From contig CALXUD010000001.1 of the NCBI GenBank assembly GCA_944391585.1, forward strand, positions 6,385 through 70,384: 64,000 bases of DNA, read 5' to 3'. The stretch comes from an uncultured Alphaproteobacteria bacterium (lineage in GTDB: Bacteria > Pseudomonadota > Alphaproteobacteria > CAAHEQ01 > UBA3637). The translations under genes were made by a program, and so were the position numbers. Numbering within the stretch: the first letter of the stretch is position 1; every line of letters starts with the position of its first letter. Below are positions 1 through 64,000 of the stretch, piece after piece. The notes under the pieces were generated by a model. The model ran no database searches and was not told the DNA's origin. It was given only the letters and a program-made list of their open reading frames with translations.

Positions 1-22
1 TTTTGTGAAGGGAATATTTTAA

Positions 23-3000
23 ATGCGGCGTGTTGTAAAAGCTTCAAAAAAAACGGCTCAATTGATTTTGAAAATCATTCAGATTTTTGTGGCTTTATTA
101 GTTATTGTTTTGGGATTTGCGTTTTGGAAATTATCAATTTCTCCCATAAATGTGGATGAATGGGTTCCGGATATTGCACAGCATTTATTGCCGGCAGAAT
201 CTCAATTGGTATTGCAGACAAAAGGCGCTTTTTTAAAGACAGGTTTTAATAAAAACGGGATTTTTCAAATTACGATTGATGAATTAACTTTATCGCAAAA
301 AGATGGCACTGTTTTAACGCGGTTGCCGGCTGTTCATATGGTTTACAGTTTGCGGAAACTACTCACTTTAGATTATATTCCAAACACTTTGGTGATTCAA
401 AAACCGACAATTCAATTTGTGATTGATCCGCAAGGGCGTTGGATGTTTCAGCCCAATCATAAGCAAGGTGCTAAAAGCGATGCTGAAATTCAGGCCGATT
501 TGGAACGTGCGGCGCAACCGGCCTCTTCTTTTAATATATCTAAAGAGAGTATACGTCAGATTATCGGTTATTTTCTTTCCTTTAATCGGATTGAAATTCA
601 GGAAGGAGAAATTTTGTTAGATGATCAGCAAAAACACAAAACAATCAGTATCCCATCATTTGATTTATCGTTAGAAAAGTCAAAAAAAGGTTTGTTTGTC
701 TTGGATATAAAATCTGTTGTACATGCACAGGATATTTTTGCAAATTTAGGAATGCATGCCGTATTGGATAAAAAGAATCAGCAGATGCCGTTTGACATTT
801 ATTTTGATTCAGTGGATGTGGCTTCATTTTCTGAATTGATGCCGATGTTAGATGATATTAAACTGATGGTTAAGGGTAATATTTCCGGACAATTGGATTT
901 AAATGAAAACAAAGAAAAGTGGCAAGATATTATTTCAAAATTATCTTTTAAGTTTCAAAATCAGGGAACGGGAAGTGTTAGTTTGCCGGCACCGTTGACG
1001 AATTTATATCCGGTTCAATCCTTTTTGATTCAAGGGAAATTTGATTCAAATTTTAAATCTATTAAGATTTCGGAGTCAGTTATTACATTAACGAGTGGGC
1101 CTGTGGCGGATGTTGAAGTTGATGTCAATGGAATTGATCTCTTCTTAAATACAGGAGATTTAAATCAAATTCAAACGACGTTAAAAGCGCGCGTGACACA
1201 AGCCTTAATTGAGCAAGTGCCGGATGTTTGGCCGTCGGCTTTGGGACCGGATGCACATGCATGGGTAAAGGAAAATTTATCCGAAGGAGCGGTGGATTTA
1301 GCCTTGTTTACGCTTTATTTTAAAGGAGCGGAACTGGTGGATTTAAAAGGCGATATTGATGTGTCCGGTGTGCGGGTAGATTATTTGAATCCGATGCCGG
1401 CTGTTGAAGCTGTCAAAGGAAAGGTTTATTTATATCCGGATAAAGTGGAAATTTTCGCTGATCAAGGGTATGTGCAGGGAATTCAATTAAAAAAAGCAGC
1501 TCTTTATTTGACGGATTTAAATAACACGGGGTTAGCCGATATTCAAATTCAAGCAGAGGGACCTGTTCAAGAGGTAATGGCATTGATTGATTCAGAACCT
1601 TTGGGCTTTGCCAAAATGTTTAATTTGGATCCAATGCAGACAGGTGGAGCGGGGCTTGTGAATTTAACATTACAATTCCCGTTTGATGAAAATTTGCAAA
1701 TGAATGATGTGAAAACAAATGTATCAGCTCAGATTACAGACGGAGTTTTTCCTTTACCTTTTAATGGACAGCATATTACACAGGGCGACTTTGATTTAAC
1801 GGTTAATAATGAAGCTTTGAAATTAACCGGAACAGCTCTTTGGGGAACGCATTCGCTAAAAATTGCATGGGATGAATTTTTTAGTCCGTTAAATGAAGGA
1901 AAAGAAAAAATCAAAACAAAGTATGTGGTTTCCGGAATCATTGCGGATGATGTTTTAACGCCGTTTTATGCCGATATTACGGATTATGTGAAAGGGGATA
2001 TCGGGTTAAATTTAATGTTAAGCGAGAACACACAGGAAAAAATGACGATTGATTTACAAGTTGATTTGAAAAATGCATTGGTACAGCTTTATCCGATTTC
2101 TTTAAAAAAACCGCTTGGAATTCCGATGAATGTGGATGTAGACTTCGGTTTATTAAAAGAGCAGCTGATATATCCGGTTGTTTTCAAAACAACCGGTGCG
2201 CAAGGTATGCAGATTGATGGTGAATTAGATTTATCTGCCGGTTTTATGTTGGATTTGAAAAAAGTGAAGAGCAAGGAAAACGATTTTAAAGGAAAAATTG
2301 CTCAACAGAAAAATGGCAATGTATCCGTGATTTTATCCGGTACACGATTGAATATGATGCATATAAAAGAAATGCCATTATTTAAAAACGTGAAAAAAGA
2401 AGAAGGAAATGTATATATTCCGAATGCACAAGCGACGCCACCAGATATTGAGTTGGATATTCAGCTGGATGATTTTTATATGACGCCTGATAAACCTGTA
2501 AAAAATGTGGTAATCCAAGGGCATCGGAAAGGATATTATTGGCAGGATTTATCTGCACACTTAGAAGCGGCAGAACCGTTTGATTTGACCTTTACACCTG
2601 AAACGCGGACATTGAAAGCGCAAACCAGGGATATGGGGGATTTAATTAACCGTTTGGGCGGAACAGATCGATTGACCGGCGGCTGGCTTTATATTTTAGC
2701 TTCTCAACCAAACACAGGTGGTTTTAAAGGAGAAGTCAGTGCAAAAAACTTTGATTTAAAAGATATGGGTTTTTTCACGCAAGCATTAACAATTTTAGGG
2801 ATTGTAGATGCGATTCGAGGAAAAGAAATGAATTTTAAAAAAGCAGTTATTCCTTTTGAATTAACACCCTATCAAACATTATTTATCAATGAGGGATATG
2901 CCAACGGAACGGCTGTCGGGATTACATTTGGGGGGCGGATTTCTTTTGATAGTGTTCAATTAGATGGTTCGGTTATTCCGGCTTATGCCATCAATTCATT

Positions 3001-3163
3001 GCCGGGAAAAATTCCGTTCATTGGGCGGTTATTTAAAGATGGCGATGGAGGTGGATTGATGGGATTACGTTATGAAATAACAGGAACTCCCGGAAATAGT
3101 CAAACATCGTTTAACCCCTTATCCTCTTTAGCTCCGGGGATTTTAGGTAAGTTATTTAATTGA
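23..3163 (+). CDS. Large inner-membrane-anchored AsmA-like/YhdP-family (DUF3971-type) protein, 1046 aa
   Basis: N-terminal TM helix after a basic stretch (KIIQIFVALLVIVLGFAFW). About 1000 aa of mostly beta-rich periplasmic sequence. Gly-rich C-terminus (GGGLMGLRYEITGTPG) typical of the AsmA/YhdP family. Family call is from pattern recognition only. Confidence 0.45.
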   Translation: MRRVVKASKKTAQLILKIIQIFVALLVIVLGFAFWKLSISPINVDEWVPDIAQHLLPAESQLVLQTKGAFLKTGFNKNGIFQITIDELTLSQKDGTVLTRLPAVHMVYSLRKLLTLDYIPNTLVIQKPTIQFVIDPQGRWMFQPNHKQGAKSDAEIQADLERAAQPASSFNISKESIRQIIGYFLSFNRIEIQEGEILLDDQQKHKTISIPSFDLSLEKSKKGLFVLDIKSVVHAQDIFANLGMHAVLDKKNQQMPFDIYFDSVDVASFSELMPMLDDIKLMVKGNISGQLDLNENKEKWQDIISKLSFKFQNQGTGSVSLPAPLTNLYPVQSFLIQGKFDSNFKSIKISESVITLTSGPVADVEVDVNGIDLFLNTGDLNQIQTTLKARVTQALIEQVPDVWPSALGPDAHAWVKENLSEGAVDLALFTLYFKGAELVDLKGDIDVSGVRVDYLNPMPAVEAVKGKVYLYPDKVEIFADQGYVQGIQLKKAALYLTDLNNTGLADIQIQAEGPVQEVMALIDSEPLGFAKMFNLDPMQTGGAGLVNLTLQFPFDENLQMNDVKTNVSAQITDGVFPLPFNGQHITQGDFDLTVNNEALKLTGTALWGTHSLKIAWDEFFSPLNEGKEKIKTKYVVSGIIADDVLTPFYADITDYVKGDIGLNLMLSENTQEKMTIDLQVDLKNALVQLYPISLKKPLGIPMNVDVDFGLLKEQLIYPVVFKTTGAQGMQIDGELDLSAGFMLDLKKVKSKENDFKGKIAQQKNGNVSVILSGTRLNMMHIKEMPLFKNVKKEEGNVYIPNAQATPPDIELDIQLDDFYMTPDKPVKNVVIQGHRKGYYWQDLSAHLEAAEPFDLTFTPETRTLKAQTRDMGDLINRLGGTDRLTGGWLYILASQPNTGGFKGEVSAKNFDLKDMGFFTQALTILGIVDAIRGKEMNFKKAVIPFELTPYQTLFINEGYANGTAVGITFGGRISFDSVQLDGSVIPAYAINSLPGKIPFIGRLFKDGDGGGLMGLRYEITGTPGNSQTSFNPLSSLAPGILGKLFN

Positions 3164-3165
3164 AA

Positions 3166-6100
3166 TTATTTCAATTTTAAAAATGTATCTGCAATAATTT
3201 TACTCGTTTTTTCCCAAGAAAATTGAGCGCTTTGCTCTTCAGCTTTGGCTAAAAGGCGTTTGCGAACGGCCGGTTTTTGATACAGTGTTTCCAGCGCGCT
3301 TGTTGTTTCTGATATTTTTTGACCGGAAATATAAAGAGCGGCTTTCCCGGCAACTTCAGGCAAGGAAGTGTTATTAGAGCAGATAACAGCTGTTTTGCAG
3401 CAAAGAGCTTCTAAAACAGGTAAGCCAAAACCTTCATATAAACTGGGGAAAACAAAGGCCAGTGTACCGCTGTAAAGCGCCGGTAAATCTTCTTCTTTAA
3501 TAAAACCGGTAAAGATGATTTGAGAGCGATAAAGTTTTAATGTTTTTTTAAAATCAGCCAATTTCGTGTTATTTAAGTAATGTGGACCGGCTAAAACCAA
3601 GCTGATATCTTTTGCTTTTGTTTTCTTTAAAAATTGAATAAACGCACGGATTAAATGTTCAATGTTTTTGCGTGGCATATTATCAGATAATGTTAAAAAG
3701 TATTTCGGAGTTGTGATATGATATGTTTTTTTAACGGCTAAAATTTCCGCTTCTTGACGAGGGGTAAAATGTGAGTCCGCACCTAAATAGGAAACAACGG
3801 TTTTTTCTTTAGGATAATCGGTGCGGTAATTTAAAAAGTCCGTTTGTGAAAAAACAGAATTGAAAATCAAAAAGTCGGCATGCAATTCATCAATCCATTT
3901 TTTATGGTGTTTTTGTGCTTGTGGAATGGTGTAAAGAAGATTCGGAATACGGACGGCAAAGATATCATGGACAAAGCTGACGGTCTTTAGTCCACTTTTA
4001 TACACAATATCTGCAATTGGGAAAAATGTGCTGAAAAAAATACGATATGATTTTAAACATGTGATTTGTTCGGCTGAAAGTGTTTGAGTAATGTGATTGG
4101 GATTAACGGCTTGTTCAAACAAACTCGGCATTAAGACCAACTTGCCCGCCAAGTATTCTAAATTGTTTTCAATCAAGAAGGAAGTTGGATTAAATGTAGG
4201 TGTGGAAATAAGCAAGGAAACATCTAAACGCGTATCGCGAGATAATCCTTTTAATAAATTTAGGCCCACCCGATAGAGCCCCGTTTTTTGTGGTAATGTG
4301 AAAATAGAGGCATCAAACAAAATTTTTACCGGCGCCGAGATAGATGGCGTTTTTTTATTTTGTTTTAAAGAGGTTGTTAAATTGGTAAGATTTTTTATTT
4401 CATGGCGCAAGGCTGTTATATTTTGAATTTGTTGTTGTCGAACCAATTGTTGAAAAGAATTGAAAGTTGGGTAAAGCTGATTCATTTTTTGCAGATATTG
4501 CTGAAACAGAGGATGGTTATAAATTGCCATCGGATTATCAACTTGAGTCAGATTGATTAAAATCGGATCAGCGTGGCGGTAGATGTCTTCTGGGGTATGT
4601 TGATAAATAGGCAGTAACGCATTCAAAAAGGCAGAAGTAATTGCAGGCTTTAAATTAGCAGCTTGTGGCAGATAAGTGATATTTTGGTTAAAAATAAAAT
4701 TAAAAGCAGATTGGTCGGAGCCGTTGATTTTAGCTTCATAAGTTCGCCGTAATTTGAGTTTGAGGGTAATTTCATCTTGACGCATTTTCTTTAAATTTAA
4801 AACCATCATATCATCATTAAAATAAGATTTTAAGTTGAGTTTATGATGCGTCAAGTTTTTCATCTTTTCTAAATCTTTAACAACGGCCGCATATGTTTTT
4901 TTTAGCGGTGTTTGGTATAAATCAGTTAAGTCATCTTGCGCTAATAAGGAGCTGTTTAAATAAATTACTTTATCTAACGGTTTAAGTAATGTCGGTAAAT
5001 CAAATTTTAAAATGGTTTGGGGTGTAATTGTTAATTGGGTTTGAAAAGGCGGTTGGTTTAAGAAAGTAATATCCACTGCGTCTGAAACCAATTTTTTAAA
5101 TTCAGCTTGTGTTTCCGGCATTAAGTTTACGCCGATGATATAAATATGATAGCGTGTTTCGGGTCGTTTATACATCAACAAAGAGAAAAGCGATACTTGC
5201 GTTGAGAGAATGGATTGATAATCCAATAGGTAAACAATAGGAATGGCTTTAGGATTGGGTTTTTGTTTTAAAATCGTTAAAGGCCCCGGCACATGTCCCA
5301 GCAGATTTAAAACAGCTTGCGGAATTTTGGGCAGATAGCGAATAAATTCTTGAGTGAGAGGTTGTAATGGGTTACTCCATGGTTTTTGATCGGCATTAAA
5401 ATGAAGGATAAATGGGTGTTTTAAATCGGCTTGAAAGGCTTTCTTAAGATATTGCGGAAAATACTTGATTTGGGGGTGAGAATTAAAAGCGGTTTGGACA
5501 TTCCAACGCGTGTTTAAATAATAGGTTTGATTTTCAAAGACCAAATTAAATAAATCTGTTGCGGATAAATTCAATCCTTTGAACATTGTCAGTATCTTTT
5601 TTTGAAGATCCATGATTTTATATTCATCCATGCGACGGATGTTCATGACTAAAACGCCGGTATTGAAATAGTGGTGTGGATTAAATAAATTAAGTTGCAA
5701 TAAACGATTAAAAGTATTTTGTTTTAATTTTAAATCCGTTGCATTTAATAAAGCTTGAAGAGGCGTATCCAAAGCAGCGGCTATCAGGTATTTTTTTATC
5801 CGCGTTTTATAGAGATTAGCGATGTTTGTTTTAATTAAAATATCCGTATCCAAACAAATGACTTTAGAATAATATTGAAAAATTTCGGGAATAAAAAATT
5901 TATAAAAAGTCGAGCGTTGATTAGTGCGGCGTGCATAATCTTGAACAAAGGGATAGCGGTTGAAAAAGTAAGACACGTTATAAAATCGGATTTGCACATT
6001 TTTATTGTTCCGAATTAACTCTTTAAATGTGGTTTGATATCGATTCAATAAATTTTCATGTAAAATAACAATATCATAATGATGGAAGGTATCAATATGT

Positions 6101-7314
6101 TCCAATAATGATTTAAGTGTAATCATTAAAATAGGCGCATCAGTTTCTCCAACGGAAAAAACAAGCGGAATATTATGTGTTAATGTCGTCGGTTTTGGAA
6201 ATTCCTGCAATAATGGATTCTTCTTCATAAAATCAAGTATCTGAACAGCCTGTCGATGAATATCGGTTAAAATACGCGGCAGGTATCGGATAAACAGAGC
6301 ACTTTTTTGAAAGGTTGATGGACGTAGTGGATCTCCATGGAATAAATCCGGTCTGAAATAACGAGCATAGTTATAGGGAAAGCCTTTGAATTTTTCACCG
6401 ACTTCAATGGCATGGTCATTTCTCAATCGGGACAGATTTAATTCAGAATGATGAATTAAATTATGCAAGTATTTTTGATATAAATTATAAAACGGTCGGA
6501 TATTGGAAATCAGCATAAAACGTTTTAAGCAATTGAGTGTTAAACGTAGCTGTGCCTTTTCAAAGAAATAACGCATGTTAACAGCGTTGGGATGTGTTTC
6601 AAATTGTGTCTTTAATACCTCAAAAGCGGTAAACATTTGTGGATATGTTTTGTTATCCCAACTGAGAGATTTTTTGTTGCCAACTCTATAATAATACAAG
6701 CATTCATCTAAATGAATTATTGTGCGTGCTAATGCTAACGCTGGTAAAGTGAGGCCCAAGTCAGTCGCATAAAAGAAACCGTCCGAAAAAGAAAGTTTGT
6801 TTTGTGTGATTAAATCTTTTTTAAACAGTTTGGCAAAAGCATGAACGGGAACCGCCGCTAAAATATTTTCTGTTTGTGCAGACAAGGGAGTTGGTAAAAC
6901 GGAGGGTAATTTTTCTTCCCCTAAACGAGGCGTGTTAGCCATATTCCCGGTATAATGAAAAGAATCAAAGCACACAATATCTGCATTTGTTTTTACGGCT
7001 TGTTCATAAGCAGTTTTAAGCATATCTTTATGACAAATATCATCCGCATCCACAAAACACAGATAATTCCCGGTTGATTTTTGAATGCCGACATTGCGGG
7101 CAACACCGGGGCCTTGATGTTTTTGGGTAAAAATTTTTAAGCGTTTATCTTTCGTGGAAAAACGTTTTAACAGGGCGTATGTGTTATCCGTTGAGCCGTC
7201 ATCAATGCACAAAATTTCAATGTCTTTAAATGATTGTGTTTGAAGTGAAGAAAGACATTTTTCCAAATAAACAGCGGCATTATAAATTGGAACAATAACT
7301 GAAATTTTGGGCAA
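3166..7314 (-). CDS. Giant multi-domain glycosyltransferase: N-terminal GT2, central GT8-like module(s), C-terminal GT4 (group-1), 1382 aa
   Basis: N-terminus 'ISVIVPIYNAAVYLEKCLSSLQTQSFKDIEILCIDDGSTDNT...DADD' is a GT2 signature with DxD. Middle has 'HYFNTGVLVMNIRRMDEY' and 'DTDILIK', GT8-like. C-terminus 'EGFGLPVLEALCCKTAVICSNNTSLPEVAG' is a GT1/GT4 motif. Confidence 0.7.
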   Translation of the reverse strand: MPKISVIVPIYNAAVYLEKCLSSLQTQSFKDIEILCIDDGSTDNTYALLKRFSTKDKRLKIFTQKHQGPGVARNVGIQKSTGNYLCFVDADDICHKDMLKTAYEQAVKTNADIVCFDSFHYTGNMANTPRLGEEKLPSVLPTPLSAQTENILAAVPVHAFAKLFKKDLITQNKLSFSDGFFYATDLGLTLPALALARTIIHLDECLYYYRVGNKKSLSWDNKTYPQMFTAFEVLKTQFETHPNAVNMRYFFEKAQLRLTLNCLKRFMLISNIRPFYNLYQKYLHNLIHHSELNLSRLRNDHAIEVGEKFKGFPYNYARYFRPDLFHGDPLRPSTFQKSALFIRYLPRILTDIHRQAVQILDFMKKNPLLQEFPKPTTLTHNIPLVFSVGETDAPILMITLKSLLEHIDTFHHYDIVILHENLLNRYQTTFKELIRNNKNVQIRFYNVSYFFNRYPFVQDYARRTNQRSTFYKFFIPEIFQYYSKVICLDTDILIKTNIANLYKTRIKKYLIAAALDTPLQALLNATDLKLKQNTFNRLLQLNLFNPHHYFNTGVLVMNIRRMDEYKIMDLQKKILTMFKGLNLSATDLFNLVFENQTYYLNTRWNVQTAFNSHPQIKYFPQYLKKAFQADLKHPFILHFNADQKPWSNPLQPLTQEFIRYLPKIPQAVLNLLGHVPGPLTILKQKPNPKAIPIVYLLDYQSILSTQVSLFSLLMYKRPETRYHIYIIGVNLMPETQAEFKKLVSDAVDITFLNQPPFQTQLTITPQTILKFDLPTLLKPLDKVIYLNSSLLAQDDLTDLYQTPLKKTYAAVVKDLEKMKNLTHHKLNLKSYFNDDMMVLNLKKMRQDEITLKLKLRRTYEAKINGSDQSAFNFIFNQNITYLPQAANLKPAITSAFLNALLPIYQHTPEDIYRHADPILINLTQVDNPMAIYNHPLFQQYLQKMNQLYPTFNSFQQLVRQQQIQNITALRHEIKNLTNLTTSLKQNKKTPSISAPVKILFDASIFTLPQKTGLYRVGLNLLKGLSRDTRLDVSLLISTPTFNPTSFLIENNLEYLAGKLVLMPSLFEQAVNPNHITQTLSAEQITCLKSYRIFFSTFFPIADIVYKSGLKTVSFVHDIFAVRIPNLLYTIPQAQKHHKKWIDELHADFLIFNSVFSQTDFLNYRTDYPKEKTVVSYLGADSHFTPRQEAEILAVKKTYHITTPKYFLTLSDNMPRKNIEHLIRAFIQFLKKTKAKDISLVLAGPHYLNNTKLADFKKTLKLYRSQIIFTGFIKEEDLPALYSGTLAFVFPSLYEGFGLPVLEALCCKTAVICSNNTSLPEVAGKAALYISGQKISETTSALETLYQKPAVRKRLLAKAEEQSAQFSWEKTSKIIADTFLKLK

Positions 7315-7454
7315 TTTTAAATTTCTCCTTTTCCCTTTTTTGGGATTTTTAGGATATCGGAATTTGCTTCAAAAATCAAGTTTCTTTTCCATGTTTTAAA
7401 AAGAATATAAAAAAGCACAAAAAATGAAAAGTTATGCTTGCATATTTGAGTAAA

Positions 7455-7469
7455 TTAAAATATGGTTAA
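7455..7469 (+). promoter_or_regulatory. CtrA-box-like motif TTAA-N7-TTAA upstream of ctrA
   Basis: ttaaAATATGGttaa lies about 30 nt upstream of the ctrA start. It matches the alphaproteobacterial CtrA consensus TTAA-N7-TTAA. Confidence 0.4.
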
Positions 7470-7500
7470 TTTATGGATTGAATTTTTTTATGAGGTTATG

Positions 7501-8205
7501 ATGCGTGTTTTGTTAATTGAAGATGATAAGGCGATGAGTCAAAATATCGCTTTGATCTTGAAAAAAGAAGGGATGGTTGTGGATGTGTCGGCTTTGGGGG
7601 AAGATGGGTTGGAAGTCGGCAAATTATACGATTATGACATTGTGATTTTGGATTTGAAATTACCGGATATGGATGGGTTGGATGTGTTAAAACATTTGCG
7701 AGCCTCCAACATTAATACGCCGGTATTGATTTTGTCCGGATTAAATTCTCCGGATAAAAAAGTGTCAGGCTTATGCTGTGGAGCTGATGATTATTTAACA
7801 AAGCCGTTCGATCGCAGTGAATTGATTGCTCGCGTAAATGCAATTGTGCGCCGAGCAAAAGGCCATGCAGATCCGATTGTGCGCACCGGGTTGTTGGAAG
7901 TGAACTTAAACACTAAAGTTGTAACCGTTAATGGAAAGGTCGTTCATTTAACCGGAAAGGAATATGCTTTATTGGAATTATTATCTTTACGCAAAGGAAT
8001 TACGTTAAATAAAGAACAATTTTTAAATCACTTATATGGTGGTATGGATGAACCGGAGATGAAAATCATTGATGTTTTTATGTGTAAAATGCGTAAAAAA
8101 TTGATGAAATTAACGGGTGGTATTGACTACATTCAAACGGTGTGGGGGCGTGGTTATATTTTGCAAGATATCGTTCCTGAACCGATTGTTAAAAAGAAAA
8201 AATAA
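7501..8205 (+). CDS. ctrA: Cell-cycle response regulator CtrA (OmpR family)
   Basis: MRVLLIEDD...[19 protein letters not shown]...INTP.LILSG......KV......GADDY.TKPF...E..AR..A.VRR.KGH... is near-identical in pattern to Caulobacter/Rickettsia CtrA. GAGG RBS lies upstream of the ATG at 7501. The ORF track's 7462 start is a longer upstream extension. Confidence 0.9.
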
Positions 8206-8242
8206 AACTATTTTTCGGTTTTTCTTCGTTTTAAATAAGCCT

Positions 8243-8270
8243 TGATTTTTTAAGGGTTTTGATGTATAAT
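8243..8270 (+). promoter_or_regulatory. Sigma70-like promoter for typA (TTGATT-N16-TATAAT)
   Basis: -35 ttgatt at 8243-8248 and -10 tataat at 8265-8270, 34 nt upstream of typA. Confidence 0.4.
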
Positions 8271-8303
8271 CCCGCCTAAATTTTTAGAAAAAGGAATTTC
8301 AGT

Positions 8304-10121
8304 ATGCATCAAAATATCAGAAACATTGCGATTATCGCACACGTTGACCATGGTAAAACCACATTTGTAGATGCTTTTTTAAAGCAAAGTGGTGTTTTTC
8401 GGGATAATCAGCAGGTGGTAACCTGTGTAATGGATTCCGGCGATTTGGAACGTGAACGTGGCATTACGATTTTAGCCAAGTGTACGTCCGTTGAATGGGG
8501 AGGGTATCGCATTAACATTGTGGATACGCCGGGACACGCCGATTTTGGAGGCGAAGTAGAACGAATTTTATCTATGGTAGATGGGGTAATTGTGTTGGTT
8601 GATGCCGCAGAAGGCCCTTTACCCCAAACAAAATTTGTGGTGGGAAAGGCTTTAAAATTGGGTTTGCGTCCGATTGTGGTGATTAATAAAATTGATCGAC
8701 CGGATGCCAGACCAATTGAAGTGCATAATGAAATTTTTGATTTATTTGCTGATTTGGGTGCAACGGATGAACAATTAGATTTTCCGACATTATTTGCCAG
8801 TGGTCGTGAAGGGTGGGCAGTTAATGATTTAGCTGATGAACGCGTGGATATTAAACCCTTATTTAATAAAATTATTGAACACGTTCCGGCGCCAAAAGTC
8901 AATGAAAACGAACCATTTAAAATGTTGGTAACAACGTTGGAAGCAGATCCGTTTGTCGGTCGTGTTTTAACAGGGCGTGTGATGTCCGGTAAATTAAAAG
9001 TAAATACGATGATTAAAGCATTAGGACGTGATAACAGTGTTTTGGAAACGGCGCGGGCCAGCAAAATTATGGCATTTCGCGGGTTGAAACGCACGGCAAT
9101 TGAAGAAGCGATTGCGGGTGATATTGTCAGTATTGCCGGTTTTACCAAAGCAACGGTAGCAGATACGTTATGTGCCCCAGAGGTGATGGAATGTATTCCT
9201 TCTCAACCGATTGATCCTCCGACTTTGGCAATGACATTCTCGGTAAATACATCGCCGTTGGCCGGAACCGAAGGAGATAAAGTGACATCTCGAATGATTT
9301 GGGATCGCTTGGAAAAAGAAGTGGAAGGAAACGTGGCTTTGAAAATTTCCAAAACAGATGCGACTGATTCCTTTGAAGTGGCCGGACGCGGTGAATTGCA
9401 GTTGGGTATTTTGATTGAAACAATGCGGCGGGAAGGGTTTGAATTATCTATTTCACGCCCTCGTGTTTTATTTCATGAAGAAAATGGTCAAAAAATGGAG
9501 CCCGCCGAAGAAGTGACGGTTGATGTAGATGATCAGTATTCCGGCGTGGTAGTGGAAAAAATGAGTTTGCGTAAAGCTGAATTGATGCAGATGATTCCGT
9601 CCAACGGCAAAACACGATTGATTTTTATTGCACCGTCTCGGGGACTTATCGGATATCATAGCGAGTTTTTAACAGATACGTGCGGAACGGGTGTTTTAAA
9701 CCGTATCTTCCACAGCTATATCCCTTATAAGGGCCCAATTGCAGGGCGTAGAAACGGGGTCTTGATTTCAACGGAAGCGGGAAAGGCAGTTCCTTATGCG
9801 CTTTGGAAAATTCAAGAACGTGGCCCCTTGTTTATTCCGGCTGGTGTGCAGGTGTATGCCGGTATGATTATCGGAGCGAATGCCAAATCCGGTGATATTG
9901 AAGTGAATCCGATTAAGGGAAAGCAGTTGACAAATATGCGGGCAGCTGGTAAAGATGAAGCTGTGACGTTATATCCGCCGGTGCAAATGTCTTTGGAAGC
10001 ATCATTGGCGTATATTGAAGATGATGAATTGGTGGAAGTAACGCCGAAAACAATTCGGTTACGCAAAAAATTGTTAGATTCTAACGACAGACGAAAAGCC
10101 GAACGCAAGAAAGAAGAGTAA
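8304..10121 (+). CDS. typA: Translational GTPase TypA/BipA
   Basis: AIIAHVDHGKTT, DTPGHADF, NKID G-motifs. 605 aa with full-length TypA/BipA architecture. Confidence 0.93.
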   Translation: MHQNIRNIAIIAHVDHGKTTFVDAFLKQSGVFRDNQQVVTCVMDSGDLERERGITILAKCTSVEWGGYRINIVDTPGHADFGGEVERILSMVDGVIVLVDAAEGPLPQTKFVVGKALKLGLRPIVVINKIDRPDARPIEVHNEIFDLFADLGATDEQLDFPTLFASGREGWAVNDLADERVDIKPLFNKIIEHVPAPKVNENEPFKMLVTTLEADPFVGRVLTGRVMSGKLKVNTMIKALGRDNSVLETARASKIMAFRGLKRTAIEEAIAGDIVSIAGFTKATVADTLCAPEVMECIPSQPIDPPTLAMTFSVNTSPLAGTEGDKVTSRMIWDRLEKEVEGNVALKISKTDATDSFEVAGRGELQLGILIETMRREGFELSISRPRVLFHEENGQKMEPAEEVTVDVDDQYSGVVVEKMSLRKAELMQMIPSNGKTRLIFIAPSRGLIGYHSEFLTDTCGTGVLNRIFHSYIPYKGPIAGRRNGVLISTEAGKAVPYALWKIQERGPLFIPAGVQVYAGMIIGANAKSGDIEVNPIKGKQLTNMRAAGKDEAVTLYPPVQMSLEASLAYIEDDELVEVTPKTIRLRKKLLDSNDRRKAERKKEE

Positions 10122-10122
10122 A

Positions 10123-11367
10123 ATGACCAGTTGGAAAACCGCTTTAAAAGGATATACAAAACAGAAAATCTGGTTATTCCTTTTTTTGGGTTTTTCATGC
10201 GGATTGCCTTATAATTTATTAGGATATAGTTTATCCTTATGGTTAAAGGATGCAGGATTCGCGCTGGCGGTTATCGGGTTTTTTAGTCTTGTTTTCATTC
10301 CATACAGTTTAAAATTTTTATGGGCTCCCTTTGTGGATTGGGTTCAGATTCCTTATTTTTCCGAACGGTATGGCCGTAAAAAGGCATGGGGATTTTTATT
10401 TCAAATAGGATTAGTAGTTAGTATTTTTGCGTTGGCTGCTTTTCCTCCGCAAGAAAGCGCGTGGATTATTACCTTTATTTTAGCTCTTTGTGTGGCGTTT
10501 TTTGCCAGCAGTCAGGATATTGTTGTGGATGCTTTGCGAATTGATACGTTGAAAACAGAAGAGTTAGGTGAAGGAGCAGGTGCGTATCAATTCGGCTATC
10601 GGATGGGATTATTGTTATCCGGTGCCGGTGTGGTGGCATTATCCAATTTAATCCCGTGGTCGATGGCGTATATGATTGTGGGGTGTTTCGTTTTAACGGG
10701 GTTTATTTCGTTATTCTTTATTCGTGAAGAAAAAACGCCTTTGGTAGACAAGCAGTCCAATTGGCTGTCTGATTTTATTCAAAAGCCTTTTATAGATTTT
10801 ATGCGGCATTCAGGATGGATGTTGATTTTAATTTTCATTATTTTGTATAAACTAAATAATGCTGTTTTGGGGCGCATGGCGTTGCCGTTTTATGATGATA
10901 TTGGTTTTTCAAAAGAACAAATTGCACTTGTTTCCGGAGCGTTCGGACCATGGATTACGATGGCAGGTATTCCCGTTGGCGGGTTATTGGTGATGCGGTT
11001 TGGGATTTTAAAATCTTTGTTCGGATTGGGATTCGTTGAAATAATGACTTCATTGGCATTTATGTGTTTGGCTTTATTAGGACCTTCCATGCCGGCTTTT
11101 TTGGCTGTTATTATCTTTGACAATATTGTTGGTGGTATGGGGGGAGCCGTTTTTGTGGCTTATTTATCCAGTTTATGTTCCAAAGCGTATTCTGCAACGC
11201 AATATGCGTTGTTAACCAGTTTTATGGCAGTGGCTTCATCTGTTGTGGCAGCGATTAGCGGTGTTTGGGCGGATCAAATGGGATGGCCGTTGTTCTTTTT
11301 CTTTACCGGATGTTTGATGTTGCCGGCTTTATGTTTGTTGAAGTATTTAATGCGGGGAAGCAGATGA
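10123..11367 (+). CDS. ampG: AmpG-family muropeptide MFS permease
   Basis: Polytopic membrane protein. 'GFSCGLPYNLLGYSLSLWL...GFFSLVFIPYSLKFLWAPFVD' matches the AmpG signature (GxxxGLP...FKFLW.P..D). Confidence 0.75.
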   Translation: MTSWKTALKGYTKQKIWLFLFLGFSCGLPYNLLGYSLSLWLKDAGFALAVIGFFSLVFIPYSLKFLWAPFVDWVQIPYFSERYGRKKAWGFLFQIGLVVSIFALAAFPPQESAWIITFILALCVAFFASSQDIVVDALRIDTLKTEELGEGAGAYQFGYRMGLLLSGAGVVALSNLIPWSMAYMIVGCFVLTGFISLFFIREEKTPLVDKQSNWLSDFIQKPFIDFMRHSGWMLILIFIILYKLNNAVLGRMALPFYDDIGFSKEQIALVSGAFGPWITMAGIPVGGLLVMRFGILKSLFGLGFVEIMTSLAFMCLALLGPSMPAFLAVIIFDNIVGGMGGAVFVAYLSSLCSKAYSATQYALLTSFMAVASSVVAAISGVWADQMGWPLFFFFTGCLMLPALCLLKYLMRGSR

Positions 11368-11684
11368 ATAAAAATAAAAGATATCAATGTTTGGTTTATT
11401 CGGATAAAAAAACAAAAGAAAGCGTTTTAATTTGGAGCGGAAACCAAACACCGGCTCAGGTGGCTGCACGCCAGGATATCCCGTTTGGAAAAATTTATGC
11501 TACAGCTCAAATTGCATATGATGTTAAGAAAAATCGATGGAAAATTTTAGATTTGAACCCGCTTTTTAATAGTTGTTATCGGTTGAATGAAGATGAGCAG
11601 TTAATTTTTCAAAAAATTGCAGAATTAGAGAAAATAGAGACAACTCAATCTATGGAAGCACTAAAAAAAAGACGTGATAGATAA
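11364..11684 (+). CDS. Hypothetical small protein (106 aa), first of three tandem paralogue-like small ORFs
   Basis: ATG at 11364 overlaps the ampG stop (ATGA). The ORF track's 11265 start extends into ampG. No family recognised. Confidence 0.45.
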   Translation: MNKNKRYQCLVYSDKKTKESVLIWSGNQTPAQVAARQDIPFGKIYATAQIAYDVKKNRWKILDLNPLFNSCYRLNEDEQLIFQKIAELEKIETTQSMEALKKRRDR

Positions 11685-11763
11685 AATCAACTTTATTTAA
11701 AAAATATAAAAATGTGATATAATAAAAAAGTGATGTCTTTAACACGGATTGGAGGAGGGCTTT

Positions 11764-12258
11764 ATGAGTATTTTATCATTTTTGGGGAAAAAACAGGTAT
11801 TGAATTCTCAAAAAACGTATAGCGGTCGAGCAGTAGTTTATAATGATTCAATTACAGGAAAGGGACAGGATAAAGTTCTTTTATGGTTCGCTGACAGTCA
11901 AGGAAGAATGCCCTCTATTGGCCAAAAGTTAAAAGAAAGAGGAATTGAATCGCACCAGATATGTAGCGTTGCCAGAATTGCTTATTGCCCGCATGAAACG
12001 GAAATACAGAAGCGTTTTTGCATTATTGATTATTCTTCAGAACGCAATTTAAATCAAATGGGAGAAAATGGTCGTTTTGACAAAAAAGCAACACTTACAA
12101 AAGAAAATGATATGAAAATGCAGGATGCTCGCTTAATTTTAGATATGGCTCGTCAGATGAAGAGGTTGCCGACGCATTCGGAATGTGCTGCAGCACACCA
12201 TCCGTTAAAAAGTTCGGAACGGGCTTGGAATTTATTTAATAAAAAGAGGACACGCTGA
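11764..12258 (+). CDS. Hypothetical protein (~165 aa)
   Basis: GGAGGAGG RBS then ATG at 11764. The track start at 11749 is a TTG. Shares 'VVY.D....VL.W' and 'IAY' motifs with its neighbours. Confidence 0.5.
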   Translation: MSILSFLGKKQVLNSQKTYSGRAVVYNDSITGKGQDKVLLWFADSQGRMPSIGQKLKERGIESHQICSVARIAYCPHETEIQKRFCIIDYSSERNLNQMGENGRFDKKATLTKENDMKMQDARLILDMARQMKRLPTHSECAAAHHPLKSSERAWNLFNKKRTR

Positions 12259-12599
12259 TGATTGAACGCGCTAAATATATTGTTTATTGGGATCAGGAAG
12301 AAAATCAAAAGAAGGTTGTTTATTCTTTTGAGCGGGGTGGGCATGGATATCTAGTAGATTTTTATAATATTGCTCCGGAAACAATTTCCTCTTTCGGTGT
12401 TGTTCAATGTGAAAGAGAAAAGAAAACGGTCCAAATTATTGAAAACGCTGTTTGGGAGAATCCCGGAAAATCTAAAATATGGAAGAAAGTATTTGAAGAA
12501 GATAATCCGATCGTGATTAAAGCTTTTCAAGAACATATGGCATCAGATAATCAAAAAGTTGATTTGACAGCGCATTTCTTGAAACAAAAAGAACGATAA
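12258..12599 (+). CDS. Hypothetical protein (113 aa)
   Basis: Start overlaps the stop of the preceding gene. Weak motif similarity to the two preceding small proteins. Confidence 0.45.
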   Translation: MIERAKYIVYWDQEENQKKVVYSFERGGHGYLVDFYNIAPETISSFGVVQCEREKKTVQIIENAVWENPGKSKIWKKVFEEDNPIVIKAFQEHMASDNQKVDLTAHFLKQKER

Positions 12600-12635
12600 T
12601 TTTTTCCAAAAGGCCACTGATAGAGGTGTCCTTCT

Positions 12636-12929
12636 TTAATCAAAAATAACCTGATCGTCTGGATTCCCCATATTTAAAACACGGCGTGCAGATTCTTCTA
12701 ATTGATCTAAATCCAATGAGTTGGGAGAAAGTGATTTAACTTTTGCACGCATCAATTTCTTTTCTTCTGCTGTTTCCATGGCAATGTTACGAGCGAGTTC
12801 AATTTCTTGGTCCAATTGCCATGAACGGCGTAATCCCCTGTTTCCTTGAATGGTATGATAAATAAAATAAATACTCATTAAAATACAAAACAAAGGAATA
12901 ACTCGAATACGAAATGATATTGGTTTCAT
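12636..12929 (-). CDS. ftsB: Cell division protein FtsB/DivIC-like (septum formation initiator)
   Basis: 97 aa. N-terminal TM helix then a short coiled coil ('WQLDQEIELARNIAMETAEEKKLMRAKVKSL'), typical FtsB size and layout. Confidence 0.6.
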   Translation of the reverse strand: MKPISFRIRVIPLFCILMSIYFIYHTIQGNRGLRRSWQLDQEIELARNIAMETAEEKKLMRAKVKSLSPNSLDLDQLEESARRVLNMGNPDDQVIFD

Positions 12930-12933
12930 TAGT

Positions 12934-14547
12934 TTATTCCGTTAAAGGTTTCGGTTTTGGCATGGAATTCTTTGTCGAATTGGACGGTTTATAGATCGTA
13001 ACTCGATTACGACCATTTTCTTTTGATTGATAAAGAGCATCATCCGCACCTTGAATAATTGCATTTAAAGAATCAAAATATTTGGAAAAAGCAAGGCCAA
13101 TGCTGATAGTTATGCGAATTTCTTTATCTTCAAAAATGGTTGTCATGTTTTCTATGGAATCCCGCAAGCGTTCTGCAACAATAAATCCGGGGTTTTCTTC
13201 CGTTTGTGCTAATAAAATAATAAACTCTTCACCTCCGAAACGTGCCAAAATATCGGTATCTCTTAAATTTGCTTTTAAATGAAGAGACAGATTTTTTAAT
13301 ACTTCATCTCCCGCTTGATGCCCATAGGTATCATTAATTTTTTTAAAATGATCAATGTCCAGCATTAAAATACAGCACGGAGTTTGATAGCGCCAAGATT
13401 TATTCATTTCTTTATGCGCCATGGTTTCAAATTGGCGACGGTTAAACAAACCCGTTAGCGAGTCTGTAGAAGCTTTTTCATAAAGTTCCGTTTCTTTTTC
13501 TTTACGATGAGTAATATCTTTGAAGGTTGTATAAAGAGCCAGTTCTCCATCTAAATCAATAACACGGGTGGAAAGAGATACCCAAAAAGTTTTATATGTT
13601 TGCGGATCTTTCATTTGTACTTCAAAATCTTCAATTGTATTTTCACGTTTTATGCGGGAAATTAACTCGGTGCGCTTAACGGAATCAGCAAAATAATTGG
13701 AAAACGTAAAGGTGGGTATCTTATCTTTTGGTAAATTAAAAAGTTTTTGGGCTTTCGGATTGATGATTAAAATACTGTCGTCCAATAAACGAGAGATTAA
13801 AATCGGGAAAGGAGAAGCATTAATGATTAAATCCCTTTTGGCTCGTTCGGCTAAAATAGAGCGTTCCAATGTGGCACAATACGTGCCGATCAAATTGATT
13901 TGAGAGGCGAGTGAGAGAAATAAAACAATAGCATAAGCAATCGCTTGCCAAATCCAGGTATGTGGGGTTTCAAACAAAATGGCCTGGGTATAATAAAAAC
14001 CTAAAAAGAGAAATCCTAACCCAATTGCTCGCAGGGCATGGGTTTGACGAGCAGATTGAACAAAAACAAGCGCGATTCCAAGTCCCAAAAAAGCAGAAGA
14101 AATATAAATATTCGGAAGTATTGTAAATAACTTTGCAAATTCAGGGCTTCGTTCAATTAAAAAGCCGGCAGCCATTAAACAGGCGGAGCAGATGAGCGAA
14201 AAAGTGAAGCTGGAAAAGATAAAGCGTAAAATTTGAAGAGCGCTGGAGATAAACAGAGCGGTTGAAATGCACACCAAAGATAAATTAATCCATTCCACGA
14301 CAGAAGGGTAAATGTTAATTCTGTATCCAAAATGTGCTGAAACCAATGGGGATACTTGATACCCCATCAAGATAATGTTTTTGAAAGCCAATACGTAAAA
14401 AGCATAGCAAAGTGCTTTTAAACCACCTTTTATTGTGCTTTGATTATAGAAAAAACCAATGGAAAAAGCCAAAATTAAAGAGCCAACCAATTCCGGCCCG
14501 TATGCTTTAAATAAGGACATATAAAAATTGAATAATTCTATTGCCAT
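12934..14547 (-). CDS. Membrane-anchored PAS-GGDEF diguanylate cyclase
   Basis: Several N-terminal TM helices. C-terminal 'DSLTGLFNRRQFE...LMLDIDHFKKINDTYGHQAGDEVL...RFGGEEFIILL' is a canonical GGDEF with GGEEF active site. Probable start is MAIELFNF at 14547; the track start at 14637 gives an implausible N-terminus. Confidence 0.8.
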   Translation of the reverse strand: MAIELFNFYMSLFKAYGPELVGSLILAFSIGFFYNQSTIKGGLKALCYAFYVLAFKNIILMGYQVSPLVSAHFGYRINIYPSVVEWINLSLVCISTALFISSALQILRFIFSSFTFSLICSACLMAAGFLIERSPEFAKLFTILPNIYISSAFLGLGIALVFVQSARQTHALRAIGLGFLFLGFYYTQAILFETPHTWIWQAIAYAIVLFLSLASQINLIGTYCATLERSILAERAKRDLIINASPFPILISRLLDDSILIINPKAQKLFNLPKDKIPTFTFSNYFADSVKRTELISRIKRENTIEDFEVQMKDPQTYKTFWVSLSTRVIDLDGELALYTTFKDITHRKEKETELYEKASTDSLTGLFNRRQFETMAHKEMNKSWRYQTPCCILMLDIDHFKKINDTYGHQAGDEVLKNLSLHLKANLRDTDILARFGGEEFIILLAQTEENPGFIVAERLRDSIENMTTIFEDKEIRITISIGLAFSKYFDSLNAIIQGADDALYQSKENGRNRVTIYKPSNSTKNSMPKPKPLTE

Positions 14548-14623
14548 AGCGTCTTCCCTTTTCGTTTCTTTTTCAACTATACGGTAAAAATTATTTTTTT
14601 TAAAGAAAAATCTGTTTTTCTGA

Positions 14624-14653
14624 CTTGCAAAATACAATGTTATGACCTATATA
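14624..14653 (+). promoter_or_regulatory. Possible RpoH (sigma32)-type heat-shock promoter upstream of dnaK
   Basis: cttgcaa-N14-cctatata resembles the alphaproteobacterial sigma32 consensus CTTGAA-N13-15-CCCCATWT and lies ~55 nt upstream of dnaK. Confidence 0.3.
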
Positions 14654-14708
14654 ACATTTAACACAGCGTGTAAGCTCGGTTAAGTTATTCAACTAAAGGA
14701 GAAAAATT

Positions 14709-16616
14709 ATGGGAAAAATACTTGGTATTGATTTAGGTACAACAAATTCATGCATGGCTATCATGGATGGAAAAGATGTTAAAATTTTGGAAAATAGAGA
14801 AGGCGCCAGAACAACCCCTTCTATGGTTGCTTTTACCTCAAAAGGAGAACGCTTGGTCGGTCAACCGGCAAAACGGCAGGCTGTAACCAATCCAGAAGGA
14901 ACATTATTCTCTATTAAACGTTTAATCGGTCGTCGGTATGATGATAAAATGGTTGTTAAAGATAAGGAATTAGTCCCATATCATATCGTCTCGGGAGATA
15001 ATGGGGATGCTTGGGTGGAAGTGCAGGGTAAAAAATATGCTCCCAGTCAAATTTCCGCATTCGTATTACAAAAACTGAAAGATGATGCCGAAAGTTATTT
15101 GGGTGAAAAAATTACACAAGCAATCATTACCGTGCCGGCTTATTTCGATGATTCTCAACGGCAAGCAACCAAAGATGCCGGTAAAATTGCAGGTTTAGAA
15201 GTATTGCGGATTATTAATGAACCAACTGCGGCTGCTTTGGCTTATGGTATGGACGCAAAAAAATCCGGAACGATTGCGGTTTACGATTTGGGAGGCGGTA
15301 CATTTGATGTATCCATTTTGGAAATCGGTGATGGTGTGTTTGAAGTGAAATCAACCAATGGTGATACTTTCTTAGGTGGGGAAGATTTCGATGCCCGCGT
15401 GATGGATTATTTGGCTGATGAATTTAAAAAAGAGCAAGGAATTGATTTAAGACAAGATCGATTGGCTTTACAACGCTTGAAAGAAGCAGCTGAAAAGGCA
15501 AAAATTGAATTGTCCAGTGCAACTCAAACAGACATTAATTTGCCGTTTATTACGGCTGATGCGACGGGGCCGAAGCATTTAAACGTGACGTTGACACGCG
15601 CCAAATTGGAATCTTTATGTGAAGATTTATTAAATCGGACAAAAGGACCAATGGAAAAAGCTTTAAAAGATGCCGGTTTGTCCAAAGATCAAATTGACGA
15701 AGTTATTTTGGTCGGAGGGATGACTCGTATGCCGGCTGTTCAAAAAATTGTTCAGGATTTCTTCGGTAAAGAACCCCATAAAGGCGTTAATCCGGATGAA
15801 GTGGTAGCAATGGGCGCTGCGATTCAAGGCGGAGTGTTAAAAGGAGATGTGAAAGATGTGTTGTTATTGGATGTGACCCCGTTATCTTTGGGGATTGAAA
15901 CACTGGGTGGCGTCTTTACACGTTTGATTGATCGTAATACAACGATTCCGACTAAAAAATCGCAAGTATTCTCAACGGCTGAAGATGGACAAACCGCTGT
16001 GACAATTCGAGTTTTCCAAGGGGAACGCGAAATGGCACGCGACAATAAATTGTTGGGGCAATTTGATTTAATCGGAATTCCGCCGGCTCCGCGTGGTATG
16101 CCACAAATTGAAGTCAGTTTTGATATTGACGCGAACGGAATTGTGAATGTTTCGGCTAAAGATAAGGCAACCGGAAAAGAGCAAAACATTCGCATTCAAG
16201 CTTCCGGTGGATTGAAAGATTCGGATATTGAGCAAATGGTGAAAGATGCTGAAGCGCATGCTGAAGAAGACAAGAAGATGAAAGAAGCGATTGAGGCGCG
16301 CAACCATGCAGATGCATTGATTTACTCAACAGAAAAATCATTGAAAGAACATGGGGATAAAATTCCGGCATCAGATAAAGAAGCGATTGAAAACGCATTG
16401 AAAGAATTAAAAGATGTGTTAGAATCCAACGATGCTGAAACGATTAAATCCAAAACGGATGCGTTGGCGCAAGCTTCCATGAAATTGGGCGAGGCGATGT
16501 ATAAAGAGCAACAAGCTGCAGGTGCTCAACCGACAGGAGAGCAGTCTCAAACGGAAGAAGCAAAACCAGCCGATGAAACGGTGGTTGATGCCGATTTTGA
16601 AGAAGTGAAAAAGTAA
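14709..16616 (+). CDS. dnaK: Chaperone DnaK (Hsp70)
   Basis: [18 protein letters not shown], full-length 635 aa Hsp70. Confidence 0.97.
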
Positions 16617-16632
16617 AGCTTCTGATAGAAAA

Positions 16633-16668
16633 GGTCGCCCAACCTTTCGTGTTGGGCGCTCTTTTGTG
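16633..16668 (+). terminator. Rho-independent terminator after dnaK
   Basis: gcccaac-cttt-cgtgttgggc stem-loop followed by tcttttgtgg. Confidence 0.55.
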
Positions 16669-16733
16669 GCTTGTATCTCGGATAAAAATATGTTATAAAA
16701 CATACACTTTTAGTATTTTGAAAACACAATGAT

Positions 16734-17852
16734 ATGAAAAAAGATTATTACGAAGTTTTAGGTGTTCAAAAAGGTTCTTCGGCAGATGAAATAAAGCGAG
16801 CTTTTCGCTTAAAGGCAAAGGAGTTTCATCCGGATCATCATCCGGGCGATAAGGAAGCCGAACAACATTTTAAAGAAATTAACGAAGCGTATGATGTGTT
16901 GAAAGATCCGCAGAAAAAAGCGGCTTATGATCAATATGGTCATGCGGCTTTTTCGGGCGGTATGGGAGGAAATGGCGCCGGTTTCGGTGGATTTGATTTC
17001 TCCGGAACCGGTTTTGAATCTATTTTTGAAGAGATGTTTTCCAACTTTGGCAGTAGTGCGCGGACGCGTACAAATCCGCAATCAGCGCCGGTGGATATGC
17101 GTTATGACTTATCCATTTCATTGGAAGAAGCATATACTGGTTTAAAGAAAAAAATTAAAGTTGAAACATATGCCAGTTGTGAAAAATGCGGTGGAAGAGG
17201 CGGTAAGGAAATACAAACATGCGGCACTTGCAACGGGCAAGGTCGCGTGCGGCAACGGCAAGGCTTTTTTGTGGTGGAAACGGAATGTCCGGTTTGCCAT
17301 GGAACGGGAAAAAGCATTAAAGACCCGTGTATGACTTGTCAAGGAACCGGTCGCGTACGCAAAACAAAAGAATTGGAAGTGAATATCCCAAAAGGCGTGG
17401 ATTCCGGCGTTCGGATGCGTTTATCCGGCGAAGGCAGTGTGGGTGTACGTGGGCAAAAAGCCGGTGATTTGTATGTCTTTTTAACTGTAAAGAAGCATTC
17501 TGTTTTTGAGCGCGAAGGGGATCACTTATATTGTGAAATGCCTATTCCGATGACAACAGCGGCATTAGGTGGGAAGGTGATTGTGCCCACAATTGACGGG
17601 CATGGTGCTGAAGTGGAAATTAAAGCGGGTACGCAAACCGGTGCGCAAATAAAAGTGAAAGGCAAAGGGATGCCTCGTTTACGGTCGGATGTGTATGGCG
17701 ATTTATTCATTACATTGATTGTGGAAACGCCGAGAAACATGACCGCGCGTCAAAAAGAATTGTTGAAAGAATTTGAAGCGGAAGGTCAAAACAACCAATC
17801 AGCTTATAGCGAGTTTTTAAACAAAGTTAAAGATTGGTGGGATGCCTTATAA
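16734..17852 (+). CDS. dnaJ: Chaperone DnaJ (Hsp40)
   Basis: J domain with HPD ('FHPDHHPGD'), Gly/Phe-rich linker, four CxxCxGxG zinc-finger repeats. Confidence 0.95.
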   Translation: MKKDYYEVLGVQKGSSADEIKRAFRLKAKEFHPDHHPGDKEAEQHFKEINEAYDVLKDPQKKAAYDQYGHAAFSGGMGGNGAGFGGFDFSGTGFESIFEEMFSNFGSSARTRTNPQSAPVDMRYDLSISLEEAYTGLKKKIKVETYASCEKCGGRGGKEIQTCGTCNGQGRVRQRQGFFVVETECPVCHGTGKSIKDPCMTCQGTGRVRKTKELEVNIPKGVDSGVRMRLSGEGSVGVRGQKAGDLYVFLTVKKHSVFEREGDHLYCEMPIPMTTAALGGKVIVPTIDGHGAEVEIKAGTQTGAQIKVKGKGMPRLRSDVYGDLFITLIVETPRNMTARQKELLKEFEAEGQNNQSAYSEFLNKVKDWWDAL

Positions 17853-17856
17853 TAAA

Positions 17857-17890
17857 AGGAAAGAGGTGTTTTGAAACACCTCTTTTTTTT
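17857..17890 (+). terminator. Rho-independent terminator after dnaJ
   Basis: agaggtgtt-ttgaa-aacacctct hairpin followed by a T8 run. Confidence 0.65.
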
Positions 17891-17892
17891 GA

Positions 17893-18105
17893 TTAATTTA
17901 AGGTGGTGGCAATTTTTTTTTGAATATTTTTGATAAAGTTTTTTTTGAAGTTGTCGTCTTCATGTATTCGGACCAAAAAATAAAAAACTTTTGTCAGAAA
18001 ATCAATTTCCCGCTCGGTGAATTTGTTTTCTTTTAACAGACGTTGAAATAAAATAAACGCTTCATCTAAAAATTGCACTTTTTCTTGATGTAAATTTAAT
18101 TGCAT
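17893..18105 (-). CDS. Hypothetical small protein (~70 aa); start uncertain
   Basis: ORF 17893..18189 (-). An internal ATG at 18105 has an AGGGGGA RBS. No family recognised. Confidence 0.25.
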   Translation of the reverse strand: MQLNLHQEKVQFLDEAFILFQRLLKENKFTEREIDFLTKVFYFLVRIHEDDNFKKNFIKNIQKKIATTLN

Positions 18106-18324
18106 GGTTTCCCCCTTGTGCGTTATGAATAAACAAAACCCACGCGGGATTTTCCCAAGTAGGCGGATGTTAAAACACCGTGATATCACTAAAACGGCTC
18201 GGTTTATTGGGCTGAAGCTTTATTCGCCGACATCCACTCGCACAGATGTTTTTATCATACCCCACAAAGGGAGCAAGAATTATTTTAATTGATTTTTGGG
18301 TGCTTTTCGGGCAAACTGGAGGGT

Positions 18325-19413
18325 ATGAAAAAATCGTATTTTTTAAAACGGCTGCTTTTTATTCCCATTACGTTGTTCGGCATTATGTTGGTCAATTTTT
18401 TGTTTGTTCAGATGGCACCCGGCGGACCGGTAGAGCAAATGATGCAGAAAATTGAAAGCGGTGCCGGCGTGAATACATTGGGACATTTTGCCGGTGCGGG
18501 TGGTGGTGAAGTGGCTGGTGGCGGAGATTCACGGTATCGCGGAGCGCAAGGGTTGCAGGCGGAATTAAAAAAAGAATTGGAAAAACAATTCGGATTTGAC
18601 AAGCCCTTATGGGTGCGTTTTGGTGTGATGATGAAAAACTATTTGACGTTTGATTTCGGAAATAGTTTTTATCAAAATAAGCCGGTTATCGGATTGATTT
18701 TGGAAAAAATGCCGGTTTCTATTTCGTTGGGTATTTGGAGCACGCTTTTAATTTATCTTATTTCCATTCCGTTGGGGATTCGCAAAGCAGTTCGGCATGG
18801 ATCTCAAATGGATCGGATGAGCAGTTGGTTTTTAACGGTTTCTTATGCGCTTCCATCCTTTTTATTAGCTATTTTTTTATTGATTATTTTTGCCGGTGGT
18901 CGGTATTTGGATTGGTTTCCGCTGCAAGGGTTAGTTTCTGAAAATTGGAGCAGTCTTAGTTTTTTTCACAAAATTGCGGATTACTTTTGGCATTTATGTT
19001 TGCCGGTGTTAGCCATGACATTGGGTGGCTTAGCCGGGTTGACTTTTTTAACCAAAAATGCGTTTTTGGAAGAAATTCATAAAAATTATGTGCGCACAGC
19101 ACGCGCCAAAGGAGTGCCCGAAAATCGCATTCTATATCATCACATTTTCAGGAACGCGATGTTGATTGTGATTGCGGGATTTCCGGCAATGCTTATTAGT
19201 ATGTTATTTACGGGCTCGGTTTTAATTGAAGTGATTTTCTCGTTAGATGGCTTGGGTTTGTTAGGATTTGAAGCTGTTCAAAGTCGCGATTACCCGGTTG
19301 TTTTTGGTACGCTTTATTTATTTGCTTTATTGGGATTGATTCTAAATTTAATCAGCGATTTTGTTTACACGTTAGTGGATCCGCGTATCAATTTTGAAAA
19401 GAGGAGCAGTTGA
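18325..19413 (+). CDS. yejB: ABC transporter permease, YejB-like (peptide/microcin-C family)
   Basis: GGAGGG RBS then ATG at 18325. 'NFLFVQMAPGGPVEQ' matches the YejB N-terminal signature. Gly-rich loop and EAA-type permease core. Confidence 0.8.
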   Translation: MKKSYFLKRLLFIPITLFGIMLVNFLFVQMAPGGPVEQMMQKIESGAGVNTLGHFAGAGGGEVAGGGDSRYRGAQGLQAELKKELEKQFGFDKPLWVRFGVMMKNYLTFDFGNSFYQNKPVIGLILEKMPVSISLGIWSTLLIYLISIPLGIRKAVRHGSQMDRMSSWFLTVSYALPSFLLAIFLLIIFAGGRYLDWFPLQGLVSENWSSLSFFHKIADYFWHLCLPVLAMTLGGLAGLTFLTKNAFLEEIHKNYVRTARAKGVPENRILYHHIFRNAMLIVIAGFPAMLISMLFTGSVLIEVIFSLDGLGLLGFEAVQSRDYPVVFGTLYLFALLGLILNLISDFVYTLVDPRINFEKRSS

Positions 19414-20438
19414 TGAATTCTTTAATGCGCCGGCGGTTCCAGATTTTTAAAAAAAATAAGCGGGCTTATTATGCGGCGTGGATTTTGTTGGGAATTTTTT
19501 TACTTTCTTTGCTTGCGCCGCTCATTGCTAATGATCATCCGCTTGTTTTAATGTATAAGGATAAATTGTATTTCCCGCCGTTTGAAACGATTTCTGACGC
19601 CGTTTTGGATGGTAATTTGCCGACAGAGGCTGATTTTGCCGATAATTACACCAGATATCAGATTCAAAAAAATGGTTGGATGGTGATGCCAATTGTGCCT
19701 TATCGGTATGATTCTGTGGATTATTTTTCAACGGAACCCTTTCCGGCAAGTCCTTCTTTCAATCATTGGTTGGGGACAGATGATCAGGGACGTGATGTGT
19801 TGGCGCGGTTAATTTATGCATTGCGTATCAGTTTATTATTCGGGCTAATTTTAACATTTTTTTCAGTGCTTATTGGGGTGATTGTGGGAGCTGTGCAGGG
19901 ATATTTCGGTGGGCGAACAGATTTGTTCATTGGTCGGTTTTTAGAGATTTGGGGGTCATTACCGCAGTTATTTATTTTAATCATTGTATCCAGTTTGATT
20001 GCACCGGGATTTTTATCATTACTGATTGTTTTGTTATTGTTCAGCTGGACCAGTTTAACCGGTGTGGTGCGAGCTGAATTTTTAAAAACACGTGAGATGG
20101 ATTATGTGCGGGCAGCAAAAGGCTTAGGTGTTTCGGATTTTCATATTATTGTGCGGCATATTTTACCAAATGCATTAGTGGCGACAATTACATATATCCC
20201 TTTTATGATTTCCGGTGCAATTGTGGCGTTAACGGCGTTGGATTTTTTAGGATTTGGTTTGCCTCCCGGGGAACCGAGTTTGGGAGAATTAGTGCGTATC
20301 AGTAAGGAAAATTTACAAGCGCCGTGGTTGGGTGTGACCGTCTTTATTGTTTTAACGGGTGTTTTGTCTTTGCTACTATTTGTAGGTGAGGGTGTGCGCG
20401 ATGCGTTTGATCCTTCTCAAAAAGGAGAAGGGGTATGA
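19410..20438 (+). CDS. yejE: ABC transporter permease, YejE-like
   Basis: Overlaps the yejB stop. DppC/OppC-type fold with characteristic 'LGTDDQGRDVLARL'. Confidence 0.8.
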   Translation: MMNSLMRRRFQIFKKNKRAYYAAWILLGIFLLSLLAPLIANDHPLVLMYKDKLYFPPFETISDAVLDGNLPTEADFADNYTRYQIQKNGWMVMPIVPYRYDSVDYFSTEPFPASPSFNHWLGTDDQGRDVLARLIYALRISLLFGLILTFFSVLIGVIVGAVQGYFGGRTDLFIGRFLEIWGSLPQLFILIIVSSLIAPGFLSLLIVLLLFSWTSLTGVVRAEFLKTREMDYVRAAKGLGVSDFHIIVRHILPNALVATITYIPFMISGAIVALTALDFLGFGLPPGEPSLGELVRISKENLQAPWLGVTVFIVLTGVLSLLLFVGEGVRDAFDPSQKGEGV

Positions 20439-21913
20439 GCAATTTATTGGAAATTAAAGAATTACGGGTTCACTTTGCCGGATTTTCACCGGTGAGAGGT
20501 GTTTCTTTGGCGGTTAAAGCGGGCGAAATTGTGGCGTTGGTCGGTAACAGCGGTTCGGGGAAGTCTTCATTAGGTATGGCTTTGCTCAAGTTGCAAGAAG
20601 GTGTGAAATTATCCGGCAGTATTTTATTTAATCGACAAGAATTGATTGGGTTATCTGAAGAACAGATGCAGAAGATACGTGGTTCTAAAATCGCGATGAT
20701 TTTTCAAGAGCCGATGACTTCTCTTAATCCTTTACATAAAGTGGGTAACCAGATTTTGGAAGTGTTGGAATTACATGCGCAACAGGCAACCAAGCAGCGG
20801 GTTTATGAGTTATTAAAATTAGTGGAATTAAATGACGTGAAGCGGATTTATGAATCTTATCCGCATATGCTTTCCGGCGGGCAGAGGCAACGCATTATGA
20901 TTGCGATGGCGTTGGCAGGTAATCCCGATTTATTGATTGCAGATGAGCCGACAACTGCATTAGATATTACTGTTCAACAGCAAATTTTAACCTTATTAAA
21001 AACTATTCAGCAAAAATTGGGGTTAGCGATTTTATTTATCACGCATGATTTGGATTTGGTCCGCACTTTTGCTGCTCGGGTATATGTGATGAAGTTTGGC
21101 AAAATTATTGCAACTCGTGTGCCAGAAAAAGAAGAAAAAAAACAACGAGTCTCGTTTGCAGGCTCTTCAAAACTTTTATTAAATGTGCAAAATTTGCAAG
21201 TGAAGTATGGGGCTTTTACGGCCTTGGAAAAGGCTTCGTTTCAATTACATCAGAAGCAGAATTTGGGAATTGTCGGCGAAAGCGGATCGGGAAAAACATC
21301 GTTAGGGCTGGGGTTGGTTCGCTTAATTAAATCCAGCGGAAAAATTCAGTTGTTAGGGGAGCCGTTCAGTACGTTCAGCGGTTCAAAATTGCGTGCGGCA
21401 CGGGCTCATATACAAATGGTATTTCAAGATCCGGCATCAGCTTTAAACCCGCGAATGAGTGTGGCTGAATTAGTGCAGGAGGGGTTGAAAGTTCATCAGC
21501 CCTCATTAACGGTTGCCGAGTGTTTCAATCGGGTGGCGGATACATTAAAAGCCGTCGGGTTGAAAAAAGAAATTATGCACCGTTATCCGCATGAGTTATC
21601 CGGCGGGCAACGCACTCGGGTGATGTTGGCTCGGGCGTTGATTTTAAAGCCAGAGATTTTGATTTTGGATGAAATTACGGCCGCGTTGGATATTTATACA
21701 CAGCGTAATATTTTGTTATTATTAGATGAATTACAGGTGCAGTTTGGATTGTCCTATATTTTCATCACGCATGATATGAATGTGGTGCGGCAGATGTGCG
21801 ATGATATGATGGTTTTATATCAGGGAAAAGTGGTAGAGCAAGGAAAGTGTCAGGCGATTATACATCATCCGAAAGAGGATTATACAAAGGCTTTATTACA
21901 GGCGAGTTTTTAA
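20435..21913 (+). CDS. yejF: ABC transporter ATP-binding protein with duplicated ATPase domains, YejF-like
   Basis: Two Walker A motifs (GNSGSGKSS and GESGSGKTS) and two LSGGQ signatures (LSGGQRQR twice). Confidence 0.85.
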   Translation: MSNLLEIKELRVHFAGFSPVRGVSLAVKAGEIVALVGNSGSGKSSLGMALLKLQEGVKLSGSILFNRQELIGLSEEQMQKIRGSKIAMIFQEPMTSLNPLHKVGNQILEVLELHAQQATKQRVYELLKLVELNDVKRIYESYPHMLSGGQRQRIMIAMALAGNPDLLIADEPTTALDITVQQQILTLLKTIQQKLGLAILFITHDLDLVRTFAARVYVMKFGKIIATRVPEKEEKKQRVSFAGSSKLLLNVQNLQVKYGAFTALEKASFQLHQKQNLGIVGESGSGKTSLGLGLVRLIKSSGKIQLLGEPFSTFSGSKLRAARAHIQMVFQDPASALNPRMSVAELVQEGLKVHQPSLTVAECFNRVADTLKAVGLKKEIMHRYPHELSGGQRTRVMLARALILKPEILILDEITAALDIYTQRNILLLLDELQVQFGLSYIFITHDMNVVRQMCDDMMVLYQGKVVEQGKCQAIIHHPKEDYTKALLQASF

Positions 21914-21974
21914 ATAGATTGTGAAATATCTAGATAAAAATTTGACTTTTGATTCGGTTTTTGGTATGCTTTAA

Positions 21975-22064
21975 AACGGAAAGACGGGCGGGCTGTTAGG
22001 TCAGCGGGTCAGGTTCGGAAGAAAGCAGCCCAACTTAATTGGAACGGGTCGTCTTTCCGCTTTA
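21975..22064 (+). ncRNA. ffs: Signal recognition particle RNA (4.5S/ffs), small bacterial type
   Basis: Domain IV-like GUCAGGUUCGGAAGAAAGCAGCC is a 21/23 match to the conserved bacterial SRP RNA motif. A perfect 10-bp closing stem pairs cggaaagacg (21977-86) with cgtctttccg (22050-59). Sigma70 promoter ttgact-N17-tatgct lies at 21942-21970. The position directly upstream of dnaX is the classical ffs location. Confidence 0.65.
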
Positions 22065-22079
22065 AGAAGCTTTTTAGGA

Positions 22080-23774
22080 TTGAAAATGGCATCAACTTCT
22101 CAGGTTTTGGCAAGAAAATATCGCCCGCAAACGTTTGACGATTTAATCGGGCAAGATGTGTTGGTGCGGACGATTACAAATGCCATTGAAACAAATCGTT
22201 TGGCGCATGCATATATGTTAACCGGTATTCGCGGTATTGGCAAAACAACTTCGGCGCGTATTATTGCTAAAGGATTGAATTGCATTGGACCGGATGGAAA
22301 AGGAGGTATGACCCCTAATCCGTGTGGAAAATGTCGGCATTGTATTGATATCACAAATGATGCGCATATTGATGTGGTGGAAATTGATGCTGCCAGCAAT
22401 ACCGGAATTGATAATGTGCGGGATGTGATTATTGAAGGGGCAAAATATAACCCTGTTTCGGCACGGTTTAAAATTTACATTATTGATGAAGTTCATATGT
22501 TGAGTAAAGCTGCGTTTAATGCATTATTGAAAACATTGGAAGAGCCGCCGGAACGGGTCAAATTTATTTTTGCAACAACGGAAATTCGGAAAGTTCCCGT
22601 GACGATTTTATCGCGTTGTCAACGGTTTGATTTAAAGCGCTTGGATGAGAAAACATTGACGGAGCATCTGGCCCGTATTTCTTTAAAAGAAGGAGTCAAA
22701 GCTGAAGAAACGGCATTGCAGTTGATTGCCAAAGCCGGTGATGGTTCTGTGCGTGATTCATTATCTTTATTGGATCAGGCGATTGCGCATTTTGAGGGGA
22801 ATATCACAACCGATCAAGTGCGTCAAATGTTGGGGTTGGCAGATAAAACGGCGTTGTTTGATTTATATGAAAATTTAATGGTCGGAAATATGGAAAAGGC
22901 CTTAATGTTGTGGGAAAATCAATATGAATCCGGGGCCGATCCGATTGTGGTGGCAACCGATTTGTTGGATTTGACGCATTGGTTGACGCGTTTAAAAATT
23001 GTGCCGGCGTTAATTAAAGATGTCAGTATTTCCGAAACCGAGAGAGTGCGTGGACAAAAGTTAGCTGATTCTTTATCTATGGCGCAATTAACGCGGACGT
23101 GGCAGATGTTATTAAAAGGATTATCCGAAATTAAAAATGCTGATTATCCGATGAAAGCGTTTGAAATGGTCTTGATTCGGCTGGCTTATGCTGCTGAATT
23201 ACCGACACCGGCTGAGCTGGTGGGCGAATTAAAAAAAAAATCTGAAACAGCTTCAATCGGTTTAACTGTTGCGGCGTCAACAGCGATTGTTCAACCCAAA
23301 AAGGAATCTGCACATAAAGAAGAAAAGATAGTGGCTGTTTCTCATCAAGAAAATGCAGAACCGTTGATTGTTTTTAAATCAATGAATGATGTTTCGGCTT
23401 TATTGCGACAGGAAAATCAACGTATTTTGGCTTTTAATGTGGATAAATGTATTCGGCCTATTCGGTTAGAAAAAAATCGATTAGTTTGTTCTTTAACGGA
23501 AGAAGCACCGCGTGATTTGGTCGCTCAATTGAATCAATTTTTATCGGCTAAAACGGGCATTCCCTTTGAAATCATTGTAGAAGAAAATGGTGGTGGGCAA
23601 ACGGTGCAAGAAACAGCCATTACCCAAAAGAAACAACAATTATCAGATTTGCAAAAAAATCCAATGGTGGCTACGGTGTTAAAAACTTTTAAAGGGGCCA
23701 AAATTGAAAGTTTTAAGAAAAAACAACATTCAGATGCGAATGAAGCAGATGGATTAGAAGAAAAGAGCGAATAG
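22080..23774 (+). CDS. dnaX: DNA polymerase III subunit gamma/tau
   Basis: AAA+ 'GIRGIGKTTSARIIAKGLNC', Zn-module cysteines 'CGKCRHC', 564 aa. Confidence 0.93.
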   Translation: MKMASTSQVLARKYRPQTFDDLIGQDVLVRTITNAIETNRLAHAYMLTGIRGIGKTTSARIIAKGLNCIGPDGKGGMTPNPCGKCRHCIDITNDAHIDVVEIDAASNTGIDNVRDVIIEGAKYNPVSARFKIYIIDEVHMLSKAAFNALLKTLEEPPERVKFIFATTEIRKVPVTILSRCQRFDLKRLDEKTLTEHLARISLKEGVKAEETALQLIAKAGDGSVRDSLSLLDQAIAHFEGNITTDQVRQMLGLADKTALFDLYENLMVGNMEKALMLWENQYESGADPIVVATDLLDLTHWLTRLKIVPALIKDVSISETERVRGQKLADSLSMAQLTRTWQMLLKGLSEIKNADYPMKAFEMVLIRLAYAAELPTPAELVGELKKKSETASIGLTVAASTAIVQPKKESAHKEEKIVAVSHQENAEPLIVFKSMNDVSALLRQENQRILAFNVDKCIRPIRLEKNRLVCSLTEEAPRDLVAQLNQFLSAKTGIPFEIIVEENGGGQTVQETAITQKKQQLSDLQKNPMVATVLKTFKGAKIESFKKKQHSDANEADGLEEKSE

Positions 23775-23776
23775 TT

Positions 23777-24169
23777 TTAAGAAATCAGTAAATAAATTCG
23801 ATTAACCATTGCCTGAAAACCATTTCGACGATTTGGAGACAAATGTTCTGCTAATCCCAATTGTGTAAAAATATTCTTCAAAGGGAGATCTTTAATTTGT
23901 TCAGCCGTTTTTCCATTAATTAGATAAAGTAAAATAGCTTGAAGGCCTTTCACAATATGTGCATCACTGTCCATCTCAAAAAAATATTTTCCTTCTTTTT
24001 GATGTGATTGAATCCACACTTGAGCCATACAGCCATCTACCTTTGTATTTTCATTTTTATCGTCCTCTTTCATGGGAGATAGTGTATTGCCAAGTTCAAT
24101 TAGATAGCGATATTTATCCTCCCAATCCGATAAGTAAGAAAAATTATCAATTAATTCATTCAGTGTCAT
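23777..24169 (-). CDS. sufE: SufE-like cysteine desulfuration (sulfur acceptor) protein
   Basis: 'VDGCMAQVWIQ' conserved Cys motif with Fe-S assembly SufE-like fold. Probable start MTLNELIDNF at 24169; the longer track start overlaps the upstream gene. Confidence 0.65.
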   Translation of the reverse strand: MTLNELIDNFSYLSDWEDKYRYLIELGNTLSPMKEDDKNENTKVDGCMAQVWIQSHQKEGKYFFEMDSDAHIVKGLQAILLYLINGKTAEQIKDLPLKNIFTQLGLAEHLSPNRRNGFQAMVNRIYLLIS

Positions 24170-24173
24170 TTTT

Positions 24174-25679
24174 TCATTCCAAAACCGGTTCAGAGATAGC
24201 GGTTGTAAAAGGCTGATCGTTGATAAAGGTTTGTCCGTTTTTATATTCAATTTTAAACAGAACGGCCGGTTTGCCGTTTTGCGTTAATTTCTCAGCGGAA
24301 TTTAAATAAGGGCGCAAAATATCCAAAGCGCCGATTTTGGTGCAGACAGATGGTTCTGTCGCTGCCGCTGACTGTTTATTCGTTTGTGGTTTTTTTGCTT
24401 TTTCCACTGCGCATTGACTTTGATAATCCGGAGAAATCAAATCAAAATTAGTAATTGCCAGTTGGCCGTTCAGCTGAGCGGTTTGATTAACAAAACGTCC
24501 GGTTCCGGAAAAATGAACAGCAGCAATCGGATTTTCCAAAGCAACTTCATTGATATTTAAACGAACTTTATTGAGCGCATCGTTGATTTGTGTTTGAAGC
24601 TCATGTTGAAGAGCAATTCCTTGTTCTGAATCTTCATCCATAGATTCATCCAGTTTTCGTTGCATTTCAATAATAGATTGAATTTGATTTGTGTTTAGAC
24701 CGGATAAAACAATATCAAGTTTAATATCTTCCGGGAAAAGAGCCGGTAAAGAGCCGCTTTCAAAATCTTTTGCTGAGAGATTTAAAAGTGTGTTATCTAA
24801 TGTGAGGTGTGTCTGTATTTCATGTGTTTTGGGGTCTTGAATGGTTTCAAAACGTATGTCCGAGCGCAGATTAAGTGGCGCAAATAAGGCAGTTGAGGGG
24901 GTTAAATTCATTTCAGGAATAGATAAATTGCCACGGGATAAAATAGCCGATAAAGTTTGTTGAAACACATCTGCGGTTTGATCGGCATCTAATACTTGTG
25001 TGGAAATATTGAGATGTGGAATGACAAGTTTAAAAATCTCATTTTGAAGAGTTAAATCGCGTATATCCAATGAGCTGGCGGCATCCATTTTATGGTCTGT
25101 TTTGGAGCCAATTAAACTATCGGAATAAAGAGAGGCAATTGTTAAGTTCGTGCCGGCACCTGTATCAAAATTTAGATTTTCGGTTTTTAAGGATTGTTTT
25201 GTACGTAAAGCTAAATCCGGTACCCAAAAAATTTCTTCCTGATAGTTGTTTTGAGTGAGTTTCCCTTGCGGATAAAAAGTAGATAAAATATTTTTAAGAT
25301 AAGGCAGTGTGATATTCCCCATTTTGTATTGGGCGTGTCCGTCAAAATCATCAACCCGAGTCATCAAAATTTGGGTGGCGGGGAAACTTTGAACAGAACC
25401 GGATGAATTTGTGCGTTGTGTTTGTGGAATGGAAATCAAAAAATCTTGTCCTTTTTGTTCAACTTGCGGTGAAGTTAAAGCATCAAAGCCATAATATAAA
25501 ATACCGATTTCTATCGCGCTGGCAATTTGTTTAGGATGTGGTGCAGGTGCAGTTTGTTTTGTGGATTGATTAATAGTAAGCTCATTGTTTGGAGCGGGTT
25601 GAGAAGGAAGTGTTTGTGCCAAAGCAGAAGCAGTATATAAAACAGATAAAGCAGCGCAAGTATAAAGTATTTTTTTCAT
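24174..25679 (-). CDS. Hypothetical secreted/periplasmic protein (501 aa)
   Basis: Signal peptide MKKILYTCAALSVLYTASALA. No family recognised with confidence. Confidence 0.5.
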   Translation of the reverse strand: MKKILYTCAALSVLYTASALAQTLPSQPAPNNELTINQSTKQTAPAPHPKQIASAIEIGILYYGFDALTSPQVEQKGQDFLISIPQTQRTNSSGSVQSFPATQILMTRVDDFDGHAQYKMGNITLPYLKNILSTFYPQGKLTQNNYQEEIFWVPDLALRTKQSLKTENLNFDTGAGTNLTIASLYSDSLIGSKTDHKMDAASSLDIRDLTLQNEIFKLVIPHLNISTQVLDADQTADVFQQTLSAILSRGNLSIPEMNLTPSTALFAPLNLRSDIRFETIQDPKTHEIQTHLTLDNTLLNLSAKDFESGSLPALFPEDIKLDIVLSGLNTNQIQSIIEMQRKLDESMDEDSEQGIALQHELQTQINDALNKVRLNINEVALENPIAAVHFSGTGRFVNQTAQLNGQLAITNFDLISPDYQSQCAVEKAKKPQTNKQSAAATEPSVCTKIGALDILRPYLNSAEKLTQNGKPAVLFKIEYKNGQTFINDQPFTTAISEPVLE

Positions 25680-25790
25680 GGAATGTCTCCTTCCCTTAGA
25701 TAGATTTCACAAAGTTATTTTATATCATTCAAAAAGCCAAAATCAAGGTTTTATTTGTTTTTTTTATAAAAATATGGTATACTTCCTTTC

Positions 25791-26462
25791 ATGAAATGGC
25801 AGATATATCATTTAGATGAAGTGGATAGCACCAATGAAGTAGCGCGTTCTTATCCCGTTTTTTCAGTTGTTACGGCGGATCATCAAACCGGTGGGCGCGG
25901 ACGGCATGGGCGGATTTGGGAAAGTGTGAAAGGTAATTTGTATTTATCGGTTGTTTTGCCGGATTTTAAGGACAAAAACCCTTATTTAGCCTTTGTAATT
26001 GGAGTTGCAGTAGCGGATGCGTTGTCTGAATTTGGTGTGCGCTTAAAATGGCCTAATGATGTTTTATTGGAAGGGAAAAAAATTGGCGGTATCTTATTAG
26101 AGCAAGCACCCGATAAGTTAATTGCGGGTATTGGTATTAATGTAGTGGGGCATCCGCTTGGGCAAATGGCTTATCCCGTTGGTGATTTAGGCGGTCGGAT
26201 TTCCAAGTTACAGGTAATGCAACGGATTTTAGATGAAATAGAAAGCTGTTTAAAAATTTTTGAGGAGAAAGGGTTTGCCAATATCCGTGAAAAATGGCTG
26301 GTTCTTTCTTGTTTACAGGCAGGCGATCAGATGTCTGTTCGGTTGCCGCATCAGACATATACGGGGAAATTTAACGGAATTGATGAAAATGGTCTTTTGT
26401 TATTGGAATTGGAAGATCGGACGATATTAAAAGTTTCCGCCGGTGATGTTTTTAAAATATAA
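25791..26462 (+). CDS. birA: Biotin--[acetyl-CoA-carboxylase] ligase (group I, no HTH)
   Basis: 'QTGGRGRHGRIWES..GNLYLSV' BPL/LPL catalytic motif, 223 aa. Confidence 0.85.
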   Translation: MKWQIYHLDEVDSTNEVARSYPVFSVVTADHQTGGRGRHGRIWESVKGNLYLSVVLPDFKDKNPYLAFVIGVAVADALSEFGVRLKWPNDVLLEGKKIGGILLEQAPDKLIAGIGINVVGHPLGQMAYPVGDLGGRISKLQVMQRILDEIESCLKIFEEKGFANIREKWLVLSCLQAGDQMSVRLPHQTYTGKFNGIDENGLLLLELEDRTILKVSAGDVFKI

Positions 26463-26472
26463 AGGAAATAAA

Positions 26473-28176
26473 ATGAATAAAAATAAAAATTTATCAAAAG
26501 ACGATGTGTCTTTGGACAATGTAATAATCCCACCTGAAAAATTGGTATTTATTCCATTAGGAGGTGCAACAGGCGTGGGAATGAATTTTTTCTTGTATGG
26601 ATATAAAGGAAAATGGTTAGTTGTTGATTGTGGTATTGGGTTTCCTGGAGATGGATTGCCGGGAGTGGATTTATTACTTCCTAATCCTGCCTTTATTGCC
26701 AAACAAAAGAAAAATATTGTGGGATTAGTTATTACTCATGCTCATGAGGATCATATTGGCGGAGTTGCGTATTTATGGCAGGATCTGCAATGCCCCATTT
26801 ATGTAACTCCATTCGCAAATGAATTGTTGGAAGGAAAATTGTCTGAAGCGGGTTTATTAGGACGTGCTGAAGTTCATGTTGTCGAGCAAGACTCAATTAT
26901 TGACTTGAATCCTTTTGAAGTCCAATTCATTTCTATGAATCATTCTCTCCCTGAACCAAATGCATTAGCTATTCGAACAGATCAAGGATTAGTCGTTCAT
27001 ACAGGGGATTGGAAGTTTGATACAAATCCTATTATTGGAGAAAAAACAGATTTTAAAGCATTAAAAAAATTAGGAGATGAAGGTGTTTTAGCTTTAGTTT
27101 CTGATTCAACAAATGTGTTTGGGCAAAAGTCGGATAAGACGGAAATGGATGTGCGTCAATCATTGATTGAATTGGTGGGGCAATATCCGGGTAAGCAGAT
27201 TGCGGTTGGCTGTTTTGCCTCTAATGTTGCACGGATGGAAAGCATTTATGAAGCAGCAAAAGCAAATGGGCGTGAAGTGTGTTTAATGGGGCGGTCGTTA
27301 TGGCGAATTGACGGAGCTGCGCGGGCGACCGGTTATTTCAAAAATATGCCTGATTTTTTAACCGAAGAAGAAGCAATGGAACGACCGATTGGTAGCGTGC
27401 TTTATATTTGCACCGGATCGCAAGGAGAACCGTTTTCTGCTTTGAATAACTTAGCTGCAATTAACCCCAATAAAGGGTCTGTTATCTTTGGACCCGATGA
27501 TGTGGTGATTTTTTCATCCCGTGTGATTCCGGGAAATGAAAAATCAATCGCTTTATTGCAAAAAAAATTAAAAGCTAAAGGAATTAAAATTATCACTGAT
27601 AAAGATGCCTTGGTTCATGTATCCGGACATTATGCAGGTGAGGATTTGAAAAAAATGTATGAGTTATTACGGCCTAAAATTTCTCTCCCTGTTCACGGAG
27701 AAGCTATGGAATTAATGGCTCATGTTGAGTTGGCTTTAAAATATGGAGCTCAATTTGCTTTTGCTTTAGAAGACGGCGAAGTGATTGAGTTGGATGACAC
27801 GCCGCAAATTATCGGTGAGGTTTATGCCGGTATTTTAGCTGTAGATGGCAAACGTATTTTAGGGTTAGATGCAGAAGTCATTAAAAAGCGCCGCAAAATG
27901 ATGGAGGGTGGCACAATGGTCGCAACTGTTGTGGTTGGTAAAAAAGGGAATGTTTTAGGTGAGCCACAATTATCCGCTTTCGGTTTATTGGATCCGACAA
28001 GTGAAGATAAAGATATTTTATGCCAATCCATTATTGAGGCGGTGGCTGAATTGGATAAAGATAAGCGCACGCAAGATGAAATTGTTCAAAATACAATTAA
28101 GTCAACTATTCGTAAATTCCTATCCGAAAAATATGGGAAAAAACCGTTGATTGATGTCCATTTAGTGCGGATTTAA
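26473..28176 (+). CDS. rnj: Ribonuclease J (metallo-beta-lactamase/beta-CASP)
   Basis: 'ITHAHEDHIGG' HxHxDH motif, beta-CASP region, ~567 aa. AAAGGA RBS precedes the ATG at 26473. Confidence 0.85.
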   Translation: MNKNKNLSKDDVSLDNVIIPPEKLVFIPLGGATGVGMNFFLYGYKGKWLVVDCGIGFPGDGLPGVDLLLPNPAFIAKQKKNIVGLVITHAHEDHIGGVAYLWQDLQCPIYVTPFANELLEGKLSEAGLLGRAEVHVVEQDSIIDLNPFEVQFISMNHSLPEPNALAIRTDQGLVVHTGDWKFDTNPIIGEKTDFKALKKLGDEGVLALVSDSTNVFGQKSDKTEMDVRQSLIELVGQYPGKQIAVGCFASNVARMESIYEAAKANGREVCLMGRSLWRIDGAARATGYFKNMPDFLTEEEAMERPIGSVLYICTGSQGEPFSALNNLAAINPNKGSVIFGPDDVVIFSSRVIPGNEKSIALLQKKLKAKGIKIITDKDALVHVSGHYAGEDLKKMYELLRPKISLPVHGEAMELMAHVELALKYGAQFAFALEDGEVIELDDTPQIIGEVYAGILAVDGKRILGLDAEVIKKRRKMMEGGTMVATVVVGKKGNVLGEPQLSAFGLLDPTSEDKDILCQSIIEAVAELDKDKRTQDEIVQNTIKSTIRKFLSEKYGKKPLIDVHLVRI

Positions 28177-28191
28177 AAAATAAAAGGGCGT

Positions 28192-29484
28192 TTAAGAAGC
28201 GTCCTTTTCCTCTTCTTCAACGGTAGATGGTGGTAAAACGTCCACTACGGTAATTTGATGACGCTCTTTTTGAATAATTGTAAAGGTATATCCTTTAATT
28301 TCAAAAGTTTGGCCAACTTCCGGAATACGTTCAATTTCATACATAATCAAGCCGGCTAATGTAGCGGCGTTTTTGTCAGGTAAATTCCATTTTAAATGCC
28401 GGTTGACATCCCTGATATTGGCGCACCCATCTAAACGAATGATGCCGTTTTCTAGATGTTCTATTTTTAATCCGGCGTCTGAGGTGTCTGTTTCATCTTC
28501 AATATCGCCGACAATTTCTTCCAACAAGTCTTCCAAAGTGACCAATCCCTGTAAGGAGCCATATTCATCTACAACCAAGGCAAAATGTTCTCTTCTCACT
28601 TTAAAAGCATGCAACTGATTCAATAAAGAAGTGCTTTCCAAAATAAACCACGGTTTTATCATAATTTGTGAAAGGTCTATATTGGTGATATGTTTTTGAT
28701 AACAATTGTTAAGCGTTTTTAAAAGTGTTTTGATATGTAAAACACCAATGATGTTGTCACGTTTTCCAGACCAGATCGGAATACGGGAATAAGGTGAATT
28801 ACTGATGAAATTCACAATTTCTTCCGTAGGAGTGTTTACATTTAACGTTACCAATTCACTGCGGTGCGTCATAATATCACACACGGGGATTTCAGATAAA
28901 TCCAAAACTGATTTAAGCATATATTTTTCATGAGACAAAGTTTGCTCGTTTGTTTGTAAATCAATGGCTCCCCGAATTTCGGCTTTGATTTCTTGTTCAG
29001 AGGTGTTTTGATTGTGTGGTTGAATGCGCAACAGCCACATGGTTTTAGCTCCAATCCAATTAATGGCGCGTACAAAAGGAGAAAGGATTTTAACTAAAAA
29101 ATAAAGAACAGAAGCAACTTTTAAAGCAAATGCAACAGGAAATTGTAAGGCAATTGTTTTCGGTAAAACTTCAGAAAAAACCAAAACAACAAAACTGACG
29201 CCGAAAGTGGCAATGACAACACCATATTCGCCGAATAATTGAATTAAAAGACCGGTTGCAATGGCGGTGATAGCGATGTTAACGACATTATTACCTAAAA
29301 GCAAAGTACCGATTAAACGATCTGAATGACGTTTCATACGGTTTAATTTTTGTGCGTTTTTATCTCCTTGCTTTTCTTTTTCAAACAAAATGGAGCGAGA
29401 GGCTGCCGTTACAGCTGTTTCGGATCCGGAAAAAAAGAAGGAAAGTGATAATAAAATAAATAAAGTAATCAAAGAGAGAAACAT
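28192..29484 (-). CDS. HlyC/CorC-family membrane protein (DUF21 TM domain + CBS pair + CorC_HlyC); TlyC-like
   Basis: N-terminal 4-TM DUF21, tandem CBS region, C-terminal transporter-associated domain. Confidence 0.8.
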   Translation of the reverse strand: MFLSLITLFILLSLSFFFSGSETAVTAASRSILFEKEKQGDKNAQKLNRMKRHSDRLIGTLLLGNNVVNIAITAIATGLLIQLFGEYGVVIATFGVSFVVLVFSEVLPKTIALQFPVAFALKVASVLYFLVKILSPFVRAINWIGAKTMWLLRIQPHNQNTSEQEIKAEIRGAIDLQTNEQTLSHEKYMLKSVLDLSEIPVCDIMTHRSELVTLNVNTPTEEIVNFISNSPYSRIPIWSGKRDNIIGVLHIKTLLKTLNNCYQKHITNIDLSQIMIKPWFILESTSLLNQLHAFKVRREHFALVVDEYGSLQGLVTLEDLLEEIVGDIEDETDTSDAGLKIEHLENGIIRLDGCANIRDVNRHLKWNLPDKNAATLAGLIMYEIERIPEVGQTFEIKGYTFTIIQKERHQITVVDVLPPSTVEEEEKDAS

Positions 29485-30063
29485 TTAAAATCCTTTTTCA
29501 AAACGTTTAGAAATATATTCCTGACGTTCTAATTCGTTTAAAAGACGGTGGGCTGTGCGGTAAGGTGGTTCATTATAAGATTCAACCATAATATCAGCCA
29601 AAGCATAAATGGGATAACATTCGTTAATCAGTCGCTCTACAACTTTTTGATTGTCTGCTGACGGAATCAAAGGGCGGTGTGTGCGACCTTGTGTACGTTT
29701 AGAAATGACTGCCGTTTCCGCTTTTAACCAAATGGAAATGGCGTATTGCTGTGCGACAGACCGCGTTTTCTCAGACAAGAAAGCTCCACCGCCGGATGAA
29801 AGAATGCAGGGTTTCCCTTTCAACAGGCGTTCCATGATTTTTTCTTCTCCGATACGAAATTCTTTTTCACCATAGCGCGCAAACAAGTCTGAAATAGAAA
29901 AACCGGTTATTTTTTCAATTTCTTTATCACTATCAATAAATGGAAGCCCCAGTTTTTTTGCCACAATACGTCCCACACTGGTTTTACCGGCACCCATCAT
30001 GCCGACCAACAGGATAATTTTAGGAACTAAAAGTTTTTGACGCATTTTTTCCGGACTTGACAA
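29485..30063 (-). CDS. aroK: Shikimate kinase
   Basis: 'LVGMMGAGKTSVGRIVAKKLGLPFIDSD' P-loop with shikimate kinase spacing. ~190 aa. Confidence 0.85.
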   Translation of the reverse strand: MSSPEKMRQKLLVPKIILLVGMMGAGKTSVGRIVAKKLGLPFIDSDKEIEKITGFSISDLFARYGEKEFRIGEEKIMERLLKGKPCILSSGGGAFLSEKTRSVAQQYAISIWLKAETAVISKRTQGRTHRPLIPSADNQKVVERLINECYPIYALADIMVESYNEPPYRTAHRLLNELERQEYISKRFEKGF

Positions 30064-30266
30064 AAAGTTAAGAACATAATACGATAACCATCATATCAGT
30101 TTTTGTGGTATCTGTCCAGCATAAAAGGGTGAAAAAATGAGATATAAAGATGAAAAAAAGGGGATTGGATTAAAAATTATATTGGGGATTTTGGTGATTT
30201 TTTTAGCATATATTGTTTTTGCTGATTTTACGCCCCCCACACAACATGTTGAAAAAATAATTCCAC

Positions 30267-31310
30267 ATGCATCAGTTCATTAGAAAAATTGTGGCAGTTG
30301 CCAGTTTTGTTTTTCTATGCCCAACGGGGGTTGGGGCGAGCGAGATTCAAATTCAAACACTGTCAGATTTTTCATTGAGTTCATATGGAACACATGCGTT
30401 GACTTATCCCGATTTATGGGAAAAATCGGACAAAATGGTGGTTTACGAGTTATTGGACAAAATTGCAACTCGTTCGTTAAAACAGTCCGAAAAAGAAATT
30501 TTAGTGCGTTTGCTAACAGCTGATACAGGACCGTTTATTTGGTCAGATGTTCAAAATTCGGATGCTTTTTTAATAAAGCGAATGCAAACATTGTTTGATA
30601 TAGGCGCTTTTGAAGCGGTATATCAAACAGTGCAATCAATTGCATTAACGCAGCGATCTCAAGCTCTCTCTACACTTTTATTTGATGCTTTATTGATGAA
30701 CGGGCAGATTCAAGAGGCATGTGCTTTATTAGATGATAAAGAGCCTGTTTTAAACATAGATGAACGACGAATAAGTTGTTTGTTGGCACAAAACAAAATG
30801 GCCGAAGCGAGTTTGCAATATGAATTATATCGGGAAAACAAACAAGATGAATCGTCTTTTACAAAATTGGGTGATTATGTATTTCGCGGGAGGCCATTTA
30901 AAGTTGATTTGAATCAGCCCGTTTTACCGGAAACGATTTTGCTATGGATTGTTTATGGGCAAGTACCGACGGAAAATCAAAAAGCATGGGTCAGGGAGGC
31001 AGTACGTCATTTGAAGCCGGAGTTAATAAAGCAAGAGATTCCTTCAAAATCGGAAAATGAAAAAAGTTTTTCGCGTGCGGATTTGTTAAAATTACTTGAA
31101 ATGACACCGGAAATGCAAGCCGTTTATCCGATGGATTTATATCGGGCATTGGGGCAGGCAGCAGCGCAAGAACGGCGTGGAGAAGCGGTTTTATGGGGAG
31201 TTTTATTGCTTTCTCAATCTGATTTTTATCGGCCGGAAATTACAACTTTAATGGTAGATATGATGGGACAAAAGACGGAGCACTCGGAGCAAAATGAACA
31301 AACACATTGA
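30267..31310 (+). CDS. Hypothetical secreted protein (347 aa)
   Basis: Signal peptide (VAVASFVFLCPTGVGASE), helical repeat-like body. No family recognised. Confidence 0.5.
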   Translation: MHQFIRKIVAVASFVFLCPTGVGASEIQIQTLSDFSLSSYGTHALTYPDLWEKSDKMVVYELLDKIATRSLKQSEKEILVRLLTADTGPFIWSDVQNSDAFLIKRMQTLFDIGAFEAVYQTVQSIALTQRSQALSTLLFDALLMNGQIQEACALLDDKEPVLNIDERRISCLLAQNKMAEASLQYELYRENKQDESSFTKLGDYVFRGRPFKVDLNQPVLPETILLWIVYGQVPTENQKAWVREAVRHLKPELIKQEIPSKSENEKSFSRADLLKLLEMTPEMQAVYPMDLYRALGQAAAQERRGEAVLWGVLLLSQSDFYRPEITTLMVDMMGQKTEHSEQNEQTH

Positions 31311-32202
31311 GGCGTTTTTAGAAATGATGGCGGCTGAGCGTGGAGCTAGTTTACGTACGGTTGAAGCGTATAGACGAGATTTGGAAGACGTGGACGCTTT
31401 TTTAAAGGCGCGAGCAAAAGAATTGCATAAAGTAAAACGTGCAGATTTAGAAGCGTATATGCATACAGTGGTTCAAAATCATTTGTCGGCAAAAACGCAA
31501 AGTCGGCGTTTGTCTGCTATTCGGGAATTTTATCGGTTTTTATATTCCGAAGATATTATTAAAAAAAATCCGGCCGATTATTTATTGTCACCCAAAGTAG
31601 GAAAATCATTGCCTAAGTATTTAAGTGAATCGGAAATCGGACGATTATTAGATGTGGCAGCACATAAAAACAGGCGAATGAAAACATTGTTGGAAGTCTT
31701 ATATGCTTCAGGAATGCGTGTGAGTGAATTGGTTAGCTTACCCGTTAGTTCCGTTTTAAAGGATGCAAATAGTATTACGGTTATCGGAAAGGGTAATAAA
31801 GAACGTATTGTGCCCTTGAATGAGATAGCGCGACAAGCTTTGGATCAGTGGTTAATGTTGCGAGAGCTGTTGCTTAAAAAAGGGCGCACGAATAAATGGT
31901 TGTTTCCGTCAAGAAGTTCTTCTGGGCATTTGACACGAGATGGATTTTTTAAGGCTTTAAAGGAAATTGCTGTTGAAGCGGGTATTAGTCCGGAGCGAGT
32001 TTCTCCTCATGTTTTTCGACATTCATTTGCCAGTCATTTAATTGCACATGATGCTGATTTGCGATCGGTTCAAAAAATGCTGGGTCATGCCGATATTGCC
32101 ACAACAGAAATTTATACGCATGTTTTAGAGGACAGGCTGAAAAAGACGCTTGAAAAATCACACCCTTTGGCTTATAATCCCCCCAAAGGATTGGATAAAT
32201 GA
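31294..32202 (+). CDS. xerD: Site-specific tyrosine recombinase XerD (XerC/D family)
   Basis: N-terminal 'ERGASLRTVEAYRRDL', C-terminal catalytic 'RHSFASHLIAHDADLRSVQKMLGHADIATTEIYTHV' (R..H..R..Y). Confidence 0.85.
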   Translation: MNKHIEAFLEMMAAERGASLRTVEAYRRDLEDVDAFLKARAKELHKVKRADLEAYMHTVVQNHLSAKTQSRRLSAIREFYRFLYSEDIIKKNPADYLLSPKVGKSLPKYLSESEIGRLLDVAAHKNRRMKTLLEVLYASGMRVSELVSLPVSSVLKDANSITVIGKGNKERIVPLNEIARQALDQWLMLRELLLKKGRTNKWLFPSRSSSGHLTRDGFFKALKEIAVEAGISPERVSPHVFRHSFASHLIAHDADLRSVQKMLGHADIATTEIYTHVLEDRLKKTLEKSHPLAYNPPKGLDK

Positions 32203-33281
32203 AATTAATCAACAAATATATTTTAAAGCAGCTTATTTTGGGCTTTGTGTTAGTTTTGATCAGCATGATAGTCCTGATTTGGTTGATGCAGTCATTAAGA
32301 TTAATTGACATGATTGTAACAAAAGGCGTTTCTGTCGGTATCTTTTTAAAGATGACATTTTTTATTTTGCCGAATTTTATTCAGGTTTTGTCCCCCTTAG
32401 CTTTATTCGCTGTTGTTTTGTTTGTTTATGTACGCATGCAGTCGGATAAGGAGTTAATGGTTATGCGGGCAGCCGGAATGGATAATTTCCAATTGATGCA
32501 AGCTGCTTTAATTTTTGCGTCTTTTTTAACGATAATTGGGTATGCCTTAACACTTTATTTTATTCCGCAATCTAACATTGAATTAAGAGAAATGAAATGG
32601 AAAATACGTAATAATTTATCTCATTTGCTATTGCAGGAAGGACAATTTAACTCTTTTAAAGACGGGTTAACGATTTATGTGAAAGAACGGTTGGGGGATG
32701 GCCAGGTAAAAGGTGTGTTGGTATATGAAAATAAAGGAAATGGAAAAGCCTCCACAATGGTTGCGCAAGATGGGGTTGTTTTTCAGGAAAATGATGAAAT
32801 GCAGGTCGTATTGCATGAGGGAATTCGGCAGGAAGTAGAAGCAGATACCCAAAAGGTTTCTGTTTTGAAGTTTGATAAATATACAATGGTGTTTAATGAA
32901 AACCAACCGAATAAGACAGGACAAATCGGAGACCCTCGGGAATTGTCGTTAAAAACGTTAATTACAACGCCGGCGAGTGATAAAATTGCGCCGGCAACCT
33001 ATCGTAAATATAAAGTGGAAGCGTTAAAGCGGATTATTCAGCCGATTTATAATTTTACATTTGTGTTTATTGCGTTATGCGGGGTTTTAATCGGTTTTTA
33101 TAATCGGCGCGGTCAAATGGCGCAGATTAACGGCACGGTTGTTTTGGCAATCATAGTGCAATCATTGGCGTTGGCGTTTGAAAATATGGCCGGTAAAAAT
33201 TTGATTTTGATGCCGTTAATGGTTATCAATGTCTTTTTACCGATTTTAATTGTGTATTGGATTTTGATTAAAGGAAAAAAA
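32199..33281 (+). CDS. LptF/LptG-family LPS export permease portion of a reading frame that continues without a stop into lptD
   Basis: YjgP/YjgQ-type 6-TM permease signature ('MKLINKYILKQL...', periplasmic beta-jellyroll region, C-terminal TM helices). The frame continues in-phase with no stop codon until 35441. Confidence 0.7.
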
Positions 33282-35441
33282 ATGCGTTGGCCATGGAGAA
33301 AAATTGCAACTGTGTTCTTTATCTTATTGGGAGCGGCACAAACGGCGCAAGCAGCTTCATTCTTTAAATTGGAAACTCCGGATGTATCCAAAAATCAACC
33401 GGTGGATTTTGAATCCGATACGGTTTCGTATAATAATGAAACGGGAATGGTGACGGCGGAAGGTAATGTCGTTATTCAACAAAACGGGACGATTATTCGA
33501 ACACCTAAAATTATGTATGATCGTCAAAACAATCAAATCATTTCCACGGAGCCGGTAGAAACAACGTTGCCGGATGGCACTGTTACCATATCTGATAATT
33601 TAAAAATTTCGGGTGATATGAAACAAGCCGTGGCTGAAGGAATTGAAATTCGGTTATATGAGGGTAGCTTGATAAAATCTGAAAATTTGAAACGAACCAA
33701 TGCCGGACAGGATTTATATTTAAAAAATATTACATATACACCGTGCGATCGCTGTGAAGGAAAAGAGCCTTTGTGGCAATTGCGGGCTAAAGAAATGAAA
33801 CATGATAATGTAGACAAAACCATTCAGTATTATCACACTTTTTTAGATGTGAAGGGCTATCCCATTTTTTATTTTCCATATTTTCAAACGCCGGATTTCA
33901 GTGTGAAGCGTAAAACAGGTTTATTGACGCCAACATTTGGTAGTGGACGTGATTTGGGAACGTCTGTCGGATTGCCGATTTTTATTGATGTGGCAGAAAA
34001 TCAAAATTTATTAATTACGCCTGTAATATCATTTTCGCATGCCCCGTTGGGAATGGTGGAATATGATGGTTTGTTTAAAAAAGGAAAGATGCATTTAGAC
34101 ACAAGCGGAACACAAGATGATGATTCAAATGCAGAAGGCCATGTACGTGCTAATTTCGTATATGATGCCACTCAAAACTGGCGGTTGAACGGGCAGTATT
34201 TTCACGTGTCTAATGACACTTATTTTCGGCGTTATAATTTACCGGAAATTGATGATCAACAACCGTTTTTATATTCTAATTTGACGGCAGAGCGTTTTGA
34301 TAAAAACAGTTATTTCTCGATGGAAGCATTGGGATTCCAAGATTTGAGAACTATTCAATCGCGTAATCGGATTAAAACGGTTTTCCCGGCTATCAATTAC
34401 ATGTATCAAACCAATCCGTTTTGGGGGGATATGTATGCTTTTTCAAATATTAATTCGGCGTTTATTCAAGCAGATCACAGTTTGCGTTCGGATCGGATTT
34501 CTATTGAGCAAGGCGTTCGATTGCCGTATGTAAGTTCTTGGGGCTTAACATCTGATTTTATTGCATCCGTGCGTGGAGATGGATATTACATTGATACCGG
34601 TGCATATGGTTTTTTGGATAATTATGCAGACGATTCTTATTCTTGGGGGCGTATTTATCCGAATGTTTCATTGGAATTGAATTATCCTATGACGTATGTT
34701 TCCGAAAATGTTAGTCAAGTTTTTGAACCGATTATTATGGGGGTTTGGTCAACGAACAGCGGTAATTCAGAAAAAATTCCCAACTTTGACAGTTTGGATT
34801 TTGATTTTGATGACACTAATTTGTTTTCGCGCAATCGGTTTTCGGGTTTTGATCGTGTAGAAACAGGGATGCGCGTTAATTATGGGGCCAGGTGGTCTTT
34901 ATATGATTCGCAAGATCGTTCCATTTCGGCTTTATTTGGTCAATCATATCGACTACATGAAGATCAGAATTTAGGTGGTTTAATGGGAATGGATGATAAG
35001 TTTTCTGATTATGTCGGTCGGTTACAGGTGGATTATAAAGATTTATCGGTTGCTTATCGGTTTCGGTTAGCCCAAGATGATTTTTCTCCCTCTAAAAGTG
35101 AAATTACGGTTATTGGCGGGCGTGATCCGTTACGTTTGGGGGTTGATTATTTATATTTAAAGCCGATGCAATCCGGTGATTTTTATTTTGATAAACGAGA
35201 AGAAATTTTAGTCTTCGGTTCTTCTAAATTTTCAAAGCAATGGTCTGGAACGGCTTATTATCGATATGATTTAACCGAGAATGGTGGGCCGTTGGAAGGA
35301 GGATTTACCATTCGCTATGATAATGAGTGTTTAGCAGTTTTATTAGAGCTGCAAAAATCTTATGCGGAAGATAAGGATTATAAGGGCGATACATCTGTTA
35401 TGTTGAAATTTATTTTAAAAACGTTAGGGGGAAATGAATGA
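33282..35441 (+). CDS. lptD: LPS-assembly outer membrane protein LptD (OstA)
   Basis: Internal ATG at 33282 preceded by an AAAGGA RBS. Signal peptide MRWPWRKIATVFFILLGAAQTAQA. OstA N-terminal domain and ~600-aa beta-barrel region. Gene order lptD-surA-rsmA. Confidence 0.8.
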   Translation: MRWPWRKIATVFFILLGAAQTAQAASFFKLETPDVSKNQPVDFESDTVSYNNETGMVTAEGNVVIQQNGTIIRTPKIMYDRQNNQIISTEPVETTLPDGTVTISDNLKISGDMKQAVAEGIEIRLYEGSLIKSENLKRTNAGQDLYLKNITYTPCDRCEGKEPLWQLRAKEMKHDNVDKTIQYYHTFLDVKGYPIFYFPYFQTPDFSVKRKTGLLTPTFGSGRDLGTSVGLPIFIDVAENQNLLITPVISFSHAPLGMVEYDGLFKKGKMHLDTSGTQDDDSNAEGHVRANFVYDATQNWRLNGQYFHVSNDTYFRRYNLPEIDDQQPFLYSNLTAERFDKNSYFSMEALGFQDLRTIQSRNRIKTVFPAINYMYQTNPFWGDMYAFSNINSAFIQADHSLRSDRISIEQGVRLPYVSSWGLTSDFIASVRGDGYYIDTGAYGFLDNYADDSYSWGRIYPNVSLELNYPMTYVSENVSQVFEPIIMGVWSTNSGNSEKIPNFDSLDFDFDDTNLFSRNRFSGFDRVETGMRVNYGARWSLYDSQDRSISALFGQSYRLHEDQNLGGLMGMDDKFSDYVGRLQVDYKDLSVAYRFRLAQDDFSPSKSEITVIGGRDPLRLGVDYLYLKPMQSGDFYFDKREEILVFGSSKFSKQWSGTAYYRYDLTENGGPLEGGFTIRYDNECLAVLLELQKSYAEDKDYKGDTSVMLKFILKTLGGNE

Positions 35442-36604
35442 GAATAATAGGTTTATGTTTAGCTTTGTTATTATTGGCATCGGGAGGACAGGCGCGTTCT
35501 ATTGTTGCAACGGTAAATGATACGCCGATTTCATCGTATGATGTAGAGCAACGGGTTTTATTAATGCAGATGATGCGTCCGACATCTCAAGAAGAAGATT
35601 CTTTAAAAAAAGAAGCTTTAGAACAATTAATTAACGATACTTTAAAAATGCAGGAGGCAGATAAGAATAAATTCACGGTTTCAACCGAAGAACTGAGTGC
35701 GGCCATTCAACGTTTGGAAGTCCAAAATCAAATGCCGGCCGGCACATTGGAAAAAGAGTTGTCGGATCGCGGGATTTCAAAAAGCACCTTGGAACAACAA
35801 TTGAAGGCGGATTTAATGTGGTTGCAGGTGTTGAGACAACATAGAAATGATGTGCCGGATATAACAGATCAAATGATTCAAAATCGTATTCAACAGATGA
35901 AAGCAGATTTATCTAAAGAAAGTTTTTTGGTCGCTGAAATTTTAGTTAAAGACGAAGCGGAAGCAAATCGTGTGTTTGAAGAAATTAAAAACGGTTCTCA
36001 ATTTGATGCTGTTGCCAAACGTCAATCAATCGCAAAGAGTGCTGACAAAGGTGGTTTTATCGGATGGATTGAGGCAGATCACTATGAACCGGCTGTGATG
36101 GAAATTGTGCGTCAAATGCAACCCAGTCAACTTTCTAAACCGATTCAAACTCAAAAAGGATATTATGTCTTATTGTTGTTAGATCATAAAAAAGCAATGC
36201 CAGAACATGTAACAGTTTTAGAATTAGCGCAGTTGGCTGTTTTGCCGACTCAGACATTAGATGCGTTGTCGGCTTTAAGTAAGTTTTCTGATTGTGCTGC
36301 ATTTGAAGAATGGGGCAAAAAAAATGCGTTGCCAGAATCTGTCAAGCGCGGATTTGTTAACACAGAGCAGTTGCCTCCGAGCTTGGTTGAGTTATTGGAA
36401 AAACAAAAAATGAAAACGCCGGTTGGTCCGGTTTCCATGGGACAGGTAGATTTGTTTTTTATGAAATGTCAAGAGCAAGAACGTTCATTAATTCCGTCTG
36501 AAGAAGAGGTGCGCAGCCAGTTAGAAATGGAGCAAATGATGCTATTGACCGATCGTTTGATGCGTGATATCAAACGATATGCAGTTATTGAATACAAGGA
36601 ATAA
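35438..36604 (+). CDS. surA: Periplasmic chaperone/PPIase SurA (single parvulin domain)
   Basis: Signal peptide, SurA N-terminal chaperone domain, one rotamase domain. Start overlaps the lptD stop. Confidence 0.8.
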   Translation: MRIIGLCLALLLLASGGQARSIVATVNDTPISSYDVEQRVLLMQMMRPTSQEEDSLKKEALEQLINDTLKMQEADKNKFTVSTEELSAAIQRLEVQNQMPAGTLEKELSDRGISKSTLEQQLKADLMWLQVLRQHRNDVPDITDQMIQNRIQQMKADLSKESFLVAEILVKDEAEANRVFEEIKNGSQFDAVAKRQSIAKSADKGGFIGWIEADHYEPAVMEIVRQMQPSQLSKPIQTQKGYYVLLLLDHKKAMPEHVTVLELAQLAVLPTQTLDALSALSKFSDCAAFEEWGKKNALPESVKRGFVNTEQLPPSLVELLEKQKMKTPVGPVSMGQVDLFFMKCQEQERSLIPSEEEVRSQLEMEQMMLLTDRLMRDIKRYAVIEYKE

Positions 36605-36605
36605 A

Positions 36606-37418
36606 ATGAGCACGGTTAAAGAACGCGTTGAAAGATTTGAGTTAAATGCTAAAAAAACATTAGGGCAAAATTTTATTCTGGATACCAATTTATTAAACAA
36701 AATTGCCAAGATGGCTTTAATGGGTTTACATCCGAAAACCGTTATTGAAATTGGGCCGGGGCCAGGTGGGTTAACGCAAGCCTTATTAGAACAGGGTGTT
36801 TCGCTGATTGCCGTAGAAAAAGATGAACGTTGTTTGGCAGTTTTACAAGAATTAAAAGAATTATATCCGAATACATTTCAATTGTTGAATGCAGATGCTT
36901 TGGCGGTTTCGGAAGAAGAATTGGGAGAAGCTCCGCGGGTTATTGTGGCGAATTTGCCATACAATATTTCAACAATTTTATTGACAAAGTGGTTGGAAAA
37001 AATTAATCAATTTGATTCGCTGACATTGATGTTCCAAAAAGAAGTCGCGGATCGGCTTATGGCAAAACCGAATTCAAAAGTTTATGGGCGTCTTTCGGTT
37101 TTAACGCAATGGCTATGTCAAGTTGATGAATTGATGGTTTTACCTCCGGCAGTGTTTACGCCACGTCCCAAAATTATGTCTTCATTGGTGCGTTTAACAC
37201 CAAGAAAAAAAACGATATCGGCTGATTTTAAGACGATGGAACGAGTGTTAGCAATCGCGTTTAATCAACGCCGAAAAATGTTGCATTCCAGTTTAAAACC
37301 GTTAGGAAATGTGGATTTAATTTGTGAAAAAGCTTGCATAGACAGCACTTTGCGGGCTGAAAATTTAACGGTGGAAGCATATTGCCGTTTGGCTCAGGTT
37401 GTTTTTCAAGAGGGATGA
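36606..37418 (+). CDS. rsmA: 16S rRNA (adenine1518/1519-N6)-dimethyltransferase RsmA/KsgA
   Basis: 'LGQNFILD', 'EIGPGPGGLT', 'VANLPYNIST' signature motifs. AAGGA RBS precedes the ATG at 36606. Confidence 0.9.
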   Translation: MSTVKERVERFELNAKKTLGQNFILDTNLLNKIAKMALMGLHPKTVIEIGPGPGGLTQALLEQGVSLIAVEKDERCLAVLQELKELYPNTFQLLNADALAVSEEELGEAPRVIVANLPYNISTILLTKWLEKINQFDSLTLMFQKEVADRLMAKPNSKVYGRLSVLTQWLCQVDELMVLPPAVFTPRPKIMSSLVRLTPRKKTISADFKTMERVLAIAFNQRRKMLHSSLKPLGNVDLICEKACIDSTLRAENLTVEAYCRLAQVVFQEG

Positions 37419-37735
37419 TGCAAGGAATTCAAGTCGTTTCGGAAGGGATTATTTTATCAATACATGTTGTGCCGGGAGCAAAGCGTCAGCAGTTGATCGG
37501 TTTGTGGGGTGAAAATGCCTTTAAAATTGCTATCAGTGCTCCGCCGGTAGATGATAAAGCCAATCGGGCGTTAATAGAATTTTTATCTTTTTCCCTTAAA
37601 ATACCTAAAAGGAATATTTTATTAGTGTCAGGGAATACCGGTCGAGATAAACGAATTAAAATAGTGGGGGATGCTTCACAGCTTGAAAAGGAGATGGAAG
37701 AATGGATACGCAAATCATTGACGGAAAAAAAATAG
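37415..37735 (+). CDS. DUF167/YggU-family small protein
   Basis: 'IHVVPGAKRQQLIGLWGENAFKIAISAPPVDDKANRALIEFLSFSLKIPKRNILLVSGNTGRDKRIKI' matches the YggU pattern. Confidence 0.65.
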   Translation: MMQGIQVVSEGIILSIHVVPGAKRQQLIGLWGENAFKIAISAPPVDDKANRALIEFLSFSLKIPKRNILLVSGNTGRDKRIKIVGDASQLEKEMEEWIRKSLTEKK

Positions 37736-38553
37736 CGGCGGATATGCGCGCTCAATTAAAAAAAATTATTCAAACATTGCCTAAAAAACCGCATTTGGCG
37801 GTAATTTTGGTAGGAGATAATCCGGCCAGTGTTTTATACGTCAATCATAAAGTAAAAGCGGCGGAAGAAATAGGGGTTTTTGTTGAAGTACATCAATTTT
37901 CACCCGTAATGACAAATGACACGTTAGTTGAATTTATTCATGATTTGAATAAAGATGCGGATGTAGATGGAATTTTGGTTCAATTACCATTGCCGACACC
38001 ATTAAAATCTGATTTGATCATTCAGGAAATTGATCCCCAAAAAGATATTGATGGATTGCATTATGTTAATTTAGGGAAATTATTTGTCGGTCAACCGGGA
38101 ATTTTACCATGTACGCCGCAAGCTTGTTTAGCTTTAATTAAGTCGGCTTGTCCGGATTTGGAAGGGTTAAATGCAGTTGTTGTTGGACGTTCTAATTTAG
38201 TAGGGCGGCCGTTAGCGCAATTGTTATTGGATGAAAACTGCACAGTTACACAAGCGCATTCAAAAACCAAAAATTTAGCTCAAATAACAGCGCAAGCGGA
38301 TATCTTGGTTTCTGCAACGGGACAAGCTCATTTAATTAAACGTGAATATGTTAAAGAGGGGGCTGTTGTGATTGATGTGGGTATTTCTCGATTGGAGAAT
38401 GGTAAGTTATCCGGAGATGTGGATTTTCAAAACGTGTTGGGAAAAGCTGGCTTTATCACGCCGGTACCGGGCGGAGTCGGTCCAATGACGATTGCAATGA
38501 TTTTCCAGAACATTATTCAAATTGTTCAGAAAAAGGCTTGTTCAAAATCATAA
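37702..38553 (+). CDS. folD: Bifunctional methylenetetrahydrofolate dehydrogenase/methenyl-THF cyclohydrolase
   Basis: 'IDGKKIA', 'VILVGDNPASVLYVNHK', 'VVGRSNLVGRPLAQLL', 'PVPGGVGPMTIAML'. Confidence 0.92.
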   Translation: MDTQIIDGKKIAADMRAQLKKIIQTLPKKPHLAVILVGDNPASVLYVNHKVKAAEEIGVFVEVHQFSPVMTNDTLVEFIHDLNKDADVDGILVQLPLPTPLKSDLIIQEIDPQKDIDGLHYVNLGKLFVGQPGILPCTPQACLALIKSACPDLEGLNAVVVGRSNLVGRPLAQLLLDENCTVTQAHSKTKNLAQITAQADILVSATGQAHLIKREYVKEGAVVIDVGISRLENGKLSGDVDFQNVLGKAGFITPVPGGVGPMTIAMIFQNIIQIVQKKACSKS

Positions 38554-38585
38554 GCCATGATAAAATGAAAAAACAGGAGGCTTTT

Positions 38586-39323
38586 ATGAATAAATTATCT
38601 TCTTTCATCCTGTTAGTTGTTTTGTGTTTCGTTGTTACGAGAGTATCGGCGCAACATGCTACTTTTTCATATATGACATTTCCGAAATTCACAACACAGC
38701 AAGCAACGTCTGCGGTTCAAAAATCTATTCTGGAAGCTACTGAAAGCCTCTCAGTGGAACAGTTATATACCATGGGAGAGGAAGGTTTGGGGGATTCCGG
38801 AACGGCAACAATGGAATCGTCGGTAGAAGGGGTTACCTTGACAATGCCGGTTCCAACGTTTGTAAATGAAGATATCGGTTTAACAACAGATGTTTTAAAA
38901 GAACCGGAAAAATCTGTTGAAGTCATTAAGGAAAATGTGCAGATGCCGACGCAAGAACAAGCGATGAAAATGACGACGGAAGAATTAAACCAAAAAGCAA
39001 AAGCAATTGCCCAATTACAAACAGATGTTACACGAGATGCTTTAGCCGTAGCACTGGCAAATGTCCAAATTTCAGCTGAACAGGAAACTCGTCAAAAGGA
39101 ATTGGAAGAAACAATTGCCCGATCAACAACGTTGCGTGGAGATATTCAAGCGCGTTCCAAAGCGGCGTTAAGTGTTTTGGGAGAGGTCAATCGATTATTG
39201 GGTGTGAGTTCCAAATATTTGGGATTAGAAGCGGCGCATGCTTTGAGTTCAGCTCAATCCAGTTCAGCAGTTGGGGGGCAAACAGCTGAAACGGATACAC
39301 AAAAAACGGAGAACGCTTCATGA
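38586..39323 (+). CDS. Secreted alpha-helical/coiled-coil protein (246 aa), first gene of the T4SS-containing operon
   Basis: AGGAGG RBS. Signal peptide MNKLSSFILLVVLCFVVTRVSA. Q/A/E-rich helical body. Linked to the next gene by an ATGA overlap. Confidence 0.6.
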   Translation: MNKLSSFILLVVLCFVVTRVSAQHATFSYMTFPKFTTQQATSAVQKSILEATESLSVEQLYTMGEEGLGDSGTATMESSVEGVTLTMPVPTFVNEDIGLTTDVLKEPEKSVEVIKENVQMPTQEQAMKMTTEELNQKAKAIAQLQTDVTRDALAVALANVQISAEQETRQKELEETIARSTTLRGDIQARSKAALSVLGEVNRLLGVSSKYLGLEAAHALSSAQSSSAVGGQTAETDTQKTENAS

Positions 39324-40093
39324 CAATAAAAGGAATGAGCTTTTGTTTATTAGGAGGATTGTTTATTCCAATGGTGGCGTTTGCGTGGCCGATTAAAGAT
39401 TTACAAGGGTTTAAGTCTTTAACGATGGAAAGTGCAGCGCAAGAAGGTGTTAAATCTGTCCAAAATCAGTTGAATAATACAACAGATCAATTGTTAAAAA
39501 TAACCGGCGATTTAGGAAATTTGAATTTTTCTCCTCAATCTTTGTTTAGCACCAATAATAATCCATTGGTTGGAGATATAAAGCCGATTAGTATTTCTGT
39601 CCCATCTTTGGGACTGGATGGAGAAGCGGTTAAAAATACATTTGTAACGCAAGGGGTGTTAAATCAGACCACATTTATGCCAGTAGGAGCGGCGGCTCGT
39701 AATTTGACGACAGATCAAAAAGAAGCGATTTTAGCGCAACAGGAAAAGTTGTCTCAAAATTTGGCTGTTCAAGGTGTTGCAAAGGCAAATGTGGATAAGG
39801 CAAGTGCCGTTCAGATTACAGAAAAAGTTGATGCGGCAACAAAAATGATTAACGCGGCAAAAACCGAAAGAGAGGCAACGCAAGCCTATGCGCATACAAC
39901 AGCAGCATTAGCAACAAATTTTAGTTCTGTGGTGGATAAAGCGTCTGCTAATTTAGCAATTGTTTCATCCGTCCGTTTATCCAGTATTACACAAGTCGCT
40001 GAAATTGATCAAACAACAGAAGAGTCAACCCTGGCAGATGAATCTACGGCAGGGCAAGAAACTTCTTCCTCTTCGGAAACAACAGGAGGTTAA
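39320..40093 (+). CDS. Secreted protein (257 aa), T4SS-operon associated
   Basis: Signal peptide MSFCLLGGLFIPMVAFA. N/Q/A/T-rich body, S/T-rich tail. Confidence 0.55.
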   Translation: MTIKGMSFCLLGGLFIPMVAFAWPIKDLQGFKSLTMESAAQEGVKSVQNQLNNTTDQLLKITGDLGNLNFSPQSLFSTNNNPLVGDIKPISISVPSLGLDGEAVKNTFVTQGVLNQTTFMPVGAAARNLTTDQKEAILAQQEKLSQNLAVQGVAKANVDKASAVQITEKVDAATKMINAAKTEREATQAYAHTTAALATNFSSVVDKASANLAIVSSVRLSSITQVAEIDQTTEESTLADESTAGQETSSSSETTGG

Positions 40094-40094
40094 A

Positions 40095-40748
40095 ATGAAA
40101 CAACACTTAATTTTAACACTTATGTTGGTTTTTCCTGTGTCAGTTCAGGCGACAATGAACATCGGTGAAATTTCAACATCAATTGAATCGAATGCAGAGC
40201 AGTTGGTTGAAAAATCTCAAGAAAAACTAGCAGATCAAGCGGTTAATGTTTCATCGGATATTTCAGGCTCCCTTGTTTCTTCTGTCCGTTCAGCCGTTCA
40301 AATCCCGACACTTTCCAGTGTTGTAGATTCTGAAGAAGCGGTGGCATTGGTACCTTCTCCATTAGCATCAGAATTAGCAAAAGAAAATCCGTCTGTCGCT
40401 GACATTCAAACGTGGGTAAACAAACAAACATTACAAGATGAAACAACACCGGAAACATTGGCTGCAACGGTTGAGAATCAAAAAAATCAACTGTTTGTTT
40501 CAGCTTCCAAAGCATATGCGGTGGCGGTTGATAACCAAGTTAAATCCATTCAAGGACAGCAAGATGCGCGAGATGCAGAAAAAAAAGTGTCGGATGAAGA
40601 TGATTTTATCAGCATGAATAAACAAATGGCTTCAATGACAGCTCAAATGTCTCAGAAGTTAAATGCCATTGGTGGTTTATATGCACAGATGATTGAATTA
40701 AATTCAACCAGCGCATTGATTGGCAAAAATACAGAGGTGCAGGAATGA
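40095..40748 (+). CDS. Secreted protein (217 aa), T4SS-operon associated
   Basis: GGAGG RBS then ATG at 40095. Signal peptide MKQHLILTLMLVFPVSVQA. The track ORF 39960..40748 is a longer TTG-type extension. Confidence 0.55.
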   Translation: MKQHLILTLMLVFPVSVQATMNIGEISTSIESNAEQLVEKSQEKLADQAVNVSSDISGSLVSSVRSAVQIPTLSSVVDSEEAVALVPSPLASELAKENPSVADIQTWVNKQTLQDETTPETLAATVENQKNQLFVSASKAYAVAVDNQVKSIQGQQDARDAEKKVSDEDDFISMNKQMASMTAQMSQKLNAIGGLYAQMIELNSTSALIGKNTEVQE

Positions 40749-42763
40749 AACGGATTTTAAAATTAACGGCAGCTTTTTTTGTTTTGTCAATAGCTTTTCA
40801 AGCACAGGCTGTTTTGACCTTTGAAGCAAGCAAAACAACCTCTTTAACGACGCAAGCTAAAAATGTGGGTGATAAAGTGTCCAGTTATGTATATGAAACG
40901 GCGACCAGCGGATTGCAAGAAGGATCTTTATTGCTGGATAATACCATAAAATCCATTACGGATATTCCGGGTGATATTGTGGAACGGGCAACAGCAATTC
41001 CGGGGCAAGTTACAAAACAATTGACAAATATTCCGAATCAGGTTGCCAGTACACTGAATTCATCAATTAATCGCGTGACCAATATGCCTGGGCAAATGGT
41101 TAATCAGGCAACCGGCAGTGTTTCTTCTATGGCAAATCAAGTAACCAATATGCCGGGGAATACCGTTAATCAGATAACAAGCAGTGTAAATAGTTCGGTT
41201 AATCAGGTAACGAGTGCGCCGGGGAATTTTATGTCGCAAACAAATAGTATGATCAGCAGCACGGCAAATCAAACAATGAATATGCCGGGGAATGTTATTA
41301 ATCAAAGTGTTAGTAGCGTAAACAGTTCTTTAACTCAACTGGGAAATGCCCCGGGAAATGCCGTGAATCAAGCGGTTAGTGGTGTGAATAATGCATTTAG
41401 TTCTGCTACGAATTTACCGGGTAGTTTGACCAATTCTTTGAATTCAGGGATTTCCGGTTCGTTGTCTGAAATCAATAGTATGCCGACAACGGCGGTTAAT
41501 AAGTTGATGGATGGAAACATTTCAACAATGAATCCGTTGGAAAATATAGAATCCAGATTAACCTCATCGGGATTAAATATGAAAAATCAGGTAACCAGTT
41601 TGCCGGATCGGATGACATCCAGTTTAAATAATGCGGTTAGCGGTTTTACAAATTTGCCGGATAATTTACAATCCTCTGGCGATCGTCTTATTTCAAATAT
41701 TACGAGCACTCCGGATAACTTTGCGCGTCAAGGAGAAAATATCTTAAATAATATTACGAATACGCCGGATCGGATTACCTCTTCGGGTGAAAGTATGTTG
41801 AACAACATTACAAGTTCTCCGGATCGCTTGGCTTCTCAAGGGGAGAGTATTTTAAATAATGTAACCAGTACGCCGGATCGCTTATTAAGTCAGGGGCAAG
41901 GCACGATTACGAGTTTGCAAAATATGCCGGGCCAAACATTTTCTCAAATTACGGGAATGCCGGATTCTATTATGAATCAGACTGTGGGATCACTTGAAAA
42001 TACATTCAGTATGAATAATTTAATGGGTGGCTCCTTTTCCAATGCTTTTGGCGGATTAAATATGAACAATGTAGACAGTTATCCGACTCAGGCTTTTTCT
42101 TATATCCAAAATAATGCTACATCCAAAGCAAATTCATTGGCATCCAACAGTTTATCAAAATTTAAAAATTTGGGGAAAGAACAAGCTACAGCGGCGGCAG
42201 GAGCGGCAATCGGGGCTGTATGGAACAAAACAGCGGATTTAATAAATGGCTCAGATTCTGAGCCCGCTCAAAGTGCATCGCAAGGGAAAACGGAAACGGG
42301 TTCAGTTGTTGCACAGACATCCCAAGAGGCTGAACAAGCAGTTGCACAGGCACAAGCTGTTGCGGCAGAACAAGAAAAGTTAAACAAACTGAAAGAAGAG
42401 GTGCGACAAAATTTCTTTTTTGACGGGGAACCGACAACAGAAGAAAGAGAAGCGTTGTTAGCTACTCGGTCAGATAATTTTTCGGATATTGTGGCTAAAT
42501 CGGCTACAATGGCAGAAGGTATGCGGGAAAGTATTGTATCGGATGCGGCAACAACAACGGCAACTCCTATCAGTGGCGCCAGCGTTAAAGAAGATATCAA
42601 TATGAATACTGAAATTATGAAAAAATTAGCGCGTCAGTTGGTGGCTGAAATAGCCGTTCAAAATCAACTGTTTGAATTGGAAGTCGCCGGTGTCATGCAA
42701 TCATTGGATGTAAAACGGCTAGAAATGCCAACTTTACAGACGGAAATAGAAACGGGGGCTTAA
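40745..42763 (+). CDS. Secreted Ser/Asn/Thr-rich tandem-repeat protein (672 aa)
   Basis: Signal peptide (LSIAFQAQA). About seven 22-aa repeats 'TNMPGxxVNQxxSSVNSxxNQV' then about seven 18-aa repeats 'TSTPDRLxSQGESILNNI'. C-terminal coiled coil. Confidence 0.65.
   Translation: MKRILKLTAAFFVLSIAFQAQAVLTFEASKTTSLTTQAKNVGDKVSSYVYETATSGLQEGSLLLDNTIKSITDIPGDIVERATAIPGQVTKQLTNIPNQVASTLNSSINRVTNMPGQMVNQATGSVSSMANQVTNMPGNTVNQITSSVNSSVNQVTSAPGNFMSQTNSMISSTANQTMNMPGNVINQSVSSVNSSLTQLGNAPGNAVNQAVSGVNNAFSSATNLPGSLTNSLNSGISGSLSEINSMPTTAVNKLMDGNISTMNPLENIESRLTSSGLNMKNQVTSLPDRMTSSLNNAVSGFTNLPDNLQSSGDRLISNITSTPDNFARQGENILNNITNTPDRITSSGESMLNNITSSPDRLASQGESILNNVTSTPDRLLSQGQGTITSLQNMPGQTFSQITGMPDSIMNQTVGSLENTFSMNNLMGGSFSNAFGGLNMNNVDSYPTQAFSYIQNNATSKANSLASNSLSKFKNLGKEQATAAAGAAIGAVWNKTADLINGSDSEPAQSASQGKTETGSVVAQTSQEAEQAVAQAQAVAAEQEKLNKLKEEVRQNFFFDGEPTTEEREALLATRSDNFSDIVAKSATMAEGMRESIVSDAATTTATPISGASVKEDINMNTEIMKKLARQLVAEIAVQNQLFELEVAGVMQSLDVKRLEMPTLQTEIETGA
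40955..41995 (+). repeat. In-frame tandem coding repeats (periods 66 and 54 nt) inside the 672-aa secreted protein
   Basis: Recurring aatatgccggg.../acgccggatcg... units directly visible in the DNA. Confidence 0.6.
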
Positions 42764-43573
42764 ATGAAAAAGATATTTTTCAAAATAGTCATGGTGGTTG
42801 GATTGTTAGGCTTTTCTTGGAAAGCGGATGCATGTTTATGCGGCCCCAATACGTGTCCGGCTTGTTGGGATCAAATTATTGAAGGCTTTCCGGTTGAAGA
42901 TCCGACTTCATTAGCTCAGCAGGGGGCAAAGTTGGGAAATGATGTGTCTTCGGCTGTTGCATCCGAAGTGCAAGTGCAGGTAAAACAAAAAATCAATAAT
43001 GCAAAATCTTCTGTGGGAACTGATTTATCTTCTTATATGGTGCCGGACACCTCTTTAAATCAAGCATTCAATACGGGAGAAACATTTACGGCAAATTTAT
43101 CCAGTGATTTGTTGCCTCAATCTGCTTCTTTAACACCGGAAAAAGATGAAAATGCACAAATTGCAACGGCTAAAGGTGAGAACAGTATTGATGAGATTAT
43201 GATTCAGGTTGAAAAAAGTCAATTAAGCTCAAATGCGACATTAGCCGGAGAAATTTATGAAACCAATAAGCGGGCTTATATGCGTCAGGAAAATGTTGTG
43301 GATGCATATGCGAAGGTGTTGTTAATGCGGCAGAATTTGGATGAATTGGTGGAACAAATGGATAAAGAGATAGATAAAACGGCTCAACCGGGAGAAGATG
43401 TAAATGCCGCTTTGCGTTCCAATATGGCGGTTAATAGCATGGTTAGTCAGTTGCTTAGCTTATATCAACAAATCATAGCGGCACGGTTGCAATTTGCAGC
43501 ATTCCAAAAACTGGAGCAAGTAGGGACAATTCAACGTCCGGTTATTCAGTCGGCTTTGGTAGAAAGTAAATGA
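42764..43573 (+). CDS. Secreted protein with Cys-rich N-terminal motif (269 aa)
   Basis: Signal peptide, then 'CLCGPNTCPACW' immediately after the cleavage region. Helical C-terminus. Confidence 0.55.
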   Translation: MKKIFFKIVMVVGLLGFSWKADACLCGPNTCPACWDQIIEGFPVEDPTSLAQQGAKLGNDVSSAVASEVQVQVKQKINNAKSSVGTDLSSYMVPDTSLNQAFNTGETFTANLSSDLLPQSASLTPEKDENAQIATAKGENSIDEIMIQVEKSQLSSNATLAGEIYETNKRAYMRQENVVDAYAKVLLMRQNLDELVEQMDKEIDKTAQPGEDVNAALRSNMAVNSMVSQLLSLYQQIIAARLQFAAFQKLEQVGTIQRPVIQSALVESK

Positions 43574-43584
43574 GAGGAGAAAAA

Positions 43585-45747
43585 ATGAAAACGTTATCCA
43601 TTTCATTGATTGCCTTTTTGGCCGGATGTTTATATTGTTCCGCGCCGGAAGCTCAAGTGAGTTATTCAAAAGTGGAATTTGAGGCACCGAATTTGGTTCA
43701 AGTTGCTGAGCAAACGCGCTCAAATGTGACGGTGATGTGGGCAATGCGGGTTCATAATTTGATTTTTCAACTAAAAGAGTATCAGAAAGCGCGTGAACAA
43801 TTACTGGATGCGCAAGAACGATATGAGCTACAGCAACTACGTTATAAATCTATGATGTTATGTAATGTTAACAATTTAAAGCCGTATTTTAAAGATCCTC
43901 AAAGTGCTTGGTTAAAGGTGTTGGATAAATATGATCGGGATGAAAAAAAATTAGGAATTCAAATTAATACAACAGATGCATCATTAAGTGCTTCGGCTGA
44001 ATTGATTGCTAACACGCCGGGGTTAACTCCGTTATTGTCGTCCTCATCAGAGTCAGATGATTTATCTGAAACCTTTTTAATGTGGTCGTTAGGAAATGGG
44101 ATTTTACATGATGTTTATGCCAATCAGGATGATTGGGGAAATCGGGTGGATAAATCTTTCCCATTAACGGTGGATCAGCAATATATTTATGATGAGCAAG
44201 ATTGGTATGGCAAATATAAAAAAATCAATCAGGCAGCTTGTTGTTTAAATGATTGCGGTATTGGCTATAAGGGAGCACCGGATACCCGTGAAAAATTGTC
44301 TGATGGCACAACATATGATTATCATGGTGATTATAAATACCATGAAAACGGAAAAGTAAAAACAGCGCATGATACTTATATGGCCGCGATTAGAGCGGTT
44401 CATCGCAGAGGGTGTTCCAAACGTTTAACAACAGAAATGTTTACCGAGCCTAAACAGCCGCCACGCCCGTTACCGCCGGTTAATGAAACAATAGTGTTTG
44501 ATGCAGACTCTTATTCTCTTCAACGTCCCCCATTTTCAGAACAGCGCATTTATGAAGGTAATCAAATGAATTTAACGCAGAGTGCTTGGCCGGCTCCGTG
44601 GAAAACATTTATTGAATCAGATTTTAAAACCTATAATGCCAATGGGGCAATGCCCAGATATTTTAAATATAAATCAATTGTTCCGATTGATTTAGAAAGT
44701 CGGACGGCAGAACAATTACAGGCATTTTATGATGCTCAAAACAATCGCTTAAATGCATACCAGGTGTTGAAGAAAGAATTGGATGATGCTAAAAAGATTT
44801 TGGATACTTCCAAAGTTAATTACATTGAAGCAATGCAAAATTTAAGTGCCAGCGTTGCAGATGTGAATGCAGCTATTTCTGATGCGAATCAAAGCAGTTC
44901 TCAATTTCAAGTGTCTGTTTTGACATTGCCGGAAAATTTCAAATTGTTAGAGCAATTTGATTTAGATAATATCAGTACAGATTCGGATTTAGAAAAAACA
45001 CTGGATAAAATTTTGGTTCAAAATAAAAAAGTTTATTATCAAGAAACGCCGGAGAGTGATTTAAAAAGATGGCCGGATATGTTTAATGTTTTGCTAAATA
45101 GTACGCCTGCCGGTAATTTGGTTATTGAGCCTGATAGTGAGGGAATTGGGCGTGTTTATTTAAAACAAACACAAACAATGCCGCTACAAGATTTTGATTT
45201 ATTGACAGATGCCCAAGTCAGCAAAATCACGGATAATTTTAAACAAGTGAAAAAAGATTTCATCGCAAAAGCGTTGGGTGAATTGGCCGCAGAATTACGT
45301 CAGGAACAGGCAGCCTCTTCAGAAGTGCAAGCTATTAAACAAGCGGGAGATGCTGAATTAGCCGAAACAACAGATGTAAAATCTCAAAAAAGCCTCTTCC
45401 AACAAAGGTTGGAACAAATGGTTGCTAATTTGAATGGGATAAATACGGACAGTTTTGTTAATTCCGGTTTTACAAATCGGGAAGTATCGGATAGTTCGAT
45501 GTGGCCGGATGTGATGACGGATTCATCTAAAGAAAATTTGGCAACAGTTTTAGAAGCATTGCAAGCAGATGAAAACGCCGAATTGTTCTTCACGAACACA
45601 AATGCACGGCGTGCCAGTGATTTGAAAAAAGAAAATGCGGCTGTTCAAGCGTTAATTGATGAATGGGAATCTGAAATGAAATCAGTCACGGTTGAAGGAA
45701 CGGCTGCCATTGATGCTAATTGTTTAAATTTGGGGATTTATAAATGA
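43585..45747 (+). CDS. Large lipoprotein (~720 aa), T4SS-operon associated
   Basis: GAGGAG RBS. Lipobox MKTLSISLIAFLAGC. No NTP-binding motif. Coiled-coil segments. Its stop overlaps the virB8-like start. Confidence 0.6.
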   Translation: MKTLSISLIAFLAGCLYCSAPEAQVSYSKVEFEAPNLVQVAEQTRSNVTVMWAMRVHNLIFQLKEYQKAREQLLDAQERYELQQLRYKSMMLCNVNNLKPYFKDPQSAWLKVLDKYDRDEKKLGIQINTTDASLSASAELIANTPGLTPLLSSSSESDDLSETFLMWSLGNGILHDVYANQDDWGNRVDKSFPLTVDQQYIYDEQDWYGKYKKINQAACCLNDCGIGYKGAPDTREKLSDGTTYDYHGDYKYHENGKVKTAHDTYMAAIRAVHRRGCSKRLTTEMFTEPKQPPRPLPPVNETIVFDADSYSLQRPPFSEQRIYEGNQMNLTQSAWPAPWKTFIESDFKTYNANGAMPRYFKYKSIVPIDLESRTAEQLQAFYDAQNNRLNAYQVLKKELDDAKKILDTSKVNYIEAMQNLSASVADVNAAISDANQSSSQFQVSVLTLPENFKLLEQFDLDNISTDSDLEKTLDKILVQNKKVYYQETPESDLKRWPDMFNVLLNSTPAGNLVIEPDSEGIGRVYLKQTQTMPLQDFDLLTDAQVSKITDNFKQVKKDFIAKALGELAAELRQEQAASSEVQAIKQAGDAELAETTDVKSQKSLFQQRLEQMVANLNGINTDSFVNSGFTNREVSDSSMWPDVMTDSSKENLATVLEALQADENAELFFTNTNARRASDLKKENAAVQALIDEWESEMKSVTVEGTAAIDANCLNLGIYK

Positions 45748-46400
45748 AATTAAAAAGAACCATTTCGGATTTGCATCAACGTTCTGTGGCAAAAGGGGGA
45801 GCTTTTGTTGCCAAACTATGGATGGGGCTTGCGCTTTTGTCTATGATGTTAAACTTTTTCATTGTTTTAACATTATGGCAAATTTCGCCGAAATTAGAAA
45901 TCATTTCACAAATTGTTTTTCAAGACGCGTTGACTTCTCGTCAAGGTGTGATTGCTGAACCATTTGATGCCAATATGATGGATAAAGATAAAATCAACGA
46001 AATGCTCATTCGGTATTATTTATCTAATCGCTACAGTGTTTTCCCTGATTATGATGAAATGGCGCATCGATGGGGCCCTAACGGAATTTTAGATCGTTTA
46101 TCGACAGATAACGTGCATTATGCTTTTGCACAAGATGCTTATGGACAATTAGAAGAAATCGATAAAAATCCGCAAACCAGCAGTGTCAGTATTCGCAAGA
46201 TGTCACGGCTGGATAATACATGGACAATCGAACTGGAAGTTTTTACGTTTGATCAGCGGACAGGACAGGTATCCAGTCGCGTTTATGATGTTGTTTTGGA
46301 AACAGCCGTTGATCCGGCTTATGCCTTTTTTAACATTGATTTCATTAATCCGTATGGATTACAGATTGTTGATTTCAGACAAACGCAAAAAAAACAATAA
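45744..46400 (+). CDS. VirB8/DotI-like T4SS inner-membrane protein, paralogue 1
   Basis: Cytoplasmic N-terminus, single TM (LWMGLALLSMMLNFFIVLTLW). Periplasmic domain with 'MLIRYYLSNRYSV' (VirB8 'RYV..RE.Y'-like) and C-terminal 'NPYGLQIVDFR' (VirB8 NPxG motif). Confidence 0.65.
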   Translation: MKLKRTISDLHQRSVAKGGAFVAKLWMGLALLSMMLNFFIVLTLWQISPKLEIISQIVFQDALTSRQGVIAEPFDANMMDKDKINEMLIRYYLSNRYSVFPDYDEMAHRWGPNGILDRLSTDNVHYAFAQDAYGQLEEIDKNPQTSSVSIRKMSRLDNTWTIELEVFTFDQRTGQVSSRVYDVVLETAVDPAYAFFNIDFINPYGLQIVDFRQTQKKQ

Positions 46401-46480
46401 AATCATCATTTTTGTGTTGGATAATTTTTTTTTATGTGCTAGATTAACCCTAGGTTTACTAACTTAAGAAAGGGTGTTGC

Positions 46481-46657
46481 ATGAAAAAATATCTATTTTT
46501 ATTAGGAATTGCCGGCATTTTTGCATTGGTTGCTTGCGGATCCGTTTATGAAAAAGAAACGGTGGGGATTGGTCCGGATTATTCCGAATTGAAAAAATCA
46601 CCGTGTGCTTGTGTGAAATTGGATAATGTACCGGAATTACCCGAATGGTTTTCCTAA
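46481..46657 (+). CDS. Small VirB7-like lipoprotein (58 aa); not in the supplied ORF track
   Basis: AGAAAGGG RBS. MKKYLFLLGIAGIFALVAC has a lipobox (LVAC). ~40-aa mature peptide. It sits between the two virB8-like genes, as rvhB7 does in Rickettsiales. Confidence 0.5.
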   Translation: MKKYLFLLGIAGIFALVACGSVYEKETVGIGPDYSELKKSPCACVKLDNVPELPEWFS

Positions 46658-46674
46658 TTCAGGTGAGCTAATCA

Positions 46675-47361
46675 ATGGTTCAAGAACGCATCGAACACTC
46701 ATCATCTGATTTATCGGAAGAGGCATTAAAAGAACGTCGCTATTTTTGGATGGCGCGCGCTTTTGCTGTTGTGTGTGTGGTGTCGTTTATTACGAACATT
46801 ATTTTAATTGTCGGTCTATTTTCGTTGGTTCCAATTGTGCGCGTGCAGCCATTTTATTTGAATTTACAGGATAAAAATGAACAAGTTATTTCCATTCGTC
46901 GGTCAGATAATTTAAATTTGGATACGGCGTTATTAACTGAGTCATTAATTCGTCAGTATCTGTTGGCGCGCTTAACGATTGGTTCGGATCCCAAAGAGTT
47001 GGAAACAAGATGGGGACTGGATGGTGCTGTGAATTGGACAAGTGAATCTTCCGTTTTCGGGATGTTTGCTGAAACGGCTCAAGCATTGATTGCGCAGGCT
47101 AAAAACGAAGGATTAACACGACGCGTGGACATTTTATCTGTTGTCAAATTACGGGAGGTAGATGCGTCTCGAGATGTGTGGCAGGCGGAATTGAATCTCG
47201 TGGATATGAAACGCGGTTCAACCGAACCATTAACAACGCGTTGGCGTATTGTGATGGAGGTTGAATATCGTCCTAATCGTGAGGGGTTGAAGTGGTCGCA
47301 ACGATTAAAAAATCCGATAGGTTTTACGGTAACGCGGTTTGGTATGCAACAAATAGATTAA
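46675..47361 (+). CDS. VirB8/DotI-like T4SS inner-membrane protein, paralogue 2
   Basis: TM helix (VVCVVSFITNIILIVGLFSLV), 'LIRQYLLARLTIG', C-terminal 'NPIGFTVTRFG' NPxG motif. Confidence 0.65.
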   Translation: MVQERIEHSSSDLSEEALKERRYFWMARAFAVVCVVSFITNIILIVGLFSLVPIVRVQPFYLNLQDKNEQVISIRRSDNLNLDTALLTESLIRQYLLARLTIGSDPKELETRWGLDGAVNWTSESSVFGMFAETAQALIAQAKNEGLTRRVDILSVVKLREVDASRDVWQAELNLVDMKRGSTEPLTTRWRIVMEVEYRPNREGLKWSQRLKNPIGFTVTRFGMQQID

Positions 47362-47439
47362 AAAAGGAAATTTTTATAGACTTAAAGATAATTTTTTGTT
47401 TAAATGGAAAAAGGTTAATGAATCAAAGGAGATCTGACA

Positions 47440-49155
47440 ATGAGTCAAACAAAAATTAAAAAATATGGTTGGGTAAGTGCAATTGCTTTTTGTGCTTTAG
47501 TTGCAATGCCGGTGGTTGCACAACAAGATTTACCGACAAATACGGAAGCCGGTCAATTGGCGGATGCAATTGCTCAGACGGCCGGTGAATACGATGCAAT
47601 GAATTTGAGTTATATTCAGTCGTTTGGTATGCAGCAAAAAGCGTGGAACGATCCGTTGTCTCATTTAGGCGAAGGTCAAACAAAACCGGGGTATTCAAAA
47701 TATGTATGGTCTCCTGATGTTGTGTTGCCGGTGCGTTTGCGCGAAGGGATGATGACATTGATTAACCTGCCAACTTGGGAATTAATTGAAAAGGTTCATA
47801 TTGGATCTCCGGAATCTTTTGGTGGTGAAATTGCCGCGCCGAATTCCTTGTTGGTCTATGCTGATCCGAATTACATTGGTGTTGACTCAAATATGATTAT
47901 CTTTGGTCGCTCCGGTAATCGGTATGTGTTTTATTTACGTAGTGAAACGTATAATACCGATAAAATTACGCACTCTGTTGTTGATGTGTTAACGGGGCCA
48001 AAGTTTACCCCCCAATCGGCAGGAGGAAATTTGCCGGATTTTAATGGCGCCACAGCAACGGCCGCAGGGGCTGGGGCGGGGAATGCTTCCAGCGGCGCAC
48101 CCGGTTGGGCAGGGAAAGGTTCTTCTCTAACGCCGGGAGGTTCTCAAAATCCACAGGTTGGGTTGAATACGGCTTCGACAGGACCGAAAGATTGGCTACA
48201 ATCTATTCCGGTTGACCCGGAAAAATTCCGTTTTGATGTGGAGATGTATTTGCCAAATCCGGCCGACGTAGATATTGCGCCGGAACGGGTATGGCGTGAT
48301 GATATCTTTACTTATATTGATTTAGGGCCGAAAGCGTTGACAATGGTTCAGCGACCGATTGTAAACATGATTGTTCAAGAATCTGAAGTGCCGGTTGGGT
48401 TTAGAACACGGGGCGAATATTCTCGATTAATCGTGGTTGAAGGTGTGGGTGATATGGTGTTGCGTAATGGCCGCAAAATTGTTTGTTTGAAATTGCGGCG
48501 TGATCCGGCTATGGGGTTGGAAAATACGGATTACAGCGGCTCTGAAAAAGCGTTGAACAATTGGAATGCGCCGGCTTTACCGGATTATGAAACAAGTGGT
48601 AATTTATCCAAAGAAGGAAATATAAGCACTTCTCAAGCTAGCGCACAAGGAACGGATATGAATCAATTTAATGCGCAGGCACAAATTAATCAAGATTTAG
48701 CGGATTTAAATGCCCAATTAGGCTTGCAAAGTGGTCGTTTATATTCCAGCTCGGTTTATACACAAAAAATGGCCCCGTTACCGCCGATTCCGGCTTCAGT
48801 AAAACATGCTCCAACGGCATCGGCCGGGATTGTGGATGTGATTGAGCAAGTTTCGTCAAATTCTCGGCGTCAAATCCCGTCTGCTGTGACAGATGAAGAA
48901 ACAATTTCCATTGAATTGGCTTCTAATCCGGAAATTTCGGAATTGGAAAGCGTTTGGGAAAAGGTAATCGCTGATAATCAGGATGTGTTAGCGGGATATG
49001 AGCCGTATTACTCCATTGATGCAACGGCAGATGGGGATGTACGTGAATTATTCCGATTGCGCGTGGGGCCGATGACGGATGTGAAGTCCGCAGATGCTGT
49101 TTGTCAACGGTTAGGGCGGCGCGGATATTCTTGCTCGGTTATTCGGGTGCAATAA
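47440..49155 (+). CDS. VirB9/CagX/DotH-family T4SS outer-membrane core protein, extended to 571 aa with a Gly-rich insert and a C-terminal SPOR domain
   Basis: Signal peptide. N-terminal VirB9 domain ('YVWSPDVVLPVRLREGMMTLINLPTWELIEKVHIGSPESF...NSLLVYADPNYIGVDSNMIIFGRSGNRYVFYLRSE'). C-terminal VirB9 domain ('DDIFTYIDLGPK...RPIVNMIV...GEYSRLIVVEGVGDMVLRNGRKIVCLKLRR'). Terminal 'LFRLRVGPMTDVKSADAVCQRLGRRGYSCSVIRV' is SPOR-like. Confidence 0.75.
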   Translation: MSQTKIKKYGWVSAIAFCALVAMPVVAQQDLPTNTEAGQLADAIAQTAGEYDAMNLSYIQSFGMQQKAWNDPLSHLGEGQTKPGYSKYVWSPDVVLPVRLREGMMTLINLPTWELIEKVHIGSPESFGGEIAAPNSLLVYADPNYIGVDSNMIIFGRSGNRYVFYLRSETYNTDKITHSVVDVLTGPKFTPQSAGGNLPDFNGATATAAGAGAGNASSGAPGWAGKGSSLTPGGSQNPQVGLNTASTGPKDWLQSIPVDPEKFRFDVEMYLPNPADVDIAPERVWRDDIFTYIDLGPKALTMVQRPIVNMIVQESEVPVGFRTRGEYSRLIVVEGVGDMVLRNGRKIVCLKLRRDPAMGLENTDYSGSEKALNNWNAPALPDYETSGNLSKEGNISTSQASAQGTDMNQFNAQAQINQDLADLNAQLGLQSGRLYSSSVYTQKMAPLPPIPASVKHAPTASAGIVDVIEQVSSNSRRQIPSAVTDEETISIELASNPEISELESVWEKVIADNQDVLAGYEPYYSIDATADGDVRELFRLRVGPMTDVKSADAVCQRLGRRGYSCSVIRVQ

Positions 49156-49200
49156 AAAAAGTTTGTATTGAATAGTTTGTTAGAAGATAAGGCAAATAAA

Positions 49201-52200
49201 ATGGCAGAAAATAGAAATTATACCAGTATGTCCGAACAATATGTCAAAAAGAGTAATCGTCGATTACTCATTTTTGGCATTGTGCTTTTTTTGATTTTTG
49301 CATTGGCATTATTTGCCTTATCCGGTCGCAATCAACAAACGGAAGATTTAACGCCGATTGATTATAACACGGACGATTTTGAACGATTAAACAATCCAGA
49401 TGCTTCTTTAACAACGTTTACGCGCGGTAGTGCAACTTTGAAAGTAACACCGGATGTCGTCAATATGGATAATGTCGTATTAGGTTCGAATGTAGAATCA
49501 GTTATCACGTTAACAGCAAACAATGCGCCGATTTTCTTTTTGGGAGCGGAGTTAGCCGAACAACAACAAGATGGGTTTAAATTAGACACCAATTGTGTCG
49601 TAGATAAAGAAATGGCTGTGGGGGAAACATGCAATATCAAAGTATTATGGAATCCGGTTTCTTTATTACAATTGCAAAATAATTTAACGATTACATGGCG
49701 AGAAAATAACCCAACCGTGTTCAGAAATGAAAAAACAGTGGTTCAAATTCGTGCCAATTCAACGGATTCAAAAGATTGTGTGATTTGTGAAAATGTGTCG
49801 GCAGAAGCTAATAAAAAACCGCGGATGGCGGCAGGATTGGATGGTACTTTATATGAAGTTGATGATGATGGATATGTTACGATTGACGGTAAGCGCTATA
49901 AGGTGACGGAAAACGGGTTAATTGTTGATGAAAATGGTAATGTTTTGGGAATTGTTCAACCGGAGCGGTTGCCTTTGGGATTGGATCACAAAGTTTTGGG
50001 AACAATTTCGCAAACGCAGGACGTGATTGATGCCTCCGGCAACAAATTGGGGCGTTTATTGGGCGATGGCACGATTGTGGATCCGAATTTAACGGTCATT
50101 GGTGCGGCTGTACCGGTAGTGTCTGTTATGGATGATAATGGAACAATTGTTGGAAAGTTGTTGGCAGATGGATCTGTGGTTAATGCGGCTAACTCCACGA
50201 TCGGACGGCCGTTGGTAGATGGCTCTGTTATTGATTTACAAGGCAATCATTTAGGATACTTACGCCCATGGGGATTGGTTGTTGATTTTGGTGGATTTGT
50301 TTTGGGGGGCATTACACCAGATGGTGTTGTTGTGAATTCAAAACAACAAAGAGTGGCTGTTGTAAAACCAAATGGATTGGCATTGAATGCATCTAATGAA
50401 TTAGTGGGTGGTGTGGTGCCAACGGGCGTGGCTGTGGGTGCCAGTTGTCAGGCGGTTGGTTCTGTGCAGTTAAATGGACAAGTCAAAGATTCATTTGAAC
50501 AGGTTGTTGGTCGGACATTGCCGGATGGTAGTGTGGTCGATGAACGCGGAGATGAATTGGGCGCTGTTGTAGCTCAAGGATTAGTGATTAACGAAAAAGG
50601 AGTTATTTTAGGGTTTGTTAATTCCGAAGGAAAAGCAGTTGATGCTAAAGGCTCAATGATCGGTTGTGTGAATCCGGATGGTTCCGTGATGGCTGGAAAA
50701 CGCTCGGTTGGTGCAGTGATGGCTAAAGGAACGGTTGTCGGATATGGATGTGAAGTGATTGGTTCTGTTTATCCGAACGGTATTGTGGTAAATGATAAAC
50801 AAGAAGGGGTTGCCCGCGTGTTGGCAGATAAGTATGTTAAAAATGCCAACAACCGAATTGTTGGGGTTGTGATTCCGCGTGGGACGGCAATTGGTGAAGG
50901 GTGTCGTTTGTTGGGATTGATTAATTTAAACGGTCGTGTTGTTTCCACAGAAGGTCAGGATGTTGGCTGTGTGAACATTGAGTTAAATGTATTGGATAAT
51001 GCTGGAAAAGTCATTGGAGCAGTCAATTACAAAGGACAGGTAACAGATGACAATGGAAAAATTATTGGTCGAATTCGGATGGATGGAAAAGTCATTGACA
51101 CCAAAGGGGTTGTCATTGGTTGTGTGAATCCGGACGGTTCGGTTGTGGATTTAAAAGGCGCTCCGTTGGGACAAGTTGTCGGCGTCAGCAATGGAACATC
51201 TCGTCAATCCGGTGTGGTGTTAGATGCAGCCGGCAATCCAACCGGATACACAATCGTCGGAAATCAAGTTTATGACCAAAATGGCAACTTGGTTGGCGAA
51301 TTGCAAGAAAACGGTTGGGTCGTTGATGCTAATGGTCAAATTATCGGCGTGGTCCCGCCTGATGGGGTTATTTATTCTCCAGACGGATTGATTTTAGGTC
51401 GTTATTCTCGTCAAACAGGGGTTGCTGTGGATTTGGAAGGAAATCGTTTCGCGCGAATTTTACCGGATATGACGGCTGTCAGCGGTGAAACATCTGACAT
51501 TATTGGGGCTTTAATTGCAGATAAAACAAGCTTCATGAAGTTGGATGGTTCTTATTTAGGAACAATGCGTATTGACGGTATGATGTTAGATGCCTCCAAT
51601 AATTTAATCGGCGCTATTCGGGCAGACGGAACGGTGGTGGATAAAACAGGTCAAATCATCGGGACGCGCATTTTAACAGGTTCCGTGTTAGGTGTTTTGG
51701 GGGGTGTTATTGGAACAGCTGAGGCGGATGGTTCAGTTATATCCATGGCGAAAACAAAAATCGGCAAAATGTTAGGAAATGGTTTGGCTGTTTCTGAAGA
51801 CGGAAAAGTTATTGGTGCTCTTTTCCCTGAAATTTCAGTTGCCATTGGATCGGATGGAACGATTTTGGGCGGTTTAACAACACAAGGAAAAGTGATTGAT
51901 AAAAATGCACGTGTGATTGGAACAGTTTCGCCGTTTGGTTTTATTTTTGATAGTGCGGGAAAATTAACAGGTCGTTTAGTGCGGGTTGGGGCTTTTGTAG
52001 ATGCTCAAAACCAAACAATCGGCTGGCTTTCCTTTAAAGGAGAGTTAGAAGGAAAAGATCAACGTTCTCGGGCTAAAGTATTGAGCAACGGAGTTGCAAT
52101 TGACAACAATAATTTTGTGATTGGTCAACTTGTGCCGCGGGGTGTTGCGGTAGATGAAAACGGCAATTTTGTCGGCTCTGTTTCCGTGAATGGATTGGTT

Positions 52201-55200
52201 TTAGGAAAATCAACAGAAGTGTTGGGATCCACAAAAGCATCTCCTTATTTCTATGATGCCAGCGGTACATTGGCCGGAAGTATCATACATCCGGGATTGG
52301 CACTCTCTTTGAATGGGGCGGTTTTGGGTTGGACAAGTTATACGGGACAAGTCATCAATGCAAAAGGAGAAAATGTCGGATTTATCGGTTTGGATGGTCG
52401 CGTCTTTAACAGCTCTAAACAATTGATTGGTACCTTTGTGGCTTTTGACACATTAACAGGTGGCGATGAGCAAGATAGCTTTGGGGTTTTGGGGGCTGAT
52501 GGAAACATTGTGGATGGAAAAGGGCAAAAAATCGGCTCAGTTCTTTCCACACAATTTGCCGGTCAAGAAGGAAAAATCACAACGAGATTATTCCGTTCAT
52601 CTGATTTAATTACTAACTTTGTGAATGGTCAGTTGATGGGGCAGATTTTGCCGGGTGGCAGTGTTTTATATGCAAATGATGATAAAATTTTGGGAACAAT
52701 TGGCACTAATGGATTAGCGGCAAATTTAACGAAAAAGGTGATGGGTGGTGTGGCCCCGGTTGGTGTGCCGCAACGGATTGGCTTATCAGTAATGGGGCAA
52801 TCACTTGTTTCGGGGGGTATTCTCAATAATGGGGCTTTTGTGGCTCAAGCAATGCCGAATACGGCCGCCTATGACTCCAAAGCGCAAGTGGTTGGTAATG
52901 TGGCTGTACCGGATCTCTTTATCGGTCGGGAAGGGGCGGTTATCGGATCCAGTTCCGGAACAGCAACAATCATTTCAAGAGATGGAAAAAAGTTGGCATC
53001 TTATATGCCGTTTGGCTCTGCTTTGACAACGGATAATTTGTGGGCCGGGGGGGTAATGCCTTTGGGAACGGTTGTGAATGATGATGCGTATACCATTGGT
53101 GTAGTGGCTTCTGACGGGGCTGTTGTGGATCGGATGGATGACGTGATTGGTCGTGTGATGACAGACGGAATTGTTGCAGGTATTTCTGAACGCTCCAGTT
53201 ATGCAACAATGCCTTATATCGGTGGTTTAGTTAAACAAGGATTGCCGGTTGGTTTTAAAGACGGAATCTTAGGACGCACAACTATTGCCGGTGATGTGAT
53301 TGATGCTGCGGATAAAAAAGTTTATCGCTTATTAGATGATGGGACTGTTTTGGGTGGTGATATGCCGTTAGCCGGGGTAGTTGTTTCTATGAATCCGGTG
53401 ATTGCGCACAACGGGAATGTATTAGGTGTGCCATCGGGTGATGGAACTGTTATTTCTGAAACAGGTGAGGAAGTTGGTACGATTGCTACTAATGGAACGG
53501 CTAAAAAAGGTCGGATGAAAATCTTGGGTGCTGTGGTGCCGGAAAGATTGGTTGTGAATGATTGTAAGGTCGTTGGACAAACGGCTTTCAATGGTCAGGT
53601 CATCAATGGTCGCGGTGATGTTGTGGGACGGATTTTGGTAGATAAGTGGGCCCAAAATATGCGTGGCGAAAGAATTGGCCGGATTTCTCGCAATGGGCTT
53701 GTTTTATCCCCAACGGGAGATTATTTGGGACGGACAATGCCGGATTCAACGGTTGTCGACTTAAAAGGAATTAACATGGGATGTGCCCGAAATGACGGTT
53801 CTGTTGTAGATAATGCGGGTAATGTGATTGGGGCTGTTGTTGAGCGGGGCGCCATTTTAGATGAGACGGGCAATTTAATCGGCCGAGTAAAACATGACGG
53901 TTCGGTTGTGGACAGAGATGGTAATGTGATTGGTAAAGTGTTGGGAGATGGAAAAGGCACCGTTGTGGATTTGGATGATAACGTAATTGGTCGAGTTGTT
54001 TCGCCGGATGAAGAATTGTTATTCAACGAAAATGGTGTTGTTGAAGGAACAATCAGTCGTGGTGGTGAGGTAAAAGACGCCGAAGGCAACACATTATTTA
54101 CGGTTTTACCAAATGAAGACATCGTGGATAAAAATGGGGAAATAATTGGTAAATTATCTGAAAACGGAGATTTTTCAGATGGTATTTTGCGCGATAAAGA
54201 CGGCAATATTATCGGAATGATTTCCGGATGCGATGTAACAGGACCAAAAGGGACAAAAATCGGATCTATTATGCCGGACGGATCCATTATGGATTTGAAT
54301 GGCGGTGTATTTGCGGTTATTGGGTCTGACAGTAAATTGTATGATGCTAAAGGAAATGAAATGGGAACGTTGTCCGGCATTGACGTCAATTTAGATAAAT
54401 GTGGCGTAAAACTGGATAAAGAGACCCTCCGTAGCGGGAAAGGCGCTGCCGGTTCAACAGGTGTATCCGGTCGGCGTATCTTTATCGGTAATAAAGTTTA
54501 TGATGTTTCCGAAGCCGGATCTATCATTGATTCCGAAGGGACAATCATTGGTTATATGGGTGAAGATGGTCGGCCGTATGGTTTGAACAATAAGCCGTTC
54601 AGTGTTGGTTCAGATGGAAGTGTTTCTACTCGGACTCGGCCGAATTTAGATAAACAGCTGACAGTAAATGAGGAACAATTAACACAAATGCAGCAATTGT
54701 TGGCACAACGCCGAGCCAGTATGAAAGCCGCTCGCGGAACAGCTATTCAACCGAGTGGGCGAATTTTGGCTAAAGCCAAGAAGAAACAAGACGAAGATTG
54801 GGGAGAACCCAGAATCGTATCATCATGGCCGGTAGATATGTCGCGTATGATTTTAAAAGATAAGGCAATTCCGGCAGTGTTGGTACATTCTCTAGATTCT
54901 CGATTCTCGGATGTCCCGGCAACAGCCATTGTGGAACGTCATATTTACTCTGAATCCGGACGTAATATCATTATTCCAGCCGGTAGTCGTTTGATTGGCA
55001 GAATGTCCAGTAGTGATGGAGATGGGACAGTGGCAAAAGTCAATATTTCTTGGGAGCGACTTATTCGTCCTGATGGCGGGGCCTTTAAGTTCTCAGCAAC
55101 CTCCGGCGATGCTCAAGGTCGTGGTGGTGTAGCCGCTTATTTGGATAATGAGCTGATGAAAAAATACGGTCAACCGGTTATGGTTTCTGCGGTACGTTCT

Positions 55201-55764
55201 ATGATCACCTATTTGATCCAAACAGATGGAACAACGACAACGAATGCCGATTCCGGAACGGTTGCACAATCCGGCAGAGATCAAGCGGCTGCTGATGCAC
55301 GTCAAACATTTATGACTGACATGCAACAGGTCTTTGATGATATTTTGACTGAAGCAACGGGGGTTCCGCCGGTTTTGTTTGTCCCATCAGGAACGCGGTT
55401 AACGGTTTTTGCAAACGAGGATCTATGGTTGCGTGCGCCGGTAGAAGATGAGAAAGAATATGAAGAGCAATTTGGAACTGATACTAAACAAGCTCAAACG
55501 GCGAAAACAGATTCTTGGGTGAATAAACATCCTGTTCCTCAAGGGGCAGTTCAACCGCCGGTGGAACAATACTATGAACCCAATGAACCGGTTTATGTGG
55601 ATGAAACATATTTAGAAGAACCATTATATGATGGAGAAAATGTTGATATGGAGCAAGAGGTTGTTTCTGAAACATCTTCAAACACAGAGGAAACGAATCC
55701 GTTGGAGAATAGAGTGGTAGAACCTGTTTTGCCAAAAAATAATAGTATGGAACAATTGTTTTAG
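49201..55764 (+). CDS. Giant VirB10/TrbI-family T4SS protein (~2190 aa) with N-terminal TM anchor, ~1600-aa central repeat region and C-terminal VirB10 domain (CagY/DotG-like architecture)
   Basis: ATG at 49201 after a TAAGG RBS; the track start at 49168 is a TTG. TM helix (LLIFGIVLFLIFALALFALSG). C-terminal 'VLVHSLDSRFSDVPATAIVERHIYSESGRNIIIPAGSRLIGRMSSS...VNISWERLIRPDGGAFKFSATSGDAQGRGGVAAYLDNELMKKYG' matches the conserved VirB10/TrbI C-terminal domain. Confidence 0.8.
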   Translation: MAENRNYTSMSEQYVKKSNRRLLIFGIVLFLIFALALFALSGRNQQTEDLTPIDYNTDDFERLNNPDASLTTFTRGSATLKVTPDVVNMDNVVLGSNVESVITLTANNAPIFFLGAELAEQQQDGFKLDTNCVVDKEMAVGETCNIKVLWNPVSLLQLQNNLTITWRENNPTVFRNEKTVVQIRANSTDSKDCVICENVSAEANKKPRMAAGLDGTLYEVDDDGYVTIDGKRYKVTENGLIVDENGNVLGIVQPERLPLGLDHKVLGTISQTQDVIDASGNKLGRLLGDGTIVDPNLTVIGAAVPVVSVMDDNGTIVGKLLADGSVVNAANSTIGRPLVDGSVIDLQGNHLGYLRPWGLVVDFGGFVLGGITPDGVVVNSKQQRVAVVKPNGLALNASNELVGGVVPTGVAVGASCQAVGSVQLNGQVKDSFEQVVGRTLPDGSVVDERGDELGAVVAQGLVINEKGVILGFVNSEGKAVDAKGSMIGCVNPDGSVMAGKRSVGAVMAKGTVVGYGCEVIGSVYPNGIVVNDKQEGVARVLADKYVKNANNRIVGVVIPRGTAIGEGCRLLGLINLNGRVVSTEGQDVGCVNIELNVLDNAGKVIGAVNYKGQVTDDNGKIIGRIRMDGKVIDTKGVVIGCVNPDGSVVDLKGAPLGQVVGVSNGTSRQSGVVLDAAGNPTGYTIVGNQVYDQNGNLVGELQENGWVVDANGQIIGVVPPDGVIYSPDGLILGRYSRQTGVAVDLEGNRFARILPDMTAVSGETSDIIGALIADKTSFMKLDGSYLGTMRIDGMMLDASNNLIGAIRADGTVVDKTGQIIGTRILTGSVLGVLGGVIGTAEADGSVISMAKTKIGKMLGNGLAVSEDGKVIGALFPEISVAIGSDGTILGGLTTQGKVIDKNARVIGTVSPFGFIFDSAGKLTGRLVRVGAFVDAQNQTIGWLSFKGELEGKDQRSRAKVLSNGVAIDNNNFVIGQLVPRGVAVDENGNFVGSVSVNGLVLGKSTEVLGSTKASPYFYDASGTLAGSIIHPGLALSLNGAVLGWTSYTGQVINAKGENVGFIGLDGRVFNSSKQLIGTFVAFDTLTGGDEQDSFGVLGADGNIVDGKGQKIGSVLSTQFAGQEGKITTRLFRSSDLITNFVNGQLMGQILPGGSVLYANDDKILGTIGTNGLAANLTKKVMGGVAPVGVPQRIGLSVMGQSLVSGGILNNGAFVAQAMPNTAAYDSKAQVVGNVAVPDLFIGREGAVIGSSSGTATIISRDGKKLASYMPFGSALTTDNLWAGGVMPLGTVVNDDAYTIGVVASDGAVVDRMDDVIGRVMTDGIVAGISERSSYATMPYIGGLVKQGLPVGFKDGILGRTTIAGDVIDAADKKVYRLLDDGTVLGGDMPLAGVVVSMNPVIAHNGNVLGVPSGDGTVISETGEEVGTIATNGTAKKGRMKILGAVVPERLVVNDCKVVGQTAFNGQVINGRGDVVGRILVDKWAQNMRGERIGRISRNGLVLSPTGDYLGRTMPDSTVVDLKGINMGCARNDGSVVDNAGNVIGAVVERGAILDETGNLIGRVKHDGSVVDRDGNVIGKVLGDGKGTVVDLDDNVIGRVVSPDEELLFNENGVVEGTISRGGEVKDAEGNTLFTVLPNEDIVDKNGEIIGKLSENGDFSDGILRDKDGNIIGMISGCDVTGPKGTKIGSIMPDGSIMDLNGGVFAVIGSDSKLYDAKGNEMGTLSGIDVNLDKCGVKLDKETLRSGKGAAGSTGVSGRRIFIGNKVYDVSEAGSIIDSEGTIIGYMGEDGRPYGLNNKPFSVGSDGSVSTRTRPNLDKQLTVNEEQLTQMQQLLAQRRASMKAARGTAIQPSGRILAKAKKKQDEDWGEPRIVSSWPVDMSRMILKDKAIPAVLVHSLDSRFSDVPATAIVERHIYSESGRNIIIPAGSRLIGRMSSSDGDGTVAKVNISWERLIRPDGGAFKFSATSGDAQGRGGVAAYLDNELMKKYGQPVMVSAVRSMITYLIQTDGTTTTNADSGTVAQSGRDQAAADARQTFMTDMQQVFDDILTEATGVPPVLFVPSGTRLTVFANEDLWLRAPVEDEKEYEEQFGTDTKQAQTAKTDSWVNKHPVPQGAVQPPVEQYYEPNEPVYVDETYLEEPLYDGENVDMEQEVVSETSSNTEETNPLENRVVEPVLPKNNSMEQLF
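49850..54650 (+). repeat. Array of about 80 degenerate ~19-20-aa coding repeats, consensus 'DGSVVDxxGxxIGxV', within the VirB10 homologue
   Basis: Periodic G/V/D/I pattern through ~1600 aa (e.g. 'LADGSVVNAANSTIGRPLVDGSVIDLQGNHLGYL', 'PDGSVVDERGDELGAVVAQGLVINEKGVILGFV'). Units are diverged at the DNA level. Confidence 0.75.
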
Positions 55765-55779
55765 TATGGAAAAAGGAAA

Positions 55780-56766
55780 ATGGCTTTAGATAATGAAGAA
55801 ACATATAAGGTATTGAATTCTGCTCTACGGCCGCTTTCTTATTGGTATAGTCAAGAAAACATTGAGGAAATTGCGGTAAATAATCCGGGAGGCATTTGGT
55901 TGCGTATGCGGGGAAAACATGCTTATCCGTGGCATTATTTTGAAGATCCGAAATTAACGCGCGAATATTTAAATGATATTTTATATATTATTTCTAATAC
56001 ATATGATTATTCCTTTGATCCGTTGGGAGGGACGCCGGTTGTATATGCAACATTACCGGGAGGTCATCGGTTTACGGGAATCAGTGGTCGGAATGTGATG
56101 TATGATAACAATGATTTAACCGGCGGTGTGGCGATGACACTGCGTGTTTATTCAGAAGACATCGGCATTGGAATGGAAGATTTTAGATTGGCTAAAGGGG
56201 AACGGTTACGGCCATTGAATAAGTTGACCAATGTGGAAGATCCGGATGATCCCTATGAGCGGCTATTGTTGTCTATTAAACGGGGGGATCATATCCTCAT
56301 CAGTGGAGCAACGGCAACGGGTAAAACAACTTTCTTGAACAATATGATTCGTTTATTAGATGAGCATAAGCGCATTTTGACAATTGAAGATACACGCGAA
56401 TTGATTGTGCCACAGAAAAATCGGGTGCATATTGTGATTCCGCGTACAGAATCCACCAACGCATTTGATTATAAACGTGTAATAGACTTGGCTGTTCGGT
56501 TTACTCCGGATTGCATTATTGGTGGAGAAATTTCTACCTCTAATGCCGGTGCTTTATGGGAATTAATGGGGTCCGGACATGATAACTGTTTTGCAACGAT
56601 TCATGCGGCCAGCCCGGATGATGCATATAAAGCATTTGTGAATCGGATTGTGCACTCTTATCCCAATACGGATCGCCAAAAAACATTGCAAGAAATGAAA
56701 GATCTCTTACGTGTAGTGCAAATTAATCGAGACGGCAACATTCGCGCTGTTACGGAAATCACATAA
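55780..56766 (+). CDS. virB11: VirB11-family T4SS ATPase
   Basis: Walker A 'ISGATATGKTTFLN', 'RILTIEDTRELIV' Asp box, 'TSNAGALWELMGSGHDNCFATIHAASP' His box. 328 aa. Confidence 0.85.
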   Translation: MALDNEETYKVLNSALRPLSYWYSQENIEEIAVNNPGGIWLRMRGKHAYPWHYFEDPKLTREYLNDILYIISNTYDYSFDPLGGTPVVYATLPGGHRFTGISGRNVMYDNNDLTGGVAMTLRVYSEDIGIGMEDFRLAKGERLRPLNKLTNVEDPDDPYERLLLSIKRGDHILISGATATGKTTFLNNMIRLLDEHKRILTIEDTRELIVPQKNRVHIVIPRTESTNAFDYKRVIDLAVRFTPDCIIGGEISTSNAGALWELMGSGHDNCFATIHAASPDDAYKAFVNRIVHSYPNTDRQKTLQEMKDLLRVVQINRDGNIRAVTEIT

Positions 56767-57458
56767 TGATTAAAATTGGTATCTTGGGAGGAATGGGGCC
56801 TCAGGCATCAGCACTGCTCTATCAAAAAATTATTTGGCAAGCCGAACATTGTTTCCATGCTCAAAAAAATGCAGATTATCCTTATTTTTGCTTGATAAAT
56901 TTACCTGTCCCTGACTTAATTGAAAATCAAAATGATGAGAAAAAAACAGTTAAAATGGCTTATGAAGCTCTTTATTCTTTAAAAAATGGAGGATACACGC
57001 ACTTTGCAATTGCATGTAATACAATGCATTTATATGCAAAAGAAATAAATCAAACACTTAATTTAAATTTTATCTCTATGGTTGAAGCTGTTGTTAATTT
57101 GTGTGTAAGGGAAGAATATCAAGTTGTTTCCATCTTGGGATCTAAAACAACGTTAAAAACGGGATTATATGAAAAAGCATTATTAGATAAAGGGATTAAG
57201 GTTAATAAGCCTGATCTAGAAAATCAACATAAATTAGCAAAAATTATTTTAAAGTTAATTGCCGGACGATTAAGCAAAAATGATTTAAAAATTTTTAAAA
57301 AAATAGTGAAAGAAGAACAACAAAAAGGAAGTCAAAAAATTATTTTAGGGTGTACAGAATTACCTTTGATTCTACCATTTATTTCAAATAAAAAAGATTT
57401 TATAGATTCCTTAGATGTTTTGGCATATCAAATTAACTCTGTTTTTTATAAAAGATAG
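56766..57458 (+). CDS. Asp/Glu/hydantoin-racemase-family protein (aspartate racemase-like), 1-nt overlap with the virB11 stop
   Basis: 'IGILGGMGPQAS' N-terminal motif and second-domain 'IILGCTELPLI' with catalytic Cys, as in the aspartate racemase family. Confidence 0.7.
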   Translation: MIKIGILGGMGPQASALLYQKIIWQAEHCFHAQKNADYPYFCLINLPVPDLIENQNDEKKTVKMAYEALYSLKNGGYTHFAIACNTMHLYAKEINQTLNLNFISMVEAVVNLCVREEYQVVSILGSKTTLKTGLYEKALLDKGIKVNKPDLENQHKLAKIILKLIAGRLSKNDLKIFKKIVKEEQQKGSQKIILGCTELPLILPFISNKKDFIDSLDVLAYQINSVFYKR

Positions 57459-57534
57459 TTTCAGTTGTTTAAGCTAATTTTTTTTTGTTAATATCTTGTC
57501 GATTGTTCGTTTTTCTTTTATGAAAGGATAAAAA

Positions 57535-58131
57535 ATGTTTATTCGCTCTCAATTAGGACGTTCTATGGTTGAAATGCTGGGTGTTTTAGCGATTATCGGA
57601 GTTTTATCTGTAGGAGGAATTTCTGGATATCGATATGCCATGACGAAACAAAAAGCCAATGATTTCATGGCAGATTTCCAAATCATTATGTTAGACTCAT
57701 CCAATTGGGCCAGAACATTGCCGGGGCGCAGCGTTCCAAGCGGAGCAGATACATATTTTTGCGGAAAGGGAACTTCTTTCAAAATCGGTTATAACACAAA
57801 CACCTTTATGGCCGGTGATGTTCTTTTTAATTCTAGTGATGGAAATGGTATTGGGGAACATGATGGCAAGTTGGATAACATCTATGCGGATGATTATATT
57901 CAATGTAAAGCCTATGGTTCGAAAAACCCGAATGTGGATTGGAACTTCTTAAATGAATTATCCATTGAAGGAACTCCCATTGTTGAAATTGAAATTTTTA
58001 CAAGCAATGGCGATATGTATGCCATGTATAATTATGAAAATTATAAAAACAAATATATGCCGGACAGTTTTGATGATATCAAAATTGACTATATTGATTT
58101 TGAATTTAATCGCGATTTATCCATAGAATAA
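57535..58131 (+). CDS. Prepilin-type N-terminal cleavage/methylation-domain protein (type IV pilin/pseudopilin-like), 198 aa
   Basis: 'MFIRSQLG|RSMVEMLGVLAIIGVLSVGGISGY': short leader ending in Gly, Glu at +5, hydrophobic helix. Unusual Arg at +1. Confidence 0.55.
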   Translation: MFIRSQLGRSMVEMLGVLAIIGVLSVGGISGYRYAMTKQKANDFMADFQIIMLDSSNWARTLPGRSVPSGADTYFCGKGTSFKIGYNTNTFMAGDVLFNSSDGNGIGEHDGKLDNIYADDYIQCKAYGSKNPNVDWNFLNELSIEGTPIVEIEIFTSNGDMYAMYNYENYKNKYMPDSFDDIKIDYIDFEFNRDLSIE

Positions 58132-58133
58132 AG

Positions 58134-58166
58134 AAAAACCCTCGGTCCGAAAACCGAGGGTTTTTT
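58134..58166. terminator. Bidirectional rho-independent terminator between the convergent pilin-like gene and rplS
   Basis: aaaaccctcggt-ccgaa-aaccgagggtttttt, a perfect 10-bp stem flanked by A/T runs on both sides. Confidence 0.7.
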
Positions 58167-58180
58167 GTATCCGAATCCGA

Positions 58181-64000: not shown

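Follow-up and report, generated by a model that had tools for sequence, protein, structure and literature searches.

The gene block and its chromosomal setting

The window, by which we mean the whole 64,000-nucleotide stretch of DNA that was analysed, carries 14 co-directional genes on the + strand at positions 38586-57458, as the initial annotation had stated. Six genes for signal-peptide proteins (g1 to g6) open the block, and they are followed by a T4SS core in the order virB8a-virB7-virB8b-virB9-virB10-virB11 and by a racemase gene. The genes are tightly packed, with gaps of -4, +1, -4, 0, -4, -4, 80, 17, 78, 45, 15 and -1 nt, and the TAATG overlap between virB11 and the racemase gene was confirmed. 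This spacing had been taken as translational coupling and as a sign of one dedicated operon, for which it is weak evidence. Indeed, junctions of 17 nt or less account for 75% of those in the T4SS block, as against 60% of the remaining co-directional junctions of the window, so that tight spacing is typical of the whole window and is not by itself the mark of an operon. It is from the spacing and from the absence of terminator-like hairpins that co-transcription of the block is suggested. The sole strong terminator-like hairpin (58134-58165) lies downstream of a pilin-like gene (57535-58131), located between the racemase gene and rplS.

The Asp/Glu racemase gene (56766..57458, + strand; Asp_Glu_race, E 1.5e-31) is a neighbour with no conserved place in the system, contrary to what had been proposed. 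It follows virB11 only within its own genus, and no racemase homologue was found downstream of virB11 in the loci of 80 other species (L010-L089). On the other side, a tyrosine recombinase gene (31294-32202) lies 6 kb upstream of the block, and we infer that it is a housekeeping gene of the XerC/D type.

The system occurs in a large clade of uncultured Alphaproteobacteria from the gut, in well over a hundred species; we confirmed 123 genome matches and kept 80 loci for comparison. The core, including a beta-flower VirB10 of roughly 2,000-2,500 residues, is kept in at least 80 species genomes, which are gut MAGs, and folD adjoins the locus in many of them. This fixed position speaks against a recent mobile insertion, and the initial view of the locus as an integral, lineage-wide chromosomal feature is upheld. 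In several loci (L036, L041, L046, L048 and L051) virB8a or the accessory array is missing, and virB10 is split in one (L027). Around the core, none of the gut loci compared showed a relaxase, an oriT-associated gene or a replication gene.

The VirB core and its enlarged components

The gene order B8-B7-B8-B9-B10-B11, which had been read as a T4SS core, is backed by profile searches, in which the Pfam profiles VirB8, CagX, TrbI, T2SSE and SPOR all matched the expected products. VirB8a (218 aa; 45744..46400, + strand) is a divergent paralogue (Pfam VirB8, E 7e-4) that retains the C-terminal NPxGF motif. It matches VirB8b in BLASTP at 1e-10, and its family profile reaches a best E of 1.7e-8 against solved VirB8/TrwG/TraE structures. 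VirB8b (228 aa; 46675..47361, + strand) is the conserved orthologue (Pfam VirB8, E 5.5e-15; family profile against solved VirB8 structures of the PDB, best E 5.9e-10). Between the two, virB7 (46481..46657, + strand) encodes a 58-aa lipoprotein with the lipobox LVAC and with the motif ELK[KRQM]SPCAC, which was found in 85 of the 85 homologues recovered. At the end of the core, virB11 (55780..56766, + strand) encodes a VirB11-type ATPase of 328 aa (T2SSE, E 2.7e-20), in which residues 12-289 align near full-length with Brucella VirB11 2gza (E 2e-15).

The elaboration claimed for the core, namely a SPOR domain on VirB9 and a giant VirB10, was verified on both counts. VirB9 (571 aa; 47440..49155, + strand) combines a CagX match (E 7e-13) with an insert rich in Gly, Ala and Ser, a linker some 170 aa long and, at the C-terminus, a SPOR domain (E 1e-4), which scores 23 bits for a Pfam cut-off of 21. 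Most of the last 50 residues are invariant across 15 diverse homologues, and the 1,223 database homologues are of similar length throughout among the matches listed. VirB10 (49201..55764, + strand) most likely starts at ATG 49201, giving the 2,187 aa called in public assemblies, rather than at TTG 49168 (2,198 aa). Its TM helix (22-40) is followed by a domain of some 150 aa, then by beta-flower repeats over about 1,580 aa and finally by a TrbI barrel domain at the C-terminus (E 1.5e-33; residues 1895-2088 when counted in the TTG-start ORF), the best solved relative of this C-terminal part being ComB10 (6e-17). The beta-flower units are beta-hairpins of 16-17 residues, matched by Bflower_2 in 13 stretches (E 5e-81, 268 bits) as well as by Bflower and DUF3659, and at the DNA level they are 60-80% identical and no higher. 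The 77 orthologues measure 2,015-2,538 aa.

The upstream genes and a probable VirB5-like array

The six upstream genes had been described as unrelated and as having nothing equivalent in canonical VirB operons. This does not stand, since the g4 family matches PF07996 (T4SS/VirB5), and g1, g2, g3 and g5 are related to g4. The g4 product (672 aa; 40745..42763, + strand) has no Pfam match of its own, and PF07996 matches come from 3 of 52 members of its family (best E 2.5e-6). Its C-terminal domain (536-651) aligns with plasmid VirB5 (hhalign 95.4%, E 1.9e-8). At the level of sequence, profile-profile comparison and the matches by other family members show g4 to be a divergent VirB5. It is enlarged by a Ser/Asn/Thr-rich insertion of about 450 aa with repeats of 18 and 22 residues. 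Degenerate 54- and 66-nt repeats are seen in the DNA, and the g4 orthologues elsewhere are usually of 230-300 aa.

In profile comparisons, g1, g2, g3 and g5 match g4 and each other at 65-89% (hhalign), with VirB8/VirB9 controls at 1% or less, which moderately supports their reading as putative VirB5-like paralogues. The g1 protein (245 aa; 38586..39323, + strand), which has no Pfam or NCBIfam match, is a probable member, its family aligning with plasmid VirB5 proteins at 88.6% (g1 residues 112-220) and with the g4 C-terminal domain at 86.7%. The g2 protein (257 aa; 39320..40093, + strand) is a possible one: it matches g1 at 69%, and once mature it opens with WPIKD, similar to the (I/V)P(V/T)xD with which plasmid VirB5 proteins begin. 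For g3 (217 aa; 40095..40748, + strand) the evidence is weaker, with 79.6% to g5, 97.7% to family f15 and 54.9% to plasmid VirB5. Among 128 proteins of the g1, g2 and g3 slots and of other small upstream families, two match PF07996 (best E 4.5e-5).

The g5 protein (269 aa; 42764..43573, + strand) is the probable counterpart of X, a VirB5-like gene located just before virB7 in the T4SSs of related plasmids (hhalign 85.1% to plasmid X and 65.2% to plasmid VirB5; X against plasmid VirB5, 96.4%). Its Cys-rich N-terminus is followed by FPVED, with a parallel in the CPIID of Microvirga X. The AF2 model of g5 is poor (overall pLDDT 57.5) and confident only in a C-terminal helical hairpin (160-252), and structural comparison with this low-confidence model gave no VirB5/TraC match. 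Finally, g6 (725 aa; 43570..45747, + strand) is a clade-restricted orphan, and among the six accessory proteins it shows the strongest conservation. Its confident helical model, for which no structural relative was found, gives moderate support to a predicted clade-specific helical protein.

The components do not change at the same pace. Within the genus, identity is 67-79% for g1-g6, 78-83% for VirB8a and 87-100% for VirB7, VirB8b, VirB9 and VirB10, while the housekeeping ksgA and folD stand at 83-94%; g2 is the fastest-evolving slot (67-73%). Across the clade, identity is 41-100% for VirB7 and 65-82% for VirB11.

Relatives of the system and its likely nature

Among annotated systems, the core is closest to conjugative plasmid T4SSs of free-living Alphaproteobacteria, namely Microvirga sp. 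VF16 pMVF16-3, Erythrobacter aureus YH-07 and Sphingosinicella sp. BN140058 p1. Their operons run MobA/MobL-VirB2-B3-B4-B5-X-B7-B8-B9-B10-B11-VirD4, and the part B5-X-B7-B8-B9-B10-B11 is colinear with g4-g5-...-B7-B8b-B9-B10-B11 in the window. Identity between the Microvirga plasmid and the window is 42% for VirB11, 38% for the VirB10 barrel, 32% for VirB9, 29% for VirB8b (E 2.5e-23) and 43% for VirB7, whose ORF precedes virB8 in the plasmid and has both the KKSPCAC motif and the 58-aa length. The plasmid systems are, however, single operons with a relaxase, VirB2, VirB3, VirB4 and VirD4, all of which the window locus lacks, and they have one VirB8 instead of two, a VirB10 that measures 529-590 aa and lacks beta-flower repeats, no SPOR match on VirB9, no g6 and no further VirB5-like copies.

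The T4SS locus of the window was found to hold neither a coupling protein, nor a relaxase, nor a recognisable effector. In related genomes, VirD4 sits in a separate chromosomal islet; its setting is similar in 4 of the 5 loci read, 3 of them with clear housekeeping flanks, and it is physically linked to the core in L082, L088 and L093. VirD4 relatives were found on 219 metagenome contigs (58-100% identity). Searches of the window, and of the surroundings of the core and of VirD4 in every locus examined, yielded no VirB2, VirB3, VirB4 or VirB6, so the completeness of the machine is assumed.

Our reading is that the block probably represents the envelope core, together with the surface parts, of a P-type (VirB-like) T4SS that is chromosomal and inherited vertically, a contact-dependent secretion/adhesion machine encoded in scattered islets. 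The initial annotation had called it rvh-like, and the gene order does match islet C of Rickettsia, B9a-B8a-B7-B8b-B9b-B10-B11-D4, without B9a and D4; the VirB7 motif also agrees with [KI]KSP+Cys, as described for VirB7 of Rickettsia and for ComB7 (PMC2653234). In both systems a VirB8 pair, here one conserved and one divergent copy, flanks VirB7, and the genes lie in scattered chromosomal islets, with VirD4 away from the core here, as a vertically inherited lineage trait. The hallmarks of rvh are nevertheless the duplication of B8, B9 and B4, a multicopy B6 and the lack of a VirB5 analogue (PMC11077975), whereas the window has an amplified VirB5, a single VirB9 and no adjacent VirD4. Membership thus fails where it can be tested, and the closest annotated relatives of VirB11, VirB10, VirB9 and VirB7 belong to plasmid conjugation systems of Hyphomicrobiales and Sphingomonadales. 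The VirB10 of rvh is of ordinary size, its VirB9 is not known to carry a SPOR domain, and its hosts are Rickettsiales instead of extracellular gut bacteria. That the same lineage-defining machine as in Rickettsia extends here to another order is therefore distinctly improbable.

Tandem VirB5 variants are thought to mediate target-cell adhesion in the Trw system of Bartonella (PMC2610397), a precedent for a machine that would bind host or partner cells through variant VirB5-like proteins and translocate nothing. The tandem array of fast-evolving VirB5-like genes and the absence of a coupling protein, relaxase and effector from the locus would suit such a role. However, Trw, which lacks a coupling protein, arose recently from the plasmid system of R388, and it also amplifies VirB2, VirB6 and VirB7, whereas the VirB5-like paralogues of the window are ancient and have diverged strongly (12-25% identity), VirB2 was not seen to be amplified, and both a chromosomal VirD4 and VirB11 are conserved in the clade. 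We consider an adhesion-only role unlikely. There is a slim chance that the locus handles DNA, as a conjugation apparatus that was domesticated or as a T4SS for DNA uptake (competence) like ComB: its nearest relatives in culture are conjugative plasmid modules that carry a MobA/MobL relaxase, the VirB10 barrel recalls H. pylori ComB10, and the VirB7 motif is shared with ComB7, but the genes of mobility and replication are absent around the core in the gut loci compared, the fixed site beside folD in many species argues against a mobile element, and ComB systems are not known to have the VirB11 present here or the VirD4 of the clade. As for a decaying, functionless remnant of an integrated conjugative element, to which the missing VirB2, VirB3, VirB4 and VirB6 and the incomplete loci might point, it is hardly credible, since decay would preserve neither the intact frames, including a 6.6-kb virB10 in 77 species, nor the conservation of VirB7 and VirB11.

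The Cag system of Helicobacter pylori (CagY/CagX/CagT plus CagL/I/H) offers an analogy only: there too, internal repeats bring the VirB10 homologue to about 2,000 residues, the VirB9 homologue is enlarged, and genes for further secreted proteins, VirB5-like or accessory, lie beside the core. CagY (1,927 aa) is among the PDB matches of the VirB10 barrel domain, but no homology to window proteins was detected for Cag-specific components, and the repeats are unrelated: those of the window are beta-flower hairpins of 60-80% DNA identity, whereas the cagY repeats are near-identical and recombine.

The P-type machine that we favour would derive from a conjugative-plasmid-type operon, B2-B3-B4-B5-X-B7-B8-B9-B10-B11-D4, in which the B5 region was amplified and B8 duplicated, while the ATPase and inner-membrane genes may have moved to other chromosomal islets. 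VirB7, VirB9 and VirB10 would form the outer-membrane cap, tied to the sacculus by the peptidoglycan-binding SPOR domain. The beta-flower repeats (about 1,600 residues), placed between the inner-membrane helix and the outer-membrane barrel domain of VirB10, would enlarge this cap into a multi-megadalton periplasmic collar with a role like that of CagY, and to transfer substrates the machine would depend on a VirD4 and a VirB4 encoded at other sites. The locus is, in sum, an unusual variant of a known T4SS machine and not a new kind of system. Its Sec-exported VirB5-like proteins would be displayed at the tip or surface and contact the target cell, be it host epithelium or another bacterium, and their rapid divergence fits selection at this interface.

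A P-type core with an elaborated VirB9 and VirB10

The secretion locus forms a run of 14 consecutive plus-strand genes (38586-57458), and gene calls and junctions confirm this block as it was initially annotated. The core assignments also stand, as profile searches support each of them, VirB7 being recognized by its lipobox, LVAC. The first VirB8 gene, virB8a (45744-46400, plus strand), matches the Pfam VirB8 family at E 7e-4, and its family profile reaches the solved VirB8/TrwG/TraE structures at 1.7e-8. The second, virB8b (46675-47361, plus strand), gives 5.5e-15 with Pfam and 5.9e-10 for its family profile against VirB8/TrwG/TraE in the PDB, and virB7 (46481-46657, plus strand), which encodes a 58-aa lipoprotein, lies between them. 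They are followed on the same strand by virB9 (47440-49155; CagX at 7e-13, with SPOR at the C-terminus), virB10 (49201-55764; TrbI at 1.5e-33, preceded by a very long region of predicted beta-flower repeats) and virB11 (55780-56766; T2SSE at 2.7e-20), whose product aligns to the Brucella VirB11 structure 2gza over residues 12-289, almost its full length. The locus thus encodes the P-type outer-membrane core (the VirB7 lipoprotein, VirB9, and VirB10 with its TrbI barrel), the bitopic inner-membrane protein VirB8 in two copies and the VirB11 ATPase, here 42% identical to a plasmid T4SS ATPase, and it belongs to the P-type VirB-like T4SSs.

The small VirB7 is marked by the motif ELK[KRQM]SPCAC, present in all 85 copies recovered and reading KKSPCAC in the window. 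Gillespie et al. (PMC2653234) described a [KI]KSP-Cys motif common to Rickettsia VirB7 and ComB7, and by sequence the two motifs are the same. VirB9 has an invariant Cys349, and across 15 homologues its C-terminal SPOR region is largely invariant too. The SPOR profile (PF05036) is passed at 23.0 bits against a cut-off of 21, with only profile positions 33-76 covered, and the same family is precomputed on about 40% of the VirB9 homologues among the matches listed.

VirB10 opens with a transmembrane helix (residues 22-40) and a domain of about 150 residues, continues with hairpin repeats and a short coiled segment, and ends in the TrbI barrel. The repeats run from about residue 220 to 1800, are rich in Gly, Val and Asp (Gly makes up 14-17% of residues 200-1800), and have a period of 16-17 residues. 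The beta-flower fold was named in 2023, and we know of no function for it. Profile matches to its families (PF21785/PF21784, clan CL0395) point to this fold in VirB10, with Bflower_2 at 268 bits over 13 stretches and Bflower at 62.9 bits; it is defined by repeated beta-hairpins with a [DNEQ]xxG motif at their tips (PMC10584680). The barrel finds solved relatives in the ComB10, VirB10 and CagY structures (6e-17 to 3e-7), the closest being Helicobacter pylori ComB10 at 6e-17. We considered whether virB10 carries recombining DNA repeats of the cagY type and rejected this, since its copies are just 60-80% identical at the DNA level, which argues that they are old and offer no substrate for such recombination. 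Within virB10, a 222-aa antisense ORF rich in Pro, Ser and Thr (53721-54389, minus strand) most likely arises from the codons of the Gly/Val/Asp repeats and is not a real gene.

Plasmid relatives and the exported upstream proteins

When VirB11 was searched against plasmids with tblastn, ordinary VirB11 proteins matched at about 30% identity, and three outliers stood above them, one from Microvirga sp. VF16 at 42% and two, from Erythrobacter aureus and Sphingosinicella sp., at 39%. They belong to a conjugation module with the order MobA/MobL, DnaB-like helicase, VirB2, VirB3, VirB4, a protein of 250-270 aa, a protein of 420-450 aa that we call X, a short ORF for VirB7, which has 58 aa in Microvirga, then VirB8, VirB9, a VirB10 of 529-590 aa, the ATPase and finally VirD4. 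Between Microvirga and the window, identity is 43% for VirB7, which has the same KKSPCAC, 29% for VirB8b, 32% for VirB9, 38% for the VirB10 barrel and 42% for VirB11. The plasmid VirB9 and VirB10 proteins gave no SPOR and no beta-flower matches, which suggests that both elaborations, together with the second VirB8, evolved within the gut clade or earlier.

The six signal-peptide genes upstream of the core, g1 to g6, had been presented as unrelated and without counterpart in canonical VirB operons, a view that no longer holds, as most of them appear to be VirB5 derivatives. Taken as single proteins, they match no curated family in Pfam or NCBIfam, and when family profiles and PDB sequences are added, the only consistent result is PF07996 (VirB5/TrbJ) for the g4 family; NCBI labels the g5-family members looked up as hypothetical. 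The relationships emerged from hhalign comparisons of family alignments built from syntenic genes. The additional upstream families f13 and f15, found in related loci, pair with g5 (98.7%) and g3 (97.7%), and g1 pairs with the C-terminal domain of g4 (86.7%), g3 with g5 (79.6%), and g1 with g2 (69%) and g3 (67%), while the same upstream families reach at most 1% with VirB8 or VirB9 as a control. Residues 536-651 of g4 align with the three plasmid proteins of 250-270 aa at 95.4% (E 1.9e-8), for which g1 gives 88.6%, g5 65% and g3 55%; g5 gives 85% with X, X itself gives 96.4% with the 250-270-aa proteins, and the controls in this comparison stay at 0.1-0.2%. For g2 the value against the plasmid VirB5 is 0.6%, so that it is linked through g1 only (69%).

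We looked for a VirB5/TrbJ protein as a helical product with Sec export and a length of about 220-270 aa, whose gene lies between virB4 and virB6/B7 and which fits the PF07996 profile. The Erythrobacter 250-270-aa protein passes the Pfam cut-off for this family. Matches are found in 3 of 52 g4-family members (best E 2.5e-6) and in 2 of 128 proteins of the other small upstream families (best 4.5e-5), and the g4 of the window has no Pfam match. The (I/V)P(V/T)xD mature N-terminus typical of VirB5-like proteins is kept in some, as WPIKD in g2 and FPVED in g5. From these profile relationships we propose, with moderate confidence in each case, that g4 is a divergent VirB5, enlarged in the window by about 450 residues of inserted Ser/Asn/Thr-rich repeats, that g5 is the counterpart of X, and that g1, g2 and g3 are further VirB5-like paralogues. 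The g1-g6 products also change more quickly than the conserved core proteins and than ksgA and folD, the two housekeeping genes compared: against orthologues from the same genus, g1-g6 reach 67-79% identity, VirB8a 78-83%, VirB7, VirB8b, VirB9 and VirB10 87-100%, and ksgA and folD 83-94%.

The sixth gene, g6, stands apart. It is the most conserved accessory gene, always directly upstream of virB8a, and an exhaustive search of 1.84 billion representative proteins found it in just 57 clusters; this search was needed because a word-indexed one with a 63-sequence g6 alignment returned five close relatives only. Structure prediction, proposed at the outset for the upstream proteins, gave a reasonably confident model for g6 (pLDDT 77.6, pTM 0.78), with long helices and small beta elements and no specific relative among solved structures, but a poor one for g5 (pLDDT 57.5), for which the fold search returned generic coiled coils only. 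Three identities were weighed for g6. As it occupies the place of the upstream VirB9 of the Rickettsiales vir homologue (rvh) system, it might be a divergent VirB9a, but hhalign against VirB9 gives 0.3%, and as the plasmid X protein it fares no better (0.2%). Weak VanY or DUF922 matches in a few members would suit a peptidoglycan hydrolase, which neither the model nor the fold searches support. All three were rejected.

Flanks, conservation and dispersed components

The initial annotation had also stressed the tight coupling of the genes. The overlaps and short junctions are real (-4, +1, -4, 0, -4, -4, 80, 17, 78, 45, 15 and -1 nt), but tight spacing is normal across the window: junctions of 17 nt or less make up 75% of those in the block versus 60% of the other co-directional ones. 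The co-directional run begins well upstream of folD, which precedes the locus, and on the far side, past one pilin-like gene, rplS-trmD-rimM-rpsP-ffh lie on the opposite strand. A promoter scan gave hits at chance level, and the sole strong terminator-like hairpin is a bidirectional one at 58134-58165, just after the pilin-like gene. This gene (57535-58131, plus strand), located between the racemase gene and rplS, encodes a type-IV-pilin-like product with an N-terminal methylation motif and a weak Pfam match; it is hypervariable, with 64-100% identity and lengths of 153-198 aa across contigs whose VirB11 and racemase are 100% identical. The Asp/Glu racemase gene (56766-57458, plus strand), identified by profile search, had been counted as part of the system. 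In the synteny maps it follows virB11 only in the window's own genus, which makes it a neighbour and not a component, and we rejected it as such. Elsewhere in the window, the 1,080-aa product of 32199-35441 (plus strand) has an orthologue in related contigs with precomputed LptF_LptG and LptD families, so that parts of LPS transport from the inner and the outer membrane would be joined in one chain, which is unusual. A 1,382-aa protein (3166-7314, minus strand) joins GT2, GT8 and GT4 glycosyltransferase domains, and two ORFs, of 501 aa (24174-25679, minus strand) and 347 aa (30267-31310, plus strand), have no Pfam family at E <=1e-5.

The locus was described as a feature of its lineage, and this is borne out across the order. 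The exact VirB11 protein occurs on many human-associated metagenome contigs with unchanged neighbours, and 1,223 VirB9 homologues have the full 530-620-aa architecture. Among the matches listed (120 of the 1,223), identity to the window VirB9 is 57-99%, and the few with a source name are uncultured Alphaproteobacteria or Pseudomonadota MAGs. When a single genome was scanned for each species, 123 matches were confirmed and 80 loci retained, all from gut MAGs (human, Hadza, ruminant and rabbit), many with folD upstream. We take this clade to belong to the order RF32. Several of the matched genomes come from a ruminant MAG catalogue in which RF32-order Alphaproteobacteria have reduced genomes of about 1.6 Mb (PMC8199421).

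Synteny across 82 loci separates three groups. In Group A (VirB9 at least 54% identical to that of the window, about 45 species), folD is usually followed by 5-7 signal-peptide genes and then by B8a-B7-B8b-B9-B10-B11. Group B (49-55%) occupies another chromosomal site, with six signal-peptide genes (f17, f12, f15, g4, f13 and g6) before the core; its first accessory gene, f17, reaches about 500-1,050 aa in a subclade, and a dUTPase-like gene and an SH3_4 signal-peptide gene follow the core in place of the racemase (for example at 19184-20171 of locus L062). Group C (44-48%) has a bare core, with housekeeping genes before it. VirB10 exceeds 2,000 aa in 77 loci (2,015-2,538), and VirB7 lies between two VirB8 copies in 66 related loci. 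In one rumen MAG (L027), either a frameshift or an assembly error divides virB10 (11865-18427) into two ORFs, 589 and 1,578 aa long. Before virB9, two loci (L036 and L041) have neither virB7 nor either virB8 copy nor the accessory array, and three (L046, L048 and L051) lack virB8a and the array, so that parts of the clade either do without the accessory module or encode it at another site.

VirB2, VirB3, VirB4, VirB6 and VirD4 gave no Pfam match in the 64-kb window, and tblastn with the Microvirga VirB2, VirB3 and VirB4 found none in the window or in 169 related loci. The VirB4/VirB3/VirB6/VirB2 set expected of a P-type system was therefore not found in the window or in the related loci searched, and VirB4 is a universal T4SS component. 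VirD4 (T4SS-DNA_transf at 2.4e-58) does occur, about 6 kb from the core in two Group C loci (L082 and L088) and in a metagenome contig (L093) that holds both together. Its relatives, 58-100% identical, are on 219 metagenome contigs. In four of five such loci read (L115, L122, L153 and L166; the fifth, L097, did not lend itself to this reading), VirD4 comes after a similar run of acidic proteins, a small 160-aa transmembrane protein and a membrane protein rich in Trp (390-460 aa), and three of the four have clear housekeeping flanks. VirD4 is thus found apart from the core in related genomes, which implies at least one further islet there, as in the rvh "archipelago". After VirD4 in L115 (10001-13284) come an ORF of 204 aa and one resembling SUKH/SMI1-KNR4, whose match (E 6.5e-5) falls short of the Pfam cut-off; these two may form a toxin-immunity pair, and the SUKH-like gene beside VirD4 is a weak hint of an interbacterial one.

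Relation to rvh and a proposed mechanism

The published hallmarks of rvh are the duplication of B8, B9 and B4, a multicopy B6 and the lack of VirB5 (PMC11077975). The locus shares the VirB8 duplication around VirB7. It has a single VirB9, with g6 in the position of the B9a gene upstream of B8a, and the g4 family is VirB5-like and accompanied by paralogues; nor does VirD4 directly follow VirB11, where the racemase or other unrelated genes are found. With one of the five hallmarks present and two failing, it is not an rvh member as published (PMC11077975). The rvh-like character first assigned to it holds for the B8-B7-B8 order, and it further shares with rvh the VirB7 motif and a scattering of genes over islets, but it departs from rvh in VirB5, VirB9 and the place of VirD4. 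These common traits may reflect a shared origin with rvh, or parallel evolution from a conjugation operon of the Microvirga type. By analogy, the giant VirB10 resembles that of Cag, and the amplified VirB5 that of Trw (PMC2610397). The finding is both richer than first described, with its order-wide conservation, beta-flower VirB10 and SPOR-bearing VirB9, and less exotic, as most of the "novel" proteins probably derive from VirB5, the racemase is a mere neighbour and the locus falls outside rvh.

The outer-membrane core (B7/B9/B10), two B8 proteins, B11 and the VirB5-like exported proteins are encoded together and conserved. We propose that B7, B9 and B10 would build a cap, which the SPOR domain of VirB9 would tether to the peptidoglycan. 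In each VirB10 chain, about 1,600 residues of repeats lie between the inner-membrane helix and the barrel, hence the proposal of a large periplasmic collar, as with the enlarged CagY of the Cag system. Other VirB10 rings contain fourteen copies per complex, and with that number the repeat region would exceed 2 MDa in total. The VirB5-like proteins and g6 would be exported by Sec and displayed at the tip or the surface, and encounters with target cells there could drive their divergence, and transfer would need VirB4 and VirD4 supplied by other islets.

Taken together, and as a tentative reading that we hold at somewhat less than an even chance, this would be an undescribed, order-wide and vertically inherited T4SS of gut commensal Alphaproteobacteria. 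In it, a VirB10 of about 2,200 residues and about 95 beta-hairpins would form with the SPOR-bearing VirB9 a giant wall-anchored periplasmic collar, and VirB5-derived diversifying adhesins and the helical g6 would be shown to host or rival cells, with a B8-B7-B8 core and an arrangement in islets that would make the whole a sister of rvh or an independent parallel to it. We found no paper describing the locus, including for RF32 or CAG-239 with type IV secretion, within a limited coverage of the literature.

These bacteria are common, uncultured members of human and livestock gut communities, and that genomes so small retain about 19 kb of secretion genes, 6.6 kb of it virB10, suggests an important interaction with the host or with neighbouring microbes. 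The amplified, fast-evolving VirB5-like array is a candidate determinant of host or target specificity, and the roughly 1,600 residues of beta-flower repeats inside VirB10 give this fold a defined cellular setting. Finally, an rvh-like B8-B7-B8 arrangement outside the Rickettsiales, with relatives on conjugative plasmids, offers a testable route for the evolution of scattered, duplicated "anomalous" T4SSs and, if the proposed reading is true, would shed light on the origin of rvh in conjugation systems.

Follow-up and report, generated by a model that had tools for sequence, protein, structure and literature searches.

A conserved six-gene block with putative remote VirB5 homologues upstream of an rvh-like virB core in uncultured gut Alphaproteobacteria

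The locus

The window, i.e., the whole stretch of 64,000 nucleotides analyzed, carries six consecutive + strand open reading frames that run into virB8, as originally predicted, save that the first product has 245 and not 246 amino acids. p1 (38586-39323, 245 aa), p2 (39320-40093, 257 aa) and p3 (40095-40748, 217 aa) code for putatively exported helical proteins assigned, on the evidence given below, to the VirB5 superfamily, the p2 slot family being the clearest VirB5 match; p4 (40745-42763, 672 aa) would be a further paralogue with Ser/Asn/Thr-rich repeats, enlarged in this genus; p5 (42764-43573, 269 aa) and p6 (43585-45747, 720 aa, or 725 aa from an alternative start at 43570) code for predicted exported proteins belonging to a separate helical family and to a mostly helical family, respectively. 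The stop/start overlaps, which had been claimed throughout the block, are found at p1/p2, p3/p4 and p6/virB8a (4 nt each) but not at p2/p3, separated by 1 nt, nor at p4/p5, which abut; p5/p6 is either a 4-nt overlap or an 11-nt gap depending on the choice of the p6 start.

The starts of the six frames agree with public gene calls and the dN/dS ratios, calculated against two relatives with dS being saturated, range from 0.05 to 0.22 (0.09–0.22 for p1); the six are therefore real genes, all under purifying selection. They evolve faster than the genes of VirB8b and VirB9, the amino acid identity within the genus being 64–81% for the p genes vs. 90–93% for the latter two. The upstream neighbors in the window are the housekeeping genes folD, ksgA and surA, with folD directly preceding p1; promoter and terminator scans of the locus gave signals at chance level only.

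The downstream genes, all on the + strand, constitute a VirB core. The first encodes a divergent VirB8 (VirB8a, 45744-46400), whose start overlaps the p6 stop and whose match to PF04335 (E 7e-4, 20 bits) lies below the cut-off; it is followed by a VirB7-like 58-aa lipoprotein (46481-46657) with lipobox LVAC and motif KKSPCAC, which is 98–100% identical in relatives, and by the canonical VirB8 copy (VirB8b, 46675-47361; PF04335, E 5.5e-15). The two VirB8 proteins of the window are 21% identical and hhalign joins their families with 100% probability. Next come a VirB9 with a C-terminal SPOR domain (47440-49155; PF03524, E 7e-13 and PF05036, E 1e-4), the only VirB9 in the window, a giant VirB10 of 2198 aa (49168-55764) with beta-flower repeats (PF21785 in 13 stretches) and a PF03743 (TrbI) C terminus, and the VirB11 ATPase (55780-56766; PF00437 and TIGR02788, E 1e-39). 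Genes for VirB6, VirB4, VirB2 and VirD4 were not found within the window, and no virD4 follows virB11.

Features common to the six proteins

A hydropathy scan detected in each of the six proteins a single hydrophobic 19-mer, N-terminal in all cases, and no second membrane segment; this result, obtained with hydropathy and motif heuristics rather than with a trained predictor, bears out the N-terminal signal peptides originally predicted for all six as well as the statement that none is polytopic. Likewise, no Walker A motif was found in any of them, in keeping with the proposed lack of an NTPase motif. By the same hydropathy heuristic the hydrophobic N terminus is kept in the orthologs of all slots, the N-terminal parts being otherwise indel-rich. 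All six proteins are predicted to be helical; of the low-complexity or coiled-coil richness attributed to the whole set, only p4 turned out to be truly repetitive.

Searches of the six window proteins against Pfam, NCBIfam and PHROGs gave nothing meaningful: no Pfam or NCBIfam T4SS model was reached and neither database revealed a toxin or enzyme domain. All-against-all BLASTP among the six showed no paralogy, and profiles were therefore needed to reveal the kinship of p1–p4.

Relationship of p1–p4 to VirB5

The VirB5/TraC/TrwJ/TrbJ family (PF07996) comprises the minor pilin that serves P-type T4SSs as stalk-tip subunit, its fold, as seen in TraC (PDB 1R8I), being a three-helix bundle with a globular appendage. 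Its members, like the proteins considered here, have ~220–300 aa, carry a signal peptide for Sec and are predicted to be all-helical. Profile comparisons indicate that p1–p4 form one superfamily of remote VirB5 homologues. Indeed, profile and iterative searches link p1–p4 with genuine VirB5 in both directions, with no unrelated protein recovered among 9,950 ORFs, so that the “unknown family” of the original prediction no longer describes these four proteins.

The strongest evidence concerns the p2 slot, whose HMM matches over its full length a Phaeobacter plasmid VirB5 (E 9e-7 among 9,950 sequences) that is itself a PF07996 member (E 1.5e-19); in the opposite direction, an HMM built on seven VirB5 proteins matches solely p2-slot proteins (E 1.5e-7 to 6e-3) and Mv428, a protein of the Microvirga plasmid pMVF16-3. 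When compared with the VirB5 set by hhalign, p2 scored 82% probability and p3 86.6% (E 4.5e-6, in the C-terminal helices), whereas the VirB8 and VirB9 controls scored 0.1–2%. Jackhmmer started from the window p1 and p2 reaches VirB5 and no unrelated ORF in the same 9,950, the p1-seeded search gathering the proteins of slots p1–p4, the Microvirga proteins in the VirB5 slot and a genuine VirB5 (E 1e-11). Starting from p3, whose slot has orthologs in 54 loci, the iterative search reaches Mv428 and a second pMVF16-3 protein, Mv273 (E 7e-17), the latter being matched also by the p4 HMM with E 4e-6 among the 11 proteins of the plasmid locus and E 0.004 among the 9,950 sequences.

PF07996 itself finds no match at E<=1 in the six window proteins and touches 2 of 150 members of the p1–p4 families, both below the gathering score, with a best E of 4.5e-5; the best score seen, that of the p4 ortholog of locus L049, is 24.2 bits vs. 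a gathering score of 24.7. At E<=1, however, the model likewise misses the VirB5 of A. tumefaciens and is therefore not exhaustive. The p-slot HMMs matched none of the shuffled decoys, whose first 25 residues had been left as in the training sequences; such decoys are a valid control for these HMMs but unsuitable for the HMM of the VirB5 set and for VirB5-seeded jackhmmer, and the corresponding decoy results were disregarded. The link of p1, p3 and p4 to VirB5 is in part transitive, passing through unannotated Microvirga proteins, and profile scores may be inflated in helical, compositionally biased proteins such as these. PDB sequence-profile searches with p3 returned noise only.

The orthologs of p4 usually have ~270 aa; its enlargement by Ser/Asn/Thr-rich repeats, consisting at the protein level of ~7 units of 22 aa and ~7 units of 18 aa, is specific to this genus. 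Matches of p4 to PHROG tape-measure proteins reflect the composition of these repeats and were rejected.

The proteins p5 and p6

Both p5 and p6 represent novel protein families for which a clear functional context now exists. p5, with 62 orthologs, is a family of its own; its mature N terminus is rich in Cys (CLCGPNTCPAC) and a helical hairpin is conserved at its C terminus. Its links to VirB5 are weak (15.6% by hhalign) and none is significant in the 9,950-sequence database; in five loci, however, the search for the VirB5 superfamily also gathers the protein of the p5 slot, so that p5, a separate helical family, may possibly be a distant VirB5 relative. Its AlphaFold2 model is all-helical, of low confidence (pLDDT 45), and PDB sequence-profile searches gave noise only.

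For p6, by contrast, the description as a protein of unknown family holds: no relative was found and neither Pfam nor PDB sequences nor any specific fold matched. An exhaustive search of 1.84 billion representatives yielded 57 clusters of the family. The gene is always directly upstream of that of the divergent VirB8; a relationship of p6 to VirB9, which it does not resemble, or to VirB8 was considered and rejected. The last protein had been called a lipoprotein, which is plausible for the window and its genus in view of the lipobox (LAGC, Cys15), but not as a general property, since the pattern occurs in 9 of 68 orthologs, five from this genus and four scattered ones that are probably chance matches; lipoprotein status thus appears limited to this genus. 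p5 and p6 are fused in two lineages (P0258/L086 and P0302).

Conservation and genomic context

The order p1–p6–virB8 recurs in ~60 of 80 species-level loci retrieved through VirB9 alone, the carriers of the block being ~60 species-level genome bins of gut and rumen Alphaproteobacteria, uncultured bacteria sampled from the rumen and from human, ruminant and rabbit guts. Each slot retains its own orthologs in fixed order across ~55 species. Over 90% of the junctions have gaps of <=20 nt (63 of 68 in the case of p6/virB8). In the divergent relative L086 the block is preceded by virB2-virB3-virB4 and followed by virB8-virB7-virB8-virB9-virB10, a position that is the VirB5/VirB6 slot, and in L088, in which the locus has been split, the p genes have remained beside virB8. 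The closest plasmid T4SS is that of Microvirga pMVF16-3 (VirB4 37% identical), which also bears a relaxase and VirD4; there, Mv273 and Mv428, which match the p1–p4 profiles, are encoded after VirB4 and before virB8, and a 58-aa lipoprotein with the same KKSPCAC motif is encoded upstream of virB8. The gene position typical of the VirB5 family, after virB4 and before virB8, is therefore the same in L086 and in the Microvirga plasmid, whereas the window lacks virB4. Further differences from the typical VirB5 family are that a single gene is usual, as opposed to the fixed series of four or five strongly diverged paralogues found here, that all window paralogues fall below Pfam and NCBIfam thresholds and that no virB6 adjoins them, the likeness being read from sequence.

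These data bear on the possibility that the six are unrelated envelope or surface proteins merely adjoining T4SS genes, as might be suggested by the housekeeping genes upstream and by a more distant clade (VirB9 ~45% identical) having virB8-virB8-virB9 with housekeeping genes in place of adjoining p genes. This is, however, highly improbable in view of the linkage to virB8 kept in all ~70 contexts examined, rearranged loci included, of the position between virB4 and virB8 in L086 and of the homology of p1–p4 to VirB5. Thus, the proposed membership of the six genes in the T4SS is sustained by their order and tight coupling to virB8 in ~60 species; no clear homology to unrelated housekeeping periplasmic proteins was found and the block is not absent from the syntenic loci of close relatives. 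The genes preceding virB8 in the distant clade, considered as diverged p5/p6, were rejected as such, being a DEAD-box helicase and an esterase.

Comparison with known T4SSs

The VirB8–VirB7–VirB8 arrangement has been described as unique to the Rickettsiales. In their rvh system the order is rvhB8-II, rvhB7, rvhB8-I, rvhB9-II, rvhB10, rvhB11 (PMC4676284), so that divergent VirB8, VirB7, canonical VirB8, VirB9, VirB10 and VirB11 follow one another as in the window (PMC2653234, PMC4676284), and in both cases housekeeping genes surround those of the T4SS. Unlike the locus described here, with its four or five VirB5-like genes, rvh lacks VirB5 (PMC2653234); furthermore, in rvh a VirB9 copy and not p6 precedes the divergent VirB8, and virD4 follows virB11. 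Other rvh traits are duplicated VirB4 and VirB9 and five VirB6 paralogues; the window, being the part of the genome covered here, contains one VirB9 and neither VirB4 nor VirB6. The occurrence of VirB8–VirB7–VirB8 together with VirB5-like genes bears on the evolution of rvh.

The Cag system of H. pylori includes the VirB5-like CagL along with CagI and CagH, as well as CagM, Cag3 and CagT. It resembles the locus in organization only, with adjacent genes for exported helical proteins beside a VirB5-like protein, and in having a giant repeat-bearing VirB10 (CagY) similar in size to that of the window; no sequence or fold similarity to any Cag protein was found and the suggestion of CagM/Cag3/CagT-like additions is not supported, unlike that of VirB5-like proteins, which fits p1–p4 in profile, hhalign and iterative searches.

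Pertussis toxin offers a different precedent, the genes of its five signal-peptide subunits (an ADP-ribosyltransferase A subunit and OB-fold B subunits) being located directly upstream of the ptl T4SS genes and co-transcribed with them. By analogy, the six proteins could be cargo exported by Sec, or could assemble in the periplasm into a complex that the T4SS then releases, a view compatible with the signal peptides on all six, the location of their genes just upstream of the T4SS genes, the lack of a virD4 after virB11 in the window and the lack of a T4SS homologue for p5 and p6. It is made quite improbable by the homology of p1–p4 to a structural subunit, by the presence of homologues inside the machine operon, in the virB4–virB8 interval of L086 and of the Microvirga plasmid with its relaxase and VirD4, and by the nature of the proteins, which are predicted to be helical and in which neither toxin or enzyme domains nor ADP-ribosyltransferase or OB-fold subunits were found.

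The best reading of the amplification of p1–p4 is that it is closest to that of trwJ in the Trw system of Bartonella, in which trwJ (VirB5), trwI, trwH and trwL are tandemly amplified (PMC2883598). Trw too is a chromosomal system of an animal-associated alphaproteobacterium, with tandem VirB5 copies evolving faster than the core and no coupling-protein gene at the locus (PMC2883598). The amplified trwJ and trwL have been proposed to provide variant tips, and p1–p6 could likewise be interchangeable adhesins of the tip, employed singly or in mixed variant pili for host or target specificity or immune evasion, rather than obligate partners in one assembly. The tandem VirB5-like paralogues, their fast evolution compared with VirB8b and VirB9, the indel-rich N-terminal parts, the genus-specific repeat expansion of p4 and the absence of an adjoining virD4 all speak for such tips; yet this explanation is improbable, for the duplications are old and the slot orthologs fixed across ~55 species, whereas Trw copies vary in number and have recombined recently (PMC2883598). 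Moreover, the dN/dS values contain no whole-gene sign of diversifying selection, and fusions between neighbors (the aforementioned p5::p6 and a p3::p4-like one in L089) suit co-assembly better than alternation. Further differences are that in Trw VirB6 and VirB7 are co-amplified with the recent VirB5 copies, which is not the case here, and that the window has the extra families p5 and p6.

Proposed role

The interpretation favored here, with a probability of about 0.7, is that the six genes encode a periplasmic and extracellular module, forming the stalk or tip, of a divergent VirB-type T4SS that is chromosomal and rvh-like, this function being predicted. p1–p4 would represent ancient, highly diverged VirB5 paralogues, p5 a related or convergent helical protein and p6 a lineage-specific exported helical protein working together with p5. 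Presumably translated from the same transcript as virB8–virB11, the six proteins would be exported by Sec and would assemble at the center of the machine, both the site and the stoichiometry of assembly being conjectural. VirB5 is known to form a pentamer on VirB6 in the stalk and to be pushed outward with the pilus, at whose tip it comes to lie (PMC9259494); in a similar manner the assembled proteins might be displaced outward to become a tip making contact with the target cell, with a putative adhesin role.

The conservation of such a chromosomal T4SS in uncultured gut bacteria suggests that they interact, in a manner dependent on contact, with cells of the host, with protists or with other bacteria. 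VirB5, the subunit with which the T4SS meets its target cell, is poorly understood; a system with a dedicated partner and four or five VirB5 paralogues, ancient and fixed, represents a natural test of the way in which the pentameric tip is constructed and specificity encoded.

In R388 the corresponding structure is a VirB5 homo-pentamer. A bolder version of the stalk or tip module, tentative and rather unlikely, is that the stalk or tip is an obligate hetero-pentamer of the four VirB5 paralogues and p5, on which p6 would sit as an asymmetric cap or adhesin; were this true, the rvh-like machine would have a built-in asymmetric tip and the system may preserve a VirB5 module lost from the rvh of the Rickettsiales. 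The commonest number of small p genes (VirB5-like plus p5) per locus is five (39 of the 53 loci with enough upstream sequence), and several four-gene loci include one gene of double length.

The six-gene block and its conservation

Between 38586 and 45747 the + strand carries an uninterrupted run of six open reading frames: p1 (38586-39323, 245 aa), p2 (39320-40093, 257 aa), p3 (40095-40748, 217 aa), p4 (40745-42763, 672 aa), p5 (42764-43573, 269 aa) and p6 (43585-45747, 720 aa, or 725 aa from an alternative start at 43570), the starts of which agree with public gene calls. Stop/start overlaps of 4 nt join p1 to p2, p3 to p4 and p6 to virB8a, the divergent VirB8 copy that follows, the remaining junctions being spaced by 0-11 nt. 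Each product has a single, N-terminal hydrophobic stretch and none of the six contains a Walker A motif; p6 bears a lipobox (LAGC), while degenerate repeats, about seven of 22 aa and about seven of 18 aa, are found in p4. Comparison with two relatives (p6 ~74% identical) yielded dN/dS values of 0.05-0.22 with dS > 1, and therefore all six are real, constrained genes.

VirB9 homologues fall into more than 1,200 clusters, those with names being labelled uncultured Alphaproteobacteria, and scanning genomes with an alignment of VirB9 retrieved 80 species-level loci (VirB9 43-77% identical) from gut and rumen genome bins of human, sheep, yak, roe deer and rabbit. By local iterative searches, about 60 of the 80 loci were found to carry p1-p6 homologues in the same order, immediately 5' of the first VirB8; spacing is ≤20 nt at >90% of the junctions between neighbouring genes and at 63 of 68 p6/virB8 junctions. 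Signal-peptide-like N termini are retained in every slot (i.e., ortholog position within the block), and the p6 lipobox is restricted to the genus of the window. The usual sizes of the orthologs are ~300, 260, 255, 270, 280 and 520 aa for p1 to p6, so that p4 and p6 of the window represent enlarged versions. The virB9-virB11 genes are split off from the upstream part in five loci, and in a distant clade (VirB9 ~45% identical) a DEAD-box helicase and an esterase occupy the place of the block 5' of virB8-virB8-virB9.

The most frequent number of small genes is five (39 of 53 loci) and every slot retains its own orthologs, a pattern that favours non-redundant roles of the small p genes over a recent amplification of the Bartonella Trw type (PMC2883598).

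p1-p4 as VirB5-like proteins

Iterative searches (jackhmmer) started from p1 or p2 of the window gathered ~200 proteins of the p1-p4 slots together with genuine VirB5 (E 1e-11 to 8e-13) and two proteins, Mv273 and Mv428, of the Microvirga sp. VF16 plasmid pMVF16-3, without drawing in any unrelated ORF; the search from p3 likewise reached Mv273 and Mv428, and those from p4 or p5 remained confined to their own slot. This plasmid encodes the nearest plasmid VirB4 (37% identity) to the VirB4 of L086, a divergent relative discussed below, and its T4SS (L093, 14036-29202) consists of virB2-B3-B4, Mv273, Mv228, Mv428, a 58-aa lipoprotein, virB8-B11 and virD4, a MobA relaxase being also present. Mv273 and Mv428 are unannotated and each have a signal peptide, Mv228 has three membrane segments, and the 58-aa lipoprotein has a KKSPCAC motif in common with the VirB7-like protein of the window.

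The p4 HMM matched Mv273 with E 4e-6 among the 11 proteins of the plasmid locus and E 0.004 among 9,950 sequences, and the p2 HMM matched Mv428 with E 1e-7 and 9e-5, respectively. Among the 9,950 sequences the p2-slot HMM gave a full-length match to the Phaeobacter VirB5 (E 9e-7), and an HMM built from seven reference VirB5 proteins (Ti plasmid VirB5, IncN TraC, IncX4, Phaeobacter, Moraxella, Acinetobacter and Stenotrophomonas) matched nothing other than Mv428 and proteins of the p2 slot (E 1.5e-7 to 6e-3 for the latter). Decoys with an intact signal peptide and a shuffled remainder were matched by no p-slot HMM. In hhalign comparisons with the VirB5 set, p2 and p3 gave 82% and 87%, p5 and p6 16% and 28%, and the VirB8/VirB9 controls 0.1-2%.

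The curated VirB5 family PF07996 was found in only 2 of 150 p1-p4 members, each scanned singly against Pfam, and one p4 ortholog reached 24.2 bits, below the 24.7 cut-off; on the same model, E values of 1.5e-19 and 1.7e-26 were obtained for the Phaeobacter and IncX4 members of the reference set, respectively. The A. tumefaciens-type Ti-plasmid VirB5 (L094, 6634-7296) has no PF07996 match at E≤1, its only match being an N-terminal DUF4141, which is found also in some p2 orthologs (L018, L028). A missing PF07996 match therefore counts only weakly against VirB5 identity, and from these sequence comparisons we conclude that p1-p4 constitute one VirB5-like superfamily lying below curated thresholds.

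The p5 and p6 families

Membership of p5 in the VirB5 superfamily is uncertain: a p5-slot protein was drawn into the superfamily search in five loci. The model of p5 is all-helical but unreliable (pLDDT 45). As to p6, it is unrelated to VirB5 and its homologues form only 57 clusters (E≤1e-3) among 1.84 billion representatives; none of 58 members searched had a Pfam match, and PDB sequences gave no match either. The AlphaFold2 model of p6 (44 sequences; pLDDT 72, pTM 0.68) consists mainly of long helices with small beta elements, and a Foldseek search of the PDB gave no match below E 2. Cys93 is invariant and Cys713 almost so, a conservation that fits an exported protein.

Position in the virB operon

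Divergent p6 homologues from an exhaustive search of the representatives provided six extra genomic contexts, in all of which (6/6) p6 lies directly 5' of virB8. In L086, virB2 (TrbC), a VirB3-like ORF and virB4 are followed by four small genes for signal-peptide proteins and one for a protein of 1109 aa, and then by two virB8 genes with a 59-aa gene between them, virB9 and a giant virB10. These contexts place the block in the VirB5/VirB6 slot of the operon. The 1109-aa protein (7642-10971) is a p5::p6 fusion, matched by the p5 HMM at residues 3-250 (E 2e-21) and by the p6 HMM at 269-1099 (E 2e-48); a second p5::p6 fusion gene call (P0302, 835 aa) occurs in another lineage, and L089 has a p3/p4-like tandem fusion (7581-9254, 557 aa). 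In L088 the p genes, p6 and virB8 are still together though parted from virB9-virB11.

Proposed assembly and novelty

In the stalk of the R388 system, VirB5 is a pentamer that sits on a pentamer of VirB6, and as the pilus grows VirB5 is expelled at its tip (PMC9259494). The assembly of p1-p6, like their stoichiometry and any adhesin role, is something that we infer: p1-p5 would be exported by Sec and form the stalk tip of the machine, with p6 attached to p5, the conserved C-terminal helices would provide the assembly interface and the indel-rich N-terminal parts would be turned outward. Alignment occupancy is 0.79-0.98 in the C-terminal 100 aa vs 0.34-0.72 in the N-terminal part. The nearest known family is VirB5 and the nearest parallel at the system level is Bartonella Trw, in which trwJ is amplified; the new feature here is that ancient VirB5 paralogues form a fixed array and are accompanied by two new families, p5 and p6.

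T4SS core and surroundings

The block is preceded by xerC/D, an LptF/G-LptD fusion, surA, ksgA, a small PF1765-like gene and folD, and followed by the divergent VirB8, a 58-aa lipoprotein, canonical VirB8, VirB9-SPOR, a 2198-aa VirB10, VirB11 and a racemase, the remainder of the window being housekeeping genes. The core architecture resembles that of the Rickettsiales vir homologue (rvh) system: the divergent VirB8, the 58-aa VirB7-like lipoprotein and the canonical VirB8 (45744-47361, +) have the order of rvhB8-II, rvhB7 and rvhB8-I, and the order continuing through VirB9, VirB10 and VirB11 is also that of Rickettsia (PMC4676284). Unlike RvhB8-II, reported as absent outside Rickettsiales (PMC4676284), both VirB8 copies here retain the NPxG motif; the rvh system is without VirB5 (PMC2653234). 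The carriers of the VirB8-VirB7-VirB8 arrangement here are gut and rumen Alphaproteobacteria genome bins.

VirB9 (47440-49155, +) is long (571 aa), with a C-terminal SPOR peptidoglycan-binding domain that is kept in many relatives. In VirB10 (49168-55764, +) the 5-fold beta-flower repeat PF21785 is matched 13 times, and DUF3659 and, at the C terminus, a TrbI domain are also present; the length of VirB10 in relatives is 2171-2653 aa. No gene for VirB2, VirB3, VirB4, VirB6 or VirD4 is present within the 64-kb window, nor any coupling-protein gene in its whole length; in the stretch 55780-57458 (+) the gene after virB11 encodes an Asp/Glu racemase and is not virD4.

In L006, L045, L048 and L082 this alphaproteobacterial T4SS lies on contigs binned as Lactobacillales, Holdemanella biformis or Limosilactobacillus gorillae, labels that are probably binning or labelling errors.

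The LptF/G-LptD fusion is a single 1080-aa ORF (32199-35441, +) comprising an LptF/LptG permease (aa 6-356), which is the inner-membrane domain, an LptC/LptD_N jellyroll (~399-486) and an outer-membrane LptD barrel (657-1015); an LPS export bridge made of one chain from inner to outer membrane would be unusual. The fusion is found also in the relatives L001, L003, L089 and L090 (1080-1095 aa). Finally, a 1382-aa protein encoded at 3166-7314 (-) combines GT2, GT8 and GT4 glycosyltransferase domains.

Follow-up and report, generated by a model that had tools for sequence, protein, structure and literature searches.

How is a VirB-type (IVA) secretion system held in the cell wall, and how is it put in place there? 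Both matters are poorly understood, and one gene in the window (the whole 64,000-nucleotide stretch of DNA that was analysed) offers a directly testable handle on them. The original prediction was of a VirB9 homologue ending in a SPOR domain, through which a type IV secretion system (T4SS) would be tied to peptidoglycan. We consider it probable that the gene product serves a chromosomal P-type (VirB/Trb-type) T4SS of an uncultured gut alphaproteobacterium as its VirB9 outer-membrane core subunit, and that the SPOR domain of this product binds the glycan backbone of the sacculus.

The gene begins at an ATG with a ribosome-binding site rated as good (AAAGGAG) 7 nt on its 5' side (features are given in Table 1). 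Sequence inspection identified a Sec signal peptide, the sequence of which varies among homologues while its presence is constant, and the product is accordingly predicted to be periplasmic. Pfam CagX (PF03524, VirB9) matches residues 86-350 at 49.2 bits (cut-off 34.2, E=7e-13) in a single stretch that spans profile positions 4-195 of 198, with ~73 additional residues inside, and both the N- and the C-terminal VirB9 domains foreseen in the original prediction are present. With the NCBIfam model for the P-type conjugative transfer protein VirB9 (TIGR02781, an equivalog), the score is 32.4 bits where 217.7 would be required. Judged by these profiles, the 571-aa protein is a VirB9 family member that falls outside the plasmid VirB9 equivalog set. 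In its T4SS cluster the gene occupies the position of a virB9, with virB8 on one side and virB10 on the other. The signal peptide and the two domains are held in common with canonical VirB9/TraO/TrbG proteins (CagX, P-type T4SS). The protein is, however, about twice the canonical length (SPOR-less relatives have 318-362 aa), and what it adds is an expanded Gly-rich linker between the domains, a tether of ~125 aa and the SPOR domain.

Table 1. Features of the virB9-SPOR gene and its surroundings, in window coordinates. Counts of loci refer to the 80 species-level homologue loci fetched from gut and rumen alphaproteobacterial MAGs.
Feature	Position (nt)	Strand	Basis
Six ORFs, overlapping or abutting, for proteins with signal peptides, reaching into the virB8-like gene	38538..45747	+	Coordinates
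Divergent virB8-like paralogue	45744..46400	+	Pfam VirB8, 20 bits, under the cut-off of 23.2
Lipoprotein, 58 aa, lipobox LVAC, motif ELKKSPCAC; candidate VirB7 equivalent	46481..46657	+	ORF
virB8	46675..47361	+	Pfam VirB8, E=5.5e-15; in 77/80 loci
virB9-SPOR gene	47440..49155	+	ORF of 571 codons and a stop; matches to Pfam CagX and to Pfam SPOR
Sec signal peptide, residues 1-27 (ending ...AMPVVA, followed by QQ)	47440..47520	+	Hydrophobic segment, residues 8-29
VirB9 N-terminal domain, residues 86-190	47695..48009	+	First portion of the CagX match
Linker 1, residues 191-251 (61 aa), Gly/Ala/Ser/Pro-rich	48010..48192	+	Separates the VirB9 domains
VirB9 C-terminal domain, residues 252-362	48193..48525	+	Second portion of the CagX match
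Linker 2, residues 363-486, polar variable tether (~125 aa)	48526..48897	+	Between the VirB9 C-terminal domain and SPOR
SPOR-fold domain, residues 487-571 (85 aa)	48898..49152	+	Pfam PF05036 and AF2 fold
SPOR elements: beta1 488-496, alpha1 499-517, beta2 521-526, beta3 538-545, alpha2 548-560, beta4 566-570			
Glu492 codon, at the SPOR glycan-contact Gln site (FtsN Q251 / RlpA Q270)	48913..48915	+	Alignments
Arg539 codon, beta-3, equivalent of FtsN R285 / RlpA R309	49054..49056	+	hhalign against FtsN SPOR
Cys555 (alpha2) and Cys565 (beta4), invariant; putative periplasmic disulfide	49102..49134	+	Homologue alignments
Giant virB10, 2198 aa	49168..55764	+	Pfam TrbI, Bflower_2 (16 stretches), Bflower, DUF3659
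virB11 ATPase	55780..56766	+	Pfam T2SSE; in 71/80 loci

The two VirB9 domains are the best conserved parts of the protein. The mean majority fraction per column of the homologue alignment is 0.93 for the N-terminal domain together with a conserved extension ahead of it (residues 28-85), and conservation is 0.87 for the C-terminal domain, where Cys349 is invariant. The Gly-rich insert of ~60 aa noted in the original prediction corresponds to linker 1, 84% of which is G/A/S/P/T/N/Q. Its length is 50-62 aa in 50 homologues, it is conserved in part (motifs APGW and LTPGG.QNP..GLNTAS.GP), and it has low pLDDT in the full-length AF2 model. The second linker, longer and poorly conserved, was passed over in that prediction. 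It ranges from 75 to 172 aa among homologues, is predicted to be disordered or modelled with low confidence by AF2, and holds one short conserved motif (MAP..IP..V....A..GI, residues 444-466). The full-length AF2 model is poor (mean pLDDT 45, confident in the SPOR part only), so we infer nothing from it about the body of VirB9 or about how the domains lie with respect to one another.

Is the tail a SPOR domain? With Pfam SPOR (PF05036), whose cut-off is 21, the whole protein reaches 23.0 bits and the tail taken by itself 26.7-27.0 bits. In the window protein the match is restricted to profile positions 30-76 of 76, as the domain's first half has diverged too far for the model to align. Across the family, the same model matches 17 of 17 diverse tails, with a best E-value of 1.4e-7. 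The AF2 model of the tail (pLDDT 88) has the beta-alpha-beta-beta-alpha-beta topology of the RNP-like fold. Sequence searches of the PDB were indecisive (nothing significant with the single tail sequence, and CwlC as the top match of the tail profile but weakly, E=0.16), and we therefore used a fold search, which placed the SPOR structures of RlpA and CwlC among its best matches. By HMM and predicted fold, then, the C-terminal tail is a SPOR domain, and the original prediction holds in this respect. Its boundary does not: the domain starts ~10 residues earlier, at nt 48898, with beta-1 (TISIELASN) preceding nt 48928, where the start had been placed.

The window protein's score, at 23 barely above the cut-off of 21, is the one point we found in favour of an artefact, be it an assembly or gene-calling error that fused virB9 with an adjacent SPOR gene, or a fortuitous likeness of low-complexity sequence. 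Chance resemblance is excluded by the 17 matching tails together with the SPOR structures at the top of the fold search. The identical protein occurs on five independent contigs, more than 1,200 full-length homologues exist, the tail is in frame to the stop codon in 80 of 80 species-level loci, and the fold prediction is confident. Against such numbers an artefact is refuted, and we give it practically no weight.

In fold, size and topology the tail resembles the SPOR domains (PF05036) of FtsN, DamX, DedD, RlpA and CwlC. Those of FtsN and DamX are likewise C-terminal, extracytoplasmic and set behind a long disordered linker. The difference lies in the carrier, which is a subunit of a secretion system here and a division protein or wall hydrolase in the known cases (CwlC is a B. 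subtilis amidase). Conservation is 0.76 in the SPOR domain versus 0.38 in the tether. As would be expected if a functional module were attached through a spacer, the SPOR domain is conserved while the tether varies in length.

In all relatives, to identities as low as 39-45%, the SPOR domain comes last, at the very C-terminus, and virB9-SPOR was matched, together with virB10, in 80/80 loci. The fusion marks out an entire lineage of T4SS and is not peculiar to one genome. A homologue search seeded with the distant member L068 stayed inside the family, while a search of 50%-identity representatives and a plasmid search reached beyond it. Three giant multi-stretch matches from the former (P0162, P0180 and P0233) are spurious, as the family HMM fails to match them. 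In existing automated Pfam annotation, 38 of the best 120 homologues carry both domains. The original prediction presented the fusion as not known to be described for VirB9, and we likewise found no description of it in the literature searched, part of which was represented by titles and abstracts. A putative peptidoglycan module in VirB9 is kept across a large gut and rumen alphaproteobacterial clade, and a cryptic version of it occurs on plasmids from cultured Sphingomonadales.

The surroundings of the gene are those of a canonical P-type T4SS in some respects and unusual in others. Genes are ordered virB8-like, lipoprotein, virB8, virB9, virB10, virB11, and the order virB8-virB9-virB10-virB11 behind a small lipoprotein gene is shared with canonical systems. 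The 58-aa lipoprotein is conserved in at least 66 of the 80 loci, in the related locus L081 and on alphaproteobacterial plasmids. It has no match to known VirB7 models; its size, lipobox and position make it a candidate VirB7 equivalent. Agrobacterium VirB9 pairs with VirB7 through Cys, and by analogy the conserved Cys in the C-terminal domain of VirB9-SPOR might pair with this lipoprotein. The virB8-like paralogue has a tblastn match in 75/80 loci, although in ~12 of the more distant loci the match lies inside the virB8b region and may be a cross-match. VirB10, matched in all 80 loci, consists of an N-terminal TM segment, ~1,800 aa of beta-flower repeats and a C-terminal TrbI domain, and is giant in nearly all (that of L068 has 1273 aa). 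The six upstream ORFs that encode signal-peptide proteins probably share an operon with the T4SS genes. None has a Pfam or NCBIfam match; the last encodes a lipobox and is conserved in 51/80 loci. In L081, the order is virB2, virB3, virB4, four further ORFs, virB8, virB9 and virB10. With its 2198-aa VirB10 and six secreted proteins, the T4SS that contains the fusion is unusual, and it belongs to abundant uncultured gut bacteria.

So, does the tail bind glycan? In SPOR domains, the best conserved of the residues that touch the glycan is a beta-1 Gln, which contacts MurNAc/GlcNAc (PMC6895207; bioRxiv 10.1101/2024.05.13.594014), and the substitution Q251E in FtsN lowers both denuded-glycan binding and septal localisation (bioRxiv 10.1101/2024.05.13.594014; PMC6895207). 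Where FtsN has Q251, RlpA Q270 and DamX Q351, VirB9-SPOR has Glu492, invariant in one set of 50 aligned homologues and in another of 17. An hhalign comparison of the family profile with FtsN SPOR aligned the second half only, so the equivalence was set by a family-HMM alignment of 264 SPOR domains, in which Glu492 aligns with Q in 132 canonical ones, and by Pfam coordinates, in which the E or Q of the relatives is SPOR profile position 8. A second contact is missing as well, namely the Phe typical of profile position 12: RlpA F274 at this position stacks on GlcNAc (PMC6895207), and Asn496 stands there in VirB9-SPOR (N/H/D/S/G in the family). The third is kept. Arg539, the basic glycan-facing residue of beta-3, is nearly invariant in the family, and its equivalents contact MurNAc in RlpA and FtsN (PMC6895207). 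A covariation of Glu with an extra beta-3 Arg (R541) was unsupported on inspection of the SPOR alignment.

With the key Gln replaced by Glu, the affinity or specificity of glycan binding by the tail is likely to differ from that of classical SPOR domains. The binding of denuded or septal glycan envisaged in the original prediction is therefore supported in part, with Glu492 and the absent position-12 Phe weighing against it. Against a wall anchor count these two residues and the half-profile Pfam match; for it count the kept Arg539, the conserved SPOR domain on a variable tether, the export signal and the precedents of DotK/Dis1 and PilQ discussed below.

Could the acidic substitution have abolished glycan binding altogether, leaving a re-purposed SPOR fold that makes a protein-protein contact or recognises a different wall feature? 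Possible partners would be the beta-flower region of the giant VirB10, with its ~1,800 aa in the periplasm, or the six upstream secreted proteins, and the gut-clade and L081 systems do have unusual extra periplasmic components. An acidic residue is characteristic of VirB9-linked tails, with Glu in the gut clade versus Asp in ~40 Sphingomonadales-type proteins, and the Sphingomonadales tails are no longer seen by Pfam SPOR. However, one VirB9-SPOR lineage (P0197) retains the canonical Gln (IAVQLGS), Glu occurs naturally at this position in ~20 non-VirB9 SPOR domains, and the beta-3 Arg persists along with the overall exposed sheet. We regard loss of glycan binding as quite improbable.

The Sphingomonadales plasmids bear further on this point. 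Their VirB9 proteins, of ~430 aa (WP_129392748.1 of Sphingosinicella sp. BN140058 p1 and WP_115418090.1 of Erythrobacter aureus YH-07), are 36-37% identical to the gut VirB9-SPOR over residues 45-358 and end in a cryptic version of the tail. These tails are homologous to the gut tail (Y.VDLGSG ... VRLR.GPF ... C...C.V) and match the gut family HMM with E=1e-8 to 1e-6, while Pfam SPOR did not detect them. A KSPCAC-type lipoprotein gene lies upstream, as in the gut locus; both plasmid records include VirD4, and that of Sphingosinicella a MOBQ relaxase. Unlike the gut clade, these systems have a short tether and an ordinary VirB10 of ~530-550 aa. As the tail occurs with a VirB10 of ordinary size, a giant-VirB10 partner is not a general explanation for it.

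If the tail does bind glycan, the most probable course of events is as follows. A disordered tether of ~125 aa and an 85-aa SPOR-fold domain would have been added in evolution behind the two-domain VirB9 body. The protein would be exported to the periplasm, where multiple copies would assemble into the core complex beneath the outer membrane. VirB9 is present in ~14 copies per core complex in pKM101 and Xanthomonas, and since it is multicopy in the core, each machine would present a ring of SPOR modules on tethers that may be long enough for the peptidoglycan layer. Together, the tails would bind the glycan backbone of the sacculus and so hold the outer-membrane core complex on the wall or set its position there.

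Such an architecture fits other outer-membrane complexes anchored to peptidoglycan (DotK/Dis1, PilQ with its AMIN domains, and TsaP with LysM). In the Legionella Dot/Icm core, DotK and Dis1 (Lpg0657) are stoichiometric components with an OmpA-like peptidoglycan-binding domain (PMC9302130). They couple a core complex to the wall, as proposed for VirB9-SPOR, but they do so with an OmpA-like fold on separate auxiliary proteins of a type IVB system. In type IVa pili, the AMIN domains of PilQ bind septal or polar peptidoglycan and bring the machine to nascent poles (PMC5285504, PMC10653833, bioRxiv 10.1101/2020.05.29.123786). PilQ AMIN, with TsaP LysM, resembles VirB9-SPOR as an outer-membrane channel subunit with flexibly connected wall modules; it differs in the AMIN fold, the N-terminal position of the modules and the unrelated machine, and the localisation of PilQ is shown by experiment.

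PilQ also suggests that the tail might serve targeting and not anchorage. Amidase-processed septal peptidoglycan would then recruit VirB9 monomers to the division site, and the machine would be pre-installed at the nascent pole, giving a polar T4SS by analogy with PilQ recruitment and perhaps sparing it a dedicated lytic transglycosylase. Of the known functions of SPOR domains, septal targeting is the primary one (bioRxiv 10.1101/2022.07.01.498525), and AMIN domains achieve it for another outer-membrane channel (PMC5285504, PMC10653833). By Pfam and deposited annotation, moreover, the cassette in the window and the operons of L081, Sphingosinicella and Erythrobacter lack a recognised VirB1/SLT gene. 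Yet the Gln to Glu change is the very one that lowers septal localisation of FtsN SPOR, and the SPOR-less relatives Roseibium and Magnetospirillum have no annotated VirB1 nearby either, so there is no correlation so far between the tail and the absence of VirB1. As VirB1 is unannotated near SPOR-bearing and SPOR-less relatives alike, we set this comparison aside as uninformative. We judge septal targeting to be somewhat unlikely, and attachment to the sacculus remains our preferred reading.

The natural change of Gln to Glu or Asp raises the question of whether binding to denuded glycans survives in SPOR domains whose cleft residue is acidic. A more speculative and rather unlikely idea is that VirB9-linked tails form an acidic SPOR subclass (Glu/Asp) that reads a wall mark different from, or narrower than, denuded glycan, and that this T4SS lineage uses the mark for pre-installation at the septum or new pole without a lytic transglycosylase. 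If true, this would be the T4SS counterpart of AMIN-dependent PilQ placement.

The Cys pair of the VirB9-SPOR domain lies at alpha2/beta4, as opposed to beta1/beta4 for C252-C312 of FtsN, and a pair of the Cys555/Cys565 type is common to non-VirB9 SPOR relatives too.

The virB9-SPOR reading frame is real: a strong ribosome-binding site precedes it, and it encodes a 571-aa protein with an N-terminal signal peptide. Residues 86-350 match Pfam CagX (VirB9) at 49.2 bits (cut-off 34.2), which bears out the original prediction of a VirB9 homologue, while the score against the NCBIfam VirB9 equivalog model is far under its cut-off. Together, these profile results indicate a divergent VirB9-family member, not a standard plasmid VirB9. 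Segment borders and conservation (mean majority fraction) were taken from an alignment of 50 homologues, which agrees with the original placement of the Gly-rich first linker and adds a second, longer tether that the description had lacked.

Positions of features in the window, in the window protein and on two plasmids
Feature	Position	Strand	Details
LptF/LptG-LptD ORF	32199-35441	+	1080 aa; LptF/LptG permease (6-356), LptD_N/LptC-like and LptD barrel (657-1015)
Six co-directional, overlapping or abutting ORFs	38538-45747	+	261, 257, 262, 672, 269, 725 aa
Small lipoprotein	46481-46657	+	58 aa; lipobox LVAC, motif 'ELKKSPCAC' / 'GIGPDYSELKKSPCAC'
virB9-SPOR	47440-49155	+	571 aa
Signal peptide	residues 1-27		conservation 0.45
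Conserved extension	residues 28-85		conservation 0.81
VirB9 N-terminal domain	residues 86-190		conservation 0.93
Gly/Ala/Ser-rich linker	residues 191-251		conservation 0.63; 84% small/polar, 50-62 aa, conserved in part
VirB9 C-terminal domain	residues 252-362		conservation 0.87; Cys349 invariant
Second linker (tether)	residues 363-486		conservation 0.38; length 75-172 aa
C-terminal (SPOR-fold) domain	residues 487-571		conservation 0.76
Giant virB10	49168-55764	+	2198 aa; N-terminal TM, ~1,800 aa beta-flower repeats, TrbI residues 1895-2088
Asp/Glu racemase	56766-57458	+	one-base overlap with virB11 stop codon
Pilin-like protein	57535-58131	+	198 aa; type IV pilin-like N-terminus (GRSMVEMLGVLAIIG), weak TIGR02532 match
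VirB9, Sphingosinicella sp. BN140058 p1 (L084)	8908-10200		cryptic tail
VirB9, Erythrobacter aureus plasmid (L085)	8914-10212		cryptic tail

Against Pfam SPOR (cut-off 21), the C-terminus scores 23.0 bits within the whole protein and 26.7-27.0 bits as an isolated tail, and 17 of 17 diverse family tails match the same model. The last 93 residues, modelled with the family alignment (pLDDT 88, pTM 0.75), have a beta-alpha-beta-beta-alpha-beta topology, and a Foldseek search of the PDB places CwlC (1x60) and two RlpA SPOR entries (6i09, 6i05) at the top (TM 0.66-0.78), the remaining ferredoxin-like folds reaching just 0.3-0.45. The full-length model is poor (pLDDT 45), with the tail its sole confidently folded part. 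Profile match and predicted fold, on which together the proposed C-terminal SPOR could have failed, both identify the tail as a SPOR-fold domain, although it starts ~10 residues earlier than first placed.

More than 1,200 full-length homologues were found, named by NCBI only as 'TrbG/VirB9 family'; Pfam SPOR is already annotated on 38 of the best 120. Relatives occur in 144 species-representative genomes; among the best 80 loci, almost every one bears the label of an uncultured Alphaproteobacteria member of human, ruminant or rabbit gut. In these 80, the tail is in frame up to the stop codon, to 42% identity, and virB9-SPOR (80/80), virB10 (80/80), virB8 (77/80) and virB11 (71/80) are matched. 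Five independent contigs carry an identical virB9-SPOR protein. An artefactual fusion is excluded. Searched alone against 1.8 billion representatives, the tail gave 274 matches; every scanned relative with a single C-terminal domain has CagX, and one cluster of CagX plus tail relatives includes a sequence labelled Rickettsiales. One lineage, P0197 (39% identity, on a contig of 59% GC), keeps the canonical Gln discussed below, and its operon (L081) comprises virB2, virB3, virB4, four ORFs, a lipoprotein, virB8, virB9-SPOR and virB10 with beta-flower repeats.

A tblastn search of 72,556 plasmids with the tail gave zero matches. The nearest plasmid VirB9s (~430 aa), those of Sphingosinicella and Erythrobacter, carry a homologous tail, 'Y.VDLGSG...VRLR.GPF...C...C.V', that matches the family HMM (E ~1e-8 to 1e-6) and in which a Pfam scan did not detect SPOR. 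About 40 proteins are of this type, 32 of them matched by the family HMM. Both plasmid records encode VirD4, and that of Sphingosinicella also a MOBQ relaxase. Remoter plasmid VirB9s (Roseibium, Magnetospirillum, Paracaedimonas; 318-362 aa) end directly after the C-terminal domain, unlike the window protein. The distribution across gut relatives, P0197 and plasmid VirB9s indicates that one lineage of alphaproteobacterial T4SSs has carried the fusion for a long time, and the cultured hosts offer a tractable system for tail function.

VirB9 is exported and builds the outer-membrane core complex together with VirB7 and VirB10 (PMC9302130). A conserved folded module at the end of a polar tether that is poorly conserved and variable in length would be the signature of reaching a target at variable distance, and for a periplasmic SPOR fold the simplest target would be the glycan strands of the sacculus. 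Known core complexes contain ~14 copies, which by analogy would give ~14 tails per machine, so that multivalent attachment could be strong even if each single binding were weak. We consider it fairly likely that the tail anchors or positions the secretion machine on the cell wall.

Glycan sits on the exposed sheet of SPOR domains, where the only highly conserved contact is a beta-1 Gln (RlpA Q270, FtsN Q251, DamX Q351; family HMM position 8), and position 12 is usually Phe (PMC6895207). In the window protein, beta-1 reads T-I-S-I-E-L-A-S-N. We built a family HMM and aligned 264 SPOR domains drawn from 150 representatives; the Glu492 column is Gln in 132 of the 264 ('VQLG', 'LQLG'). In Pfam's own coordinates, profile position 8 falls on the corresponding E of P0179, another relative, and on the Q of P0197. 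Glu492 is invariant across family alignments, and the position is Asp in the Sphingosinicella and Erythrobacter tails; an acidic residue here marks most VirB9-linked tails. Position 12 is Asn or variable, and the beta-3 Arg (FtsN R285) is retained as R539; the numbering of the FtsN sequence used reproduces every residue named in the paper. Cys555 and Cys565, a pair common to non-VirB9 SPOR relatives, are invariant and may form a periplasmic disulfide.

With the Q251E change, FtsN binds denuded glycan less well and localises less to the septum (bioRxiv 10.1101/2024.05.13.594014). For recruitment of the machine to amidase-processed septal wall, leading to polar pre-installation, the AMIN domains of PilQ set an exact precedent (PMC5285504, PMC10653833), but the Glu weakens this idea, and we regard it as rather unlikely. 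Glu at this position also occurs in ~20 non-VirB9 SPOR domains, mostly the first of two in a protein, which makes peptidoglycan binding by the tail plausible, if not to be assumed. A SPOR fold re-purposed without glycan binding, the main alternative, seems improbable.

Our literature search found no paper pairing 'VirB9' with 'SPOR domain', and titles and abstracts on type IV secretion/SPOR domain and VirB9/peptidoglycan-binding gave no hint of such a fusion, so the suggestion that it is undescribed holds as far as these sources, partly titles and abstracts, extend. A search for RF32 Alphaproteobacteria with a T4SS also found nothing. That machines spanning the envelope carry peptidoglycan-binding modules is well known (DotK/Dis1, PilQ-AMIN, TsaP-LysM), and VirB9-SPOR is, to a specialist, a neat rather than startling variant of this principle; its value lies in its testability and unusual binding-site state.

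The cassette runs divergent virB8-like gene, lipoprotein, virB8, virB9-SPOR, virB10, virB11, and the window outside it holds the usual housekeeping genes of a chromosome (DnaK/DnaJ, DnaX, RNase J, Lpt, SurA, KsgA, FolD, Ffh, TrmD, RimM). No virB2-virB6 or virD4 is recognisable within the 64-kb window. The lipoprotein fills the VirB7 position and matched none of the VirB7 models; it is kept in at least 66 of the 80 loci and in L081, and its gene precedes virB8 on Erythrobacter, Microvirga, Roseibium, Magnetospirillum and Sphingosinicella plasmids. The six upstream ORFs, all with N-terminal signal peptides, run straight into the virB8-like gene. They have zero matches in Pfam and NCBIfam, and the last, with an LAGC lipobox, is conserved in 51 of the 80 loci. 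The six proteins probably belong to the T4SS, either as components in the periplasm or outer membrane or as its substrates.

The giant VirB10, perhaps a greater oddity than the SPOR tail, has at least 16 periplasmic beta-flower repeats ahead of TrbI (Pfam Bflower_2 in 16 stretches, Bflower, DUF3659). It is giant in nearly all of the 80 loci (1273 aa in one relative, L068), and repeats of the beta-flower and RHS types occur in the VirB10 of L081 too. The juxtaposition of virB11 and the racemase gene is probably incidental, since the latter occupies this position in 0 of the 80 related loci. Genes resembling the pilin-like one just 3' of the cassette lie near it in 10 of the 80. The single 1080-aa Lpt ORF appears to fuse LPS-transport components of the inner membrane with those of the outer membrane.

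Follow-up and report, generated by a model that had tools for sequence, protein, structure and literature searches.

How does VirB10, a type IV secretion system (T4SS) subunit of normally ~400–500 aa, come to be 2,187 aa long, and what could the additional length do? The question is raised by a gene at 49201..55764 (+ strand) of the window, the whole 64-kb stretch of DNA analysed here, in which a first-pass annotation had seen a giant VirB10 homologue with ~1,600 aa of repeats. Sequence and structure predictions confirm the product as a VirB10 homologue, on the basis of a Pfam TrbI match, matches to solved structures in PDB sequence and Foldseek searches, and its VirB8, VirB9 and VirB11 neighbours. 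Its length is explained by ~88 β-hairpin repeats that separate the inner-membrane anchor from the outer-membrane domain.

Domain layout and gene neighbourhood

The reading frame (ORF list, translation and Pfam) is open from a TTG at 49168, and we placed the start at the ATG at 49201, in agreement with the N termini of orthologues (M-x-E/D-N-R...SSSEQY-KKSNR); 2,187 codons and the stop follow, ending at 55764. An identical protein, P0304, is present in public assemblies. Hydropathy, charge and AlphaFold2 (AF2) together delimit a cytoplasmic N terminus (aa 1–21; net charge +3, containing KKSNRR) and a transmembrane anchor (aa ~22–40; both within 49201..49320, +), with a hydropathy of 3.18 at aa 22–40 and a predicted helix spanning aa 11–39. 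The N-terminal motif is kept in 16 locus orthologues. A predicted Ig-like (ASH/PapD/MSP-like) periplasmic β-sandwich with invariant C132 and C144 follows at aa ~78–190 (49432..49770, +); the first-pass annotation had given the N-terminal domain as ~170 aa. At its end lies the motif STDSKDCVICE, which includes a CxxC (aa 187–197; 49759..49791, +). Its columns are invariant in alignments of 87 and 34 sequences, and it falls in a low-confidence loop (pLDDT <50 at aa 192–204).

At the other end, a TrbI/VirB10 β-barrel with a two-helix antenna occupies aa 1884–2077 (54850..55431, +; Pfam TrbI E 1.5e-33), as supported by Pfam, NCBIfam, PDB, Foldseek and AF2. PDB sequence matches comprise ComB10 (5e-17), X. 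citri VirB10 (6gyb), CagY, TrwE and TraF, and Foldseek returns the same set at a TMt of ~0.5; the score against the NCBIfam VirB10 equivalog, 103 bits, is below the cut-off of 220. AF2 secondary structure places the antenna helices at aa ~1983–2009 and 2025–2054, with ~94 aa between the flanking strands, compared with ~57 aa quoted as typical. The protein closes with an acidic, Pro-rich tail, predicted to be disordered (aa 2078–2187; 55432..55761, +; 23.6% D+E, 10% P, net charge -19, AF2 pLDDT ~30). Its measured length is 110 aa rather than the ~100 aa first assigned. The end, PVLPK...LF-COOH, is conserved, and the terminal ...LF is common to nearly all petal-bearing relatives.

Canonical VirB10/TrbI proteins (A. 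tumefaciens VirB10, pKM101 TraF, R388 TrwE, X. citri VirB10 and H. pylori ComB10) share the N-terminal inner-membrane anchor, the C-terminal TrbI barrel with its two-helix antenna and the location between virB9 and virB11, and the solved members match the giant protein in both sequence and fold. By contrast, the giant protein is ~5 times longer, carries the Ig-like domain and the hairpins in place of a Pro-rich linker, and adds the acidic tail with its ...LF end.

Upstream lie a divergent, RvhB8-II-like VirB8 paralogue (45744..46400, +; a weak full-length Pfam VirB8 match, conserved in 15 loci); a 58-aa VirB7-like lipoprotein with lipobox LVAC, read directly from the sequence (46481..46657, +); VirB8 (46675..47361, +; Pfam E 5.5e-15), to which the paralogue is 21% identical; and a 571-aa VirB9/CagX homologue (47440..49155, +; Pfam CagX E 7e-13) with a C-terminal SPOR peptidoglycan-binding domain (aa 523–569, Pfam E 1e-4), 56–62% identical in 16 loci from metagenome-assembled genomes (MAGs). 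As the 58-aa protein matched no family, its VirB7 assignment is based on size, lipobox and position; same-position counterparts have 58 aa in locus L020 and 59 aa in L001. Downstream is the VirB11 ATPase (55780..56766, +; NCBIfam VirB11 E 1.3e-39, Pfam T2SSE).

This order, B8-II, B7, B8-I, B9, B10, B11, is that of the Rickettsiales rvh T4SS, which is likewise chromosomal, has VirB8 paralogues ~20% identical to each other and keeps its other T4SS genes elsewhere; VirB4, VirB6, VirD4 and pilin genes are absent from the 64-kb window. The two systems differ in the SPOR domain of the present VirB9 and in where VirB10 has grown: in the antenna projection of the rickettsial protein, but between transmembrane anchor and barrel here. 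They differ further in the gene after virB11, which encodes an Asp/Glu racemase and stands in the place of virD4. The virB genes as a whole stand among chromosomal housekeeping genes.

The hairpin array

Between the Ig-like domain and the barrel, aa 209–1810 (49825..54630, +) form an array of ~88 β-hairpin 'petals' of 17 aa each, delimited by autocorrelation, Pfam and AF2 and interrupted near aa 660–684, 1085–1100, 1189–1212, 1324–1365, 1650–1661 and 1725–1758. The autocorrelation of residue identities is strongest at lag 17 (z = 16.8, relative to 200 shuffles) and shows harmonics at lags 34, 51 and on to 119, a periodicity far above chance. The first-pass annotation had recognized this periodicity with a unit of 19–20 residues and about 80 copies; the measured period is 17 aa, and AlphaFold gives 177 strands between aa 209 and 1810, that is, ~88 hairpins, with a spacing that alternates between 8 and 9 residues.

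Far from being of an unknown type, the repeats belong to named Pfam families. The petal consensus is D-G-s-V-V-D-x-x-G-x-v-I-G-x-V-l-P; Bflower_2 matches 13 stretches (E 5.5e-81; score 268 bits, cut-off 38), and Bflower and DUF3659 match further. The β-flower proteins (PF21784/PF21785/PF21786, DUF3659) described by Durairaj et al. (2023, PMC10584680) are closed barrels of ~100 aa, 4-, 5- or 6-fold, and include lipoproteins. The strong HMM matches and the same hairpin petal with its [DNEQ]xxG tip link the array to them. In the present protein, by contrast, ~88 petals follow one another with no linkers between domains, and the array is fused to a subunit of a T4SS.

An AF2 model of aa 1–1150 is all-β (pLDDT 85, pTM 0.77), and in a second model the hairpins run on to aa ~1810; as the first is a model of the monomer, packing between subunits could differ. 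Four pairs of cysteines bear on how the petals stack. Three pairs, C416–C489, C517–C590 and C568–C641 (50446..51126, +), and a fourth, C1455–C1528 (53563..53784, +), are each 73 aa apart, or four petals plus 5 residues, and two of them are interleaved. Across 87 sequences, both members of the first pair occur together in 82, neither in 5 and a single one in 0; the second pair gives 79, 8 and 0, the third is invariant, and so is the fourth (87/87). Within each pair, one cysteine lies just past a hairpin tip and its partner near the base of a long strand, an arrangement that stacking of petal i+4 onto petal i would predict. The pattern implies that the pairs are putative disulfide staples joining petal i to petal i+4. 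Such interleaved pairs, covarying or invariant, argue for a compact continuous stack and against a string of discrete closed five-petal rings. Together with the pTM over 1,150 aa, they make a rod-like all-β stack plausible, in keeping with the long β-solenoid or stalk first proposed.

Conservation and fixed length

The giant protein is not unique. At least 119 database clusters carry collinear orthologues (2,063–2,609 aa, median 2,202 aa), as do the 16 MAG loci (2,171–2,455 aa), and sequence comparison indicates that the giant form is conserved in uncultured Alphaproteobacteria of well over a hundred lineages. The family is already in public databases under automatic labels only, and we found no description of the giant form in the searchable literature. 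Where records state a source, it is animal or human gut.

Orthologues align end to end, petal by petal, with indels limited to a few sites and with invariant Gly and Cys positions. Regional identity of the petals to 86 orthologues is 0.41–0.54, while TrbI reaches 0.62 and the tail 0.275; position by position, conservation across the array ranges from 0.28 to 0.69. These alignments indicate that each petal is under purifying selection. A neutral or runaway expansion without specific function, which we consider barely credible, could draw on the fact that repeat proteins can grow by slippage and on the poorly conserved centre of the array (aa 1017–1220, 0.28–0.34). It is contradicted by the conservation data: more than 100 lineages share a positional orthologue of each petal, the Gly and Cys residues, covarying Cys pairs and length are maintained, and the 6.5-kb frame is open in 16/16 complete MAG loci.

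Length is also constant within populations. Each complete member listed of the window's 90% cluster has 2,187 aa, and in a second 90% cluster of 141 members, 14 of the 15 listed have 2,201 aa. Tandem Repeats Finder detected no period-51 tandem repeat at the DNA level in the gene. Constant length and the lack of a DNA tandem repeat speak against recombinational variation of the kind seen in H. pylori CagY, a VirB10 of an 'expanded' machine that is likewise enlarged to ~1,900–2,200 aa by repeats N-terminal to its VirB10 domain. A surface-exposed, host-interacting and recombinationally variable domain for secretion tuning or immune evasion is very improbable, even with this resemblance in architecture, the gut association and within-species substitutions that are concentrated in the repeats and include a patch at aa 1480–1513. 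CagY repeats are α-helical modules whose coding DNA consists of recombining direct repeats, whereas the petals are all-β and collinear among orthologues, lack DNA direct repeats and, by topology, have the inner-membrane anchor on one side and the outer-membrane domain on the other. Recombinational variation in the style of CagY is largely refuted, as the first-pass annotation had expected from the divergence of the units at the DNA level. The same topology conflicts with its suggestion of a projecting surface appendage.

Sequence relation to CagY is confined to the TrbI domain, and the petals are equally distinct from the 10-aa [KR]xAG[FY] units of Legionella DotG, which makes the expansion an independent one, as first proposed.

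A proposed periplasmic collar and its alternatives

What, then, might the array do? The reading we prefer, to which we give about an even chance, is that the protein is the VirB10 of an rvh-like (P-type) T4SS which uncultured Alphaproteobacteria carry on the chromosome and inherit vertically, and in which the petals form a rigid periplasmic scaffold or collar. As in every VirB10, the N-terminal helix anchors the protein in the inner membrane and the TrbI barrel and antenna helices reach the outer membrane; the Ig-like domain and petals stand in for the usual Pro-rich periplasmic linker. Stacked continuously at 3–5 per turn and locked by i/i+4 disulfides, the petals would yield a rod that is rigid and segmented, as opposed to a flexible tether or a series of separate closed 'flowers'. 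VirB10 is usually present in ~14 copies per machine. About 14 such rods, ~2.4 MDa in all, could surround the channel within the periplasm as a palisade, collar or cage, fixing the geometry between inner-membrane complex and outer-membrane core. A point against this reading is length: if straight, a rod of ~22 turns could, on a rough estimate of the geometry, exceed a normal periplasm, which would call for tilt, bending at roughly five interruptions or a circumferential course.

The repeats of DotG and CagY have been proposed to form a periplasmic collar, a structure missing from minimal systems (bioRxiv 10.1101/2023.03.22.533729). By analogy, the array is best read as doing the same job through an unrelated fold. 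DotG, a VirB10 homologue of a T4BSS with a repeat-filled middle, offers the best functional analogy. It differs in its size (~1,050 aa), variable repeat number and Dot/Icm gene context, whereas the giant protein has a VirB-type, rvh-like context, another fold and a number of units that hardly varies.

Alternatively, the rod could be more than a static wall and act as a ruler or spring setting or changing the distance between inner and outer membranes, or as a TonB-like transmitter of an ATP-dependent VirB10 signal, which we regard as rather unlikely. Agrobacterium VirB10 is an energy sensor bridging both membranes, and such a role would suit a length that is invariant within populations, is held near 2,200 aa between deeply diverged lineages at 26–29% identity and has a second discrete class at ~1,400–1,650 aa. 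The Dot/Icm study also raises the possibility that the repeat region of DotG expands as export proceeds (bioRxiv 10.1101/2023.03.22.533729). However, the putative disulfide staples and position-specific conservation favour rigidity over extensibility.

The hairpins might instead fix the machine in the sacculus by binding to peptidoglycan or to some other polymer of the periplasm. The SPOR domain of the adjoining VirB9 would fit, as would the fact that we saw no VirB1-type transglycosylase within the 64-kb window. Sacculus anchoring is nevertheless quite improbable: the array is acidic (net charge -38) and has none of the loops rich in Arg/Lys and Phe that are described for the founding β-flower, and ~88 units in each of 14 chains would far exceed the need.

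A giant VirB10 homologue and its gene neighbourhood

The giant VirB10 is encoded on the forward strand by one open frame that extends from a TTG at 49168 to 55764; the ATG at 49201, which agrees with the N-termini in all orthologues, gives a protein of 2,187 amino acids (aa). Its C-terminal module includes a complete TrbI/VirB10 domain at aa 1884–2077 (Pfam PF03743, E = 1.5e-33, profile positions 2–188 of 188). Searching PDB chains with phmmer matched this module to ComB10 (5e-17), then to X. citri VirB10, CagY, TrwE and TraF, and Foldseek recovered the ComB10/VirB10/CagY/TrwE/TraF set again at the fold level (TMt ~0.5), bearing out the VirB10 C-terminal domain proposed in the first-pass annotation. 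NCBIfam also calls VirB10/ComB10/TrbI, with scores under the equivalog cut-offs (103.3 bits against a curated cut-off of 220 for the T4SS_VirB10 equivalog NF038091). Judged by these profiles, the protein is a divergent member of the VirB10 family and not an equivalog.

We modelled the protein with AlphaFold2 (AF2) in two overlapping parts, aa 1–1150 (pLDDT 85.3, pTM 0.77) and aa 1040–2187 (pLDDT 75.0, pTM 0.61), using an input alignment of 34 sequences (33 diverse orthologues) that was chosen over sets of 87 and 121. A short, positively charged cytoplasmic N-terminus precedes a single inner-membrane transmembrane (TM) helix (hydropathy 3.18 at aa 22–40; AF2 helix at aa 11–39), after which the model places a disordered linker. 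VirB10 is the T4SS subunit that spans both membranes, and minimal VirB10s have a Pro-rich linker at the position occupied here by a long repeat array. Instead of such an extended linker, the region between TM anchor and TrbI domain contains 2.9% Pro and adopts a beta-hairpin fold in the AF2 models. A helix stands between the array and the TrbI barrel, and two long helices at aa ~1983–2009 and 2025–2054, among the barrel strands, form an antenna spanning ~94 aa, with a local pLDDT of just 40–77 (residues 944–970 and 986–1015 of the second model).

The protein ends in an acidic tail (aa 2078–2187; 55432–55761, + strand) of 110 disordered residues, 23.6% of them D or E and 10% Pro. This tail evolves fast, with an identity of 0.275 across orthologues, yet the terminal PVLPK...LF-COOH is kept, which suggests a C-terminal docking or targeting motif. 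The ...LF ending occurs in nearly all petal-bearing VirB10 relatives and is absent from petal-less ones. A second motif, STDSKDCVICE (aa 187–197; 49759–49791, + strand), is invariant and lies in a low-confidence loop from an Ig-like domain to the first repeats; its CxxC might bind a metal, act in redox chemistry or form an inter-subunit disulfide.

The gene follows, on the same strand, those for a divergent VirB8 (45744–46400), a 58-aa lipoprotein in the B7 position (46481–46657), a second VirB8, 21% identical to the first, and a VirB9/CagX homologue (47440–49155), and precedes virB11. The 571-aa VirB9 carries a C-terminal SPOR domain (aa 523–569, E = 1e-4); we know of no other VirB9 with this peptidoglycan-binding domain. 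Full-length VirB9 homologues, 56–62% identical, are present in 16 loci from metagenome-assembled genomes (MAGs). As the surroundings are chromosomal housekeeping genes (dnaK, bipA, dnaX, ffh, trmD, folD, ksgA, surA and lptD), the T4SS genes do not lie on a plasmid or integrative and conjugative element. The 64-kb window contains no VirB4, VirB6, VirD4 or pilin genes.

This order, B8-II, B7, B8-I, B9, B10, B11, matches an islet of the Rickettsiales vir homolog (rvh) T4SS: in R. typhi, rvhB8-II is followed by rvhB7-rvhB8-I-rvhB9-II-rvhB10-rvhB11, and the VirB8 paralogues, highly divergent in both systems, are ~18% identical (PMC4676284). Whereas virD4 follows virB11 in rvh, an Asp/Glu racemase gene does so here; our comparison within the window was confined to this virD4 trait, further rvh traits (multiple virB6, duplicated virB4 and virB9) lying elsewhere. 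The giant VirB10 family suggests that an rvh-like secretion system is conserved in these little-studied Alphaproteobacteria of the gut.

The T4SS genes are immediately preceded by six successive ORFs of ~217–725 aa in the same orientation (38538–45747, + strand). All six have an N-terminal signal peptide, they are not mutual paralogues and none has a Pfam or NCBIfam match; they may encode components or substrates of the T4SS that have so far escaped recognition. In three of the MAG loci (L004, L005 and L009), a homologue of the sixth ORF lies upstream of the divergent VirB8 gene. Downstream, a 198-aa ORF (57535–58131, + strand) has an N-terminus (…GRSMVEMLGVLAIIGVLSVG…) that recalls the leader and hydrophobic helix of type IV prepilins, with no Pfam match at E ≤ 0.01.

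A continuous array of beta-flower petals

Residue-identity autocorrelation across aa 231–1830 has its peak at lag 17 (0.19, where 0.08 is expected; z = 16.8) and shows harmonics up to 119. The internal periodicity claimed in the first-pass annotation is therefore significant, and the peak sets the unit at 17 aa instead of the 19–20 residues estimated there. Within aa 209–1810, AF2 predicts 177 beta-strands with alternate spacings of 8 and 9 residues, equivalent to ~88 hairpins, or petals, where ~80 units had been counted. The petal consensus is D-G-s-V-V-D-x-x-G-x-v-I-G-x-V-l-P, modelled as strands of 3 and 5 residues on either side of a D-x-x-G tip, followed by a connector of 4. The 17-aa phase persists over dozens of petals without linkers, broken only by single-residue slips and about five interruptions.

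The petals match the Pfam beta-flower families (PF21785/PF21784, clan CL0395) well above the gathering scores: Bflower_2 in 13 stretches (E = 5.5e-81, 268 bits against 38), Bflower with 63 bits against 25 and DUF3659 with 55 against 24.8. These families were made for a fold that Durairaj et al. discovered among AlphaFold database models in 2023, described as small, shallow barrels of hairpin petals with a [DNEQ]xxG tip and 4-, 5- or 6-fold symmetry, without a PDB relative or known function (PMC10584680). Petal positions 6–9 of the giant VirB10 read D/N-x-x-G and lie between the two AF2 strands, in agreement with that tip motif. The array takes the beta-flower fold beyond small closed domains, to a continuous run of ~1,600 residues.

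Two other repeat folds were considered. An RTX-like Ca-binding beta-roll, which might account for a G/D-rich period of ~17–18 aa, was rejected on a differing motif and the lack of a Pfam match at E ≤ 0.01. For an Rhs/YD-repeat shell, the giant VirB10 has no PF05593 (RHS_repeat) match at E ≤ 0.01, and teneurin, the only long Foldseek alignment, reached a TM of just 0.05–0.09; some orthologues do carry a PF05593 match.

Cysteines provide information on how petals may pack. C416/C489, C517/C590, C568/C641 and C1455/C1528 are each separated by 73 residues, that is, four petals plus five residues, and 73 is by a wide margin the commonest Cys–Cys separation among 119 giant proteins. C416 and C489 are both present in 82 sequences and both missing from 5, C517 and C590 are both present in 79 and both missing from 8, and in neither case does one occur singly; the other two pairs are invariant. 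Such joint gain and loss is a signature of disulfide partners, so the covarying pairs are predicted disulfides, which fits a periplasmic location. In every pair, one Cys lies just past a hairpin tip and its partner, four petals later, close to the long strand's base, as expected if petal i+4 rests on petal i. The interleaving of 517–590 and 568–641 argues against separate closed five-petal rings in aa 517–641. We favour a continuous stack with 3–5 petals per turn, a model that fits the high pTM and would imply a rod of perhaps tens of nanometres. This reading of petal contacts relies on Cys co-occurrence in place of pooled mutual information between petals i and i+k, which proved non-discriminating, as its shuffle null ignores the conservation of each petal position across orthologues.

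Family distribution and length conservation

Relatives retrieved initially with the C-terminal module measured just 226–668 aa, which suggested that the giant form was unique. That idea was rejected: most of these short relatives start mid-repeat without a TM anchor, and the DNA behind them holds full ORFs of 2,171–2,455 aa, or else a scaffold gap or contig edge. A scan of single genomes per species identified 17 loci, all titled uncultured Alphaproteobacteria and nearly all MAG-flagged; titles that state a source name the gut of animals or humans (roe deer caecum, buffalo rectum, Hadza and other human-gut sets). Complete ORFs of 2,171–2,455 aa number 16 among the MAG loci, and these are collinear with the giant VirB10, most of them end to end, at 35–53% identity. 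With aa 1–1800 as query, we obtained more than 120 clusters of proteins combining Bflower and TrbI domains, 119 of which exceed 2,000 aa (range 2,063–2,609, median 2,202). When the C-terminal module was searched exhaustively with HMMER, the nearest relatives were petal-bearing VirB10s (roughly ≥170 bits), which fall into at least two complete length classes of ~1,400–1,650 and ~1,900–2,600 aa. Distant relatives of 500–690 aa have the anchor and no petals, and at least two of them (database entries P0039 and P0048) have the N-terminal domain.

Public gene calls for giant VirB10s are often broken by a 100-N scaffold gap, by contig edges or by antisense ORFs within the repeats, resulting in spurious 300–700-aa 'VirB10' entries that start mid-repeat; examples are the MAG locus L001 (4380–10000) and the database entries P0005, P0019 and others. 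The giant orthologue P0074 is filed under 'Lactobacillales bacterium', probably through a binning error. The database also holds a protein identical to the giant VirB10 (P0304). Source labels, where there are any, read 'TrbI/VirB10 family protein', 'DUF3659 domain-containing protein' or 'hypothetical'. What was already known is limited to sequences in public databases under automatic labels. Full-text literature searches gave no description of a VirB10 with DUF3659 or Bflower, or of VirB10 in gut Alphaproteobacteria, and T4SS reviews (including PMC9371333) name only CagY and DotG as repeat-bearing VirB10s. New here is a genuine VirB10 whose very large repeat module evolved independently, differs in structure and is conserved throughout an uncultured clade.

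Across 86 orthologues, identity to the giant VirB10 residue is 0.41–0.54 in four sub-regions of the repeats, 0.53 in the N-terminal domain and 0.62 in the TrbI domain. Conservation peaks at aa 252–760 and 1272–1628 and is lowest at aa 1017–1220; invariant columns of the array are almost all Gly, plus Cys. Indels are restricted to the tail and a few sites, after aa 1660, 1670, 1704 and 1745. All nine complete variants listed for the protein's own 90% cluster are exactly 2,187 aa long, and of the 15 members listed for a second, 141-member cluster, 14 have 2,201 aa and the remaining one has 2,202. Substitutions within clusters are few, and 28 of 30 variable sites fall in the repeats. A dense within-species patch at aa 1480–1513 (53638–53739; sites 1480, 1487, 1491, 1495, 1500, 1505 and 1513), common to several database variants, suggests a short recombination tract or a surface that diversifies locally.

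CagY varies in length as DNA direct repeats recombine in frame. By contrast, TRF detected no period-51 DNA repeat in the giant VirB10 gene, and this, together with the fixed length, is the opposite of CagY-type recombinational variation. The length comparison agrees with the first-pass view that antigenic variation by recombination is the less likely role. A CagY-like variable surface domain is contradicted by these data and very improbable; a neutral expansion of repeats, likewise contradicted, is scarcely credible. The same annotation had held the repeats to be unrelated to those of CagY and DotG, and the structures and motifs concur: the giant VirB10 repeats are all-beta in the AF2 models, whereas the CagY modules are alpha-helical, as relayed in PMC9371333 from its reference 80, and DotG has 10-aa [KR]-x-A-G-[FY]-... 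repeats (bioRxiv 10.1101/2023.03.22.533729) in a Dot/Icm context, in contrast to another consensus next to VirB-type genes here.

Candidate roles of the array and nearby envelope genes

By topology, the array would be periplasmic, with the inner-membrane anchor on one side and the outer-membrane core on the other. At this position CagY and DotG have unresolved, repeat-rich regions, for which a role as a periplasmic 'collar' absent from minimal systems has been proposed (bioRxiv 10.1101/2023.03.22.533729; PMC9371333). In the most economical reading, whose chances we put at about even, some 14 stapled hairpin rods would assemble into a rigid palisade, collar or cage that would fix the geometry of the machine; 14 copies of 1,600 aa would weigh roughly 2.4 MDa by simple arithmetic, with the stoichiometry assumed from other systems.

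A close variant of this collar reading, in which the array would act as a ruler or transmit force, accords with the discrete length classes and with a total length conserved in lineages only 26–29% identical; we rate it as unlikely. Anchoring to peptidoglycan by the array, in line with the SPOR domain on VirB9 and the annotations of some beta-flower relatives, is improbable, as the array is acidic and without cell-wall-binding structural analogues.

More tentatively, the rigid collar or cage may define a new 'expanded' T4SS class, widespread in gut-associated uncultured Alphaproteobacteria, in which VirB10 alone would build a multi-megadalton periplasmic cage of ~14 disulfide-stapled rods. Its petal would be the first open-ended, rod-forming beta-flower petal and its collar the third independent repeat-based one in VirB10 after CagY and DotG, with the length classes of ~1,500 and ~2,200 aa serving as an envelope ruler. 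The role of the repeat-rich middles of CagY and DotG is unresolved because these regions are not modelled with confidence. As a third, independent solution, the giant VirB10 family is easier to study, offering a high-confidence prediction, fixed length and the covariation of Cys pairs as markers; its spread over more than 100 diverged lineages, in two or more length classes, makes the collar and ruler hypotheses testable by comparison.

Elsewhere in the window, one ORF of 1,080 aa (32199–35441, + strand) joins in frame an LptF/G-type inner-membrane LPS permease (aa 6–356) and LptD (aa ~405–1015), an arrangement for which we found no description in the literature. Possible readings are a covalent Lpt bridge from inner to outer membrane, a polyprotein that is processed, or a single frame yielding two products. 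An apparent start codon of LptD persists at the junction, as does a cleavable signal peptide, KGKK-MRWPWRKIATVFFILLGAAQTAQA|A, and for this reason the conserved fusion was not taken to indicate a narrow periplasm. Both Lpt domains occur together in more than 120 database clusters, mostly at 1,062–1,096 aa with one at 1,007, and the few named records are Alphaproteobacteria or Pseudomonadota MAGs. At the start of the window, a 1,046-aa YhdP/AsmA-like envelope-spanning protein (23–3163, + strand) adjoins a 1,382-aa protein on the opposite strand (3166–7314, − strand) with three glycosyltransferase domains, GT2, GT8 and GT4.
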